From NCBI RefSeq assembly GCF_006345805.1, contig NC_043023.1, positions 15,500,001 through 15,564,000 on the forward strand: DNA of 64,000 bases. The letters run 5' to 3'. The notes beneath the pieces were generated by a model that was not told where the DNA came from, ran no database searches, and saw nothing but the letters and a program-made list of their open reading frames with translations. Below, piece after piece: positions 1 through 64,000 of this stretch (its first letter is position 1; the number at the start of each line of letters is the position of its first letter). The position numbers and the translations under genes are program-made. The stretch comes from Octopus sinensis. Its lineage: Eukaryota.

Positions 1-549
1 GATGGCCCTGCTCGGCATGTAGAAAAGATGTCAGGAGAAACTCCATGTAGTGTACCCAGTACAAGATATGGACACATATTGTTCATTTGATTATAGGCTG
101 GAGATTGTGGGATAGCCTAAGCATGTCCAGCAGAGAACAACTGATCATCGTTGGGAACTGGAATGTGATACAATGGTGTCGGAATAATATATCCACAAGA
201 AAACAGCAAATTAATGTAATTAAAATTGCTTGATTGAAAACCACACACATCATAATTAATGAGTTGATGCAAATGAGGAAAATGTAAAAAATTTATTTGT
301 CTCAAAAAAAGTAATACAATTGCTGTATTTTATTCCCCATTTTATCACTGGTATTGTTATTGATCAATATGAATAAATACAGGTTTAGTTAAATTACGTT
401 AAGAGAATGATTTTGCACAGATAACACAGCAATATGTCTTCTCTCCTGTATGAATGCATTTAAAATTAGTTAAACAACATAATCCTAAGAGAATGATTTA
501 CTACAGATATCAAAACCAAAAATCAAAGTCATAATCGATCAACATCAAT

Positions 550-820
550 GGAATTTGTAGCTGTGATACCAAGGCCGGTGGCACATAAGTGAACCATCCG
601 AACGTGGCCGTTTGCCAGTTCCTTCTGGCACCTTTGCCGGTGGCACGTAAAAAGTACCCACTACAATCACGGAGTGGTTGGCGTTAAGAAGGGCATCCAG
701 CTGTAGAAACACTGCCAGATCAGACTGGAGCCTGGTGCAGCCTTCTGGCTTCCCACACCCCAGTTGAACCGTCCAACCCATGCTAGCATGGAAAGTGGAC
801 GCTAAACGATGATGATGATG
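550..820 (+). mobile_element. Abundant short repeat with (GAT)n tail (RTE-related SINE-like element)
   Basis: GGTTGGCGTTAGGAAGGGCATCCAGCTG...CCAACCCATGCTAGCATGGAAA..(GAT)n. Copies at ~5510, 32415, 35060, 35620, 48420, 49190, 49510, 52060, 59390. Confidence 0.75.
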
Positions 821-1131
821 ATCACAGTGATACAATATCTCCCCCATCTAAGTGGATTTGTGATAAAAATATTTTCTCACGCAGAATGACTTACTGCAGA
901 TATTACAGTGCTTTCTCTCCTGTATGAATGTATTTGTGATTAGTTAAATATTGTTCCACAGACAATGATTTGCCACACCTCTTACAGTGAAAGGGCTTCT
1001 CTCTTGTATGAATACATTTATGAGTATATATAGCACATTCCCAAGAGAATGATTTACCACAGATATCACAGTGACATAGTTTGTCTCCTTTATGAATAGA
1101 CTTAGAATGATTTACTGCAGATATCACAGTG

Positions 1132-2266
1132 CTATGATTTCTCTCCTGTATGAATGTATTTGTGTCTAGTAAGGTTACTTTTTCCAGAGAATGATTTACC
1201 ACAGATATCACATTGATATGCCCTCTCATCAGTGTGGGTACGTTCATGAGCAGTTAAATAACTTCTTAATACAAAGGATTTACCACATATATTGCAGTGA
1301 TATTGTTTCTCTCCTGTATGAATGTATTTGTGTCTATTAAAATTACTTTTATGAGAGAATGATTTACCACAGATATCACACTGATATGGCCTTTCATTAG
1401 TGTGAGTAAGTTCATGAGCAGTTAAATTACTTCTCACTACAAAGGATTTACCACAGATATTGCAGTGACATGGTTTCTCTCCTGTATGAATGGATTTGTG
1501 AGAAATAAGGCTACCTTTTTGAGAGAATGATTTACCACAAATATCGCAGTGATATGGCTTCTCACCTGTATGTTAGTTTGTGAGTGGTTAAATAACTTTT
1601 TAATGAAAAAGATTTATTACAGATATCACACTGATATTGTTTCTCTCCTGTGTGAATATATTTGTGAGAAGTAAGGTTACATTTGTGAGTGAATGATTTA
1701 CCACAAATATCACAATGAAATGGCTTCTCATGAGCATGAATAAGTTTGTGTTTAGTTAAAGAACTTCTTATTGAAAAGGATTTATTACAAATATCACAGT
1801 GATGTGGTTTCTCTCCTGTATGAATGTATTTGTGAGAAGTAAGGCTAGTCTTTTGAGAGAATGATTTACCACAAATACCACACTGATATGGTTTCTCTCC
1901 TGTGTGAATGTATTTGTGATAAGTAAGGCTAGTCTTTTGAGAGAATGATTTACCACAAATACCACACTGATATGGTTTCTCTCCTGTATGAATGTATTTG
2001 TGAGAATCAAGGTGACTTTTTTGGGAGAATGATTTACCACAGATGTCACAGTGATGCGGTTTCTCTCCTGTATGAATGTATTTGTGATGAGTAAGATGAT
2101 CTTTCTTAGAGAATGATCTGCCACAGATATCACAGTGAAATTGCTTTCCACTTGGATCAATACACTTGTGAACAGTGAGATTCGCTGTATTAGAAAAAGT
2201 CTTTTTACAGATATCACATTGGTCTGATAATTTTTCTCTTTCTCTTGTCATCTCTGACGGATTCAT
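1132..2266 (-). pseudogene. C2H2 zinc-finger gene A (~13 fingers), frameshifted near 1570
   Basis: ORFs 1562..2398 and 1132..1437 carry CxxC-12-HxxxH repeats with TGEKP linkers. The likely start MNPSEMTREREK is at 2266, matching the start shared by paralogs. A 2-nt loss in CACAAACTAAC(AC)ATACAGG breaks the frame, and fingers continue to TAG at 1132. Confidence 0.85.
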
Positions 2267-3214
2267 TATTCTTCTGCAGTATGCAACACTAAAATATATT
2301 TTTCTTTTCTTCTTTATAAATGTCTTTGTTGATTCAAATACTTCTACTGCTATATTTACAGCAAATCTGATCTTCTCGAATATCTGAAGATAATACAAAG
2401 ACCTTCACAGATTTTTCCAAATTCAAACAGAATGTAAAATACTGGCAATGAAGAAAACAAACGTTCGTATTAATTCCAAAGAAATATTTCACAGTTATTC
2501 ACCATAGATTTGTAATAGAAACAGGGTTATATATATTATTTATAATATCTTCCATTAGTCTTCAAAGGATGATCAATATTCATGATGTATCTGATGTAAA
2601 AACTCCTTTATACCACTAACATCTCATATTCTGAAATGACACAGAAACAGTAGAAGATACAGGAAAGACTTGAAAAGCAGAGATTCAACTATAAAAAATA
2701 TTACTACATTTTCATAATAATAAACTGTTTATATAAACCTTAACCCGAATAATTAGTCTCTATACACAGACTTCCGTTCCTTTACCTTCAGATATTATGT
2801 AAAATGTTAAACTACAAAATATTGGACAATAACTTCCTACTATCTTCAGAAATGTGATAAGTCACTGTTGTTTAGCCCGGAATCATCCCTGGCTGAACAG
2901 GTCTATTAATGAAATTATGTTGTGTTCACGACTTTTAAAATAATAATAATGAAATTACTGTATACAGTGCTCAGGTGCACCACAACTTGTCAAAAGTGCG
3001 TATAAATTATATACAGTAATGTACAAATGTATGGGAAGTGAACAGTGTATGAGTCAGATACATGCTTGTGTGTGTATGGAGGGGAGAAAATCAGGTGTAG
3101 TGTTGGCGAATCTCAGGAAGCAAGGAAAGAAGCCCGTCGTATATGTGTATATGTATGTTTGTGTGTGTCCTTATGTGTCTCTGTTTGTCACCCTAACATC
3201 GCTGGACAACCATC

Positions 3215-3735
3215 CAGTGTCAAATTAATCACAGAACTTGAGGCAATCCAACGAAGCTACACAAAGAAGATAGCCTCTGTGCAGCATATGGGCTATTGGG
3301 AAAGACTCAAGAGATTAAGACTCTATTCCTTAGAGCGTAGGCGAGAAAGATATGCCATAATATACATCTGGAAGATCCTAGAAGGACTTGTCCCAAACTT
3401 TGGCATCGAGTGTTACACAAATACTAGAACTGGGAGCCACTGCATAGTGCCAAGGACTCCAAATTTGCCATCAAGATATAGGACAAGATACTGTGATAGC
3501 CTGGGCTTCAGAGGTTCACAGCTCTTCAATATCCTCTCGAAGGACCTGTGAGACCTGCATGGGGTGGATGCAGATGTCTTTAAAATAAAACTGGATCTCT
3601 TCCTGTCAGGTTTCCCAGATGAACCAACTTCACGGCAGGAGGTGCAGATGAGGGCAGCTGCATCGAACTCTCTCATGCACCAAATGGCAATTGCTAAAAA
3701 GCATTCGTGAAGTAAAATCATGTAGCAACACCAAA
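3215..3735 (+). mobile_element. CR1-group LINE 3' fragment
   Basis: LEAIQRSYTKKI...YWERLKRLRLYSLERRRERY...FKIKLDLFL resembles the CR1 ORF2 C-terminus. Related pieces at ~35880-36225 (+) and ~48300-48420 (-). Confidence 0.8.
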
Positions 3736-4129
3736 TATAATTTATCTAATTTTGACACAGTTTGGCTAACCGAATACGGTTGCTTACAGCTCTAGTTAAG
3801 AATGCAAATGTCCAGTTCTATCTCATTATTATTATCATTGTTGTTGTTATTCTTTTGCACCGGCAGCCAGAGTGTTTGCCATTTCGTGGTGTGTTCGCCC
3901 ATCCCCTATACTGGAAGTCCCTATGTTCTGACCCCCATTGGATGCCTTTCCCCTGAACACCTCCAATGGCTTAGATGCTCCCCCATCCATACTTAGTGTT
4001 TATCTCCTGTGGAATGCAGTGATAATTTAGTGCACAAAATAATGGTGTAGTGTATGCAGGTTGAAGGCTATTGTATGTTTATGAGTTCTGTCAAATTCAA
4101 GCTTTCTTTTCAGGTACCTGATGCTGCTG

Positions 4130-4525
4130 TCCCCCACCCAGGGTCTTGCAGGCCCACACCTTCCACAACCTCAGAATTGGCACATTGAAAGATAGGTCTG
4201 GTGAGATTGTTGAGATTCTTGAATGGAGCCATGTAGATTTGTGCTGCTTCCAAGAAGTAAGGTGGAGAGGAAGTTCTACTAGGTTCCTCACAAGCAAAGA
4301 ACGTAGGTATAAGATTTTCTGGGTAGGGAATACTGATGGAGTTGAGGGCATGGATATACTTCTTGCAGAGAGAATGGGTTGATAAGGTAATCAAGGTAGT
4401 CAGAGTCTGTGATAGAATACTTAAGCTTAGATTAGTGTTGCAACATGGGTTAGCAACCATAATCTTGGCTTATGCCCCTCAGCCAGGGTTACCTGATAAA
4501 CAGAAAGACCGATTTCATGGCACCC
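4130..4525 (+). mobile_element. RTE-clade LINE APE endonuclease fragment
   Basis: IGTLKDRSGEIV...DLCCFQEVRWRG...RVCDRILKLRL...AYAPQPG, with a frameshift near 4350. Confidence 0.8.
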
Positions 4526-4529
4526 TCTT

Positions 4530-4850
4530 CTACTTACTTGTACTTGTGGCGACATTCACCCCAGGCGGGTTGAGTCGGCTTCTTCTACCACCCTCGAGGC
4601 ATCTCAAACCATGGCAGCCCACGCACGACGGTCCTGCGCCAGTTCACTGGAGATAGCAAGCCAGTCACGGTTCCATCGGCGCAGGCAGACCACCTGTGGA
4701 CCCGTGAGCACAGAGAGGTCCTCAGCTGCCCGCCCATGCGTTTCCGCCAGTTGGGAGGACATCACGGCTCAGTTCACCCACCGGATGCCTACATGCATGT
4801 CCAAACCACCGCAAGCGCCGTTGCAGAAGGACAGATGGAAGGGGCCCCAG
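4530..4850 (-). mobile_element. RTE-clade LINE 3' end
   Basis: Reverse strand LRWFGHACR...ELAQDRRAW, ending in a (CAAGTA)-like repeat tail. Confidence 0.7.
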
Positions 4851-5336
4851 AGATTGGCGGTGGGAGCATACTTTACTCGGACCAGTCTACTCTTATCACA
4901 ACAGGTGCCATTCTAACCAAGATGCCCATCATAAATCCCTGCTTGGTGTCTGGTAAGAACAAGACCATGAAAACCGGATCTACAGAATGATTTAGCAAAA
5001 AATAAGTAGGCTGTATCATCCACTCTACACCAAACACTATGACAAAAGCAGTAGGCCTCCAGTTTGTTCTAGAATATGTGGGTTGCTATCACAAATACTG
5101 CAAATCCTGAGACTCAAAACATGTCCAGGAGGACACAACCGATCGTAATTGGGAACTGGAATGTCAGATATTGGTGTGATAATGACACATCCACAAGAAA
5201 ATAGAACAAATTAATTTAATCAATATTATTTGAATGGAAAACACACATCATAATTAATGAGTTGAAGCAAATGAGGAAAATGGAAACAATTAATTTATTC
5301 AATAAAAAGTAATACAATTGCTGTATTTTATTCACC

Positions 5337-5965
5337 AGGCGTAGGAGTGGCTGTATGGTAAGTAGCTTGCTTACCAACCACATGGTCCCGGGTTCAGTCC
5401 CACTGTGTGACACCTTGGGCAAGTGTCTTCTACTATAGCTTCGGGCCGACCAAAGCCTTGTGAGTGGATTTCGTAGACGGAAACTGAAAAGAAGCCCGTC
5501 GTATATATCATCATCATCGTTTAACGTTCGTTTTCCATGCTAGCATGGGTTGGACGGTTCAACCAGAGTCTGGGAAGCCAGGAGGCTGCACCAGGCTCCA
5601 GTCGGATCTGGCACTGTTTCTACAGCTGGATGCCCTTCCTAACGCCAACCACACCATGAGTGTAGTGGGTGCTTTTTACGTGCCACCTACACATGTACCA
5701 GACGAGGCTGGCAAACGGCAACGATCAGATGGTGCATTTTACGTGCCACATCTGTGTGTACGATTGTGTGCCTTTGTTTGTCCCCGCAACATCGCTTGAC
5801 AACCGATGCTGGTGTGTTTACGTCCCCATAACTTAACGGCTCGGCAAAAGTGACCGATAGAATAAGTACTAGGCTTACAAAGGATAAGTCCTGGGGTTAA
5901 TTTGCTCGACTAAAGGCGGTGCTCCAGCATGGCCACAGTCAAATGACTGAACCAAGTAAAAGAAA
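5337..5965 (+). mobile_element. tRNA-derived CORE-like SINE with a nested RTE-related repeat (~5510-5750)
   Basis: Head GGCGTAGGAGTGGCTGTATGGTAAG...GGTTCAGTCCC, core CACCTTGGGCAAGTG, tail GGCGGTGCTCCAGCATGGCC..AGTC. Other copies: ~3100-3205, 16515-16690, 30385-30610(-), 36390-37105, 47745-48085(-), 54200-54455, 58595-58985(-). Confidence 0.8.
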
Positions 5966-6447
5966 GAAAAGACATCTATTTTATCCCAGTTATTTTTATA
6001 GCTCAATATGAATAAGAATATGTTTAGTTAAGGTAGATTATTGAGAGAATGATTTAGCACAGATTACAGAGTCATAAGAATCTTACCCTCTATGAATATG
6101 TTTGTGTTTAGTTAAGTAATTACGAGAGAATGATTAATCACTGATGTCACAGCGTTACGGTTTTTCTCCTGTATGAATGTATTCATGTTGAGTTAACCCA
6201 CATGGTAAAAGAATGACAGTGCTATGGTTTCTTTCCTGTATGAATGAATTTGAGATTAGCTAAATATTGTTCCACAGAGAATGATTTAGCATAGTTATCA
6301 CAGTGATAGGGCTTCTCTCTTGCATAAATACATTTATGAGTATATATAGCACATTCCCAAGAGAATGATTTACCACAGATATCACAGTTATATGGTTTGT
6401 CTCCTTTATGAATAGACTTTGAATGATTTACTGCAGATATTAAACTA

Positions 6448-8172
6448 CTAGGGTTTCTCTCCTGTATGAATGTGTTTGTGAGAATCAAGGTAACGTCTTT
6501 GAGAGAATGACATTCCGCAGACATCACATTGATGAGGTTTCTCTCCTGTATGAATGTATTTATGAGAATCAAGGTTACTTTTTTGAGAGCATGATTTACC
6601 ACAAATATCACACTGATATGGTTTCTCTCCTGTATGAATGTATTTGTGTTTAGTAAGGCCTCTCTTCTGAGAGAATGATTTACCACAAATATCACAGTCA
6701 TGTGGTTTCTCTTCTGTATCAATGGATGTGTGAGAAGAAAGGTGACTTTTTTGAGAGAATGATTTACCACAGACATCACATTCATATGGTGTCTCACCTG
6801 TATGAATGAATTTGTGAGTAGTTAAATTATGTTTTAATGAAAAAGATTTACCACAGATATCACAGGGATATGGTTTCTCTCCTGTATGAACGGATTTGTG
6901 ATAAGTAAGGCAACTCATTTGAGAGAATGATTTACCACAAATATCACAGTGATATGGTTTCTAACCTGTATGAATGAATTTGTGAGTAGTTAAATTACCT
7001 TTTAATGAAAAAGATTTACCACAAATATCACATTGATATGGTTTCTCTCCTGTATGAATGTATTTGTGAGAAGTCAGGTGAATTTTCTGAGAGAATGATT
7101 TTCCACAGATATCACAGTGATAAGGTTTCTCTCCTGTATGAATGGATATGTGATAAGTAAGGCTGTGCTTATGGGAGAATGATTTACCACAAATATCACA
7201 TTCATATGGTTTCTCACCTGTATGAATGAATTTGTGAGTAGTTAAATTACGTTTTAATGAAAAAGATTTGCCACAGATATCACAGGGATATGGTTTCTCT
7301 CCTGTATGAACGGATTTGTGATAAGTAAGGCAACTCATTTGAGAGAATGATTTACCACAAATATCACATTGATAAGGTTTCTCTCCTGTATGAATGTATT
7401 TGTGAGAAATAAGGCTGTGCTTATGGGAGAATGATTTACCACAAATATCACATTCATATGGTTTCTCTCCTGTATGAATGTATTTGTGTCTAGTTAAGTC
7501 ACCTAACTGGGAGAATGATTTTCCACATATATCACAGGGATGTGGTTTCTTCCCTGTATGACTGACTTTGTGATAAGTAAGGCTATGCTTAAAGGAGAAT
7601 GATTTACCACAAATATCACAGTAATATGGTTTCTCACCTGTATGAATGGATTTGTGATTCGTAAGGTTACTTTTACCAGAGAATGATTTACCACAAATAT
7701 CACACTGATATGGTTTCTCTCCTGTATGAGTGGATTTGTGACAAGTAAGGCTAATCTTATGAGAGAATGATTTACCACAAATATCACACTGATAAGGTTT
7801 CTCTCCTGTATGAATGGATTTGTGTTGAGTAAGGCTACTTTTATGAGAGAATGATTTACCACAAATGTCACATTGATATGGTTTCTCACCTGTATGACTG
7901 TATTTGTGAGAAGTAAGGTGAACCTTCTGAAAGAATGACTTTCCACAAATATCACAGTGATACCGTTTCGCTCTTGTATGAATGTAATTGTGTTTAGTAA
8001 GGTGACTTTTATCAGAGAATGATTTACCACAGACATCACAGTGATATGGCTTCCCCCCTGCATGAATGAATTTGTGAACAGTGAGATTTCCCTTGTTAGA
8101 ATAAGTCTTTTTACAGATATCACATTGTTGTGATAATTTTTCTGTTTCTTTTGTCATCTCTTGAGGATTCAT
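6448..8172 (-). pseudogene. C2H2 zinc-finger gene B (20 fingers), in-frame TAG after finger 14
   Basis: ORFs 6961..8196 and 6448..6918 are in the same frame. The linker codon GAG became TAG at 6961-6963 (GGT TAG AAA CCA TAT). Start [12 protein letters not shown] at 8172. It could also be a functional truncated 14-finger protein. Confidence 0.85.
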
Positions 8173-8653
8173 TATTGTTCTATAGTATACAAGCACAAAA
8201 TATAATTTTGCTTCCTTTTTTATATATTTCTATTGCTTATATTTCCAGCAGTTCTGACCTTCATCAATATCTGAAGATGATACAAACACCTTTGCAGATA
8301 TCTCCCGCTCCAAACAGAATGTGAAATACTTTAGCAAATATTCCAGGCAATGATGGAAACAAATGTTGCCATCAATTCAGAAGAAATATTTCACAATTTT
8401 CCACCATAGACAAATCGTATAAACAGAGTTATGTCAAATATTTATAACATCTTCCATTAGATGATCAATATTCATGAAGTATCACTAACATTTCACCTCC
8501 TGAAATGACACAGAAACAAGAAAATATAGGAAAGACTTAAAAAGCAGAAATTCAACTATAAAGAAAATATAACTACATCTTCATAATGATAAACTGTGGA
8601 TATAATCCTTTAATTGGTCTTTGAAATTTATTTATGGTAATTTATAATATGGT

Positions 8654-9210
8654 AACCCTTTTGTTACCATATTTCTTTTGAGATTCAGTGTGTTTCTTTC
8701 AATTGTTTTAAATATAATAAAGAATTTAGTAAACTAACTTAGTTATCATTCAACTAGTGTTAGGAACATAAATTGTAACTAAGGTTTGGTGGAAGATTTT
8801 AATTCAAAACTTATGAAAACAAAACATTTTACCAGAGAGTTAGAGCCCGTTTTGGCCGGGTTAGTAACAAAAGGGTGTGGTCTTTGAAATTTATTTTGTT
8901 ATTAAAATTATATGATACAACCTTGTGTAATGTCTACATATAGACGGACTTCAGTTCCTCTTCCTTCAGATATTATGTAAAACATTATCCCTTTAGTGTT
9001 CAGATTATTCTGTTAAATGTAATTCTTTTTCACTCAAATTGTTTTGAATTAATCATGCATTATCTTATGGCTTTGAGGTTTCAATGATGTGATTGTTTAT
9101 TTCTAGAATGTCAATGTAGGTTAGGTGTGAGAGGCCAGATACCGCCAGTTTGAATATAAAACATGCAGAATATCTGGGCCTGATATGGCCGGTTTAAACA
9201 ATAAAGGGTT
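8654..9210. mobile_element. Two AACCCTTT-ended MITE-like elements (~8654-8877 and ~8990-9210), possibly piggyBac-like
   Basis: CCCTTTTGTTAC...GTAACAAAAGGG and CCCTTTAGTGTT...AATAAAGGG ends. The first is absent from the homologous intron of gene I (~60360). Confidence 0.45.
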
Positions 9211-9499
9211 CAACTATAGGATATTGGACAATAATATGATAAGTGACTACTGTTTAACCCTAGGTTATCCCTGACTGAGCAGATCGATTATTAATGAAAT
9301 TAGGTAATGTTACAACTTCTATAACAGATCAAACATAAACATAAACTACAATTTAGTGAACCAACCCATCATGACTTTTCCTCTCCTAACTTTATTAATA
9401 ATAAAAACAAACTGCACTCACATATGTTGAAGGTGTGGTCACTAATTTAGAGAAAGTGTTCTGTGAATTGACGTATGAAGAGTAGAGCCAGGACGGAAT

Positions 9500-9676
9500 G
9501 GCGATCCTTCGGTATAGGTACACACGTGACTTTGTTTACATTTCTGAAGATGACAGAAACCCTTTTCTCCCACCGCTAACCCTAAACCACCCCCCACCGA
9601 CATATAAAAAAAACACCTTTTTGAAATGTATCCGGTACTTCCGGAAGTACACCGGTACTTATACCGTAAGATCGCC
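9500..9676. mobile_element. MITE with GGCGATC(C/T)T(T/A)CGGTATA TIRs (copies 12580-12732, ~29862-30235, 41879-42019, ~54593-54770)
   Basis: Terminal inverted repeats and an internal perfect palindrome GTACTTCCGGAAGTAC. No TSD seen. Confidence 0.65.
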
Positions 9677-10447
9677 TTTCTTTTTAAAACAAAGTAAATA
9701 AAACACAAAAGCATAGGTACTACTAGCGAAGACTGGACCCGGTACGCGCTAGCTAGTCGTAAGTAGTCGATCCTATAACGACTTGCGCGTATGCAAATGA
9801 GTTGATTTTACCGAATAAAATAAGAGAATTTTTTAAAGAAAGTAAATAAATTATTTCTTAGAACAATGTATATGATTTTTTTACACAAATCAAATAAAAT
9901 GTGTGTGAAATATTCTTTTAGTTTTCATATTCTTTAGTAAATTATTTCTTTTTTAACTAATTAAATAAAACAAAAACACAAAGTAAGGATCTACTAGTCA
10001 CGGGATCGCTCTTCTAGAGTAGTACCATCGCCAGTTGATGACATTTGCCGATTCTGTCTACAAAAGGCTGTATCTGCTATTTATCATAGTGCTATCACTG
10101 GCCACATGTTTCAGTTAGCTATTGATGTTTTATGATGTTGCAGATTATTTATTCTGAGAAGCTGAAATAGACAGAATTATTAACGTGTATCATTTTGACA
10201 GAATAAACAGCAAATACAGATGTTTAGCAAATGATACATCTGTGATAAAACAACAAACAGCTTTGAATGGACACAACCAGCAAATGGATTATCTACCAAA
10301 ATAATTGAAATTAAAAACCAGGTGCTTTACTGGACAATAGAATTAATATCGATTTCAGACTAGTATTATTTAAAACTATCAATACTGTCTGGATTTTCCA
10401 ATTAGCCAGATACATAGGCTTTTACTAAAAAGAAAATATGTATTACA

Positions 10448-10580
10448 ACTTACCTCTGATGATAATTTAGTCGCTGTTTTATAAGAAATATTTTTAATTA
10501 CACACTCGAACGAGCGGGAAATATTACTGGAAGACACATAGAAAAGCCGACACGGTATGTCAACGAAACGAAAAACCCTA
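10448..10580 (-). promoter_or_regulatory. Putative exon-1 module of gene B
   Basis: Inverted copy of the C module with the donor at 10453. The Inr is degenerate and the upstream TAGCATCCGA box was not seen. Confidence 0.45.
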
Positions 10581-10959
10581 AATGTCTATTGTTAAAATGG
10601 ATCGGCTTGATTATCTGTGTAATTTCTTTATCATATAAAATAATATAAGATTAATTTTTTCTTCTTTCTGTAATTCCTTGCAAACATAAGGACACAAGAA
10701 ATGTGTCAAGGCAGACAGGAAACGTTGCTGCTTCCTAGGGCTAAATAGTAGTAGTATGATTCCCTTCATGGGACTGTCACATTAAGTTGACAGTATACAA
10801 CTACTTTATCGTACCACTACTGCATAAATCTCTGTAAGATTTTTAGAAATGTATTATTTCTGTTTTTGTAATTCCTTTATAACGTACAAAGTGTTTCATC
10901 TCTGAAATATCTGAAAGATAAGGTATATAACCCTGGCTATACTATTTAACACTGGTAGA

Positions 10960-11160
<201 letters not shown>

Positions 11161-11599
11161 TGAGAGGCAATTTAGGGATCTTTTCCTTTTGACCGGCAAA
11201 TTTTTAAAATAATTTCCATGTAAGTAAAAAATGAGAAAAAGATGTTTTATAAACACATTCTACCAGTATACGAAGTTTAAAATTTTTTAGTTACATAGAA
11301 ATTATGTCAAAAAACTGCCGTTCAAAAGGAAAAGATCCGAATGTTGTTGTTGCTACCAACACCGCTATTGTTTATGTTAATTTGAAATTTGCCAGCAAAA
11401 TCTCATAAAATGGCAATGTTCTATAAGTTGTACGAGCTTATATCCTTTATATGAAAATGAAGAAGTTAAGTATGTTATGTGACTCCGCCGTAACCGTAAC
11501 CGCCAAAAACGGGTGGTGTGGCTATTCGTTACCTTGGCCCAATTCACATTTTCAAAAATTTATTATAGTTATAAACAAACTTTAACAGTTTACCACCTT

Positions 11600-11782
11600 A
11601 ATTTCAGCATCAGACAAAAGTGAGTAAATACGAAGCGCACAACAACCGGATTGTTAGTTCGTGTCGTTGACTTTCCGTGTCGGCTTTTCTATGTGTCTTC
11701 CAGTAATATTTCCCTCTCGTTCGAGTGTGTAATTAAAAATATTTCTTATAAAACAGCGACTAAATTATCATCAGAGGTAAGT
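11600..11782 (+). promoter_or_regulatory. Putative exon-1 module of gene C
   Basis: CAGCATCAGACAAA, TTAGTTCGTGTCG at 11654, AG|GTAAGT at 11777. Confidence 0.55.
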
Positions 11783-14068
11783 TGTAATACATATTTTCTC
11801 TTTAGTAAAAACCTATGTATCTGGCTAATTGGAAAATCCAGACAGTATTGATAGTTTTAAATAATACTAGTCTGAAATCGATATTAATTCTATTGTCCAG
11901 TAAAGCACCTGGTTTTTAATTTCAATTATTTTGGTAGATAATCCATTTGCTGGTTGTGTCCATTCAAAGCTGTTTGTTGTTTTATCACAGATGTATCATT
12001 TGCTAAACATCTGTATTTGCTGTTTATTCTGTCAAAATGATACACGTTAATAATTCTGTCCATTTCAGCTTCTCAGAATAAATAATCTGCAACATCATAA
12101 AACGTCAATAGCTAACTGAAACATGTGGCCAGTGATAGCACTATGATAAAAAGCAGATACAGCATTTTGTAGACAGAATCGGCAAGGGTCATAAACTGGC
12201 GATGGGTACTACTCTAGAAGAGTGGTCCCGGTGTGCGCACTCGCGCTTGTTAGTCGTGACTAGTAGATCCTTACTTTGTGTTTTTGTTTTATTTAATTAG
12301 TTAAAAAAGAAATTATTTACTAAAGAATATGAAAACTAAAAGAATATATCACACACATTTTATTTGATTTGTGTAAAAAAATCATATACATTGTTTTAAG
12401 AAATAATGTATTTACTTTCTTTAAAAAATTCTTTTATTATATTCTGTAAAATCAACTCATTTGCATACGCACAAGTCGTTGTAGGATCGACTACTTACGA
12501 CTAGCTAGCGCGTACCGGGTCCAGTCTTCGCTAGTAGTACATGTGTTTTTGTGTTTTATTTACTTTGTTTTGAAAAGAAGGCGATCTTACGGTATAAGTA
12601 CCAGTGTACTTCCGGAAGTACTGGATACATTTCAAAAAAGTGTTTTTTATATGTAAGGGGGGGAGAAAAGGGTTTCTGTTATCTTCAGAAATGTAAACAA
12701 AGTCACGTGTGTACCTATACCGAAGGATCACCATTCTGTCCTGGCTCTAATCTTCATACGTCAATTCACAGAACACTTTCTCTAAATTTGTGACCACACC
12801 TTCAACATATGTGAGTGCAGTTTGTTTTTATTATTAATAAAGTTAGGAGAGGAAAAGTCATGATGGGTTGGTTCACTAAATTGTAGTTTATGTTTATGTT
12901 TGATCTGTTATAGAAGTTGTAACAATCATGAACATTACCTAATTTCATTAATAATAGATCTGCTCAGTCAGGGATAACCTAGGGTTAAACAGTAGTCACT
13001 TATCATATTATTGTCCAATATCCTATAGTTGAACCCTTTATTGTTTAAACCGGCCATATCAGGCCCAGATATTCTGCATGTTTTATATTCAAACTGGCGG
13101 TATCTGGCCCCTCACACCTAACCTACATTGACATTCTAGAAATAAACAATCACATCATTGAAACCTCAAAGCCATAAGATATTGCATGATGAATTCAAAA
13201 CAATTTGAGTGAAAAAGAATTACATTTAACAGAATAATCTGAACACTAAAGGGATAGTGTTTTACATAATATCTGAAGGAAGAGGAACTGAAGTCCGTCT
13301 ATATGTAGACATTACACAAGGTTGTATCATATAATTTTAATAACAAAATAAATTTCAAAGACCACACCCTCTTGTTACTAACCCGGCCAAAACGGGCTCT
13401 GGCTCTGTGGTAAAATGTCTTGTTTTCATAAGTTTTGAATTAAAATCTTCCACGAAACCTTAGTTACAATTTATGTTCCTAACACTAGTTGAATGATAAC
13501 TAATTTAGTTTACTAAATTCTTTATTATATTTAAAATAATTGAAAGAAACACACTGAATCTCAAAAGAAATATGATAACAAAAGGGTTACCATATTATAA
13601 ATTACCATAAATAAATTTCAAAGAGAAATTAAAGGATTATATCCACAGTTTATCATTATGAAGATGTAGTTATATTTTTTTTATAGTTGAATGTCTGCTT
13701 TTTAAGTCTTTACTATATCTTCTGTTTCTGTGTCATTTCAGGAGGTGAAATGTTAGTGATACTTCATGAATATTGATCATCTAATGGAAGATGTTATAAT
13801 TATTTGACATAACTCTTTTTATACGATTTGTCTATGGTGGAAAACTGTGAAATATTTCTTCTCAATTGATGGCAACATTTGTTTCCATCATTGCCTGGAA
13901 TATTTGCTAAAGTATTTCACATTCTGTTTGGAGCGGGAGATATCTGCAAAGGTGTTTGTATCATCTATAGATATTGATGAAGATCGGAACTGCTGGAAAT
14001 ATAAGCAATAGAAATATATAAAAAAGGAAGCAAAATTATATTTTGTGTTTGTATACTATAGAACAATA

Positions 14069-15205
14069 ATGAATCCTCAAGAGATGACAAAAGAAACAGA
14101 AAAATTATCACACCAATGCGATATCTGTAAAAATACTTTTTCTAGTAAGGGAAATCTCACTGTTCACAAATTTATTCATGCAGGCGAGAAACCATATCAG
14201 TGTGATATCTGTGGAAAATCATTCTCTGATAAAAGTCACCTTACTTCTCATAAATCCACTCATACAGGAAAGAAACAATATCAGTGTGATATTTGTGGTA
14301 AATCATTCTCTGATAAAAGTAACCTTGCTTCTCACAAATCCACTCATACAGGAGAGAAACCATATCACTGTGATATCGGTGGTAAATCATTCTCTCATAA
14401 AATTCACCTGACTTCTCACAAATACATTCATACAGAAGAAAGACCATATTGCTATGATATTTGTGGTAAATCATTCTCTCAGAAAATTCACCTGACTTCT
14501 CACAAATACATTCATACAGAAGAAAGACCATATTGATGTGATATTTGTGGTAAATCATTCTCTCAGAAAATTCACCTTACTTCTCACAAATCCATTCATA
14601 CAGGAGAGAAACCATATCAATGTCGTATTTGTGGTAAATCATTCTCCCATAAGCGCAGCCTTACTTATCACAAATCCATTCATACTGGAGAGAAACCATA
14701 TCAGTGTGATATTTGTGGAAAATCATTCTCTCAAAAAAGTAACCTTGATTCTCATAAATATATTCATACAGGAGAGAAGCCTCATCAATGTGATGTCTGT
14801 GGAATGTCATTCTCTCAAAGACGTTACCTTGATTCTCACAAATCTATTCATACAGGAGAGAAACCATATCAATGTCGTATTTGTGGTAAATCATTCTCCC
14901 ATAAACACAGCCTTACTTATCACAAATCCATTCATACTGGAGAGAAACCATATCAATGCGATATTTGTGGTAAATCATTCTCTCAGAAAATTCACCTTAC
15001 TTCTCACAAATCCATTCATACAGGAGAGAAACCATATCAATGTCGTATTTGTGGTAAATCATTCTCCCAGAAGCATAGCCTTACTTATCACAACTCCATT
15101 CATACTGGAGAGAAACTGTATGAGTGTGATATTTGTGGTAAATCATTGTCTTGCTTGCGCTCTTTAACCTCTCATAAAAACATTCATACAGGAGAGAAAC
15201 CATAG
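14069..15205 (+). pseudogene. C2H2 zinc-finger gene C (~13 fingers), in-frame TGA at 14534
   Basis: ORFs 14045..14536 and 14804..15205 are in the same frame. CCA TAT TGA TGT GAT ATT TGT interrupts an otherwise continuous array. Start [12 protein letters not shown] at 14069. Confidence 0.85.
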
Positions 15206-15499
15206 AACTGTAATATCTGCTGTAAATCATTCTAAGTCGGATCTTTTCCTTTTGAACGGCACATGTCAACAAAATTTCTAGTTAACTAAACACTTTAAAA
15301 CTTCGTATACTGGTAGAATGTATCAAAATAAAACATTTTTTTCTCTTGGCTTTCTTGAGAAAATTGTAATTTGTTTGTTTAATGTAGTTTAATTTTTCGA
15401 ATTTTAACCAATCCTATGCCCTCTATTGAGCTAAAATCATTTGCTGCGTCTAAAACTGAGACAACATCCTATCAGAAAATAAAGAAATAACAGTAATAA

Positions 15500-18400
15500 T
15501 CTCTTATGATAAAAGGCAGATTTTCTCTGCCTGTTCCCATGTTTCTTTTTAATACAATTCTACAATATGTAATTTCTTCAATTGGAATTTACCTGTGATT
15601 TTCCCAAGTAGATTCGATTGGGTCATGGCATGTAAAATTTTTTTAATTTGACCCCCAATTAAGCAAAAATTCGAGAAAATTAATATTTTACGAGTTGCCT
15701 CTCTCATTTCAAGTGGTTTACTTCTGCTATTACCACCACACTTTCTCCTACTTTCTCTTTGCAAGTGTGAAACTATTTAAGTGAAAGTATTATATAACAG
15801 GGATGAGCCATCAATAGTGGTCATCGTTTTTGCTAGAGGAAGATCTGCTATGGTCTTATATGCTACACCACTGGTTTTCAATTCAAATTAATCAAATTAA
15901 AATTCAATTTTTCACCCTTATTATGTGTGTGTGTGTGTATTAGCAATTCGTATAAAATTGCATCAATGACTTGAACTTGAATAAGTGGTTTCACATAAAT
16001 GGGGATAAATTAAAAAGGTTTGTTGTTATTATTACTGTTTGACTATTGCAATCACGTTTGTTGGTTCCTCGTCAGGGAAACGTTGTTGTGTTGCATTTGT
16101 TAAATAATTGTAAACCGTAACCCTCCCCCTCTCGGAGAAGGTGCTTTGGTTATTGTTTAAAAATTGAATTGTGTCCCTGTTTGGGGAAATTGACAATATT
16201 TTCACCGTCTTTACGGAAGCATTTTTGTTAAAATGCCTTCGATAGAAGAAAGTCCAAAAATGAATTTTGCTGCAGCCGTACACTTCTATCCATGAGGGAG
16301 GACAAGATCCAATTGATCGAAATTGCAAGAGACGGGCCTACAATTCCAGTCTGTTATATATTTTTGAGTATTGTTATCACTAGCGATATCAAGATATAAC
16401 TTTGTATTTTGTATTTTATGTGTAGATGTATATATATAGATGTACATGTAATATGTACACATATATACGTGCATAATATATCTACACATACGCGCGCACA
16501 CACACACACATACATAGGGGCAGGTGTGGCTGTGTGGTAACAAACTACGTTCCAAACACATGGTCCTGGGTTCAGTCCCACTGTGTGGTGACTTGGCATG
16601 TGTCTTCTGCTGTAGCTTCAGATCAACAAAAGCCTTCTCAGTGGATTTTGTACATATATACAGGCATACATACATATATATACGTGCATACGTACATATT
16701 CGGCATAAACACTCTACCACTACAACTAATAACTGTTGGGAACACTTTCAAACCTGCCTTACATTCGAACCGGAATCTCAAAAACATTGTCCCCTTCAGC
16801 GCCAAGCTCAGCTGCTCTATCTTACATGGAGGGTATCAGCAATGAAATCTATAACAAAACACTCATTGACGTTGAAGACAGAATTGCTAAACTGGGTGGA
16901 AATGTATTGTCGACGTATGCCCTGCCACAAGCATTCAGGTAAGGGTCAAATAGCCTTCCTACTGCTGTCATTCGTGAAACAACATACGACACTCAAGCGC
17001 TTTCAAAGTACATTGTTGAAAATGAGCCTAAATTACTTCCGGACCAGCTGCAGGCCTACAGATCTATTCTTAACAGTGTATGCCAATGCGAGGGACGAAT
17101 CTTCTTCCTCGATGCTCCTGGAGGGACAGGAAAAACATTTATTACAAAGCTTCTCCTTGCAGAAGTTAGGTAGCATCAGGACATTGCAGTAGCTGTAGCC
17201 TCCTCTGGCATTGCAGCTACTTTGTTACCCGGAGGCAGGACAGCACACTCAACTTTTAAACTCACTCTCAATTTAGCAGCATCCGAAATGCCTTCATGAA
17301 ACATCAACAAAAGCTCAGATCAGGGACAAGTACTTAAAATGTGTTATGTAATTGTCTGGGATGAGTGCACTATGGCTCACAAGGGAGCTTTGGAAGCATT
17401 AGATAGAGCCCTGAAAGACATCCGAGACTGTCAGGCTCCAATGGGAGGTGTAACGTTTCTGTTGTCAGGTGATTTCAAGCAAACTCTTCCTGTCATTCCG
17501 AAAGGCACTAGAGCTGATGAAGTTCAAGCATGCCTAAAGTCCTCTACCCTGTGGCATCATGTTACAATCTTTAGTCTCACCACTAACATGAGAGCTCAGC
17601 TACACGGCGACAAAATGTCCACAAAGTTTGCACAGGACATTTTGACACTTGGTGAAGGCAAGATGCCTTTCGATGGTGCAGGACAAATGGAAGTGTGGTC
17701 ATTTTCCTCTGTTGTTAATTCTGTAGATGACCTCAAAAACAAAGTCTTTCCCAACTTCACACAAAACTACCAAAATCACAATTGGCAGTGTGAAAGAGCA
17801 ATATTAGCTCCAAAAAACGTCACTGTTAACAAAATTAATCAACAGCTAATGCATTCTCTTCCCGGCACTATACACACTTACAAGTCTGTTGATACAATTC
17901 CAGATATAAATGAAGTTGTGAACTGTCCTCCTGAATTTCTCAATTCACTGGAGCCTCCTCGACTACCTCCACACATATTACCACCAAGACTTTGCAATGG
18001 AACACGACTGGTGATAAAGAAAATGATATCACAGGTTATCGAGGCGATCATTCTTTTTGGATGTGGAAAAGGTGATGACGTCTTTATTCCAAGATTTTCT
18101 CTTACTCCATCAGGAGCAGAAATTCCATTTACATTCAGAAGACTGCAATTCCCCCTTCGTGTCAGCTTTGCCATGTCCATTAACAAATCTCGGGGTCAAA
18201 CCCTCTCTGTAGCTGGTCTTCTCTTGGAAGAGCCCTGCTTCTCGCATAGGCAACTGTATGTTGGCTGCTCAAGAGTAGGAACCAAAAGAAACCTTTTCCA
18301 CAAGGAAAAACAAGGAACATTGTTTACAACGAGGTGTTATAATCTCAAAAGCCAGGCGGTATATACATGATCCCCTTTTTTTTAACAAACTTCATGTACT

Positions 18401-18509
18401 TTCATGTATTTATATTAATATACATATATTTGTGTGTATCCATATATATATATATATATAACAGAAAAGTCTAATTCTTCTATAGAATGTATCCGGGTAT
18501 CTCTGCTAG
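15500..18509 (+). mobile_element. Defective Helitron
   Basis: A|TCTCTTATGATAAAAGGCAG at the 5' end and CCGGGTATCTCTGCTAG|T at the 3' end. Contains the PIF1 helicase pseudogene and a SINE at ~16515-16690. Confidence 0.75.
16736..18370 (+). pseudogene. Helitron PIF1-family helicase domain with 3 in-frame stops
   Basis: A single frame gives FFLDAPGGTGKT, VASSGIAATLL, GRTAHS, IVWDECTM, GDFKQTLP, RLCNGTRL, QFPLRVSFAMSINKSRGQ. Stops at ~16940, ~17170, ~17297. Confidence 0.92.
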
Positions 18510-19070
18510 TGTTTAATAAATGTTGCAAGTTATGGATGATTCTTTTATGACTTCATTGCTTTCAGGCTTAGCTTAAAGTATTTTCACGCCCGACATCACA
18601 AAATGCGTCTGAATAAACATTGCTGGACAGCAAATAGAGACTCAGACATTGCTTAGAAAATAATTTTCATTTTTAACCTCGTGTACAATATGCACCTAGG
18701 ATTTTGACCTTTAAATTTTGGGGGAAAAAATGTGGATTATACTCGAAGATTTACAGTACATGTTTTGCGCATCTATTAATTTGCATACGCGCACTTGCGC
18801 TAGGTAGTTGTAGGATGGACTAGTCACAACTAGCTAGCGCAGATGCACAATAGCGGACCACTTTTCTTAAATAGTACTCAGCGTCTGTAACCAGTCAAGT
18901 CGTGAGTCACTCTGGTAATTAATATATATATAACAATTATAGGTGGTTTTACGTTTTCCACAATGATATGTACTACCAGGGTGCCACCAAGCTTATTGAA
19001 TATGAGAAGGCTGTTTTTCCTGAGATGTATATTAACACGCAGACGTCTGTACTTCGTACAAGTTTGCGCT

Positions 19071-19815
19071 GATCTTTTCCTTTTGAATGGCAGATGTCAA
19101 CATAATTTCTAGTTAACTAAACACTTTTAAACTTCGTATACTGGTAGAATGTGTTTATAAAACATCATTTTTTCTTGGCTTTATTGAGAAAGTTCTATAG
19201 TTTGTAACATATTTCCACTTTAAAATCGAGGATTTCGACAATTTTAACCAATGAAATATGTCTATTTGGAGTGAAAACATACCGTGCTGTATGAATATGT
19301 CCCTTGTTTAAGAAACAGATTGGGTTTATTTACATTTGCAAAGAAAAAAAAATACCCTTCCCCTAACCCTAACCCTAAAATAGATTGCAATGCAAAGATC
19401 GATATTAGGGTTATAATTATGGGTGACAATTTCATACGACACCACTACAGAAAATGGGATTTTTTTCAGTGGTGTCAAATGAAAATGTCACCCATAATTA
19501 TAACCCTAGTATCGATCTTTGCATTTCAATTTATTTTAGGGTTAGGTTTAGTTAGAGTTAGGGTTAGGGGTGGGGGAAGGGTATCTTTATCGTACCACTA
19601 CTGCATAAATCTCTATGAGATATTTAGAAATGTACTGGATCTTTTCGGTTTGAACGGCAGTTTTTCTGGCGGTGTCATAGGAAATCACCAATAATTGTGA
19701 CCCTAGTATCGATCTATTGCATTTCAATCTTTTTTAGGGTTAGGGGTGGGAGGAAGGGTATCTTTTAGTTACCTAGAAATCATGTTAAAAACTGCCATTC
19801 AAACCGAAAAGACCT
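19071..19815. mobile_element. MITE of the same family (other copies or halves: 11176-11338, 15239-~15475, ~57348-57660)
   Basis: Shared TIR and internal ACTTCGTATACTGGTAGAATG and (CCCTAA)n segments. TSDs not recognisable. Confidence 0.7.
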
Positions 19816-20625
19816 ACATACTCTGTTGTTGATGGTGAAATTCCAATGAAGGATCCTTGGATTTAGGTTAGAAATTGGCTCTTTCTCTATTGGCAAGTAA
19901 TTTTGAAATAAAACTGAACAATGGCATACATATATACGTACATATATGTAGACTGTTGCTATAGCAACGAAGCTAAGATACACAGAGTGAAGCCACTTGG
20001 GAAAGATTGACTCTAAACTCTGCTGTGCATTCACACTAAGTGTTAACATTCTAGCTCTCTTCTGCTGTTTGCAGCAATGCTTGGAAGGAAGGTGTGTAGC
20101 GTGTTATTGTCACAATGAGCATGATAGAAAGTTTAGCAGAGAATCTGCATCAAATTTTTCCAAACTCAAGGCAATACCTGCTCAGAGGCCCACACAAATT
20201 TTCATCATTCTCGACACAATCAAGGGAATCTTGTATAACTTATTTCTTTATTACCCACAAGGGGCTAAACACAGAGAGGACAAACAAGGACAGATGCACG
20301 GGTTAAGTCCGTTATATCGACCCCGATAAGATGAAGGGCAAAGTCGACCTCAGCGGAATTTGAACTCAGAAGATTACGGCTACACATTTCGCCCAGCGTG
20401 CTAACGTTTCTGCCAGCTCACCGCCTTGTATAACTAAAACCTGAGTGACCCCTGGCGGTCAGATAGGAAAGCAAAATGAAAATGGGATTTAAAGAGAGTA
20501 ATCTCCCTCGACCTTCTTGAATACTTTAGAAGCTTCCTATTAACTTCCAGATGACATAGCAGTCAGGGACTTCTGGCTTATCCCTTATAGAAAGCAGAGC
20601 ATTCTAATTTTGTGCCACCCTTGCG

Positions 20626-20682
20626 TTGACTCCTGACTCCTAGACATGCATTGACTCCTGACTCCTAGACATGCATTGACTC
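20626..20682. repeat. 24-bp tandem repeat, 2+ copies
   Basis: TTGACTCCTGACTCCTAGACATGCA repeated. Confidence 0.7.
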
Positions 20683-22121
20683 AGGTCACGCACATACACA
20701 CCCGCAAGTGCATGTGTTTGCCTTATTTTGCTTTGAGACGTGGTTGCAAAATATGTTCATCTGATGTTACAAGCTTTTCCTTCAATTAACCTTATATGTC
20801 AACGCATTACCTCTATACTGTCCGCTGGGTTATAACTGGATTCATCGAGTCCAAAACGGGGTCTGGCAAAATTGTACTTCCCTCATTTCTGGACTTCTTT
20901 GAATAAAGCTCCAATAATTGTTGTTGTTGCTGCCTTTGTCGTTGATTTTTCAACAGTTTTAAAGAAGCTAATTAGTCTTCCATGATTTAACAATTTTGTA
21001 TCACAAAAATTTGATAACTGACCTGCAAGAGCTTCGAAACCTTCATCGCCAGATGTTGTAACATAATTGTTCCGTACAATAAATAAGATAACCAGAAAAT
21101 TGTAACAACAATCTAATGAACTAACAAATCTTTTACGAACCAACATTCAATATTCCTTAGGAAGTAAACCAAGCGACACCTTCCGACTTTACTTGACTCT
21201 GAACCGTGAACCCACTCAGATCGTTACTATTTATACTTTACTCGAACCAATCTATCTCTCACAAGGGGACATGGTAACTCTCATCACAACAGGTGCCATT
21301 CTAACCAGATGCCCATCATAAATCCCTGCTTGGTGTCTGGTAAGAACAAGACCATGAAAACCTGCTCTACAGAATGATTTAGCAAAAAATAAGTATGATG
21401 ATAATCCCTTGCATGGGTTGAGCGGGGATGTGCTTGAACCATAGGTAGAGTGGGGCATTAGGCTTTTGAAAAATATTTCCCACTCTACACCCAAAACTGT
21501 GACAAACAGCAATAAGCCTCCAGCTAGTGCCAGAATAAGTGGGCAGTAGCACAAAGGGTGCAGATCCTGGGATCCCTGAGTGTGTCCAGCAGAGGATAAC
21601 TGATCATGGCTTGGAACTGGAGTGTAATACATTTGTGTCAAAATAATATATCATCAAGAAAACAGAGCAAATTAATATAATCAATATTGTTTGAATAAAA
21701 AACACAAATCGTAATTAGTGAGTTGATGCAAATGAGGAAAATGTGAAAAATGAATTTATTTTGTAAAAAGTAATACATTTGCTGTATTTTATTCAGCAGG
21801 ACATCTGTTTTATCATTGATATTGTTATTGATCAATATGAATAAGTATATGTTTAGTTAAGGTAGATTATTGAGAGAATGATTTAGCACAGATTACACAG
21901 TCATAAGAATCTTCTCCTGTATGAATATGTTTGTGTTTAGTTTATTATTTCTCTCTATGAAAGAATGACTTGTCACAGATGTCACAGTGATATGATTTCT
22001 CTCCTGTATGAATGTATTTGTGATGAGTTCAATATTGTTCCACAGAGAATGATTTACCTCAGGTATCACAGCAATAGAGTTTCTCTCCTGTATGAATACG
22101 TTTATAAGTATATACAGCATA

Positions 22122-22300
22122 TCTCTTATTATAAAAGGCAGCTTTTATCTGCCTCCCTTTGGGAGTTATAGAAATCTACAATATAGGATTTCTTCAATTA
22201 CAATTTACCTAGTATTTTTAAGAGTAGAATGCATCGGGTCATGCCAGGTCCAGTTTTTAAAATTTAAACTCCAATTAAGCAAAATTTACAGAAAACTCAC
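22122..22300 (+). mobile_element. Helitron 5' end related to the element at 15500
   Basis: A|TCTCTTATTATAAAAGGCAG...TCTGCC matches 15500 onward. Confidence 0.55.
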
Positions 22301-23390
22301 ATTCTGGTGTGTGTGTCAAATGCTTTTCCTAGTCTGGTTTACACCACACGCAAACGCACACACACAGTGTGCAACGAATAAGATGAAAGTAAATAGCGAC
22401 AGAGTGATTTGAGGAAGACTAAACTGAAAGTATTTAAACCACTACTCAAAAAATAAAAAAACACAGCAAACAGAAACAAATAAATACATAACGATTTACT
22501 CCTCACACAATTTCTTCAATTAGAGTGTACCCATGATTTTTCAGAGTACTTCAGTGGGTGATGCCATAAAAAATTTCTTTCAATTTTACCACCAATTAAG
22601 ACAAAATTCGAGAAAACTCAATATTTTAACATATCACTCCGAAAGCATTGATGTACATGTGTGCGTGCGTGAGTGTGTGTGTGTCATTCCTCACACACAC
22701 GCATACACATACATATACAACTACATACAAACACGTGTGTGTTTGTTATTAAAAAAGGCGCCAAAACACAACTCACTTATCATTCCAACACATTTGCAAA
22801 GACACACGGACGGACAGAAAAGGTAAATTGGTTTTTATTTTACTCTGTATATATTTTATTATATAATATTATATATAGATATATGTATATATAATTGCAG
22901 TATGAAACAGTGTTTATGTATAAACAGACGACACTTATGATTTTGATTTTGATTTTGATTTTTCCAGTTTCAGCTTATGAGCTGTGGCCATGCTGGGGCA
23001 CCGCCATTGTATATAGTTATTATAGTTATATATAGTTATTATAATAAGAGATTAATAAATGTATGCATCCGTTTAACCCTTTCGTTACCAAGCCGCCCGA
23101 ATTTACCTATTCATATTTAAATGAGAATATCAGAGCAAATCTCTTTAGTACATTTGTGAAAACACGTATTATACTTCGTAAACACTTCAACTACAGTTTT
23201 GTACAAAAATCGAAGTGTAATTTTAATTCCGTGAATTATGGGAGATTTGTTCCTATTGTGTTTTCAAAATTTGTAATTCTGACAAAAAATGGATACGAAT
23301 TTCATTATATCAAGCAGCGAGTCAGAATTCGAAGGATTTTCTACTGAAGACCTTCATAAATCTAACTCTATGACTGAAAAGAAAAAAGCA

Positions 23391-23785
23391 TCTTTATATA
23401 AGAGTGAAGTTGTGTGTCTGTCCCCTTCGATTTAGATTCGTAACTACTCCCACATTTTGCCGTGCAGTTTAACCAAAAGCGGGTATCTTATAGTCGTGAT
23501 TCATATCGAGCCCTTCTGGGTATTAGTGTGCGTCTACGATGAGTCTACGATTTAAAAAAAATTTACCATCATATTTTTCCAATTTAATGAATTTTTTTCG
23601 CTTTTATATATGGGAAGTAACTCTCTAAAAATATCTACGATGTGTCAACGATTTAAAAAAAAATTTACCTTAATTTTTTTTCAATTTTTAATGCATTTTT
23701 TTGCTATTTTTTGGCTATAACTCTCTAAAAATGCTTATATAGTTATTTCCCTTACAACCCGAGCAACGCCGGGCGATACTGCTAC
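23391..23785 (+). mobile_element. Short non-autonomous Helitron
   Basis: A|TCTTTATATAAGAGTG at the start; 3' hairpin CCCGAGCAACGCCGGG followed by CTAC|T (degenerate CTAG). Part of a ~1.67-kb insert (22122-~23793) in the tail of D that is absent from the F and G tails. Confidence 0.7.
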
Positions 23786-23905
23786 TTCACAATAGAATGA
23801 TTTGCTGCAGACATCACAGTCACATAGTTTCTCTCCAGTATGAGCAGACTTGTAATTAATTAAATAATTTCTTAAACGGAATAATTTACTGCAGATACTA
23901 CAGTG

Positions 23906-25537
23906 CTATGGTTTGTCCCCTGTATTAATGCATTTGTGTCCATTTAAGTACCTTTTTTCAGAGAATGATTTACCACAGATATCACACTGATATGGCCTCT
24001 CATGAGCATGAGTGAGTTTGTGAGTAGTTAAATAACTTTTTAATGAAAAAGATTTATCACAGATATCACACTGATATGGTTTCTCACCTGTATGAACTGA
24101 TTTGTGATAAGTAAGGTGACCTTTTTGAGAGAATGATTCACCACAAATATCACATTTATATGGTTTCTCTCCTGTATGAGTGTATTTGTGATAAGTAAGG
24201 CCTCTCCTTCGAATGAACGATTTACCACAAATATCGCAGTGATATGGCTTCTCACCTGTATGTGTAAGTTTGTGAGTAGTTAAATGACTTTTTAATGAAA
24301 AGGATTTATCACAGATATCACACTGATATGGTTTCTCACCTGTATGAACTGATTTGTGAGTAGTAAGGTTACATTTTTGAGAGAATGATTTACTACAAAT
24401 ATCGCAGTGATGTGGCTTCTCATGTGTATGTGTAAGTTTGTGAGTAGTTAAATGACTTTTTAATGAAAAAGATTTATCACAGATATCACACTGATATGGT
24501 TTCTCACCTGTATGAACTGATTTGTGAGTAGTAAGGTTACATTTTTGAGAGAATGATTTACTACAAATATCGCAGTGATATGGCTTCTCACGTGTATGTG
24601 TAAGTTTGTGAGTAGTTAAATGACTTTTTAATGAAAAAGATTTATCACAGATATCACACTGATATTGTTTCTCACCTGTATGAACTGATTTGTGATAAGT
24701 AAGGTGACCTTTTTGAGAGAATGATTTACCACAAATATCACATTTATATGGTTTCTCTCCTGTATGAGTGTATTTGTGATAAGTAAGGCCTCCCCTTTGA
24801 GTGAATGATTTACCACAAATATCACAGGGATATGGCCTCTTATGAGCATGAGTGAGTTCGTGAGTAGTTAAATGACTTTTTGATGAAAAAGATTTATCAC
24901 AGTGATATGGTTTCTCTCCTGTATGAATGGATTTATGAGAATTTAAAGTGCTCAAGTAAGAGAATGATTTATCACAGATATCACAGTGATATCGTTTCTC
25001 TCCTGTATGAATGTATTTGTGTCTAGTAAGGTGACTTTTTGATGAAAATGATTTACCACAAATATCACACTGATATGGTTTCTCTCCAGTATGAACGGAA
25101 TTGTGAGAAGTAAGGCGACTTCTTTGAGAGAATGATTTACCACAAATACCACACCGATATGGTTTCTCACCTGTATGAATGTATTTGTGAGAATAAAGGC
25201 TACTTTTTTGAGAGAATGATTTACCACAAATATCGCAGTGATGTGGTTTCTCTCCTGTATGAATGTGTTTGTGAGAATCAAAGCTACTCGCATGACAGAA
25301 TGATTTACCGCAAATATCACAGTGATGTGGTTTCTCTCCAGTATGAATGTATTTGTGATGAGCAAGGTGACTTTTTCGAGAAAATGATTTACCACAAATA
25401 TCACAGTAATATTTCTTTCCACCTGGATCAATACATTTGTGAACAGTGAGATTTCCCTTATTAGAAAAAGTCTTTTTACAGATATCACATTGGTCTGATA
25501 ACTTTTCTCTTTCTTTTAACATCTCCAGACTATTCAT
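23906..25537 (-). CDS. C2H2 zinc-finger protein D, 543 aa, ~19 fingers, no effector domain
   Basis: Uninterrupted [15 protein letters not shown]...NTGDKP*. One finger (YHCDKSF) lacks a Cys. Confidence 0.92.
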
Positions 25538-26240
25538 TATTGTTCTATAGTATACAGACAGAAAATATATTTTCCCCTTCTTCTTTATATATATCTTCTA
25601 CAGCAAATCTGATCTTGAATATCTGAAAATGATACAAACACCTTTCCAGATTTTCTCACATTCAAACTGAATGTGAAATACTTTTGTAAATATTCCTGGC
25701 AATGAGGAAAACAAATGTTGCTATTAATTCAGAAGAAATATTTCACCGTTATTCACCAGAGATATATTATATAAACAGAGTTATTATCTATTATTTATAA
25801 CGGCTGACAATCGTTTTCAAAACATGATCAATATTCATGATGTATCTCACGTAAAACTCCTTTATACGAGTATCTGAAATGACACAGAAACAGTAGAAGA
25901 TATAGGAAAGACTTAAAAAGCAAAGATTTAACAATAAAAATTATAACTACATTTTCATAATGATAAACTGTGGATATAAACTTTTACCCGAAGAAATTAC
26001 ACTTTAAAATGATACTCATGACACAAGACATTACTTTCGTCTATAATGACCTGAGTCATAAATCTAATACTTTCTCTAGTTTAGTTTCAATGCACCCAAA
26101 CAAACAAAAGGAAAAGCAGTGTAAATAACGGACAGTCAAAACTATTGAAAAGGTTGCAAGACGCAACGAAAATTTTAGGAAAAAAGGAAATAAGTAAGAA
26201 ATAACTGCAAAATTTTACCGATGTGTTAAGTTATAAGGCA

Positions 26241-26470
26241 TCAACCACAGTGAAAATTTTGTTGATCCGACAAATGCGTCGGTGCACATACAGACGATAG
26301 AGAGATTGTGGGGGTCAGTTAAGAGATCAGTTGTTCGCCCAGGCATTCGTGCCTGTTACTTAAAGCAATACCTCTCCAAGTTCCTATTTATGGAAAGCAT
26401 CAAACCTGCTGCCAAGAGAATACACGTATTCTTATTGGCAGCAGCAAGTCTTTATCCTGGCCCAAGATAA
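26241..26470 (+). mobile_element. Merlin (IS1595/ISXO2-like) DDE transposase C-terminal fragment
   Basis: INHSENFVDPTNASVHIQTIERLWGSVKR...YLKQYLSKFLF matches the NH..F....HTQ.IE..W motif of this family. Confidence 0.75.
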
Positions 26471-26880
26471 TTTTTTCCTCCAACCCATCTCATTTCTTTA
26501 TTATCAATGTCAATGGACCACTCAAAGAGGTATGTATACATTATCATTTTCGTAACATAATTTCTGTAGTATTTCAAGATGTTTCTGACACGTATTTTGA
26601 TTCATATGGCGGAGATCCAACATTTCTTCACTTTTTCCAGAATTTCTTTTCTTTTCTTTTTTTTTTTTGCGAATCATAAACTCCGTATTTCGCAAAAAAA
26701 AAAAATAAAGAGAAGAAATTCTGGAAAAAGTGAAGAAATGTTGGATCTCCGCCATGTGAATCAAAATACGTGTCAGAAACATCTTGAAATACTACAGAAA
26801 TTATGTTACGAAAATGATAATGTATACATACCTCTTTGAGTGGTCCATCGATAATGATGATAAAGAAATGAGTTGGATTT
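26470..26880. repeat. Near-perfect inverted repeat, arms ~190 bp, loop ~19 nt
   Basis: ORFs 26522..26782(-) and 26579..26839(+) are near-identical, which reflects the palindrome. Confidence 0.9.
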
Positions 26881-28257
26881 GAACTCAGAATATTGACTAA
26901 CACAACTACATACTACAAGACTCAAAATATTCAGCCAAGTCACCACCCTTTAACTAGCAATAATAATAACATCAATAACATAACAGCCAAAAGATTTATT
27001 TGTTCTGAAAATAACAATCATAGTAAATAAATATGTTCTTTAATATTCACATTCATGTGCACAGTTAAACACACTTACATACAAACAGTCACGCATGCAT
27101 AATACAGAACGGAACACATAAATGAAGGATGCATTACTTAGTATATATTACATCTAGAGAATTTTGATTAGTAAGTCAAATATGCAAATTATAAAGATAA
27201 TTAATTGCTTTACTAAACAGTGTTGTAAAGGTGAAAGAATAAATTTGGGAAAAAAATACACGCCAAAACTAATTAATAAAGGATAATTAGGGAAGGATTG
27301 ACACAAAATAATAATTTTTTCTGATAAATGCATCTTAATAAGTGAGAAGAATTGCATATATCTGAACTATTTCAAAGAAAAGCATAAATTTAATGTTTAA
27401 AATAGCTTTAACCAAGGAATGAGATCCAACATTTCTTCACTTTTTCCAGAATTTCTTCTCTTTATTTTTTTTTTTTTGCGAAATACGGAGTTTATGATTC
27501 ATGTGTGAGTGTGTGTTCTTGATACTCGTTTAGAACAAGTAGTTTTACACCAATTACACTATTTTTTCTTAGTTTAAAGGCCGTGGACTGAAGATGTGAA
27601 ATTTCCGAAGCCTCTCCCCCACCCCCCTTTCGCGAGCGCGCATTTTTTTTCATGATAGTCGTTTAGAGCAAGTTGTTTTACACCTATTACGCTGTTTTTG
27701 TTTTTGTTTTTGTGCCCGGTTCAGACGCTTTCGGAAATTCCCGATATAAATATTCCGAGGCCTCTCCCCCACCCCTCTTTCTCGAGAGCGCAATAAGGTT
27801 ACAGAAGGAAAAGTCGTGGTGGGTTAGTGTTTAAATTATACTTGTGTTTATGTTTGATGTATTCTAAAAGTCAGGACAGTCGGGAACACAAGCGAATTTC
27901 ATTAAGAGGTCTGCTCAATCAGGGATGACCTTGGGCTAAACAACAGTGACTTGCCACGTTTCTGAAGATAGTAGAATATTATTGTCCACCGTTTTGTAGT
28001 TTAACATTTTCCATAATATCTGAAGGTGGAGGGGTTAAACTAAAGCGTTACACCATTCAAAGAAACAAAAAAAAATGTGTGTAATAGGTGTAAAACAAGC
28101 CAATGTGGTTAGCCATGGATGGCTTCTAAACTTCCTTTAGTTTAACCGAATTAACATCGATGTCAAACTAGCAACTTTTAAAACTTTTTACTTTTCTTTG
28201 GAGTTTCCAATTAGCCAGGTTAATCGGCTTCTGCTAAAAAATAAAATATATATTACA

Positions 28258-28460
28258 TCTTACCTGTTTTGATAAGTAGATCATATGTTACGATAATTAG
28301 ATTAATGTGAATTAATGTTAATTACTCAAAAGAGCAATTAACGGGAATATAGTTTAAAGACACTTTAAAAGTCGGCATGGAAAGTCAACGAAACGAACTA
28401 AAAATCCTGATGTTGTATACCTCGTATTACTACACATTTGTCGGATGATAAAACTGAGTT
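28258..28460 (-). promoter_or_regulatory. Putative exon-1 module of gene D
   Basis: Reverse strand: ATCATCCGACAAA, TTAGTTCGTTTCG (~28401), AG|GTAAGA at 28263. Confidence 0.55.
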
Positions 28461-29459
28461 GGTAAATTTTTAATGTTTTATTATTGCTATAATTACTACT
28501 TAAAATTTTGAATTTTAAGAAAAAAATCCAAATGATGGCAAAAGATACAAAACTAAAGCTTATTTTCCAGTCGATTGCTACTTTTACGCTGTTCTGTCGT
28601 CGAACCCGTAAGTTACAGGGACGGAACGAAACGAATACAGCTTATCAGAGTGATGTTGGATGAGGATAGGGGGAAAGATGCAGGCATCAGTGTTCGAAAA
28701 CCATTGTTTGTTTGTTTATATTCCAGTAACTTAGTTGTGCAATGGAAGAGGGCGGGGGTAAAGAATACGCACACCACCCGTTTACGGTGTAAGCCTAATC
28801 CATGGGTCGCAGGAGGCGGAGAGGTCAAGCAAGCAGAGACGACAGAGCAGAGACGAGGAAGCGACAGGACGTGTCAAATTCGTAAGAGACCTCGGATCTT
28901 CGCCGAGGTAAGGCCTTTTGTATTTCTTCCTCCCGTTGCTTCTTCTGTTGTCCTCTTCATCCATCACACTACACATACATACTTGTCCTTCTCATCAAGT
29001 AAACTCTTAGCAGAAAAAAAATCAGAAAAATGCCTTTTATCACCCGCCTTCTTAAAAAGAATGGCGGTGCCCCAGCATGGCCACAGCTCGTGAGCTGAAC
29101 CTAGATGAAAATAAATAAATAAAACTAAGGGAGGTCTCTCCCGTTTTTATTTCTAATACTCTTTAAACGATTGAATTTGGATTTAATAAGATTAATATTG
29201 AATAAGACTTTGCGGGTCAGCTTTACATAATTTCTTGGGTATTGGTTAGAAAACAACCCACGGGTTTCTCACCTTAACCTTTAAAAGAAATAAACGAAGA
29301 ACGACACTACAGGTTTAAAGAGGAGATCGTAAGAGTAGCAAAAAACCTGAAAATAAGTAATCAGCATATACTTTTGTATTTTTTGACATTATTCGGGTTT
29401 TTTTCATTATAATTCACATTTCGTAAACGTAATTATAGCAATAAAAACCATCGAAAATT

Positions 29460-29655
29460 TACCACTTCAGTTTTAGCATCCGACAAATGCGTAGTAATAG
29501 GACGGATACAGTATTTAGAAGTTAGTTCGTTTCGTTGACGTTCCGTGTCGGTTTTTCTAAAGTGCCTTTAAATTATATTTCCCGCCAGATCAATCCTTTC
29601 TGTAATTAACGTTAATTCATATTAAACACTAATTTATTTATCATCACAGGTAAGA
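29460..29655 (+). promoter_or_regulatory. Putative core promoter and non-coding exon 1 of gene E
   Basis: TAGCATCCGACAAA, then Inr-like TTAGTTCGTTTCG (~29522), then AG|GTAAGA donor at 29650. One diverged copy per gene, oriented toward that gene. Confidence 0.55.
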
Positions 29656-31466
29656 TACAATACATGTTTTGTCTGTAGTAAAAGCCGATGACCCTGGTTA
29701 ATTGGAAACTCCAGACAATTGTGAAAGTTTTGAATGTTGCTAATCTGATTTCGATATTAATTCCATTCTCCGTTAAACTTCTTGGATAATGCCAAGAAAA
29801 TCTAATCTTAATTTTTACTTGGTATGTCGATGAAAAAGCACCAAATTTTTAATGTCTTTTAGGCGATGTTACGGTATAAGTACCGGATACATTTTTAAAA
29901 AGTGGGTTTTTTTTATATATGGGGGGGTTAGGGTTTCTGTTAGGGGTGGGAGAAAAGGGTTTCTGTTATAAATCATTAAAATCCTTAAAAATGTTTAAGC
30001 CGCGGCCATGCTGGGGCACCACCGCTGGAACTCATATCTTCAGAGATGTAAACAAAGTCACGTGTGTACATATACCGAAGGATCGCCACATACCCTAACC
30101 CTAACACAAACCCTAGCCCTCACAGAAACCCTAACTTTAACCCTCACCCTAACTCCCCATATATAAAAAAAACACTTTTTTGAAATGTATCTGGTACTTC
30201 CGGAAGTACACCGGTACTTATACCGTAAGATCGCCTTCTTTTATTACAGTAGACATTCCATTTGTTACTTGTGTCCATTCGAAGCTGTCTATCGCTTTAT
30301 TATAGAGGTATAACTTGCTACGTATCACTATTTGCTGTTTATTTTGTCAAAATGATTGGCTTTAATAGTTATCTCTTTTCTCTGTTTCAGTCATTTGACT
30401 GTGGCCATGCTGGAGCACCACCGTTCAGTCGAGTAAATCGACTCCAGGACTTATTCTTTGTAAGGCTAGGGTCACTTTTGTCGAACCGCTAGGTCATGGG
30501 GACGTAAACACACCAGCATCGGTCGTCCAGCGATGTTAGGGTGACAAACACAGACACATAAGCACAGACACAAACATACATATACACATATATACAACGG
30601 GCTTCTTTCCATGCTTCCTGAGATTCGCCAACACTACACCTGATTTTCTCCCCTCCATACACACGCAAGCATGTATCTGACTCATACACTGTTCACTTCC
30701 CATACATTTGTACATTACTGTATATAATTTATACGCACTTTTGACAAGTTGTGGTGCACCTGAGCACTGTATACAGTAATTTCATTATTATTATTTTAAA
30801 AGTCGTGAACACAACCTAATTTCATTAATAGACCTGTTCAGCCAGGGATGATTCCGGACTAAACAACAGTGACTTATCACATTTCTGAAGATAGTAGGAA
30901 GTTATTGTCCAATATTTTGTAGTTTAACATTTTACATAATATCTGAAGGTAAAGGAACGGAAGTCTGTGTATAGAGACTAATTATTCGGGTTAAGGTTTA
31001 TGTAAACAGTTTATTATTATGAAAATGTAGTAATATTTTTTATAGTTGAATCTCTGCTTTTCAAGTCTTTCCTATATCTTCTACTGTTTCTGTGTCATGT
31101 CAGAATATGAGATGTTAGTGGTATAAAGGAGTTTTTACATCAGATACATCATGAATATTGATCATCATTTGAAGACTAATGGAAGATATTATAAATGATA
31201 TATATAACCCTGTTTCTATTACAAATCTATGGTGAATGACTGTGAAATATTTCTTTGGAATTAATACGAACGTTTGTTTTCTTCATTGCCAGTATTTTAC
31301 ATTCTGTTTGAATTTGGAAAAATCTGTGAAGGTCTTTGTATTATCTTCAGATATTCGAGAAGATCAGATTTGCTGTAAATATAGCAGTAGAAGTATTTGA
31401 ATCAACAAAGACATTTATAAAGAAGAAAAAAAAAAAGATTTTGGTGTTGCATACTGCAGAAGAATA

Positions 31467-32099
31467 ATGAATCCGCCGGAGATGACAAAAGAAAGAGAAA
31501 AATTATCAGACCAATGTGATATCTGTAAAAAGACTTTTTCTAATACAGCAAATCTCACTGTTCACAAGTGTATTGATCCAAGTGGAAAGCAATATCGCTG
31601 TGATATCTGTGGTAGATCATTCTCTCATAACAGTAACCTTACTAAACACAAATACATTCACACAGGAGAGGAACCATATCACTGTGATATCTGTGATAAA
31701 TCCTTTTCATTAAAAAGTCATTTAATTACTCACAAACTAACACATACAGGTGAGAAGCCACATCACTGCGATATTTGTGGTAAAACATTCCCTCATAAGA
31801 ATAGCCTTACTTATCACAAATCAATTCATACAGGAGAGAAACCATATCAGTATGATATTTGTGGTAAATCATTCTCTCAAAAAGGTAACTTTGATTCTCA
31901 CAAATCAATTCATACAGGAGAGAAACCATATCACTGCAATATCTGTGGTAAATCCTTTGTATTAAGAAGTTATTTAACTGCTCATGAACGTACTCACACT
32001 GATGAGAGGCCATATCAGTGTGATATTTGTGGTAAATCATTCTCTGGAAAAAGTAACCTTACTAGACACAAATACATTCATACAGGAGAGAAATCATAG
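31467..32099 (+). CDS. C2H2 zinc-finger protein E, 210 aa, 7 fingers
   Basis: Uninterrupted [15 protein letters not shown]...HTGEKS*. One finger has Cys>Tyr (YQYDIC). Confidence 0.9.
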
Positions 32100-33184
32100 C
32101 ACTGTGATATCTGCAGTAAATCATTCTAAGTCTATTCATAAAGGAGACAAACTATGTCACTGTGATATCTGTGGTAAGTCATTCTCTTGGGAATGTGCTA
32201 TATATACTCATAAATGTATTTATACAGGAGAGAAGCCCTATCACTGTGATATCTGTGGTAAATCATTGTCTTTGGAACAACATTTAACTAATCACAAATA
32301 CATTCATACAGGAGAGAAAGCATAGCACAGTAATATCTGCAGTAAATCATTCTGTGTAAGAAAATATTTTTATCACAAATCCAGTTAGATTGGGGAGATA
32401 TTGTATCACTGTGTTCATCATCAACATCGTTTAACGTCCGCTTTCCATGCTAGCATGGGTTGGACGGTTCAACTGGGGTGTGGGAAGCCAGAAGGCTGCA
32501 CCAGGCTCCAGTCTGATCTAGCAGTGATTCTACAGCTGGATGCCCTTCTTAACGCCAACTACTCCGTGAGTCTAGTGGGTGCTTTTTACATGCCACCGGC
32601 AAAGGTGCCAGACAAGGTTCGCAAACGTCCACGTTCGGATAGTTCTCTTATGTGCCACCGGCCTTGGTATCACAGCTACAAATTCCATTGATGTTGATCG
32701 ATTATGACTTTGATTTTTGGTTTTGATATCTGTAGTAAATCATTCTCTTAGGATTATGTTGTTTAACTAATTTTAAATGCATTCATACAGGAGAGAAGAC
32801 ATATTGCTGTGTTATCTGTGCAAAATCATTCTCTTAACGTAATTTAACTAAACCTGTTTTTATTCATATTGATCAATAACAATACCAGTGATAAAATGGG
32901 GAATGAAATACAGCAATTGTATTACTTTTTTTGAGACAAATAAACTTTTTACATTTTCTTCATTTGTGTTTTCGTGTGGATATATTATTTCGACACCATT
33001 GTATCACGTTCCAGTTCCCAACGATGATCAGTTCTTCTCTGCTGGACATGCTTAGGCTATCCCACGATCTGCAGCCTATAATCTAATGAACAATATGTGT
33101 CCATAGCTTGTACTGGGTACACTACATGGAGTTTCTCCTGACATCTTTTCTACATGCCTAAAAGGGCCATCTCTGTCTTTGGTC

Positions 33185-34410
33185 TTTGCTAAATTTACTG
33201 AATGGTTTTTCAATCCAGATGTTGCTTCCATACCTGAAATTTGTTCTCTAATTTTGGTAGGGATTCAGCAATAATAACAAGGTCATCAGCTTGGAAGAGA
33301 TCCCAAGGGCAGCCAATCTTAAATTCCTCTGTTATTGCTTGCAGGACTATGATAAACAAGAGTGGGGTGAAAAACGATCCTTGGTGAACTCCTATTTTGA
33401 CACTAAAATTCATGCTATACTCATTGGTGACATTTACCTTACTGACAGCATCCCTATACATGGCTTTTGCATGTCTCACCAACCACTCATCTCTCCCTAA
33501 ACGACGATGCTGTGGTGATCTCATTCTTGCTCACAACATCATAAGCAGAAAGTGTAACCTCTCGAAAGATCTGTTCTTCACTCCTGCTCCAGAGCGTCGG
33601 CTGCAGGGTCACTCTGAAAAGCTCTATCTGTGACAATTTCATCTCAATCGATGGAGAAGGGCTTTCTCAGTCCGGGTTGCGGATCCGTGGAAAAAGTCCC
33701 TCTTGACCAGAAATGGCCTGAACACTTTGTATGACTACCCTCCCTGTACATAATTCCATGTCCCCCTACATGGCCTTGCTTTTTGCTTTTTGAGCCAAAA
33801 AATTAACTTAACTTAGCTTCTCTATTGCTCCCCAAATAATAGAGTAGGGGATTCTGTCAAAAGCTTTCTCCATGTCAACAAAATCCAAATGCAAAGATAT
33901 ATCTTTGACCAAGTACTTCTGCTTTTGCCTCACCAGGAAGATAGCATTGCTGGTGCTTCTAGTTGATACAATTCTACACCTTGATCCATGGAACTTACAT
34001 TGATATATGAGGAGACCTATTGAGTCAAGTACATCAACAACAAAAAATAAAATGGAAATTGTAGTTGTGATACCTGTGCCGGTGGCAAGTAAAAAGCACC
34101 ATCCGAACATGGCTGATGCGAGCACCACCTTGACTGGCTTCTATGCCGGTGAAAAGCACCAACCGATCATAGCCGATGCCAGCCTTGCCTGGCACCTGTG
34201 CTGGTGGCATGTAAAATGCACCCACTACACTCATGGAGTGGTTGGCATTAGGAAGGAATTTGAGATTGGCTGCCCTTGGGATCTCTTCCAAACTGATGAC
34301 CTTGTTCTTATTGCTGAATCCCTACCACAATTAGAGAACAAATTTCAGGTATGGAAGCAAGATCTGGATTGAAAAGCCATACAGTAAATTTAGCAAAGAC
34401 CAAAGACAGA
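33185..34410 (-). mobile_element. Composite RTE reverse-transcriptase / CR1 fragments
   Basis: RTE RT pieces FVDMEKAFDR (33808-34000), GVHQGS..PLLF and QADDLV (33210-33500), a CR1 3' piece (~33500-33780, +), and an inverted RT piece (~34255-34400, +). Confidence 0.8.
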
Positions 34411-34581
34411 TCCTGTCAGGGAGATGGCCCTGCTCGGCATGGAGAAAAGGGCATCCAGCTGTAGAAACACTGCCAGATCAGACTGGAGCCTGGTGCAGCC
34501 ATCTGGCTTCCCAGAGACCCGGTCAAACCGTCCAACCCATGCCATCGAGGAAAGCAGACATTAAGCGATGACGATGATGCA

Positions 34582-34790
34582 GAAACGTTAGCAGGCCGGG
34601 CAAAATGCTTTGCGGTATTTCGTCTGTCGTTACATTCTGAGTTCAAATTCCGCCAAGGTCGACTTTGCCTGTCATCCTTTTGGGGTCGATAAATAAAGTA
34701 CCAGTTTCGCACTGGGGTCGATGTAATCGACTTAATCCCTTTGTCTGTCCCCTCTATGTTTAGCCCCTTGTGTGCAGCAAAGAAATAGAT
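34582..34790 (+). mobile_element. Second SINE family (GCAGAAACGTTAGC head; GCCCCTTGTGGGTAATAAAGAAAT-type tail)
   Basis: B-box-like GAGTTCAAATTCC. Copies at ~20245-20428(-), 42305-42480(-), 43262-43443(+), 48980-49190(-). Confidence 0.8.
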
Positions 34791-36879
34791 GATGATAATG
34801 ATATAATTAATGGAAGATACAAGAATATTTATTGATCACTATAATTGCTTCAACACATCTTGCTTCGATCCTTTATGAGTGGAATATTGAAGAGTTGCTT
34901 TATGGGTATCCAACAGTGTAGATGTGTCTTTTCAGGTGATTACAAGATATATTTCATTAAAATAACGTCTTTTCTTCAAAATTTCTTCTTGTTATGCGTT
35001 TGTTTTATAATTTATTGATATTATTTGATTTACAAAACACAAGGTATTAAATGTTAAGATGGCCATTTGCACCATCCGATCATGGACGTTTGCCAGCCTC
35101 ATCTAGCACCTGTGCCGGTGGCATGTAAAAAGCACCAACCGATCATGGCTGCTGCCAGCCTCCCCTGGTACCTGTGCCGGTGGCACGTAAAGAGCATGCA
35201 CTACACTCACGGAGTGGTTGGCGTTACGAAGGGCATCCTGCCATAGAGACACTGCCAGATCAGACTGGGCCTGGTGCAGCCTTCTGGCTTCCCAGACCCC
35301 AGTCGAACCATCCAACCCATGCTAGCATGGAAAACGGACACTAAACGATGATGATGCTGTGAATGTGAGATAATGAGTTGGCACAAAAGAACTACCATTT
35401 GAGCCTTATCTATGCCAGTGCCATCTGGCTGCGCCCCCTTCCGTGCCAGTCACACTTGAAAAACACCCACTACACTCTTGTTGTTAAGCAACAAGACAGG
35501 TAAGGGAAATAAAAAATCTTTGGTCGTCTTGTTGCAGTCGAGGGCGCTTTCCATTGACGCACGACACCACTGGGAGGTGGCCCTTGAAGTCGCTGGAAAT
35601 GGAGATCTCCAGGTCCAAATTCTTGGACGGCCCCGCTACACTCTCAGAGTGGTTGGCATTAGGAAGGGCACCCAGCTGTAGAAACTCTGCCAGATCAGAT
35701 TGGAATCTGGTGCAGCCATCTGGCTCACCAGCCCTCAGTCAAAATCGTCCAACCCATGCCAGTATGGAAAGTGGATGTTAAATGATGATGATGAACCATT
35801 TACATTTTTACAATAGATATTTATAGGGAAGTCCCATGTTGAATAATTCTAACCAATTGCATAGTAAGCTACAGCAATTTTAGAACGGGACAACATTGCA
35901 TAGTGCCAAAGATCCCGGCAATGACATCATGCTTCAGGACCAGCTTCTGCAACAGCCTTGGTTTCAAGGGCCCACAGCTTTTTAATATTCTCCCAAAGAG
36001 TCTGAGGAACTTGCACAAAGTAGATGTAGTGATTTTTAAATCAAAGCTGGACATCTTCCTGTCGAGAGTCCCAGATGAACCTACCTCACGGCCAGAGGTA
36101 CAAATGAGAGTAGCTATATCAAACTCCATTCTTCACCAAGTGCCACATATTAGAGGAAGTTCTTCGTAATAACATTGTAGTACAAAACGGCGGTGCATCA
36201 GTATGGCTGCAGCTCTGAGCTGAATCAAGTAAAAAAAAAAAAAATTGGTACCAACAGATAATCAACATATTTAACAATGAAGACATTGCATGCTTTCACT
36301 TGAAATGTGACATATCCCCACATTTCGCCTATGAAATTTAATTTGTCACCCGTCATGCTACAAAGAAATTTTGCTGTTTTTCTCAACATAGGCGCAGGAG
36401 TGGCTGTGTGGTAAGTAGCTTGCTTATGAACCATAAGGTTCCGGGTTCAGCCCCACTGCATGGCATCTTGGTCAAGTGTCTTCTACTATAGCCTTGGGTT
36501 GACCAAAGCCTTGTGAGTGGGTTTGGTAGACGGAAACTGAAAGAAGCCCGTCGTATATATATATATATATATATATATGCGTGTTTGTGTTTGTCCCCCT
36601 AGCATTGCTTGACAACCGATGCTGGTGTGTTTATGTCCCCGTCACTTAGTGGTTTGGCAAAAGAGACCGATATCATAAGTACTGGGCTTACAAAAGAATA
36701 AGTCCTGGGGTCGATTTGCTTGATTAAAGGCGGTAAGTTTCTTGCTTCTGAACCATAAGGTTCCGGGTTCAGTCCCACTACGTGGCACCTTGGGCAAGTG
36801 TCTTCTACTATAGCCTCGGGCCGACCGAAACCTTGTAAGTGGATTTGGTAGACAAAAACTGAAAGAAGCCCATCATATA

Positions 36880-36887
36880 TATGTATG

Positions 36888-36926
<39 letters not shown>
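36880..36926. repeat. (TA)n(TG)n microsatellite within SINE
   Basis: Read directly; similar tracts at ~18445, ~36555 and ~58790. Confidence 0.85.
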
Positions 36927-36927
<1 letters not shown>

Positions 36928-39494
36928 AAATTTTGTATGTCTATATTTCTCCCCCCAACATCGCTTGACTATTGAAGCTGGTGCGTTTACGTCCCTGTAA
37001 CTTAGCAGTTCGGCAAAAGTGACTGATAGAATAAGTCCTGGGGTCTATTTTCTTGACTAAAGGCGGTGCTCCAACATGCCCACTGTCAAATGACTGAAGC
37101 ATGTAGAAGAGATAGGTTTCCCTAATTTCTTCCATATACAGTCAACTCTCGCTACTTTGCCACCCTGCGGGACTGAGCCAGAGTGGCATAGTACCGAGGG
37201 TCTGTTATCTAAACACTACATAACCAAAAATTTACTGAACATACGAATAAAAATTCATAGGGTAGGAAGTAAGGCCAATAAGAATTTCAATGCAATGGTA
37301 AAAAGAAGACATCCATGTTTATTAAGTTCAAATTGCTTTTAGTTAATCCTGAAGCTCTCAAAAATTGTCGGCTGACGCATCTACTTTCGGGCGATTTCAT
37401 TCATTTCATTGTCTAGCCTATCATACGCCTGTATGACCCTGGGTTCTCCGCTGCTCTTCTGCTGCATAAACTTTCGGATAGTGCTCCATGCTCTCTGGGC
37501 ATCTGCAAAACTGGCATAGTAGGGAGAGTTGACTGTATCCATATTTATTATTGAAATATCACTTCCAATGTCTAACTGAAGTTTAATATGTATTCCAATC
37601 ATTTTTACATGTACGAATTTTGTTTCTGTTCAGAGCCCTCTAGGATCTTTAATGGTTGATCTTCAGAATTTAGTTCTGCAGTGTGAATTTCTGTATATTC
37701 AGTGTTGTAAGGCCTTTTACCACAAAAGACACCTGAACATCTCAGGTGTAAATTCTTTGAGTTTAAAAATATTCACACATTCTGTTAATTGTTCCTGCGT
37801 ATGTGATAAAATCACCATCCTCTTTTTTCATTATATTCCAAAACACCATCCAAGTGTTAGAGAAGTTTTATCACCGAATATGTTAGACAGTAATTCCATT
37901 GTTTCTTTAAACAAATTTCATTGAGTTTTTTTGGGGTAATATGAAATTAAAGTAATGTTCATGCTCAGATGGGGCTCATTTATGTCATAATAACCTTACT
38001 TTTTCTGTGTCTGACCATGTCTTACAATCTTCCTTAAAAATTACCTGCTGTAGTACAATGCAACAGTTATACCGTCCTCTGGGTTACAACTGGATTCATT
38101 GAGTCCAAAACGGGGTCTGGCAAAAATGTACTTCCCTCATTTTTGGACTTCTTTGAATAAAGCCCCAATAATTGTTGTTGTTGCTGCCTTTGTCGTTGAT
38201 TTTGCAACAGTTTTAAAGAAGCTAATTAGTCTTCCATGATTTAACAATTTTGTATCACAAAAATTTGTTAACTGACCTGCAAGAGCTTCGAAACCCTCAT
38301 CGCCAGATGTTGTAACATAATTGTTCCGTACAATAAATAAGATAACCAGAAAATTGTAACAACAATCTAATGAACAAACAAATCTTTTAAGAACCAACAT
38401 TTATTATTCCTTAGGAAGTAAACCAAGCGACACCTTCCGACTTCACTTGACTCTGAACCGCAAACCCACTCAGATCGTTACTATTTATACTTTACTCGGA
38501 CCAGTCTATCTCTCACAAGGGGACATGGTAACTCTCATCACAACAGGTGCCATTCTAACCAGATGCCCATGATAAATCCCTGCTTGGTGTCTGGTAAGAA
38601 CAAGACCATGAAAACCTGCTCTACAGAATGATTTAGCAAAAAATAAGTATGATGATAATCCCTTGCATGGGTTGAGCGGGGATGTGTTTGAACCATAGGT
38701 AGAGTGGGGCATTAGGCTCTTGAAAAATATTTCCCACTCTACACCCAAAACTGTGACAAACAGCAATAAGCCTCCAGCTAGTGCCAGAATATGTGGGTAG
38801 TAGCACAAAGGGTGCAGATCCTGGGATCCCTGAGTGTGTCCAGCAGAGGATAACTGATCATGGCTGGGAACTGGAGTGTAATACATTTGTGTCAAAATAA
38901 TATATCCTCAAGAAAACAGACCAAATTAATATAATCAATATTGTTTGAATAAAAAACACAAATCGTAATTAGTGAGTTGATGCAAATGAGGAAAATGTGA
39001 AAAATGAATTTATTTTGTAAAAAGTAATACATTTGCTGTATTTTATTCAGCAGGACATCTGTTTTATCATTGATATTGTTATTGATCAATATGAATAAGT
39101 ATATGTTTAGTTAAGGTAGATTATTGAGAGAATGATTTAGCACAGATTACACAGTCATAAGAATCTTCTCCTGTATGAATATGTTTGTGTTTAGTTTATT
39201 ATTTCTCTCTATGAAAGAATGACTTGTCACAGATGTCACAGTGATAGGATTTCTCTCCTGTATGAATGTATTTGTGATGAGTTCAATATTGTTCCACAGA
39301 GAATGATTTACCTCAGATATCACAGCAATAGAGTTTCTCTCCTGTATGAATACATTATAAGTATATACAGCATATTCCTGAGAGAATGATTTGCTGCAGA
39401 CATCACAGTCACATAGTTTCTATCCAGTATGAGCAGACTTGTAATTAATTAAATATTTTCTTAAACGGAATAATTTACTGCAGATACCACAGTG

Positions 39495-40790
39495 CTATGG
39501 TTTGTCCCCTGTATTAATGCATTTGTGTCTATTTAAGTACCTCTTCTGAGAGAATGATTTACCACAGATATAGCACCGATATTGTTTCTCACCTGTATGA
39601 ACTGATTTGTGAGAATCAAGGTAACTTTTTTGAGAGAATGACATTCCGCAGACATCACATTGATGAGGTTTCTCTCCTGTATGAATATATTTATGAGAAT
39701 CAAGGTTACTTTTTTGAGAGAATGATTTTCCACAAATATCACACTGATATGGTTTCTCACCTGTATGAATGTATTTATGAGAATCAAGGCTACTTTTTTG
39801 AGAGAATGACATTCCACAGACATCACATTGATGAGGTTTCTCTCCTGTATGAATGTATTTGTGAGTGGTAAGGCTACTTTTCTGAGAGAATGATTTACCA
39901 CAAATATCACACTGATTTGGTTTCTCTCCAGTATGAACAGATTTGTGATAAGTAAGACTACTCTTATGAGAGAATGATTTTCCACAAATATCACATCGAT
40001 ATGGTTTCTCTCCTGTATGAATGGATTTGTGAGAAGAAAGGTGACTTTTTCGAGAGAATGATTTTCCACAGATATCACAGTGATAAGGTTTCTCCCCTGT
40101 ATGAATGTATTTGTGAGAAGTCAGGTGAATTTTTCGAGAGAATGATTTTCCACAGATATCACAGTGATAAGGTTTCTCTCCTGCATGAGTGGATATGTGT
40201 CTAGTAAGGTTGCTTTTATCAGAGAATGATTTACCACAAATATCACAGTGATAAGGTTTCTCTCCTGTATGAATGGATTTGTGAGAAGAAAGGTGACTTT
40301 TTCGAGAGAATGATTTTCCACAGATATCACAGTGATAAGGTTTCTCTCCTGTATGACTGGATATGTGTCTAGTAAGGTTATTTTTATCAGAGAATGATTT
40401 ACCACAAATATCACAGTGATAAGGTTTCTCTCCTGTATGAATGTATTTGTGTTTAGTAAGGCCTATCTTCTGAGAGAATGATTTACCACAAATATCACAT
40501 TGATAAGGTTTCTCTCCTGTATGAATGTATTTGTGAGAAGTAAGGTGACTTTTTTGGGAGAATGACTTTCCACAGACATCACAGTGATATGGTTTCTCCC
40601 CTGTATGAATGGATATGTGAGAAGTAAGGCTGTGCTTCTGGGAGAATGATTTACCACAGTGATATGGCTTCCTACCAGCATGAATGAATTTGTGAACAGT
40701 GAGATTTCGCTTATTAGAAAATGTCTTTTTACACATATCACATTGGTGTGATAATTTTTCTCTTTCTTTTGTCATCTCTTGAGGATTCAT
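39495..40790 (-). CDS. C2H2 zinc-finger protein F, ~431 aa, 15 fingers (chimeric)
   Basis: ORF 39495..40814; the paralog-consistent start [12 protein letters not shown] is at 40790. Finger 2 (YHCGKSF) lacks a Cys. Confidence 0.9.
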
Positions 40791-42586
40791 TATTGTTCTA
40801 TAGCATACAAACACAAAATATAATTTTGCCTCCTTTTTTATATATTTCTATTGCTTATATTTCCAGCAGTACTGATCTTCATCAATATCTGAAGATGATA
40901 CAAACACCTTTGCAGATATCTCCCGCTCCAAACAGAATGTGAAATACTTTAGCAAATATTCCAGGCAATGATGGAAACAAATGTTGCCATCAATTCAGAA
41001 ATATTTCACAATTTTCCACCATAGACAAATCATATAAACAGAGTTATGTCAAATATTTATAACATCTTCCATTAGATGATCAATATTCATGAAGTATCAC
41101 TAACATTTCACCTCCTGAAATGACACAGAAACAGAAGAAGATATAGGAAAAACTTAAAAAGCAGAGATTCAACTATTAAAAAAAATATAACTACATCTTC
41201 ATAATGATAAACTGTGGATAAAATCCTTCAATTTGTCTTTGTAATTTATTTATGGCAATTTATAATATGGTAACCCTTTTGTTACCATATTTCTTTTGAG
41301 ATTCAGTGTGTTTCTTTCAATTATTTTAAATATAATAAAGAATTTAGTAAACTTAGTTATCATTCAACTAGTGTTAGCAACATAAATTGTAACTAAGGTT
41401 TCGTGGAAGATTTTAATTCAAAACTTATGAAAACAAGACATTTTACCACAGAGCCAGAGCCGGTTTGGGCCGGGTTAGTAAGAAAAGGGTGTGGTCTTTG
41501 AAATTTATTTTGTTATTAAAATTATATGATACAACCTTGTGTAATGTCTACATATACACGGACTTCCGTTCCTCTTCCTTCAGATATTATGTAAAACATT
41601 ATCCCTTTAGTGTTCAGATTATTCTGTTAAATGTAATTCTTTTTCACTCTATTTCAGATCTATTATTAATGAAATTAGGTAATGTTCATGATTGTTACAA
41701 CTTCTGTAACAGATCAAACATAAACTACAATTTAGTGAACCAACCCATCATGACTTTTCCTCTCGTAACTTTATTAATAATAAAAACAAACTACACTCAC
41801 ATATGTTGAAGGTGTGGTCACTAATTTCGAGAAAGTGTTCTGTGAATTGACGTATGAAGAGTAGAGCCAGGACAGAATGGCGATCCTTCGGTATAGGTAC
41901 ACACGTGACTTTGTTTACATTTCTAAAGATAACCCTAACCCCCACATATAAAAAAACACCTTTTTGAAATATATCCGGTACTTCCGGAAGTACATCGGTA
42001 CTTATACCGTAAGATCGCCTTTCTTTTTAAAACAAAGTAAATAAAACACAAAAGCATAGGTACTACTAGCGAAGACTGGACCCGGTACGCGCTAGCTAGT
42101 CGTAAGTAGTCGATCCTACAACGAAAATTTTAGGAAAAAAGTAAATAAGTAAGAAACAACTGCAAAATTTTACCGATGCGTGTGTTAAATTATAAGGCAC
42201 AAAAAGAAAATGACTCTCCCCAGACACAACAGAATATGCTTCAATACACGAATTCATATAAAGAACCTTGCAAACCAAATCCAAAAACGAAATAGAATTA
42301 TCTGTTTCTTTATTACCCACAAGGGGCGAAACACGGACGGGACAAACAAGGACAGACAAACGGATTAAGTCGATCACATTGACCCCAGTGCGTAACTGGT
42401 ACTTAATTTATCGATCCCGGAGGATGAAAGGCAAAGTCGACCTTGGCGGAATTTGAACCCAGAACGTAACGGCGGACGAAATTAATATCGATGTCAGACT
42501 AGCAACATTGAATACTTTCATTATTGTCTGGAGTTTCGAATTTTCCAGGTTCTTCTGCTTTCACTAAAAATAAAATATGTACGATA

Positions 42587-42721
42587 TCTTACCTGTTATG
42601 ATAAATAAATCAGTGCTAAATGTCAATTAACGCAAACCACACCAAAAAAGCCATTCAGCGGGAAACGTAATTGAAAGAAAGCTCAAAAAATAGACATGGA
42701 ATATTGACGAAACGAACTGAA
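42587..42721 (-). promoter_or_regulatory. Putative exon-1 module of gene F
   Basis: Reverse strand: TCAGTTCGTTTCG at 42721 and AG|GTAAGA at 42592. Near-identical inverted copy of the G module. Confidence 0.55.
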
Positions 42722-42974
42722 TGGTTTTCGAATACAGGTAGAAATAACACACACGAGTCTTCCTATTTTCCCTCCATCCCTCTTTGATAAGTCCTGTTGG
42801 TTTCTTTCCGTCCCTGTAATTTAAGGGTTCGGTAACAGGATAGTGGAAAAGTACCAATAGATATGAAAATAAGCAGTCAGTTTTGTATGTTTTGTCATCA
42901 TTTGGATTTTTCCTCATAACTCACATTTTTGAAAAGTAATTATACCAATAAAAACCATTGAGAATTTACCAACT

Positions 42975-43160
42975 TAGTTTTAGCATCCGATAAATTTATA
43001 GTATTACGATATGTACGACATCCGGATATCAGTTCGTTTCGTCTATATTCCATGTCTATTTTTTGAGCTTTCTTTCAATTACGTTTCCCGCTGAATGGCT
43101 TTTTTGGTGTGGTTTGCGTTAATTGACTTTTAGCACTGAGTTATTTATAACAGGTAAGAT
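42975..43160 (+). promoter_or_regulatory. Putative exon-1 module of gene G
   Basis: TAGCATCCGATAAA, TCAGTTCGTTTCG at 43029, AG|GTAAGA at 43154. Confidence 0.55.
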
Positions 43161-44232
43161 ATCGTACATATTTTATTTTTAGTGAAAGCAGAAGAACCTG
43201 GAAAATTCGAAAGTCCAGACAATAATGAAAGTATTCAATGTTCCTAGTCTGACATCGATATTAATTTCGTCCGCCGTTACGTTCTGGGTTCAAATTCCGC
43301 CGAGGTCGACTTTGCCTTTCATCCTTTCGGGGTCGATAAATTAAGTACCAGTTACGCACTGGGTCAATGTGATCGACTTAATCCGTTTGTCTGTTCTTGT
43401 TTGTTTCGTCCGTGTTTCGCCCCTTGTGGGTAATAAAGAAATAGATATTAATTCTATTTGGTTTGCAAGGTTCTTTATATGAATTCGTGTATTGAAGCAT
43501 ATTCTGTTGTGTCTGGGAAGAGTCATTTTCTTTTTGTGCCTTATAATTTAACTCACTCATCGGTAAAATTTTGCAGTTATTTCTTACTTATTTCCTTTTT
43601 TCCTAAAATTTTCGTTGCGTCTTGCAACCTTTTCAATAGTTTTGACTCTGTCCGTTATTTACACTGCTTTTCCTTTTGTTTGTTTGGGTGCATTGAAACT
43701 AAACTAGAGAAAGTATTAGATTTATGACTCAGGTCATAATAGACGAAAGTAATGTCTTGTGTCATGAGTATCATTTTAAAGTGTAATTTATTCGGGCAAC
43801 AGTTTATCATTATGAAAATGTAGTTATAATTTTTATTGTTAAACCTTTGCTTTTTCAGTCTTTCCTATATCTTCTACTGTTTCTGTGTCATTTCAGATAC
43901 TCGTATAAAGGAGTTTTACGTGAGATACATCATGAATATTGATCATGTTTTGAAAACGAATGTCAGCCGTTATAAATAATAGATAATAACTCTGTTTATA
44001 TAATATATCTATGGTGAATAACGGTGAAATATTTCTTCTGAATTAATAGCAACATTTGTTTTCCTCATTGCCAGGAATATTTACAAAAGTATTTTGCATT
44101 GTGTTTGAATGTGAGAAAATCTGGAAAGGTGTTTGTATCATTTTCAGATATTTAAGATCAGATTTGCTGTAGAAGATATATATAAAGAAGAAGGGGGAAA
44201 TATATTTTCTGTCTGTATACTACAGAACAATA

Positions 44233-45779
44233 ATGAATGGGCTGGAAATGTTAAAAGAAAGAGAAAAGTTATCAGACCAATGTGATATCTGTAAAAAGAC
44301 TTTTTCTAATAAGGGAAATCTCACTGTTCACAAATGTATTGATCCAGGTGGAAAGAAATATTACTGTGATATCTGTGGTAAATCATTCTCTCATAGAAGT
44401 TCCCTTGATTCTCACAAACACATTCATACAGGTGAGAAACCGTATCAGTGTGATATCTGTGATAAATCCTTTTCATTAAAAAGTTATTTAACTACTCACA
44501 AATCCATTCATACAGGAGAGAAACCATATCGATGTGATATTTGTGGTAAATCATTCACTCAGAAATGTAGCCTCGCTCATCACAAATACACTCATACTGG
44601 AGAGAAACCATATCAATGTGATATTTGTGGTAAATCATTCTCTCAAAGGAGAGGCCTTTATTCTCACAAATACACTCATACAGGAGAGAAACCATATAAA
44701 TGTGATATTTGTGGTAAATCATTCTCTCAAAAAGGTCACCTTACTTATCACAAATCAGTTCATACAGGTGAGAAACCATATCAGTGTGATATCTGTGATA
44801 AATCTTTTTCATCAAAAACTCATTTTACTACTCACAAACTTACACATACACGTGAGAAGCCACATCACTGCGATATTTGTGGTAAATTATTCTCTCAAAA
44901 ATGTAACCTTACTACTCACAAATAAGTTCATACAGATGAGAAACCATATCAGTGTGATATCTGTGATAAATCTTTATCATCAAAAAGTCATTTAACTACT
45001 CACGAACTCATTCATGCTCATGAGAGGCCATATCCCTGTGATATTTGTGGTAAATCATTCACTCAAAGGAGAGCCCTTACTTATCACAAATACACTCATA
45101 CAGGAGAGAAACCATATAAATGTGATATTTGTGGTAAATCATTCTCTCAAAAAGGTCACCTTACTTATCACAAATCAGTTCATACGGGTGAGAAACCATA
45201 TCAGTGTGATATCTGTGATAAATCCTTTTCATTAAAAAGTTATTTAACTACTCACAAACTCATTCATACTAATGTGAGGCCATATCCCTGTGATATTTGC
45301 GGTAAATCATTCACTCAGAAATGCAGCCTCACTTCTCATATACCTATTCATACTGGAGAGAAATCATATCACTGCAATATATGTGGAAAATCATTCTCTC
45401 ATAGGAGTGGCCTTACTTATAACAAATCAGTTCATAAAGGAGAGAAACCATATCACTGTGATATCTGTGGTGTAGCATTCTCTGAAAAAAGTAGCCTTGC
45501 TTATCACAAATACACACATACAGGAGACAATCCATATCCCTGTGATATATCTGTGTAAATCATTTTCTTCTAGAAGCAGTTTAACCTCTCATAGATACAT
45601 TCACACAGCAGAGAGACCATATTCTTGCGATATCTGTGATAAGTCATTCTGTTTAAAAAAATATTTAACTGATCACAAACACGTTCATACACACGAGAAT
45701 CCATATCTGTGGTAAATCATTCTCTCAAAAAAGGTACTTTAGTGGACACAAATGCATTAATACAGGGGACACACCATAG
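44233..45779 (+). pseudogene. C2H2 zinc-finger gene G (~18 fingers), nonsense plus frameshifts
   Basis: ORF 44233..44925 ends at TCA>TAA. The same frame continues to 45558, followed by frameshifts near 45548 and 45705. The D-like terminal finger [10 protein letters not shown] ends at 45779. Confidence 0.85.
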
Positions 45780-46225
45780 CACTGTAGTATCTGCAGTAAA
45801 TCATTCCGTTTAAGAAAATATTTAATTAATTACAAGTCTGCTCACACTGGAGAGAAACTATGTGACTGTGATGTCTGCAGCAAATCATTCTCTCAGGAAT
45901 ATGCTGTATATACTTATAAACGTATTCATACAGAAGAGAAACTCTATTGCTGTGATATCTGAGGTAAATCATTCTCTGTGGAACAATATTGAACTCATCA
46001 CAAATACATTCATACAGGAGAGAAATCATATCACTGTGACATCTGGGACAAGTCATTCTTTCATAGAGAGAAATAATAAACTAAACACAAACATATTCAT
46101 ACAGGAGAAGATTCTGATGACTGTAATCTGTGCTAAATCATTCTCTCAATAATCTACCTTAACTAAACATATACTTATTCATATTGATCAATAACAATAT
46201 CATTGATAAAACCGATGTCCTGCTG

Positions 46226-46231
46226 AATAAA
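46226..46231 (+). terminator. Candidate poly(A) signal of gene G, conserved in paralog tails
   Basis: GAATAAAATAC..CAA.TGTATTACTTTTT recurs in the tails of A (329-334, minus), B (~5330), D (~21790), F (~39045) and H (~51840). E has AATGAA. Confidence 0.45.
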
Positions 46232-47329
46232 ATACTGCAAATGTATTACTTTTTACAAAATAAATTCATTTTTCACATTTTCCTCATTTGCATCAACTCA
46301 CTAATTACGATTTGTGTTTTTTATTCAAACAATATTGATTATATTAATTTGCTCTGTTTTCTTGTGGATATATTATTTTGACACAAATGTATTACACTCC
46401 AGTTCCCAGCCATGATCAGTTATCCTCTGCTGGACACACTCAGGGATCCCAGGATCTGCACCCTTTGTGCTACTGCCCACATATTCTGGCACTAGCTGGA
46501 GGCTTATTGCTGTTTGTCACAGTTTTGGGTGCAGAGTGGGAAGTATTTTTCAAGAGCCTAATGCCCCACTCTACCTATGGTTCAAGCACATCCCTGCTCA
46601 ACCCATGCAAGTGATTATCATCATACTTATTTTTTGCTAAATCATTCTGTAGAGCAGGTTTTCATGGTCTTGTTCTTACCAGACACCAAGCAGGGATTTA
46701 TGATGGGCATCTGGTTAGAATGGCACCTGTTGTGTTGAGAGTAGACTGGTCCGAGTAAAGTATAAATAGTAACGATCTGAGTGAGTTTGCGGTTCAGAGT
46801 CAAGTGAAGTCGGAAGGTGTCGCTTGGTTTACTTCCTAAGGAATATTGAATGTTGGTTCGTAAAAGATTTGTTAGTTCATTAGATTGTTGTTACAATTTT
46901 CTGGTTATCTTATTTATTGTACGGAACAATTATGTTACAACATCTGGCGATGAGGGTTTCGAAGCTCTTGCAGGTCAGTTAACAAATTTTTGTGATACAA
47001 AATTGTTAAATCATGGAAGACTAATTAGCTTCTATAAAACTGTTGCAAAATCAACGACAAAGGCAGCAACAACAACAATTATTGGAGCTTTATTCAAAGA
47101 AGTCCAAAAATGAGGGAAGTACATTTTTGCCAGACGCTGTTTTGGACTCTATGAATCCAGTTATAACCCAGAGGACGGTATAACTTGCATTGTACTACAG
47201 CAGGTAATTTTTAAGGAAGATTGTAAGACATGGTCAGACACAGAAAAAGTAAGGTTATTATGACATAAATGAGCCCCATCTGAGTATGAACATTATTTTA
47301 ATTTCATATTACCCAAACAAACTCAATGA

Positions 47330-47735
47330 AATTTTTTTAAAGAAACAATAGAATTACTGTCTAACATATTCGGTGATAAAACTTCTCTAACACTTGGATG
47401 GTGTTTTGGAATATAATGAAAAAAGAGGATGGTGATTTTATCACATACGCAGGAACAATTAACAGAATGTGTGAATATTTTTAAACTCAAAGAATTTACA
47501 CCTGAGATGTTCAGGTGTCTTCTTTTGGTAAAAGGCCTTACAACAACTGAATATACAGAAATTCACACTGCAGAACTAAATTCTGAAGATCAACCATTAA
47601 AGATCCTAGAGGGCTCTCAACAGAAACAAAATTCGTACACGTAAAAATGATTGGAATACATATTAAACTTCAGTTCGATACTGGAAGTGATATTTCAATA
47701 ATAAATATGGATACATGGAAGAAGATAGGGCAACC
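47330..47735 (+). mobile_element. Gypsy-type LTR retroelement gag/protease remnant (inverted copy ~37520-37950)
   Basis: DFITYAGTINRMCE...FRCLLLVKGL followed by IKLQFDTGSDISIIN..TWKKIGQP (aspartic protease DTG motif). Confidence 0.7.
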
Positions 47736-49329
47736 TGTCTATTTTACATGTTTCAGTCATTTGACAGTGGCCATGCTGGAGCAGTGCCTTTAGTCGAGCA
47801 AATAAACCCCAGGACTTATTCTTTGTAAGCCTAGTACTTATTCTATTTTCTTTTTGCCAAACTGCTATGTGACAGGGGTGTAAACACACTAGCATCGGTT
47901 GTCAAGCAATGTTGGGGGGACAAACACAGACACACAAGCATACATATATATGATAGGCTTCTTTCAGTTTCCGTCTACCAAATCCACTCACAAGGCTTTG
48001 GTCGACCCGAAGCTATAGTAGAAGACATTGAACCAATGTGCCACGTTGTGGGACTGAACCCAGAACCTTATGGTTCATAAGCAAGCTACTTTCCACACAG
48101 CCATGTTGAGAAAAACAGCAAAATTTCTTTGTAGCATGACGGGTGACAAATTAAATTTCATAGGCGAAATGTGGGGATATGTCACATTTCCAGTGAAAGC
48201 ATGCAAGGAGAATGTCTTCATCATTAAAAATGTTGATTATCTGTTTGGTACCTTTTTTTTTTTCTTGCTTCAGCTCAGAGCTGTGGCCCTGCTGATGCAC
48301 CGCCGTTTTGTACTACACTTTATTACGAAGAACTTCCTCTAATGTGTGGCACTTGGTGAAGAATGGAGTTTGATATAGCTACTCTCATTTGCACCTCTGG
48401 CCGTGAGGTAGGTTCATCTGGGTTGGATGGTTCAACTGGGGTCTGGGAAGCCAGAAGGCTGCATCAGGCCCAGTCTGATCTGGCAGTGTTTCTACGGCTG
48501 GATGCCCTTCCTGACGCCAACCACTCCATGAGTGTAGTGTGTGATTTTTATGTGCCACCGGCACAGGTGCCAGATGAGGCTGGCAAATGGCCATGATCGG
48601 ATGGTGCCTTTTACATGCCACCTGCACAGGTGCCAGACGAGGCTGGCAAACATCCACGATCGACTGGTGCTTTTTACGTGCCACCGGCACAAAGGACCAG
48701 AGGAGGCTGGCAAACGGCCATCTAAACATTTAATACCTTGCGTTTTGTAAATCAAATAATATCAACAAATTATAAAACAAACAAATAGCAAGAAGAATTT
48801 TTGCAGAACAGAGGTTATTTTAATGAAATATATCTTGTAATCACCTGAAAAGATACATCTACACTGTTGGCTACTCATAAAGCAACTCTTCAATATTCCA
48901 CTCATAAAGATATGTTGAAACAATTGTAGTGATCAATAAATATTCTTGTATCTTCCATTAATTATATCATCATCATCATCTATTTCTTTGCTGCCCACAA
49001 GGGGCTAAACGTAGAGGGGACAGACAAAGGGATTAAGTCGATTACATCGACCACAGTGCAAAACTGGTACTTTATTTATCGACCCCAAAAGGATGACAGG
49101 CAAAGTCGACCTTGGTGGAATTTGAACTCAGAACGTAACGACAGACGAAATACCGCAAAGCATTTCGCCCGGCCTGCTAACGTTTCTGCCTCATCATCAT
49201 CGTTTAATGTCTGCTTTCCTCGATGGCATGGGTTGGACGGTTTGACCGGGTCTCTTGGAAGCCAGATGGCTGCACCAGGCTCCAGTCTGATCTGGCAGTG
49301 TTTCTACAGCTGGATGCCTTTTTTCTCCA

Positions 49330-50637
49330 TGCCAAGCAGGGCCATCTCCCTGACAGGATCTGTCTTTGGTCTTTGCTAAATTTACTGTATGGTTTTTCAA
49401 TCCAGATCTTGCTTCCATACCTGAAATTTGTTCTCTAATTGTGGTAGGGATTCAGCAATAAGAACAAGGTCATCAGCTTGGAAGAGATCCCAAGGGCAGC
49501 CAATCTTAAATTCCTTCCTAATGCCAACCACTCCGTGAGTGTAGTGGGTGCATTTTACATGCCAACAGCACAGGTGCCAGGCAAGGCTGGCAACGGCTAT
49601 GATCGGTTGGTGCTTTTCACCGGCATAGAAGCCAGTCAAGGTGTTGCTGGCATCAGTCATGTTTGGATGGTGCTTTTTACTTGCCACCGGCACAGGTATC
49701 ATCATCATCATCATCATCATTTAGCGTCCGTTTTCCATGCTAGCATGGGTTGGACTATCACAACTATAATTTCCATTTGATTTTTGATGTTGATGTACTT
49801 GACTCAATAGGTCTCCTCATATATAAATGTAAGTTACATGGATCAAGGTGTAGAATTGTATCAACTAGAAGCACCAGCAATGCTATCTTCCTGGTGAGGC
49901 AAAAGCAGAAGTACTTGGTCAAAGATATATCTTTGCATTTGGATTTTGTTGACATGGAGAAAGCTTTTGACAGAGTCCCCATCTCTATTATTTGGGGAGC
50001 AATAGAGAAGCTAAGTTAAGTTAATTTTTTGGCTCAAAAAGCAAAAAGCAAGGCCATGTAGGGGGACATGGAGTTATGTACAGGGAGGGTGGTCATACAA
50101 AGAGTTCAGGCCGTTTCTGGTCAAGAGAGACTTTGAACCGAGCGGTCGTCGGCATCTTCACTATCTCATCCGGCAGCTTATTCCATGGATCCGCAACCCG
50201 GACTGAGAAAGCCCCTCTCCTTCGATTGAGATGAAATTGTCGTAGATAGAGTTTTTCAGAGTGACCCCGCAGCCGACGCTCTGGAGCAGGAGTGAAGAAC
50301 AGCTCTTTCGAGAGGTTACACTTTCCGCTTATGATGTTGTGAGCGAGAATGAGATCACCACAGCATCATCGTTTAGGGAGAGATGAGTGGTTGGTGAGAC
50401 ATGTAAAAGCCATGTATAGGGATGCTGTCAGTAAGGTAAACGTCACCAATGAGTATAGCATGAATTTTAGTGTCAAAATAGGAGTCCACCAAGGATCGTT
50501 TTTCACCCCACTCTTGTTTATCATAGTCCTGCAAGCAATAACAGAGGAATTTAAGATTGGCTGCCCTTGGGATCTCTTCCAAGCTGATGACCTTGTTATT
50601 ATTGCTGAATCACTACCAGAATTAGAGAACAAATTTC
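49330..50637 (+). mobile_element. Inverted duplicate of the composite RTE/CR1 block
   Basis: ORFs 49750..50019 and 50349..50654 mirror 33808..34128 and 33210..33524. The CR1 piece reads RGHSEKL...FSVRV..WNKLP. Confidence 0.8.
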
Positions 50638-51425
50638 GGATCTTTTGCTTTTGAACGGCACTTTGTAACATAATTTCTAGTTAACTAAACACTTTAAAAC
50701 TTTGTATACTGGTAGAATGTGTTTATAAAACATCATTTTTTCTTGGCTTTATTGAGAAAATCCTTATGTTTGTAAGATATTTCATCTGAAAATTCGAGTA
50801 TTTTGGCAATTTTAACCAATCGCTGGAGTCCATTTAGGTAAACATTCCGTGCTGTATGAATATGTCCCTCGTTTAAGAAACAGATTGGGTTTATTTACAT
50901 TTGTGAAGAAAAAAAGATACCCTTCCCACACTCCTAAGACTAACTCTCACCCTAAATCTAAAATAGATTGAAATGCAATAGATCGATACTAGGGCCATAA
51001 TTATGGGTGACATTTTCATTTGACACCGCTAGAAAAAAATCCCACTTTCTGTAGCGGTGTCGTATGAAATTGTCATCCATAGTTATGGCCCTAGTATCGA
51101 TCTATTGAATTTCAATCTATTTTAGATTTAGGGTTAGGGGTGGGGGAATGGTATCTTTTTTTTCTTCACAAATGTAAAGAAACCCAATCTGTTTCTTAAA
51201 GGAGGGACATATTCATTATGCACAGAATGTTATTTACCTAAATGGAGAGCAGTGATTGGTTAAAATTGCCGAAATGCTCGAAATATCTTACAACCTACAG
51301 AATTTTCTCAATAAAGCCAAGAAAAAATGATGTTTTATAAACACATTCTAATAGTATACGAAGTTTAAAAGTGCTTAGTTAACTAGAAATTGTGTTGAAA
51401 AGCACCGTTCAAAAGGAAAAGATCC
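50638..51425. mobile_element. MITE with GGATCTTTT(C/G)CTTTTGAACGG TIRs and 8-bp TSD CAAATTTC
   Basis: TSD at 50630-50637 and 51426-51433. The empty site GAGAACAAATTTCAGGTATGG is present in the sister copies near 33240 and 34340. Confidence 0.9.
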
Positions 51426-52418
51426 CAAATTTCAGGTATGGAAGCAAGATCTGGATTGAAAAACCATACAGTAAATTTAGCAAAGACCAAAGACAGATCC
51501 TGTTAGGGAGATGGCCCAGCTCGGCATGTAGAAAAGATGTCAGGAGAAACTCCATGTAGTGTACCCAGTACAAGATATGGACACATATTGTTCATTAGAT
51601 TATAGGCTGCAGATCGTGGGATAGCCTAAGCATGTCCAGCAGAGAAGAACTGATCATCGTTGGGAACTGGAATGTGATACAATGGTGTCGGAATAATATA
51701 TCCACAAGAAAACAGCAAATTAATGTAATTAAAATTGTTTGAATGAAAACCACACACATTATAATTAATGAGTTGATGCAAATGAGGAAAATGTAAAAAA
51801 TTTATTTGTCTGAAAAAAAGTAATACAATTGCTGTATTTTATTCCCCATTTTATCACTGGTATTGTTATTGATCAATATCAATAAATACAGGTTTAGTTA
51901 AATTACGTTAAGAGAATTATTTTGCACAGATAACACAGCAAGATGTCTTCTCTCCTGTATGAATGCATTTAAAATTAGTTAAACAACATAATCCTAAGAG
52001 AATGATTTACTACAGATATCAAAACCAAAAATCAAAATCATAATCGATCAACATCAATGGAATTTGAACTTGTGATACCAGTGCCGGTGGCACAAAAGTG
52101 AACCATCCGAATGTGGCCGTTTGCCAGCCCCGTCTGGCACCTTTGCCGGTGGCACGTAAAAAGCACCCACTACACTCACGGAGTGGTTGGCGTTAGGAAG
52201 GGCATCCAGCTGTAGAAACACTGCCAGATCAGACTGGAGCCTGGTGCAGCCTTCTGGCTTCCCACACCCCAGTTGAACCGTCCAACCCATGCTAGCATGG
52301 AAAGTGGATGCTAAACGATGATGATGATCACAGCGATATAATATCTGCCCAATCTAACTGGATTTTTGATAAAAAATTTTCTTACGCAGAATGACTTACT
52401 GCAGATATTACAGTGCTA

Positions 52419-52571
<153 letters not shown>

Positions 52572-52723
52572 TTATGAGTGGACTTATGATTAATCAAATA
52601 ATATCTTACACAGAATGATTTACTGCAGATATCACAGTGCTATGATTTCTCTCCTGTATGAATGTATTTGTGTCTATTAAAGTTACTTTTATGAGAGAAT
52701 GATTTACCACAGATATCACAGTG

Positions 52724-53356
52724 CTATGATTTCTCTCCTGTATGAATGTATTTGTGTCTAGTAAGGTTACTTTTATGAGAGAATGATTTATCACAGATAT
52801 CACACTGATATGGCCTTTCATTAGTGTGAGTAAGTTCATGAGCAGTTAAATTACTTCTCACTACAAAGGATTTACCACAGATATTGCAGTGATATGGTTT
52901 CTCTCCTGTATGAATTGATTTGTGATAAGTAAGTCTATTCTTATGAGAGAATGATTTACCACAAATATTGCAGTGATATGGCTTCTCACCTGTATGTGTA
53001 AGTTTGTGAGTAATTAAATTACGTTTTAATGAAAAGGATTTATCACAGATATCACACTGATATGGTTTCTCTCCTGTATGAATGTATTTGTGACAAGTAA
53101 GGATACTCCTATTAGAGAATGATTTACCACAAATACCACATTGATATGGTTTCTCTCCTGTATGAATGTATTTGTGATGAGTAAGATTATCTTTCTTAGA
53201 GAATGATTTACCACAGATATCACAGTGAAATTGCTTTCCACTTGGATCGATACACTTGTGAACAGTGAGATTTGCTGTATTAGAAAAAGTCTTTTTACAG
53301 ATATCACATTGGTCTGATAATTTTTCTCTTTCTCTTGTCATCTCCGGTGGATTCAT
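52724..53356 (-). CDS. C2H2 zinc-finger protein H, 210 aa, 7 fingers
   Basis: ORF 52724..53488; start MNPPEMTREREK at 53356. The frame is intact, but its putative exon 1 is disrupted (see findings). Confidence 0.85.
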   Translation of the reverse strand: MNPPEMTREREKLSDQCDICKKTFSNTANLTVHKCIDPSGKQFHCDICGKSFSKKDNLTHHKYIHTGEKPYQCGICGKSFSNRSILTCHKYIHTGEKPYQCDICDKSFSLKRNLITHKLTHTGEKPYHCNICGKSFSHKNRLTYHKSIHTGEKPYHCNICGKSFVVRSNLTAHELTHTNERPYQCDICDKSFSHKSNLTRHKYIHTGEKS

Positions 53357-54780
53357 TATTCTTCTGCAGTATACGACCCCAAAATATATTTTTCTTTTCT
53401 TCTTTATAAATGTCTTTGTTGATTCAAATACTTCTACTGCTATATTTACAGCAAATCTGATCTTCTCGAATATCTGAAGATAATACAAAGACCTTCACAG
53501 ATTTTTCCAAATTCAAACAGAATGTAAAATACTGGCAATGAAGAAAACAAACGTTCGTATTAATTCCAAAGAAATATTTCACAGTTATTCACCATAGATT
53601 TGTAATAGAAACAGGGTTATATATATTATTTATAATATCTTCCATTAGTCTTCAAAGGATGATCAATATTCATGACGTATCTGATGTAAAAACTCCTTTA
53701 TACCACTAACATCTCATATTCTGAAATGACACAGAAACAGTAGAAGATATAGGAAAGACTTAAAAAGCAGAGATTCAACTACAAAAAATATTACTACATT
53801 TTCATAATAATAAACTGTTTATATAAACCTTAACCCGAATAATTAGTCTCTATACACAGACTCTTGTTCCTTTGCCTTCAGATATTATGTAAAATGTTAA
53901 ACTACAAAATATTGGACAATAACTTCCTACTATCTTCAGAAATGTGATAAGTTACTGTTGTTTAGCCCGGAATCATCCCTGGCTGATCAGGTCTATTAAT
54001 GAAATTAGGTTGTGTTCACGACTTTTAAAATAATAATAATGAAATTACTGTATACAGTGCTCAGGTGCACCAGAACTTGTCAAAAGTGCGTATAAATTAT
54101 ATACAGCAACGTACAAATGTATGGGAAGTGAACAGTGTATGAGTCAGATAGATGCTTGCGTGTGTATGGAGGGGCGAAAATCAGGTGTAGTGTTGGCGAA
54201 TCTCAGGAAGCATAGAAAGAAGCCCGTCGTATATATGTGTATATGTATGTGTTTATGTGTCTGTGTTTGTCACCCTAACATCGCTGGACAACCGATGCTG
54301 GTGTGTTTACGTCCCCGTAACTTAGCGGTTCGGCTAAAGAGACCGAAGAGAATAAATCCTAGGCTTACAAAGAATAAGTCCTGGGGTCGATTTGCTCGAC
54401 TGAAAGGTGGTGCTCCAGCATGGCCACAGTCAAATGACTGAAACAAGTAAAAGAGATAACTATTAAAGCCAATCATTTTGACAAAATAAACAGCAAATAG
54501 TGATACGTAGCAAGTTATACCTCTATAATAAAGTGATAGACAGCTTCGAATGGACACAAGTAACAAATGGAATGTCTACTGTAATAAAAGAAGGCGATCT
54601 TATGGTATAAGTACCGGTGTACTTCCGGAAGTACCAGATACATTTCAAAAAAGTGTTTTTTTTATATATGGAGGGTTAGGTTTTAAGTTAGGGTTTGTGT
54701 TAGGGTTAGGGTATGTGGCGATCCTTCGGTATATGTACACACGTGACTTTGTTTACATTTCTGAAGATATGAGTTCCAGC

Positions 54781-57040
54781 TCTTCTACTTCTTGTGGAAG
54801 GGCGGGAAACCACTTGTGAAACGCTCTACTTGCTGTCAACAACCGTTAAAGGGTGGCTAGGGATGCCTTGGCTGATGATGCGCAGACATGCGCTGAGGTT
54901 AAGACATCTGTGGCTCTACCTGGATGGTGAACGGGTGTGGTCTTCGCTAGCAAAACTGATATTTCCCAAGTTCACTAGTTTCGGTGGATGGGAAACCTGG
55001 CTGAATCGTAGATTGAAAGTTGGTACTTGGTACACGGAGTGTCGCAAGGCTCTCCTGCTATTCCGTCGCTCGGGCAACGCCTGCGGTGGGGGTTCCACCA
55101 CATTCTTCTATAGAGGGTTGGTAGAGGCGGAATGTGAAGATACCTTGGGGGAAACCCTAGGTCTCGACGATAATCAGCTGGCCAGTCTGTTCCGACGTAC
55201 GTTCGAGCCGAGGACACTGGACAACTTCCAGAAGTCTCTGGCATGGCAATGCTACAGAGGAGCTCTACCTGTTCGGGATAAACTCGCAAGGCACGGTGGC
55301 CAAGACAGTCCGATATGTCCAAGATGCGGGCGGGATAGGGAAACCGTCCCGCACGCTATTGTTCATTGTCCGGACGTGTCTGAGGTGTGGGTTTATGCCG
55401 AACACCTGTTGTCAGGTACACAAAGAGTACAGCTGTCGACTGAGTCGATTACAAAAATTGACCCACCGGATTTCCTCGTGAATGAAGGTAAGTTTCGTTT
55501 TCTCGTTGTAGTAGCAATTGCGAAAGAGGTGATATGGAAGACGAGAATGAAAGGTGTACAGTCAGGCAAGTTCATCTCCGGCCCTGGTTTGATGAAGTAT
55601 TTCATCTTTCACCTGAAAAGGAAGATAGGGCTGGAGAGAATATGCCTGACTAGGAGAGTGTATGAAGAACGATGGAAGGATGTAGCACGAAAGTTGCGAG
55701 TGAAAGATACAACATAAATGTAATACCAAGCGCAACCAAAAGTATCAGTGGGGAGGCGGGGCTCGTGGGGTCCGAGCTAAACCCGCACCCACTCCACCCG
55801 TAATGTCTTCCGGTCTGTCCCATCATTCGATTTCTGTCCATTTATTGTAATTCATGAAAATTTTAAAATTCGATTTATTGTAAAAACCCATTCGTGTGTC
55901 TGACCCCATCATCAGATTGTATTGTCCCGTCTATGTTCGCCCCTTGTGGGTAATAATAAAACAACATGCGCTGAGGTTAAGACATCTGTGGCTCTACCTG
56001 GATGGTGAACGGGTGTGGTCTTCGCTAGCAAAACTGATGTTTCCCAAGTTCACTAGTTTCGGTGGATGGGAAACCTGGCTGAATCGTAGATCGAAAGTTG
56101 GTACTTGGTACACGGAGTGTCGCAAGGCTCTCCTGCTATTCCGTCGCTCGGGCAACGCCTGCGGTGGGGGTTCCACCACATTCTTCTATAGAGGGTTGGT
56201 AGAGGCGGAATGTGAAGATACCTTGGGGGAAACCCTAGGTCTCGACGATAATCAGCTGGCCAGTCTGTTCCGACGTACGTTCGAGCCGAGGACACTGGAC
56301 AACTTCCAGAAGTCTCTGGCATGGCAATGCTACAGAGGAGCTCTACCTGTTCGGGATAAACTCGCAAGGCACGGTGGCCAAGACAGTCCGATATGTCCAA
56401 GATGCGGGCGGGATAGGGAAACCGTCCCGCACGCTATTGTTCATTGTCTGGACGTGTCTGAGGTGTGGGTTTATGCCGAACAGCTGTTGTCAGGTACACG
56501 AAGAGTACAGCTGTCGACTGAGTCGATTACAAAAATTGACCCACCGGATTTCCTCGTGAATGAAGGTAAGTTTCGTTTTCTCGTTGTAGTAGCGATTGCG
56601 AAAGAGGTGATATGGAAGACGAGAATGAAAGGTGTACAGTCAGGCAAGTTCATCTCCGGCCCTGTTTTGATGAAGTATTTCATCTTTCACCTGAAAAGGA
56701 AGATAGGGCTGGAGAGAATATGCCTGACTAGGAGAGTGTATGAAGAACGATGGAAGGATGTAGCACGAAAGTTGCGAGTGAAAGATACAACATAAATGTA
56801 ATACCAAGCGCAACCAAAAGTATCAGTGGGGAGACGGGGCTCGTGGGGTCCAAGCTAAACCCGCACCCACTCCACCCGTAATGTCTTCCGGTCTGTCCCA
56901 TCATTCGATTTCTGCCCATTTATTGTAATTCATGAAAATTTTTAAATTCGATTTATTGTAAAAACCCATTCGTGTGTCTGACCCCATCATCAGATTGTAT
57001 TGTCCCATCTATGTTCGCCCCTTGTGGGTAATAATAAAAC
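54781..57040 (+). mobile_element. L1/Tx1-clade LINE 3' fragment, tandemly duplicated (period 1078 bp)
   Basis: F.FLWKG...GGLGMP motif and zf-RVT-like CPRCGRDRETVPHAIVHC..VW. The units ~54885-55962 and ~55963-57040 differ at about a dozen positions by eye. Confidence 0.85.
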
Positions 57041-57120
57041 AAAACGAACTAATCTCTAAATATTGTATCCATCCTATAACTACGCATTTGTCGGATGCTA
57101 AAACTGAAGTGGTAAATTTT
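57041..57120 (-). promoter_or_regulatory. Truncated exon-1 module of gene H
   Basis: Inverted copy of the E module, cut just after TTAGTTCGTTT by the LINE 3' end at 57040. Confidence 0.5.
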
Positions 57121-57859
57121 TAATGGTTTTTATTGCTATAATTACGTTTTCGAAATGTGAATTATAATGAAAAAACCCCGAATAATGGCAAAAAATACAA
57201 AAGTATATGCTGATTACTTATTTTCAGGTTTTTTGCTACTCTTACGATCTCCTCTTTAAACCTGTAGTGTCGTTCTTCGTTTATTTCTTTTTAAGGTTAA
57301 GGTGAGAAACCCGTGGGTTGTTTTCTAACCAATACCCAAGAAATTATTTTTCTCTTAGCTTTATTGAGAAAATCCTACATTTTGTAAGATATTTGTTGTT
57401 TTTTATTTCTTCAATTTCTGCAATTTCAACTAATAAATGACGTCTATTGAGGTGAAAACATTCTGTGCCGTATGAATATGTCCCTCGTTTAAGAAACAGA
57501 TTGGGTTTATTTACATTTCTGAAGAAAAAAAAGATAACCTTTCCTCAACTCCTAACCCTAAAACAGATTGAAATGCAATAGATCGATACTAGGGTTATAA
57601 TTATGGGTGACAATTTCATATGATACCGCTAGAAAAAACTGCCGTTCAAACGGAAAACATTCGATGGGAGTAAGACACGCGTGTCTGTTCCCCACACCCA
57701 CCACTATCTGACAAGTCGTGTTGCTTTCTTTGACATTGTGGTTCGGTACGCGGAGGATGTAAAAGTAGCAATAAAAATGTCAGCTTCTAGCTTTGTATCA
57801 TTTGTTATTATTTGCATTTTTTCTTACAATTCACATTTTCAAAAATTTACCACTTTACT

Positions 57860-58030
57860 TTTAGCATCAGACAAAAGTGTTATTAATACGGGAAGCACAA
57901 CAACCGGATTCTTAATTCGTTTCGTTGACGTTCCGTGTCGGCTTTTCGATGTGTCTTTTTCGCTAGATCGCTTATTTGTGTAATTAAAAATATTATAAAA
58001 CACCGACTAATATATTATAAGAGGTAAGAT
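57860..58030 (+). promoter_or_regulatory. Putative exon-1 module of gene I
   Basis: TAGCATCAGACAAA, TTAATTCGTTTCG (~57912), AG|GTAAGA at 58024. Confidence 0.55.
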
Positions 58031-59036
58031 GTAACACATATTTTCTTTTTAGTAAAAGCCTATGTATCTGGCTAATTGGAAACACCAGGCAGTTTTGAAA
58101 GTTTTAAATACTGCTTGTCTGAAATCGATATTAATTCTATTGTCCAGTAAACTTCGTAAATTATGCCTAGAAAATCTGGATTTTACTTGTGGCCATGAAA
58201 AAGCACCAGATTTTTAATTACAATTATTTTAATAAATACTTCATTATTTTAGTAGATATTTCAGTGTTTTCATTTCAAGTTTTAACTTGGAAAACTGACA
58301 GTTCATTCTATTAATAAACTGGTATAATTTTTGTAAAAAATAAAATTAAGAAGTGATTTCGTTATGGTTATCTGGATTGCTATAACCTTTAGAATAATAC
58401 CTATCCAAACCGATTTTGGCCGTTTTCTTTTTTAACTTAAAAACCACAGGAGGGGCCTTTTTGGTTAAAATAAAACAAGTAAATATTTTCAGAGGAAAAG
58501 GTGAACAATTCAAGGGATGTTTTGCTGGTGTTTCTAGCACAACCGAAACCACCCTCCCTTTTCACTCTCACACGTATTATCTTTTTCTTAATTGTTTCAG
58601 TCATTTTGACTGCGGCCATGCTGGAGCACCGCCTTTAATCGAGCAACTCTATCCCAGGACTTACTCTTTGTAAGCCCAGTTCCTATTGTATCGGTGTCTT
58701 TTGCCGAACTGCTAAGTGACGGGAAGATAAACACACCAGCTTCGGTTGTCAAGCAATGCTAGGGGGACAAACACAGACACACAAACATATACACACACAT
58801 ACATATATATATATACATATATAGGACAGGCTTCTTTCAGTTTCCGTCTACCAAATTCACTCACAAGGCATTGGTCGGCCCGAGGATATAGCAGAAGACA
58901 CTTGCCCAAGGTGCCACGCAATGGGACTGAACCCGGAACCATGTGGTTGGTAAACAAGCTACTTACCACACAGCCACTCCTGTGTGTTGATGTTTTTTTT
59001 TTAAATATTTTTCTCCTATTATATTTTATGGAATGA

Positions 59037-60230
59037 CTAGCAGAGATACCCGGCATTGCTCAGTATTAAAAGGTCATAATTTGTGTTTATATATATTACA
59101 GTTATGTTGAAACAGGTGATATAGGAAAGTGCAGCATTGATGACAAATCATTTGTGGAGTAAATGATGGGCTAATTGGACTAAGCGACTTGTCATTTGCC
59201 CGAGTATTCCTTGCCCTAACCAGTCATGGAAAATTGGGGGTGGAGGGTACGTGGTTTTTGAATGCACCGAAAAGCTGTCAGTGGATATGTTTTCCTTTCT
59301 GGCATCTAACATGACCCATCGTCTGAAGTTTTGACACCTCCTTTGGGTTTATTGTCCTACATCACTCATGAAGTAAATTTTGAGGACCTGTGACACATAA
59401 AAGCACCAACCGACCGTGGCCATTTGCCAGCTTCCTCTGGCCGGTGGCACGAAAAAAGCACCCACTATACTCACGGAGTGGTTGGCGTTAGGAAGTGCAT
59501 CCACCTGTAGAAACACTGCCAGATCAGAATGGGGCCTGGTGCAGCCTCGTGGTTTCCCAGATCCTGGTTGAACCATTCAACCCATGCTAGCATGGAAAGC
59601 AGACATTAAACGATGATGATGAAGATGTGGTTGGTTGTTCATTTGTGGGTAACAGGGAACCATTGAGGTGACAGACTTGCCCTTCGACTGTGAATGTCAG
59701 TGTAAATCCATGTTCAACTATCTCCTTAGATGCACCAAACAATGTCATTTGTGATGCAGGATTGTCTGATATTGTTCAGGAAATCCTTTGACTGGATGGA
59801 AGTACCTTCCAGAAGAGGTTGAGAAGGAGCTGGTAGTGCTGGCAATATTACCTTACTGCCTGGGCATTGCATGCCATTAGTTTCATTTGGAAATTTTAAA
59901 GCTTTACAGAAACAACGATTTGAGTTTAGCACACTAATTTGGACAAAATTATCATTTTCATAAAAATGGGATGGATTATATCTGAAAGCAGCTCCAGGAT
60001 TTGTGAAGAACGCATTTATACATAGTCTGTTTGTGAGAGCTATTCTATTGGACCACTGTCTAATCATTAAAATGTTTTAATGGCTAAGCATTAAATGCTG
60101 CAGGATGTGTTTGCTGATCTTGCAAAAGTCTCATCTCCCTTCTGTATTGAGACTCCATCTGACGTGCTGCGGCTTGCCTTTGCTCATCTTGAGAAAGTCC
60201 CATCTTGCTTCTGTCTTAAGAAGCAAGATG
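59037..60230 (-). mobile_element. Internally deleted Helitron (N-terminal RepHel region)
   Basis: Reverse strand CKALKFPNETNGMQC...KVILPALP...SKDFLNNIRQ...QMTLFGA...FTVEGQVCHLNGSLLP. Same 3' terminus CCGGGTATCTCTGCTAG|T as at 18509. Confidence 0.8.
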
Positions 60231-60454
60231 GAAATATTGTCCAATAATATGTAATTTAATGTTTTACATAATATCCGAAGGAAGAGGAGCTGAAGTCTGT
60301 GTATATGTAGACATTACACAAGGTTGTATCATATAATTTCAATAACAGAATATATTTCAAAGACAACTTAAAGGATTATATCCACAGTTTATGATTATGA
60401 AAATGAAATTATATTTTCTATTGTTGAATCTCTGCTTTTTAAGTCTTTCCTATA

Positions 60455-60481
60455 TCTTCTTCTGTTTCTGTGTCATTTCAG
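60455..60481 (+). promoter_or_regulatory. Conserved 3' splice acceptor in the 5' UTR (paralog copies end at 13741, 31103, 43896 on +; 2631, 8500, 25874, 41115, 53721 on -)
   Basis: Pyrimidine tract ending TTTCTGTGTCATTTCAG about 330-365 nt upstream of the ATG in all nine genes. Confidence 0.6.
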
Positions 60482-60845
60482 AATATGAGATGTTAGTGGT
60501 ATAAAGGAGTTTTTACATCAGATACATCATGAATATTGATCATCACTTGAAGACTAATGGAAGATATCATAAATAATACATATAACCACGTTTATATAAT
60601 TTATCTATGGTGAAGAACTGTGAAAAATTCCATCTGAATTAATAGCAACATTTGTTTCCATCATTGCCTGGAATTTCCCATTCAGTCTGAACTTGGAAAA
60701 ATCTGCAAAGGTGTTTCTATTACCTTTAGCTATTGACAAAGACCAGACTTGTGGAAAATATAACTAGAGAAGTATTTGAATTAACAAAGGAATATATAAG
60801 AAGAACAGGAAAATATATTTTGTGCTTGTATACTATAGAACAATA

Positions 60846-62485
<1,640 letters not shown>

Positions 62486-62889
62486 CACTGTGATATCTGC
62501 AGTAAATAATTGTGTGTTCAGTATTATTTAACAGATCACAATTCCACTCATGCTAGATATGTCATTGTGATATCTGTGTTAAATCTTTCACTCAGGAATG
62601 TGCTAGGGGTCCAAACATGTCACTTGTCTAACTCATGAAACGGATGATACAGCATTCTTCTTTTATTCTAAATTCCTAAAATCTCATCAGATTTTGTGAA
62701 TTAATTTAATAAACAGAAAGAAAATTAAAGTTGTCTTACTCTTTTTTCTCCTCTCATTTTATACGCAGAACATTCTTCCAAATGTTGTAATGGTGAGACA
62801 CACGTAAATTATAGAATTCACAGTGGATCAGTGTATGATAAAAGTCACACACGTCTCCAAACTAACCTACTATCAGCGTTTATTTTCTC

Positions 62890-63215
62890 TCTATCCGCTC
62901 AGTCGAAGTCGACTCTTGGTCACTCGTTGGATCAGTGTCCTCCAGTCAGTTCTATCCTGGGCCGCTTCTTTCAGATTGGCCATGTCCATTCCGGTATCAC
63001 TCTTGATGGTGTCAACCTAGCGGGTTCTTGGTCGGCCTCTTCCTCTTTTGCCACTGACCATTCCGAGCATGATGTCCTTCTCCAGGAATTTTCTCCGCAT
63101 AATATGACCGAAATATGCCAATCTATCCTTGGTGATCCCATCTTCTAGCGACATTTTCGGCCTTTTCTGCTTAAGAACTTCTCTATTGGTGAGCCTCGCT
63201 GTTCATGGAATCTGT
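62890..63215 (-). mobile_element. RTE/BovB-like LINE 3' fragment
   Basis: IP*TARLTNREVL...LAYFGHIMRR..LEKDIMLG..SGKRGRGRPR...AAQDRTDW. Confidence 0.8.
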
Positions 63216-63439
63216 TGATATTATTTAATTAAATATCAAGATACAGTGAATGGGAGACTTTTACATTTAAACCGCCCGAAATTTCATCTAGTTGTAACTT
63301 CTCCCCGTTAATTAAGCCTTCAAATTAGTGCTGAAAGAAGAAATAACGTTTGATTTCATGGTAGGGGTGAAACATCAGTGATATTAAAATGGCTCAGAGT
63401 TACTTCCCTTAGCATTAAACAGAAAGAAATGCCTTCAAA

Positions 63440-64000
63440 CTTTATATTTCGTCTTTATTCCTCTTCGACCAGATCCAGCTGGAATAGCTCTCTGCTGTCT
63501 CTGATATTGCCTCTAGAGCATTGCTCATGTTCTTCCCAGAGACTGAGGGTTGTTGGATCTTTTCCTTCTGAACGGCAGTTTTCTACACAATTTCTAGTAA
63601 CTAAACACTTTTAAACTTTGTATACTGGTAGAATGTGTTTATAAAACATTATTTTCTCTTGGCTTTATTGAGAAAATTTTATAGTTTGTAACATATTTCG
63701 TCTTTAATTTCGAGCATTTCGGCAATTTTAACCAATCGCTGACCTCCATTGACGTAAACAACATTCCGTGCTGTATGAATATGTCCCTCGTTTAAGAAAC
63801 AGATTGGATGTTTTATAAACACATTCTACCAGTATACGAAGTTTAAAAGTGTTTAGTTAACCAGAAATTGTCTGCCGTTCAAAAGGAAAAGATCCGGGTT
63901 GTTTCTTTAAATCGTAAGGTGATTTGCCCACAAGATCTCTCGATCGAACCTCCATGGCTAGAAACTTCACTCGGAAATTCTGTTCCTCCAACATGGCGTA
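63440..64000 (-). mobile_element. Possible restriction-like-endonuclease (Hero/R4-type) LINE C-terminal fragment interrupted by the MITE
   Basis: Removing the MITE gives MEVRSRDLVGKS...ALEAISETAESYSSWIWSKR, similar to the EVG.RG...AE..S.WIW.KR motif. Judged by eye only. Confidence 0.45.
63555..63895. mobile_element. MITE of the same family, 8-bp TSD GGGTTGTT
   Basis: TIRs GGATCTTTT...AAAAGATCC; TSD at 63547-63554 and 63896-63903. Confidence 0.9.

Follow-up and report, generated by a model that had tools for sequence, protein, structure and literature searches.

An inverted duplication of a two-gene block in a C2H2 zinc-finger cluster of Octopus sinensis

Results

A palindrome containing four zinc-finger genes

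Nine C2H2 zinc-finger genes (A to I) lie side by side in the window, a 64-kb stretch of O. sinensis DNA to which all coordinates below refer, and four of them (E, F, G and H) belong to a palindrome of ~28 kb. Its anatomy points, very probably in our judgement, to a real inverted duplication of a two-gene block, which is an already known kind of rearrangement. We consider probable the fuller account in which this inverted segmental duplication is evolutionarily fixed, lies in a lineage-specific C2H2 cluster and was followed by private changes, with fold-back or a template switch as a tentatively proposed mechanism. New here are a conserved start module per gene, a spacer made of gene G's own upstream DNA, and a second palindrome that shares the promoter-box edge of the first.

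Self-BLAST of the 64-kb window (inverted matches, E = 0.0 or near) gave a collinear anti-diagonal chain joining 29227-42720 to 57347-43029. The left arm (29227-42720; 13,494 bp) holds E and F, the right arm (43029-57347; 14,319 bp) holds G and H, and the centre falls at ~42,872, with 308 bp of spacer between them (42721-43028). A preliminary description made from the sequence had placed a palindrome with ~14-kb arms and a ~310-bp spacer around ~42875, in good agreement with these measurements. From the outer end inwards, the inverted blocks pair 29227-29536 with 57347-57038 (96.1% identity), 30024-32127 with 54780-52696 (91.4%), 32962-33243 with 51720-51426 (92%), 33236-33696 with 50637-50177 (96.3%), 33693-34072 with 50134-49756 (96.3%), 34068-35070 with 49701-48710 (94.7%), 35069-35319 with 48670-48419 (88.5%), 36070-36731 with 48422-47786 (86.6%), 37534-40658 with 47715-44626 (89.4% overall, 97.5% over 37534-39573) and, innermost, 42119-42720 with 43617-43029 (94.5%). 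The earlier wording that the inner arms are nearly identical was generous, given indels and a Kimura two-parameter distance (K2P) of 0.038 in this last block. The chain is collinear though interrupted, since 41225-42028 and 43789-43671 have no arm-to-arm homology and ~35% of each arm has no alignment at 85% identity or more. Blocks that reach this threshold cover ~9.0 kb (roughly 65%) per arm, and another ~1.65 kb, in the zinc-finger arrays, aligns at the paralogue level only (77-80%).

Substitution divergence was even along the whole length of the arms (K2P 0.026-0.043, ~3.3% overall), and no mosaic of 100% tracts was seen over 13 kb of arm, including 4.5 kb of transposon debris. The finger arrays are much more diverged between the arms than the flanking DNA. 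The intergenic segments 33236-35070 and 37534-38047 and their mirror have copies nowhere else in the window. Neither outer end (29227, 57347) is a palindromic junction, and position 57348 adjoins a transposon fragment.

Genes of the cluster

The genes of the cluster encode arrays of tandem C2H2 fingers, joined by TGEKP-type linkers, within a single exon (array period 84 bp) and are matched by Pfam zf-C2H2 and zf-H2C2_2, with 17 stretches in D. Among named invertebrate matches, the best zinc-finger identities were to O. vulgaris and O. sinensis (57-58%), some vertebrate matches being locally similar or higher; no protein on record was identical. Short repeats are 89-95% identical to loci of O. 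sinensis and O. vulgaris, and the best named matches of a Helitron helicase ORF are from Octopus bimaculoides (69-82%).

Each arm of the palindrome is a tail-to-tail pair (E> <F and G> <H). Genes E (31467-32099, + strand, 210 aa) and H (52724-53488, - strand) are zinc-finger ORFs of type T1. The ORF of F (39495-40814, - strand, 439 aa) is intact and chimeric, its 3' end and 3' flank being of type T2 and the remainder B/C-like. Gene G (44233-45700, + strand), a D-like array of type T2, is probably a pseudogene, since codon 230 is followed by a premature in-frame stop and the frame shifts near the 3' end. In H, a LINE fragment stands where the promoter and first-exon module should be. Two of the four palindrome genes (G and H) are thus decaying, which makes it doubtful that the structure represents the cluster growth that the preliminary description had read into it.

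Head-to-head pairs hold eight of the nine genes, and two of these pairs are palindromic. The earlier proposal was that fold-back automatically creates such pairs, yet a palindrome is not required for them: D-E and H-I are also head-to-head with start modules only ~64% identical, so that the head-to-head layout is older than the palindrome events.

Start modules and the spacer

Eight start modules could be aligned, each consisting of a promoter box and a splice donor with a conserved CAG/GTAAGA site; the 15-nt box occurs once per module (8 hits vs. 1.1 expected). The E module (29227-29775, + strand) has its box at 29525-29539, followed by the CAG/GTAAGA donor-like site. The F module (42390-42720, - strand) is cut off 4 nt upstream of its own box (42703-42717), and the core of the G module (43029-43360, + strand; box at 43032-43046) is 97.6% identical to it. 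Only the upstream part of the H module remains (57038-57347, - strand), its box breaking off after TTCGTTTTGTT and nothing being left of exon 1 and the donor. Identity between E-type and F-type modules is only ~65-68%, and the D module is ~30% diverged from that of G.

The spacer, or loop, is the upstream part of the G start module (+ strand); it is asymmetric, single-copy and continuous with this one arm only. Its region matches the upstream DNA of D in inverted orientation only (42697-43266 with 28725-28149) and that of E in direct orientation (42834-43279 with 29318-29775), in both cases solely as an extension of the G module. The inner edges of the F-G and B-C palindromes lie at most 4 nt apart, at the same 15-nt box. 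The one trace of a pre-existing inverted copy of the box is in D, where a decayed version (16 of 21 nt) lies 308 nt away from the box of that gene; it is anchored by flanking homology and taken alone is no better than shuffles. No such trace was present in C, E and I, and no inverted microhomology could be reconstructed at the F-G junction.

Private insertions and a patch in gene F

The arms differ by five private insertions or indels, each 300 bp or longer. The right arm alone carries a hAT-like non-autonomous DNA element (MITE; 50638-51433), which is flanked by an 8-bp target-site duplication (CAAATTTC), has terminal inverted repeats of ~55 bp and corresponds to an empty site at 33235/33236. 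It also carries LINE 3' fragments (54781-57037, + strand; Pfam zf-RVT), which replace the counterpart of 29537-30023 and form two tandem copies (54886-55964 and 55964-57042, ~99% identical). Both elements had been named as arm-specific beforehand, and both proved to be so. Confined to the left arm are a 399-bp Tc1/mariner-like element (37135-37533; terminal inverted repeats TACAGTCAACTCTC...; empty site at 47715), a 754-bp segment with short interspersed repeats and a 4-nt microhomology, CCCA, at its edges (35316-36069), and a 334-bp local duplication of a short repeat (36694-37027). A decayed reverse-transcriptase remnant (33213-34140, - strand; RVT_1, below threshold) has its mirror at 49744-50651 (+ strand) and, being present in both arms, is older than the duplication. 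For the label 'Gypsy' given previously, such weak, mirrored RVT_1 remnants were all that was found, and for the label 'SINE', ARAGORN found no tRNA-like heads in the putative SINEs.

A patch of 2.55 kb resembling B and C (39574-42124, - strand) replaces the original T2-type coding region and 5' flank of F, as had been surmised for its 5' part. T2-type sequence stands on both sides of it; its right end is a 5-nt shared CAACG junction (42119-42124), and an 81-bp D/G-type remnant follows (42119-42199). The patch reads as an example of gene conversion, which clearly acts in the cluster.

Third copies and a second palindrome

The E/H unit has a third copy in the gene A block (1-3211, - strand), which runs past the left window edge, and the F/G unit has one in the gene D block (20814-26244, - strand), which is direct to F, inverted to G and interrupted by a private 1.67-kb insertion (22123-23793). 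The T1 genes lie on the - (A), + (E) and - (H) strands. Private changes among the T1 copies numbered 129 in E, 64 in H and 37 in A, in a count that leaves out the first alignment window, where A homology ends; this makes A nearest to both E and H, which are not sisters. The distances between D, F and G are star-like (25, 17 and 21 private changes, respectively), so that the palindrome is not demonstrably one separate latest event. The arms are thus a mirror pair in their collinear blocks, as first described, but not exclusive relatives. The 3' flank of A is collinear with the H flank at the window start (1-291 with 51401-51720, 97%) and, as A is truncated by the left window edge, the entire block may be present a third time beyond it.

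A second palindrome, B-C (7010-15231), has arms running from 10573 to 7010 and from 11657 to 15231, a spacer at 10574-11656, and inner edges at the same box. Its non-coding arms are 96-99% identical (~3% divergence). This second case indicates that the inverted-duplication process recurs. As its sequence reads, E-F/G-H is not a clean isolated event, and its history has more than one event.

Discussion

We propose that the copied unit was a complete tail-to-tail gene pair of ~13.5 kb, extending from one start module through the T1 gene, transposon-rich intergenic DNA and the T2 gene to the other start module, and that its reversed copy was set directly beside the original to give E> <F, G> <H. 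The join would lie inside the T2 gene's promoter ('start') module, with G retaining the full ~310-bp upstream region that is now the spacer and the F module starting abruptly 4 nt before the conserved 15-nt box. At a short stretch of inverted homology around the box, a nascent or resected strand would have undergone fold-back or a template switch, and the G-H block would then have been copied outward. The arms, at ~3% divergence, would have gained private changes thereafter, with transposon insertions in each; a gene-conversion-like patch of 2.55 kb from a B/C relative would have overwritten the coding region and 5' flank of F, G would have acquired its stop codon, and the LINE fragment would have removed the first-exon module of H. 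The event may have been part of a duplication burst or of ongoing exchange that also gave A, D and the smaller B-C palindrome. The fold-back or inverted-duplication mode put forward in the preliminary description gains from the inverted two-gene copy, the unique intergenic DNA, the uniform divergence, the single-copy spacer and the B-C palindrome; fold-back or template switching at the box itself, as suggested by the anatomy of the junction, is plausible and put forward tentatively.

Published fold-back inverted duplications always have a single-copy spacer, of 766 bp to 70 kb, and inverted homology of 2-8 bp or ~300 bp at the edge (Hermetz et al. 2014, PMC3907307). The octopus structure resembles them in its adjacent inverted copies, in a spacer that is short, asymmetric, unduplicated and an extension of a single copy, and in a junction at which inverted homology would be plausible. 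The human duplications span megabases, are terminal and deletion-linked, and involve a dicentric intermediate (PMC3907307), whereas the octopus palindrome is interstitial and fixed, with a size of 14 kb; no spacer of the human series is as short as its 308 bp, and its junction homology is not reconstructible. An interstitial position and three copies per gene type are shared with origin-dependent inverted-repeat amplification (ODIRA) and inverted triplications, in ODIRA through strand switching of a replication type, which takes place at short inverted repeats and yields palindromic junctions with small loops (Brewer et al. 2015, 2024; PMC4689423, PMC10766186). Unlike in ODIRA, the three copies here are not contiguous, and only one palindromic junction of the two-gene unit (F-G) is visible. 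The cluster is like those of cephalopod C2H2 and mammalian KRAB zinc-finger genes in its dense many-finger genes, single-exon arrays, many transposons, recent duplicates and finger arrays that diverge faster than their flanks. Published accounts of such clusters describe growth by tandem duplication, with orientation and palindromes unreported (PMC12513265, PMC9795677); the predominance of head-to-head pairs here, two of them palindromic, sets this cluster apart.

Palindromes are among the errors that long-read assembly is known to make, and a chimeric fold-back read or two haplotypes joined in inverted orientation could in principle mimic the structure. We regard this as extremely unlikely. 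Rather than near-identical arms meeting without a biological spacer, we found arms that differ by ~3.3% in substitutions, by the five large insertions or indels and by the replaced tract in F, on either side of an asymmetric 308-bp spacer. Private transposons have target-site duplications, with intact empty sites in the other arm, and speak against a fold-back read artefact, as had been argued at the outset. The window contains zero Ns, the same divergence recurs in three-copy sets that cannot all be haplotypes, and 3% would be an unusually high heterozygosity for an octopus. An old palindrome held similar by arm-to-arm gene conversion, in which ~3% is a steady state and F-G an ancient head-to-head pair, is unlikely. 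It would fit the conversion seen in the F patch, the inverted-box trace at the homologous site of the diverged D module, by which the F-G junction may be older than the arms, and the fact that three gene types in three copies each show the same ~3% in any position and orientation, a pattern that resembles homogenisation or a burst. It is harder to reconcile with uniform divergence over 13 kb without 100% tracts, with the many private insertions that persist unconverted, and with finger arrays far more diverged than their flanks. Conversion-maintained sex-chromosome palindromes have arm identities well above 96-97%; in primate X and Y palindromes, the arms are reportedly >99.9% identical by continuing conversion and conserved over tens of millions of years (Skaletsky 2003, Rozen 2003, Jackson 2021). 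The octopus palindrome shares with the latter inverted arms of tens of kilobases, multi-copy genes, a short spacer and exchange between paralogues, but differs in its arm identity of 96-97%, its retained private insertions and its decaying genes; a K2P of 0.026-0.043 is not the near-100% identity of that class.

Two further routes would lead to the structure. In one, a direct tandem duplication of E-F would have been followed by inversion between opposed flanking start modules. Direct tandem duplication has been reported for octopod C2H2 genes (PMC9795677) and is visible at O. sinensis locus L002; moreover, the boundaries (29227, 42720/43029 and 57347) all lie inside start modules, which form inverted pairs at every head-to-head junction. 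This route is nevertheless rather improbable: it requires two events, the low identity between E-type and F-type modules makes them a poor substrate for homologous recombination, and the G module lacks E-type/F-type chimerism, being F-like from the box on and T2-type in its upstream part. In the other, an inverted triplication (ODIRA or TRP/INV), A and an unseen partner left of the window would be the first copy, with E-F as the inverted middle and G-H as the third copy. The alternating T1 strands with star-like divergence and the 97% collinearity that A still keeps with H at the window start are consistent with such a model, under which palindromic junctions are expected where short inverted repeats lie (PMC10766186). 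We consider it very unlikely, since A and E are not contiguous but separated by 26 kb containing B, C, a Helitron remnant and D; A homology ends at 3211, where neither a module nor a palindromic A-E junction is seen, and neither the place nor the direction of D suits the third T2 copy that the model calls for.

For the inverted duplication that we favour, one further possibility, which we regard as doubtful, is that the promoter box of this zinc-finger subfamily is a sequence-specified fold-back hotspot, at which repeated inverted duplications, each anchored no more than a few nucleotides from one shared 15-nt motif, would have made both F-G and B-C. If so, every event would yield a new head-to-head pair with a common upstream region, and octopods would have a distinct, self-propagating form of zinc-finger cluster growth.

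The window carries nine zinc-finger genes of three types

The 64-kb window (37% G+C, no Ns) contains nine C2H2 zinc-finger genes, A to I from left to right, in each of which the finger array is a single exon with an 84-bp period. Their open reading frames lie at 1562-2398 (A, minus strand), 6222-8196 (B, minus), 14045-15167 (C, plus), 23906-25537 (D, minus), 31467-32099 (E, plus, 210 aa), 39495-40814 (F, minus, 439 aa), from 44233 onward (G, plus), 52724-53488 (H, minus) and 60822-62015 (I, plus). Typing by the N-terminus and flanks gives three groups: T1 (A, E and H), T2 (D, G and the 3′ end of F) and T3 (B, C, the 5′ part of F and, more distantly, I). In every paralogue pair, the finger arrays are much less alike (77-90% identity) than the flanks and introns belonging to them (96-99%; e.g. 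7010-8110 vs. 14131-15231 and 39574-41224 vs. 43790-45542), a sequence pattern suggestive of rapid turnover of the arrays or of diversifying selection.

No identical or near-identical protein was recorded in an exact-protein look-up of D, a homologue search with A or a search with the subfamily-specific N-terminus, nothing being closer than about 60%. Among named invertebrates, the highest zinc-finger identities were to O. vulgaris and O. sinensis (57-58%); some vertebrate matches were similar or higher locally. The dispersed repeats of the window match loci of O. sinensis and O. vulgaris at 89-95%, and two comparison loci from these species have only dispersed repeats and generic finger arrays in common with it. 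One of them, an unrelated O. sinensis zinc-finger locus (CM016862.1, 9400-36500), contains no multi-kilobase inverted repeat, and its four arrays are all in direct orientation, unlike those of the window.

A block of two genes is mirrored in a palindrome

Self-comparison bears out the palindrome proposed in the preliminary description, in which E and F are mirrored by H and G: a collinear inverted chain runs from 29227-29536, paired with 57347-57038, inward to 42119-42720, paired with 43617-43029. The arms (29227-42720 and 43029-57347) measure 13,494 and 14,319 bp; blocks of at least 85% identity make up about 9 kb of either. In the global arm alignment, unique non-coding blocks are 96-97.5% identical, repeat-dense blocks 87-90% and finger arrays 77-80%, with homology absent from one stretch (41225-42028 vs. 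43789-43671). Substitution distances (K2P) are even along the arms: 0.040 at the outer end, 0.027 in the 5′ region of E and H, 0.036, 0.036 and 0.043 between the genes, 0.026 in the 3′ flank of F and G, and 0.038 at the centre. Within the window, some DNA is found only in the two arms, namely the intergenic segments 33236-35070 and 37534-38047 with their mirrors, and a further stretch of about 500 bp (30024-30520) upstream of E and H. Because this intergenic and extra upstream DNA is unique to both arms, we conclude that a two-gene block was copied, and not just single genes.

Several insertions are specific to one arm. The element noted earlier at 50638 extends to 51433 and has an 8-bp target-site duplication (CAAATTTC), terminal inverted repeats of about 55 bp and a clean empty site at 33235/33236. 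A 399-bp element with inverted termini TACAGTCAACTCTC occupies 37135-37533, the right arm holding the empty site, and 35316-36069 and 36694-37027 occur in the left arm alone. The LINE placed at 54781 was also recovered: 54781-57037 is a LINE 3′ fragment (zf-RVT) that displaces the counterpart of 29537-30023 and includes two head-to-tail copies of about 1.08 kb (54886-55964 and 55964-57042, about 99% identical). The presumed Gypsy remnant is indeed mirrored in both arms, as a decayed reverse-transcriptase remnant, and is therefore older than the duplication, but the Gypsy label was not confirmed; for the presumed SINEs, ARAGORN found no tRNA-derived heads.

Other mobile elements were seen in the window. 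A family of hAT-like non-autonomous DNA elements with GGATCTTTTSCTTTTGAMCGG termini and 8-bp target-site duplications is represented at 50638-51433, 11176-11338, 19071-19588, 57343-57643 and 63555-63807, and the right arm borders at its outer end (57348) on a fragment of this family. The 3′ flank of D alone carries a 1.67-kb insertion (22123-23793) with a 7-nt deletion at its site, absent from F and G. Between C and D lies a Helitron-like remnant (16500-20800), at the edge of which (20814) the D copy of the T2 unit stops; its PIF1 helicase open reading frame of Helitron type (17339-18370, Pfam) has its best named relatives in Octopus bimaculoides (69-82%). Taken with the zinc-finger and repeat matches described above, this makes an octopod origin of the sequence probable.

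Both palindromes have their inner edges at a box in the start modules

Each head-to-head gene pair (B and C, D and E, F and G, H and I) contains a diverged, inverted pair of start modules, the conserved segments at which the genes are presumed to begin. When aligned in gene direction, all eight modules contain, once each, a 15-nt box, GTTCGTTTCGTTGAC (8 matches vs. 1.1 expected), including those at 10559-10573, 11657-11671, 28384-28398, 29525-29539, 42703-42717, 43032-43046 and 57915-57929. A donor-like site, CAG|GTAAGA, is conserved in the eight modules about 95 nt downstream of the box, and the two together probably represent a core promoter and a non-coding first exon, to judge from their sequence. 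The possibility that the modules are a foldback transposon was ruled out: each gene has one and no more, invariably situated between it and the partner that it faces head to head, and the donor-like site is conserved. Modules of different pairs are 57-78% identical. Since the D and E modules, like those of H and I, are only about 64% identical, the head-to-head layout must be old. Module identity reaches 97.6% in the F-G pair, counted outward from a point 4 nt before the box.

The central spacer, previously put at about 310 bp, measures 308 bp (42721-43028). It aligns to the upstream region of D in a single orientation, under which it is upstream DNA of G itself; F is therefore without an upstream region of its own.

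A second, smaller palindrome comprises genes B and C (6900-15330). Identity is 96-99% between its non-coding arms (10573 to 8111 paired with 11657 to 14130) and 79-84% between its finger arrays, homology stopping near 7010 and 15231. The first T of the box is the exact point at which the high-identity arms start, and the family-type upstream region is kept by C but not by B. The spacer, of 1,083 bp, is a composite of three pieces: an old fragment of a finger exon, a 163-bp element bearing terminal inverted repeats, and the C upstream region. At 10957-11174, on the plus strand, it contains an orphan fragment of about 2.5 fingers from the 5′ part of a zinc-finger exon.

Relative to the box, the inner edges of the F-G and B-C palindromes are at most 4 nt apart, although their modules are only about 61% alike. 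A third break inside the box is the cut of the H module, where the 3′ end of the LINE fragment, with its (TAA)n-like tail, is joined within the box and truncates the module. At the corresponding position (28705-28725), D has a decayed inverted box, which lies 308 nt away from its own box and matches at 16 of 21 nt, two of the differences being CpG to CpA; scored alone, this trace is no better than shuffles. The idea that an inverted box copy pre-existed in every module was rejected, as only D has this non-significant trace and C, E and I have none. For the same reasons, a hotspot at the box is a lead rather than a result.

F is a chimera and the right arm appears to be decaying

The replacement proposed for the 5′ part of F stands: about 39574-42124 matches B and C, more closely in the 5′ flank (94-97%) than in the array (85-88%). 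G matches D throughout (5′ flank 95-97.5%, finger array 87-95%, 3′ flank 95-98%). At its right end, the F patch is mapped with single-nucleotide precision (...CTACAACG / AAAATTTTAGG..., with CAACG in both parents), and directly inward of it 42119-42199 is of D/G type, with 91% identity to 26164-26240. That F arose from one unequal crossover involving a T2 gene and an adjacent T3 gene is ruled out by the T2-type sequence on both sides of the patch, which argues instead for conversion or a double exchange.

F is intact, and E and H have open reading frames with the same stop. G, however, is interrupted by an in-frame stop that follows codon 230 and by a frameshift late in the gene, and H is without the exon-1 part of its module, so that the right arm appears to be decaying. 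The preliminary description suggested that the palindrome reflects a mode of cluster growth; the inverted duplication of a gene pair is sustained, while the gain in working genes is tempered by the decay of G and H.

Each gene type occurs three times at similar divergence

A tile-by-tile search of the window showed that the gene region of E and H is shared with A, and the 3′ flanks of F and G with D (20814-22122). Three-way site counts, made without the first A/E/H alignment window because the homology of A ends there, gave 129 private changes in E, 64 in H and 37 in A (roughly 49, 40 and 18 when the finger array is also left out), making A the nearest relative of E and H, and these two the most distant pair. 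The D/F/G counts (25, 17 and 21) form a star. By these sequence counts, the two arms are not each other's exclusive relatives. The 3′ flank of A is still collinear with that of H at the window start, so that the whole block may be present a third time beyond the left edge. Mainly because every gene type occurs in three copies at about 3% divergence (A/E/H, D/F 3′/G and B/C/F 5′; 1-3211, 20814-26244 and 7010-15231, together with the arms), the palindrome should not be treated as an isolated event.

Origin of the palindrome

We consider it probable that a tail-to-tail gene pair was duplicated once in inverted orientation and joined in the T2 start module, fold-back or template switching being the most likely mechanism. 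The private transposon insertions, the F patch and the decay of G and H would have come later, and A, D and the B-C palindrome would stem from the same burst or from continuing exchange. With its single-copy, asymmetric spacer, the centre is built like an inverted duplication made by fold-back or strand switching; in a series of human cases, a spacer of this kind, 766 bp to 70 kb long, lay at each junction that was sequenced, its edge showing inverted homology of 2-8 bp or about 300 bp (PMC3907307). A tandem duplication followed by inversion between modules seems distinctly unlikely.

The triple occurrence at about 3% could be the product of a burst, a triplication or steady-state conversion. 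We regard an older palindrome kept homogeneous by conversion as unlikely; that the palindrome is part of an inverted triplication (PMC10766186) appears very unlikely. An assembly or haplotype artefact is extremely improbable, and a chimeric fold-back read is excluded by the arm-specific insertions, the mirrored reverse-transcriptase remnant and the divergence of about 3%.

Inverted segmental duplications and palindromes with multi-copy genes are already well known, and as a single locus the inverted duplication that we favour remains an ordinary one; the shared junction at the promoter box is the sole element that could go beyond the known kind. The C2H2 zinc-finger genes of cephalopods are among the largest lineage-specific gene expansions known. 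Papers on this expansion report tandem duplication, and gene orientation and palindromes are not described there (PMC12513265, PMC9795677, PMC10547256). The window shows down to the single nucleotide that inverted duplication, too, has a part in shaping such a cluster, as do gene conversion in patches and the rapid decay of genes into pseudogenes. Should the junction at the box prove general across the genome, a mechanism with a preferred site would be indicated, and the idea that promoter architecture steers gene-family growth would become testable.

Follow-up and report, generated by a model that had tools for sequence, protein, structure and literature searches.

Gene F, one of nine duplicated zinc-finger genes in an octopus cluster, is a mosaic in which a tract of the type found in genes B and C (b-type) lies inside a locus of the type found in genes D and G (d-type), and this mosaic structure exceeds chance. 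Within the window, by which we mean the whole 64,000-nucleotide stretch of DNA that was analysed, F is the recipient, both junctions can be placed and the transfer is non-reciprocal. Approximately 2.07 kb of the d-type body of F was probably replaced by an approximately 2.51 kb b-type copy through repair of a break or gap in F. The F locus has the following parts.

39495–40790, minus strand: open reading frame of gene F, 431 amino acids plus stop
39613–42118, minus strand: b-type (B/C-type) tract, from self-BLAST, best-hit profile, identities, tree, AU test and upstream alignment
39604–39612, minus strand: 3′ junction, from alignment, a 42-mer scan and a unit table (conservative interval 39545–39612)
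42119–42124: 5′ junction, CAACGA microhomology of b-type and d-type, from BLAST and junction alignment
37534–39603, minus strand: d-type 3′ part of the F locus, 96–97.7% identical to G (47715–45774) and D (20814–22122 and 23794–23911)
42125–42720: d-type inner arm of the palindrome on the F side, mirroring 43029–43617 on the G side, 96.3% identical to G
42721–43028: unique central spacer separating the arms (E,F and G,H) of the large palindrome, which extends over approximately 30.0–54.8 kb

The a-, b- and d-types each comprise three copies with similar divergence (2–4%), and inverted duplications occur within the window. As a dense octopus cluster of poly-C2H2 genes that lack effector domains and are recent duplicates of one another, it resembles the cephalopod C2H2 zinc-finger gene expansions, which, together with their expression divergence, were reportedly described by Albertin et al. 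in 2015. The F product has 13 canonical C2H2 fingers by a regular-expression count, besides one finger damaged by an in-frame deletion of 9 bp (40590–40664) and a degenerate terminal finger; its second finger has lost the Cys pair through an in-frame 9-bp deletion. Tandem C-x2-C-x12-H-x3-H fingers with TGEKP-type linkers, the defining pattern of C2H2 poly-zinc-finger proteins, are present, and Pfam assigns the reading frame to zf-C2H2 (E = 1.3e-83, 14 stretches) and zf-H2C2_2 (E = 3.4e-122). Zinc-finger families were the only ones found, with no KRAB, SCAN or BTB domain, in a Pfam search that covered the open reading frame; a further coding exon upstream is possible. The first finger begins 14 residues past the Met. 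As the preliminary description had recognized, the N-terminus (MNPQEMTKE...HKFIH) is B-type and the fingers carry CDVCGMSF. The interior fingers are b-like, with 88–95% identity to the best b-type fingers, and the array is not collinear with those of B and C, positional matches being confined to the first unit and the two final b-type units; it is necessary to assume that the array was shuffled afterwards or that the donor lies outside the sampled copies. Internal finger duplications are private to F. The proposal of an intact gene with a new finger combination holds for the reading frame, but the novelty is modest: a b-type array plus one degenerate d-type finger. Full-length protein searches with F returned generic C2H2 proteins of at most 60% identity and were uninformative, while a search restricted to the N-terminus gave zero matches. 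Exact look-ups of F (with two start codons), of D and of a 129-aa open reading frame in the 3′ flank of F yielded no record, and hence no second assembly or contig built from reads, a metagenome scan with the b-type 30-mer adjoining the junction gave zero matches, and an Rfam scan of the whole window found nothing.

Two b-type genes in the window carry sequence homologous to the tract.

6400–9781, minus strand: gene B with tract-homologous upstream region, b-type, in the same orientation as F; b-type sequence continues past 9781
12476–15300, plus strand: gene C with tract-homologous upstream region, b-type, inverted relative to F

Across 39613–42118, F is approximately 96.4% identical to B and C (96.3–96.5%) versus approximately 84% to D and G. 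The interval 40700–41649 matches B (8082–9035) and C (14159–13207) at approximately 95–96% versus 78–79% for D and G, and 41655–42124 matches B and C at 88–92% by BLAST, or at 95–96.5% over aligned columns. BLAST bore out that b-type sequence reaches approximately 42118 and that D/G-type sequence lies beyond. The earlier extent of the tract was only partly right: a tract exists, but b-type sequence ends at 39604–39612 and not at 39495, so that its length is approximately 2.51 rather than 2.6 kb, the earlier range having taken in the d-type last finger. The tract is nearly an entire b-type gene, extending from 1.33 kb upstream of the ATG to the last finger, and runs from a point just past the CpG-rich GTACTTCCGGAAGTAC block to no more than approximately eight codons from the b-type stop. 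It contains almost the full coding sequence, a 490-bp upstream block and 840 bp of b-specific upstream sequence. The upstream alignment shows the 490-bp block to be conserved across the nine paralogs; an AG resembling a splice acceptor lies immediately 5′ of the ATG. In a- and b-type genes the CpG-rich block with GTACTTCCGGAAGTAC is situated approximately 1.2–1.5 kb 5′ of the ATG, whereas D, G and I do not have it.

Outside the tract the affinities of F are reversed. The d-type flanks (up to approximately 39603 and from 42125 onwards) are 96–98% identical to D and to the mirror copy G; 37534–39500 matches G (47715–45774) at 96%, and 38068–39375 matches D (20814–22122) at 97.6%. The 3′ part of the locus comprises the degenerate terminal finger, the stop codon, dead fingers (approximately 39076–39497) and the 3′ flank, and alignment confirms that the tail with the last finger and the 3′ flank are D/G-type, as had been claimed. 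On the other side, d-type homology starts at 42119, with 42119–42720 matching G (43617–43029), and the first 75 bp or so of the inner arm, from 42125, are also common to D (26170–26240). Trees of the two parts conflict with full support: the tract groups as (F,B,C) at 100/100 and the 3′ flank as (F,D,G) at 100/99, and the AU test rejected alternative groupings for both the tract (p = 5.5e-6) and the flank (p = 0.008). The segments of F thus do not all group with one paralog, and the preliminary view of F as a chimera, with a B/C-type tract in a D/G-type locus, is upheld by the homology switches, the conflicting trees and the AU tests.

The direction of the transfer follows from the paralogs. 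D and G are uninterrupted d-type sequence where the two junctions of F lie, B and C are uninterrupted b-type sequence at the same places, and the breaks in F–B/C and F–D/G homology coincide on the 6 bp of CAACGA; F is therefore the recipient, in a single event. Among the copies in the window, B and C are b-type throughout and collinear with each other at the junction homologues, with no complementary d-type tract. The event was a replacement rather than an insertion because the homologous d-type interval is missing from F. We consider it scarcely credible that the polarity was the reverse, with a b-type core ancestral in F and D and G overwritten, or that a b-type gene was brought to F by a Helitron-like element. 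The assignment of polarity is one of parsimony, which leaves some room for the former, but two transfers ending on exactly the same 6 bp would be needed, and the flanks of F either do not align with those of B and C or share no more than 80% identity with them, against 96% for the core. A PIF1/Helitron-like fragment in the window (17339–18370) would favour capture, but insertion leaves the target of approximately 2 kb in place and does not fall in frame at a homologous finger linker, and no element termini are present at the junctions. The closest named matches of the Helitron open reading frame in that fragment are from Octopus bimaculoides.

The donor can be narrowed to a type. Private substitutions number 31 in F, 18 in B and 28 in C, and the polarised counts are 2 for B+C versus 1 for F+B; B and C both have a derived codon (KETEKLS) and a block of 245 bp without counterpart in F. 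Because the relationships of F, B and C are those of a star trichotomy, the donor cannot be attributed to either of the other two genes, which the site patterns do not distinguish as candidates. The site of the length difference is as follows.

41649–41655: TATTTC in F, versus a block of approximately 245 bp common to B (9036–9279) and C (12963–13206), from BLAST and site patterns

The tract is 3.5% diverged from B and from C, with the 31 private substitutions, the private 245-bp indel and a private 9-bp deletion, which argues for an old, independently evolving locus and not for a copy of B/C reads. This bears on whether the mosaic was created during assembly, by b-type reads misjoined into the d-type F locus. 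The cluster is highly repetitive and has palindromes, which speaks for an error of this kind; nevertheless, we regard an assembly chimera as unlikely. Two separate mis-joins 2.5 kb apart would be required; the 5′ join site has 6 bp in common and no repeat, and overlap-based assemblers do not mis-join at such sites; the tract differs by 3.5% from all b-type copies of the window and has indels of its own; the in-frame 3′ join yields an uninterrupted 431-aa reading frame; and the window has no Ns. Neither hallmark of an assembly chimera, a mis-join in a near-identical repeat or an insert identical to another locus, was found within the window.

At the 5′ junction, F reads ...GTCGATCCTA|CAACGA|AAATTTTAGG, with the hexamer followed by CTTGCGCG in B and C (CAACGA|CTTGCGCG) and preceded by GCAAGACG in D and G (...GCAAGACG|CAACGA). 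The un-recombined d-type hexamer is retained in the mirror copy.

43612–43617, minus strand: un-recombined d-type CAACGA in G; the equivalent in D is at 26164–26169

CAACGA therefore joins b- and d-type sequence exactly as had been described, except that B reads TAACGA at this site, so that 5 bp are common with B and 6 bp with C. Beside the hexamer, on either side, no homology between b- and d-type sequence was found, local alignments scoring like shuffles (z ≤ 1.7), and the probability of at least 6 bp of junction microhomology by chance is approximately 0.001–0.002. Microhomology of 2–15 bp between otherwise non-homologous sequences is what defines MMBIR, FoSTeS and MMEJ junctions, and the 5′ junction is of this kind. 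We rejected a switch at anciently homologous positions: a ATTTTACCGA motif is near in both types, yet the alignment does not exceed shuffles. A transposon boundary was likewise rejected within the window, as neither side has copies beyond B/C or D/G. The boundary of the D/F/G duplicon lies near 42199 of F, approximately 80 bp from the junction.

The 3′ junction is of a different nature. It falls in the H–K linker after the last b-type finger, where the two types are identical over 9 bp (TCACAAATC, sense strand), and across it the reading frame is kept while the register shifts by one finger. That the two junctions differ, one homeologous and one microhomologous, in a cluster that has been rearranged many times, could indicate more than one independent event, such as an unequal crossover between finger arrays and a subsequent deletion or end joining that happened to restore d-type sequence upstream. 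Such a history seems very unlikely to us: one crossover with B or C ought to have removed or inverted the tens of kilobases between the loci, but genes C, D and E and the synteny of the F flank with G and D are intact, and more steps are required than for one templated replacement.

A single non-reciprocal b-type tract, by gene conversion or template switching as initially suggested, is the most economical reading. Under the repair that we favour, F would originally have been d-type, the mirror copy of G in the palindrome and a sister copy of D, and the replacement would have followed the F/G split as one non-reciprocal event. A break or gap would have arisen in F, and its 3′-side end may have paired with a b-type gene by virtue of the finger repeats, which are approximately 80–85% similar, in a register shifted by one 84-bp unit and with a perfect match of 9 bp at the switch point. 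Synthesis would then have copied the b-type gene in the upstream direction, across the coding sequence and the conserved block and for another 840 bp; there the new strand would have come off the template, and the 6-bp CAACGA would have served to join it to the second broken end. The donor may have been B or C, an ancestor of the two, or a b-type copy that lies beyond the window, the b-type genes of the window being approximately 26–33 kb away. The product is an intact 431-aa poly-zinc-finger reading frame, in effect a third b-type gene, whose terminal finger, stop codon, 3′ flank and far upstream region are d-type. What we infer here is that a break occurred, how the steps followed one another, which paralog served as donor and that F is expressed.

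A replication-based template switch (MMBIR/FoSTeS), perhaps as part of the burst of rearrangement that built the palindrome, is possible, though we do not expect it. A fork collapsed in F would have been primed on b-type sequence through CAACGA, copied 2.5 kb and returned within the finger repeats; a switch out and back of this kind would be expected to leave identical scars. The 6-bp microhomology without flanking homology at the 5′ junction, a template of the right type within tens of kilobases, three copies each of the a-, b- and d-types at 2–4% divergence together with the inverted duplications, and the proximity of the duplicon boundary all agree with it. However, the in-frame repeat homology at the 3′ junction suits strand invasion equally, and the scars are the same as those of break repair, so that sequence alone does not separate gene conversion from template switching. 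The version tied to the palindrome is opposed by the mirror arm.

44233–45781, plus strand: gene G, mirror partner of F, a pure d-type pseudogene

Because G is pure d-type, the tract must have arrived after palindrome formation and not during it. The decay of G noted earlier is evident: a stop follows codon 230 (44923–44925), one base has been inserted near 45554, and 11 bp have been lost after approximately 45702.

The transfer into F shares features with several known systems. Interlocus (ectopic, non-allelic) gene conversion between tandem or inverted paralogs is documented for vertebrate KRAB-ZNF clusters and for globin and MHC genes, and the F transfer is similar in that it is non-reciprocal, donor-type copies are unchanged, tract and flank trees conflict, the tract is of kilobase scale and one boundary lies in paralogous repeat homology. 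It differs in that only 6 bp of homology are present at the 5′ boundary, which sets the event apart from classical conversion, where homologous sequence resolves either end of the tract. It also differs in that 2.07 kb became 2.51 kb of largely non-alignable sequence and in that nearly a whole gene, including 1.3 kb upstream, was transferred. FoSTeS/MMBIR and SDSA ended by MMEJ are known from human copy-number variant junctions and gap-repair experiments. With these F has in common a 6-bp junction without flanking homology, a template tens of kilobases away and other breakpoints nearby, whereas at its second junction homeologous repeats guided the join and the frame is kept; unlike pathogenic copy-number variants, its product is a fixed or old (approximately 3.5% diverged) intact gene. 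In the ampliconic palindromes of the primate Y chromosome, arm-to-arm gene conversion keeps the arms above 99.9% identity. In the F/G palindrome gene pairs likewise lie head to head, a short spacer separating the arms of the large inverted repeat, but these arms are 96–98% identical (96.3–97.7% measured) and the transfer came from outside the palindrome. Arms of this identity, and a tract that was neither copied into G nor erased by it, indicate that arm-to-arm homogenisation is weak or absent.

The F overwrite is a clean but ordinary example of gene-cluster reshuffling, an event of a known kind. As ectopic conversion and template switching that produce chimeric paralogs are well known elsewhere, its value is illustrative and not conceptual: it is a base-resolved case of an octopus zinc-finger cluster making new combinations of gene and context by copying a near-complete paralog over another. 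Repertoire turnover in such clusters thereby includes templated replacement between diverged paralogs, beside duplication and decay, and an open reading frame was kept at F while the mirror copy G became a pseudogene. It is also conceivable, although we think it rather doubtful, that the tract is a whole transcription unit and that, through the overwrite, one arm of a d/d palindrome received a promoter together with an intact array while the other arm, G, decayed. If true, recurrent gene-body swaps could shift cephalopod ZNF duplicates into different regulatory contexts and expression modules. The expansion and expression divergence of cephalopod C2H2 zinc fingers have been described, with conversion, recombination and palindromes unmentioned (PMC12513265).

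One further element lies within the tract and could be a promoter element or an old MITE.

41874–42024: foldback element with 27-nt inverted arms and the palindromic core GTACTTCCGGAAGTAC at 41978–41993

The window has a GC content of ~35% over its 64 kb, contains no Ns and gave no match in an Rfam scan. It carries nine poly-C2H2 zinc-finger genes in alternating orientations, and large C2H2 expansions are known in cephalopods (PMC12513265).

Poly-C2H2 zinc-finger genes (A to I) and a shared upstream element of the window
Gene A, 1562-2266, minus strand
Gene B, 6222-8172, minus strand
Gene C, 14069-15205, plus strand
Gene D, 23906-25537, minus strand
Gene E, 31467-32099, plus strand
Gene F, 39495-40790, minus strand
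Gene G, 44233 to ~45781, plus strand
Gene H, 52724-53356, minus strand
Gene I, 60846-62373, plus strand
Foldback element or its GTACTTCCGGAAGTAC core: F 41874-42024, B ~9637, C ~12608, E ~30196, H ~54621

All nine genes can be aligned over 490 bp upstream of the ATG, and typing based on this block and the exon start separates four paralog types that are ~15-18% apart. The a-type comprises A, E and H (mutual identity 97.3-97.9%), the b-type comprises B, C and an internal tract of F (96.3-96.7%), the d-type comprises D and G (97.3%), and I alone represents the i-type. A large palindrome of ~25 kb (30024-54780) holds E and F in one arm and G and H in the other, so F and G are mirror copies; its spacer is 308 bp long (42721-43028), and its arm identity is only 86-97.7%. 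D is a third d-type copy beside the F locus and G. The presence of three copies each of the a-, b- and d-types, 2-4% diverged, points to a burst of segmental duplication.

Self-BLAST and a 100-bp best-hit profile divide the F locus into zones of different affinity. From 37534 to ~39550 it is D/G-type (96% to G, 97.6% to D), and from ~39600 to 42124 it is B/C-type, with identities in aligned columns of 96.4% to B and 96.3% to C over 40700-41649, and of 96.5% to B and 94.7% to C over 41655-42124. D and G match this tract at only ~84%, confined to an ancient shared 520 bp. D/G-type sequence resumes at 42119: F 42119-42720 is 96.3% identical to G 43617-43029, and its initial ~80 bp have a further counterpart in D (26164-26240). 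Maximum-likelihood trees conflict between the zones, recovering (F,B,C) with support of 100/100 for the 5' part of the tract and (F,D,G) with 100/99 for the 3' flank, where B falls outside. The (F,D,G) clade is rejected on the tract data (p-AU = 5.5e-6), as is (F,B) on the flank data (p-AU = 0.008). The preliminary description of F as a chimera, a b-type tract in a d-type locus, is thus borne out by homology zones, trees and AU tests, and the segments of F do not all group with one paralog.

At the 5' end of the tract, base-level comparison shows F to be the same as B and C through ...GTAAGTAGTCGATCCTA, followed by CAACGA and then by D/G-type AAATTTTAGGAAAAAAG.... After the hexamer B and C read CTTGCGCGTATGC, and before it D and G read ...GGTTGCAAGACG. 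The common hexamer, which had been proposed as a microhomology junction, lies at 42119-42124, where the counterpart in B is TAACGA. Local alignments of 320 bp on each side detected no homology between b- and d-type sequence beside CAACGA (z of −0.6 to 1.7 versus shuffles), and self-BLAST found no further copy of either junction side elsewhere in the window. The chance of a junction microhomology of at least 6 bp is ~0.001-0.002. Judged from these sequences, the 5' join is illegitimate and was formed via microhomology, as opposed to a crossover between decayed homologous stretches. Only ~80 bp away from this junction lies the edge of the duplicon common to D, F and G (F ~42199 = D 26240 = G 43537).

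The 3' end lies within the finger array. Units 13 and 14 of F (84-bp finger repeats; 39749-39582) are b-type: unit 13 shares 83 of 84 bases with C and 81 of 84 with B, and unit 14, which has the b-specific CDVCGMSF motif, is the counterpart of the last finger of B, where the stop codon follows directly. Starting at 39603 and going downstream, F is closest to d-type finger linkers, and then come the d-type degenerate terminal finger, the stop codon, dead fingers and the flank. The most probable switch point is a stretch of 9 identical bp in the H-K linker (TCACAAATC, 39604-39612), with 39545-39612 as a conservative interval. The reading frame is kept across the join, but the pairing is one 84-bp unit out of register. 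The tract is therefore ~2.51 kb long (39604/39612 to 42118/42124) and takes the place of d-type sequence that measures ~2.07 kb in D. Of the extent first given for the mosaic (39495-42125, ~2.6 kb), the mosaic itself stands, but the length and the 3' end are revised to these values. Substitutions private to F are in local excess at this junction, with ~8 in 70 nt at 39535-39604 versus the best d-type composite, and give an odd QYRCYIC motif; they may stem from error-prone synthesis during repair or from a d-type finger variant that has since been lost.

Across both junction positions D and G are contiguous d-type and B and C contiguous b-type, and the homologies of F with B/C and with D/G break at the same 6 bp. 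A single transfer of b-type sequence into a d-type F explains all of these features. Transfer in the opposite direction would have to occur twice and stop at identical base pairs, and it is also contradicted by the flanks of F, which are at most 80% identical or unalignable to those of B and C, compared with 96% for the cores. The genes lying between these loci were found intact, whereas one crossover between F and B or C would have removed or inverted them. Transposon capture is argued against as well, since d-type sequence was replaced rather than interrupted by an insertion. As G is d-type throughout, the tract of F postdates the F/G split. Its divergence (~3.5%) is similar to that of the F-G arms (2.3-3.7%), which places the transfer in the same duplication burst that tripled the a-, b- and d-types. 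The relationship among F, B and C comes close to a star trichotomy, in which 31 sites are private to F, 18 to B and 28 to C; B and C share a derived codon (KETEKLS versus KEREKLS in all others) and a 245-bp block where F has just TATTTC. Several donors are therefore possible: the ancestor of B and C, one of these two genes with homogenisation between them at a later time, or an unsampled copy. The interior fingers of F are each closest to b-type fingers (88-95%), not in the order of B or C, an arrangement that fits either subsequent shuffling in the array or another donor. Internal duplicates (40002-40085/40254-40337, 99%; 40170-40253/40338-40421, 95%) indicate recent unequal exchange within the array.

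The event most likely came about by ectopic templated repair, which supports the original reading of the tract as gene conversion or template switching. A break or gap would have arisen in the d-type F gene, and one broken end would have invaded a b-type paralog via finger-repeat homeology. Synthesis of ~2.5 kb toward the gene 5' side would then have passed the limit of b/d homology, and the released strand would have been joined to the other end through CAACGA, i.e. SDSA ended by MMEJ. Replicative template switching (MMBIR/FoSTeS) in place of break repair would leave the same scars, and it has some support in the clustering of breakpoints, given the nearby duplicon boundary. We regard an assembly error in which b-type sequence was mis-joined into the F locus as quite improbable: it would take a pair of mis-joins separated by 2.5 kb, one at a site with just 6 common bases, and would also have to yield an in-frame ORF, while the insert is 3.5% diverged from each b-type copy of the window and has private indels. 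The chimera in F is a new instance of an already known kind of event. It resembles interlocus gene conversion in its phylogenetic conflict and non-reciprocity, but not in having both ends resolved in homology, and its 5' end fits the definition of a microhomology-mediated junction. It differs from Y-type palindrome homogenisation because the arms at the F locus are only 96-98% identical. Cephalopod C2H2 duplicates are often in different expression modules, in a study that makes no mention of conversion (PMC12513265); speculatively, overwriting of a gene body is one conceivable route to such reassortment.

F encodes an uninterrupted ORF of 431 aa with 13 canonical fingers; an in-frame deletion of 9 bp has removed D-x-C from finger 2, and F has a degenerate terminal finger in common with D, which is intact (543 aa). 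In G, residue 230 is followed by a nonsense codon, and the gene also carries a 1-bp insertion and an 11-bp deletion, in agreement with the claim that F stayed intact while its partner decayed. B ends after 403 aa, with more fingers following out of frame, and C is cut to 155 aa, so among the b-type copies in the window F alone stays open as far as the usual family stop. With an own-branch change of roughly 1.5-2%, this intactness is weak evidence of selection. No effector domain was detected in F, a C2H2 poly-zinc-finger gene.

The tract amounts to almost a whole b-type gene: 840 bp of b-specific upstream sequence, the 490-bp block conserved in all nine paralogs, the N-terminus and every finger but the terminal d-type one. 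The conserved end of the block, ...ACTATAG followed by AACAATA-ATG, looks like a splice acceptor on its sequence. The tract also holds a 151-bp foldback element with 27-nt inverted arms. Genes B, C, E, F and H carry its palindromic core (GTACTTCCGGAAGTAC) at a distance of 1.19-1.47 kb before the ATG, whereas D, G and I lack it in their upstream regions. An 8-mer of the core has 11 matches versus 0.59 expected, and the element could be a putative ETS-like promoter element or an old MITE. The region at ~41.8-43.5 kb is CpG-rich (observed/expected up to 1.8 versus 0.57 for the whole window), and the duplicon boundary and the CAACGA junction cluster within it. A 111-bp b-type upstream block (41491-41601), which contains an ACTTCCG motif, is 92.8% identical to 60257-60367 just upstream of I, above the surrounding b/i homology (roughly 85%).

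Transposon debris is scattered among the zinc-finger genes. A 343-aa ORF at 17339-18370 is a PIF1-like, Helitron-like helicase fragment, the closest named matches of which are from Octopus bimaculoides (69-82% identity) and point to an octopod-like cephalopod as the most likely source of the window. Relative to F and G, the dead-finger 3' tail of D carries an insertion of ~1.67 kb (22123-23793). The d-type 3' flank retains a 129-aa ORF in both F (38506-38895) and D (21252-21641), which has no Pfam match, is absent from the protein collection and is probably a repeat remnant. Finally, 54886-55964 and 55964-57042 form a perfect head-to-tail tandem duplication of 1079 bp (copies 98.9% identical), each copy with a ~300-aa ORF bearing a zf-RVT domain that looks like the tail of a non-LTR retrotransposon.
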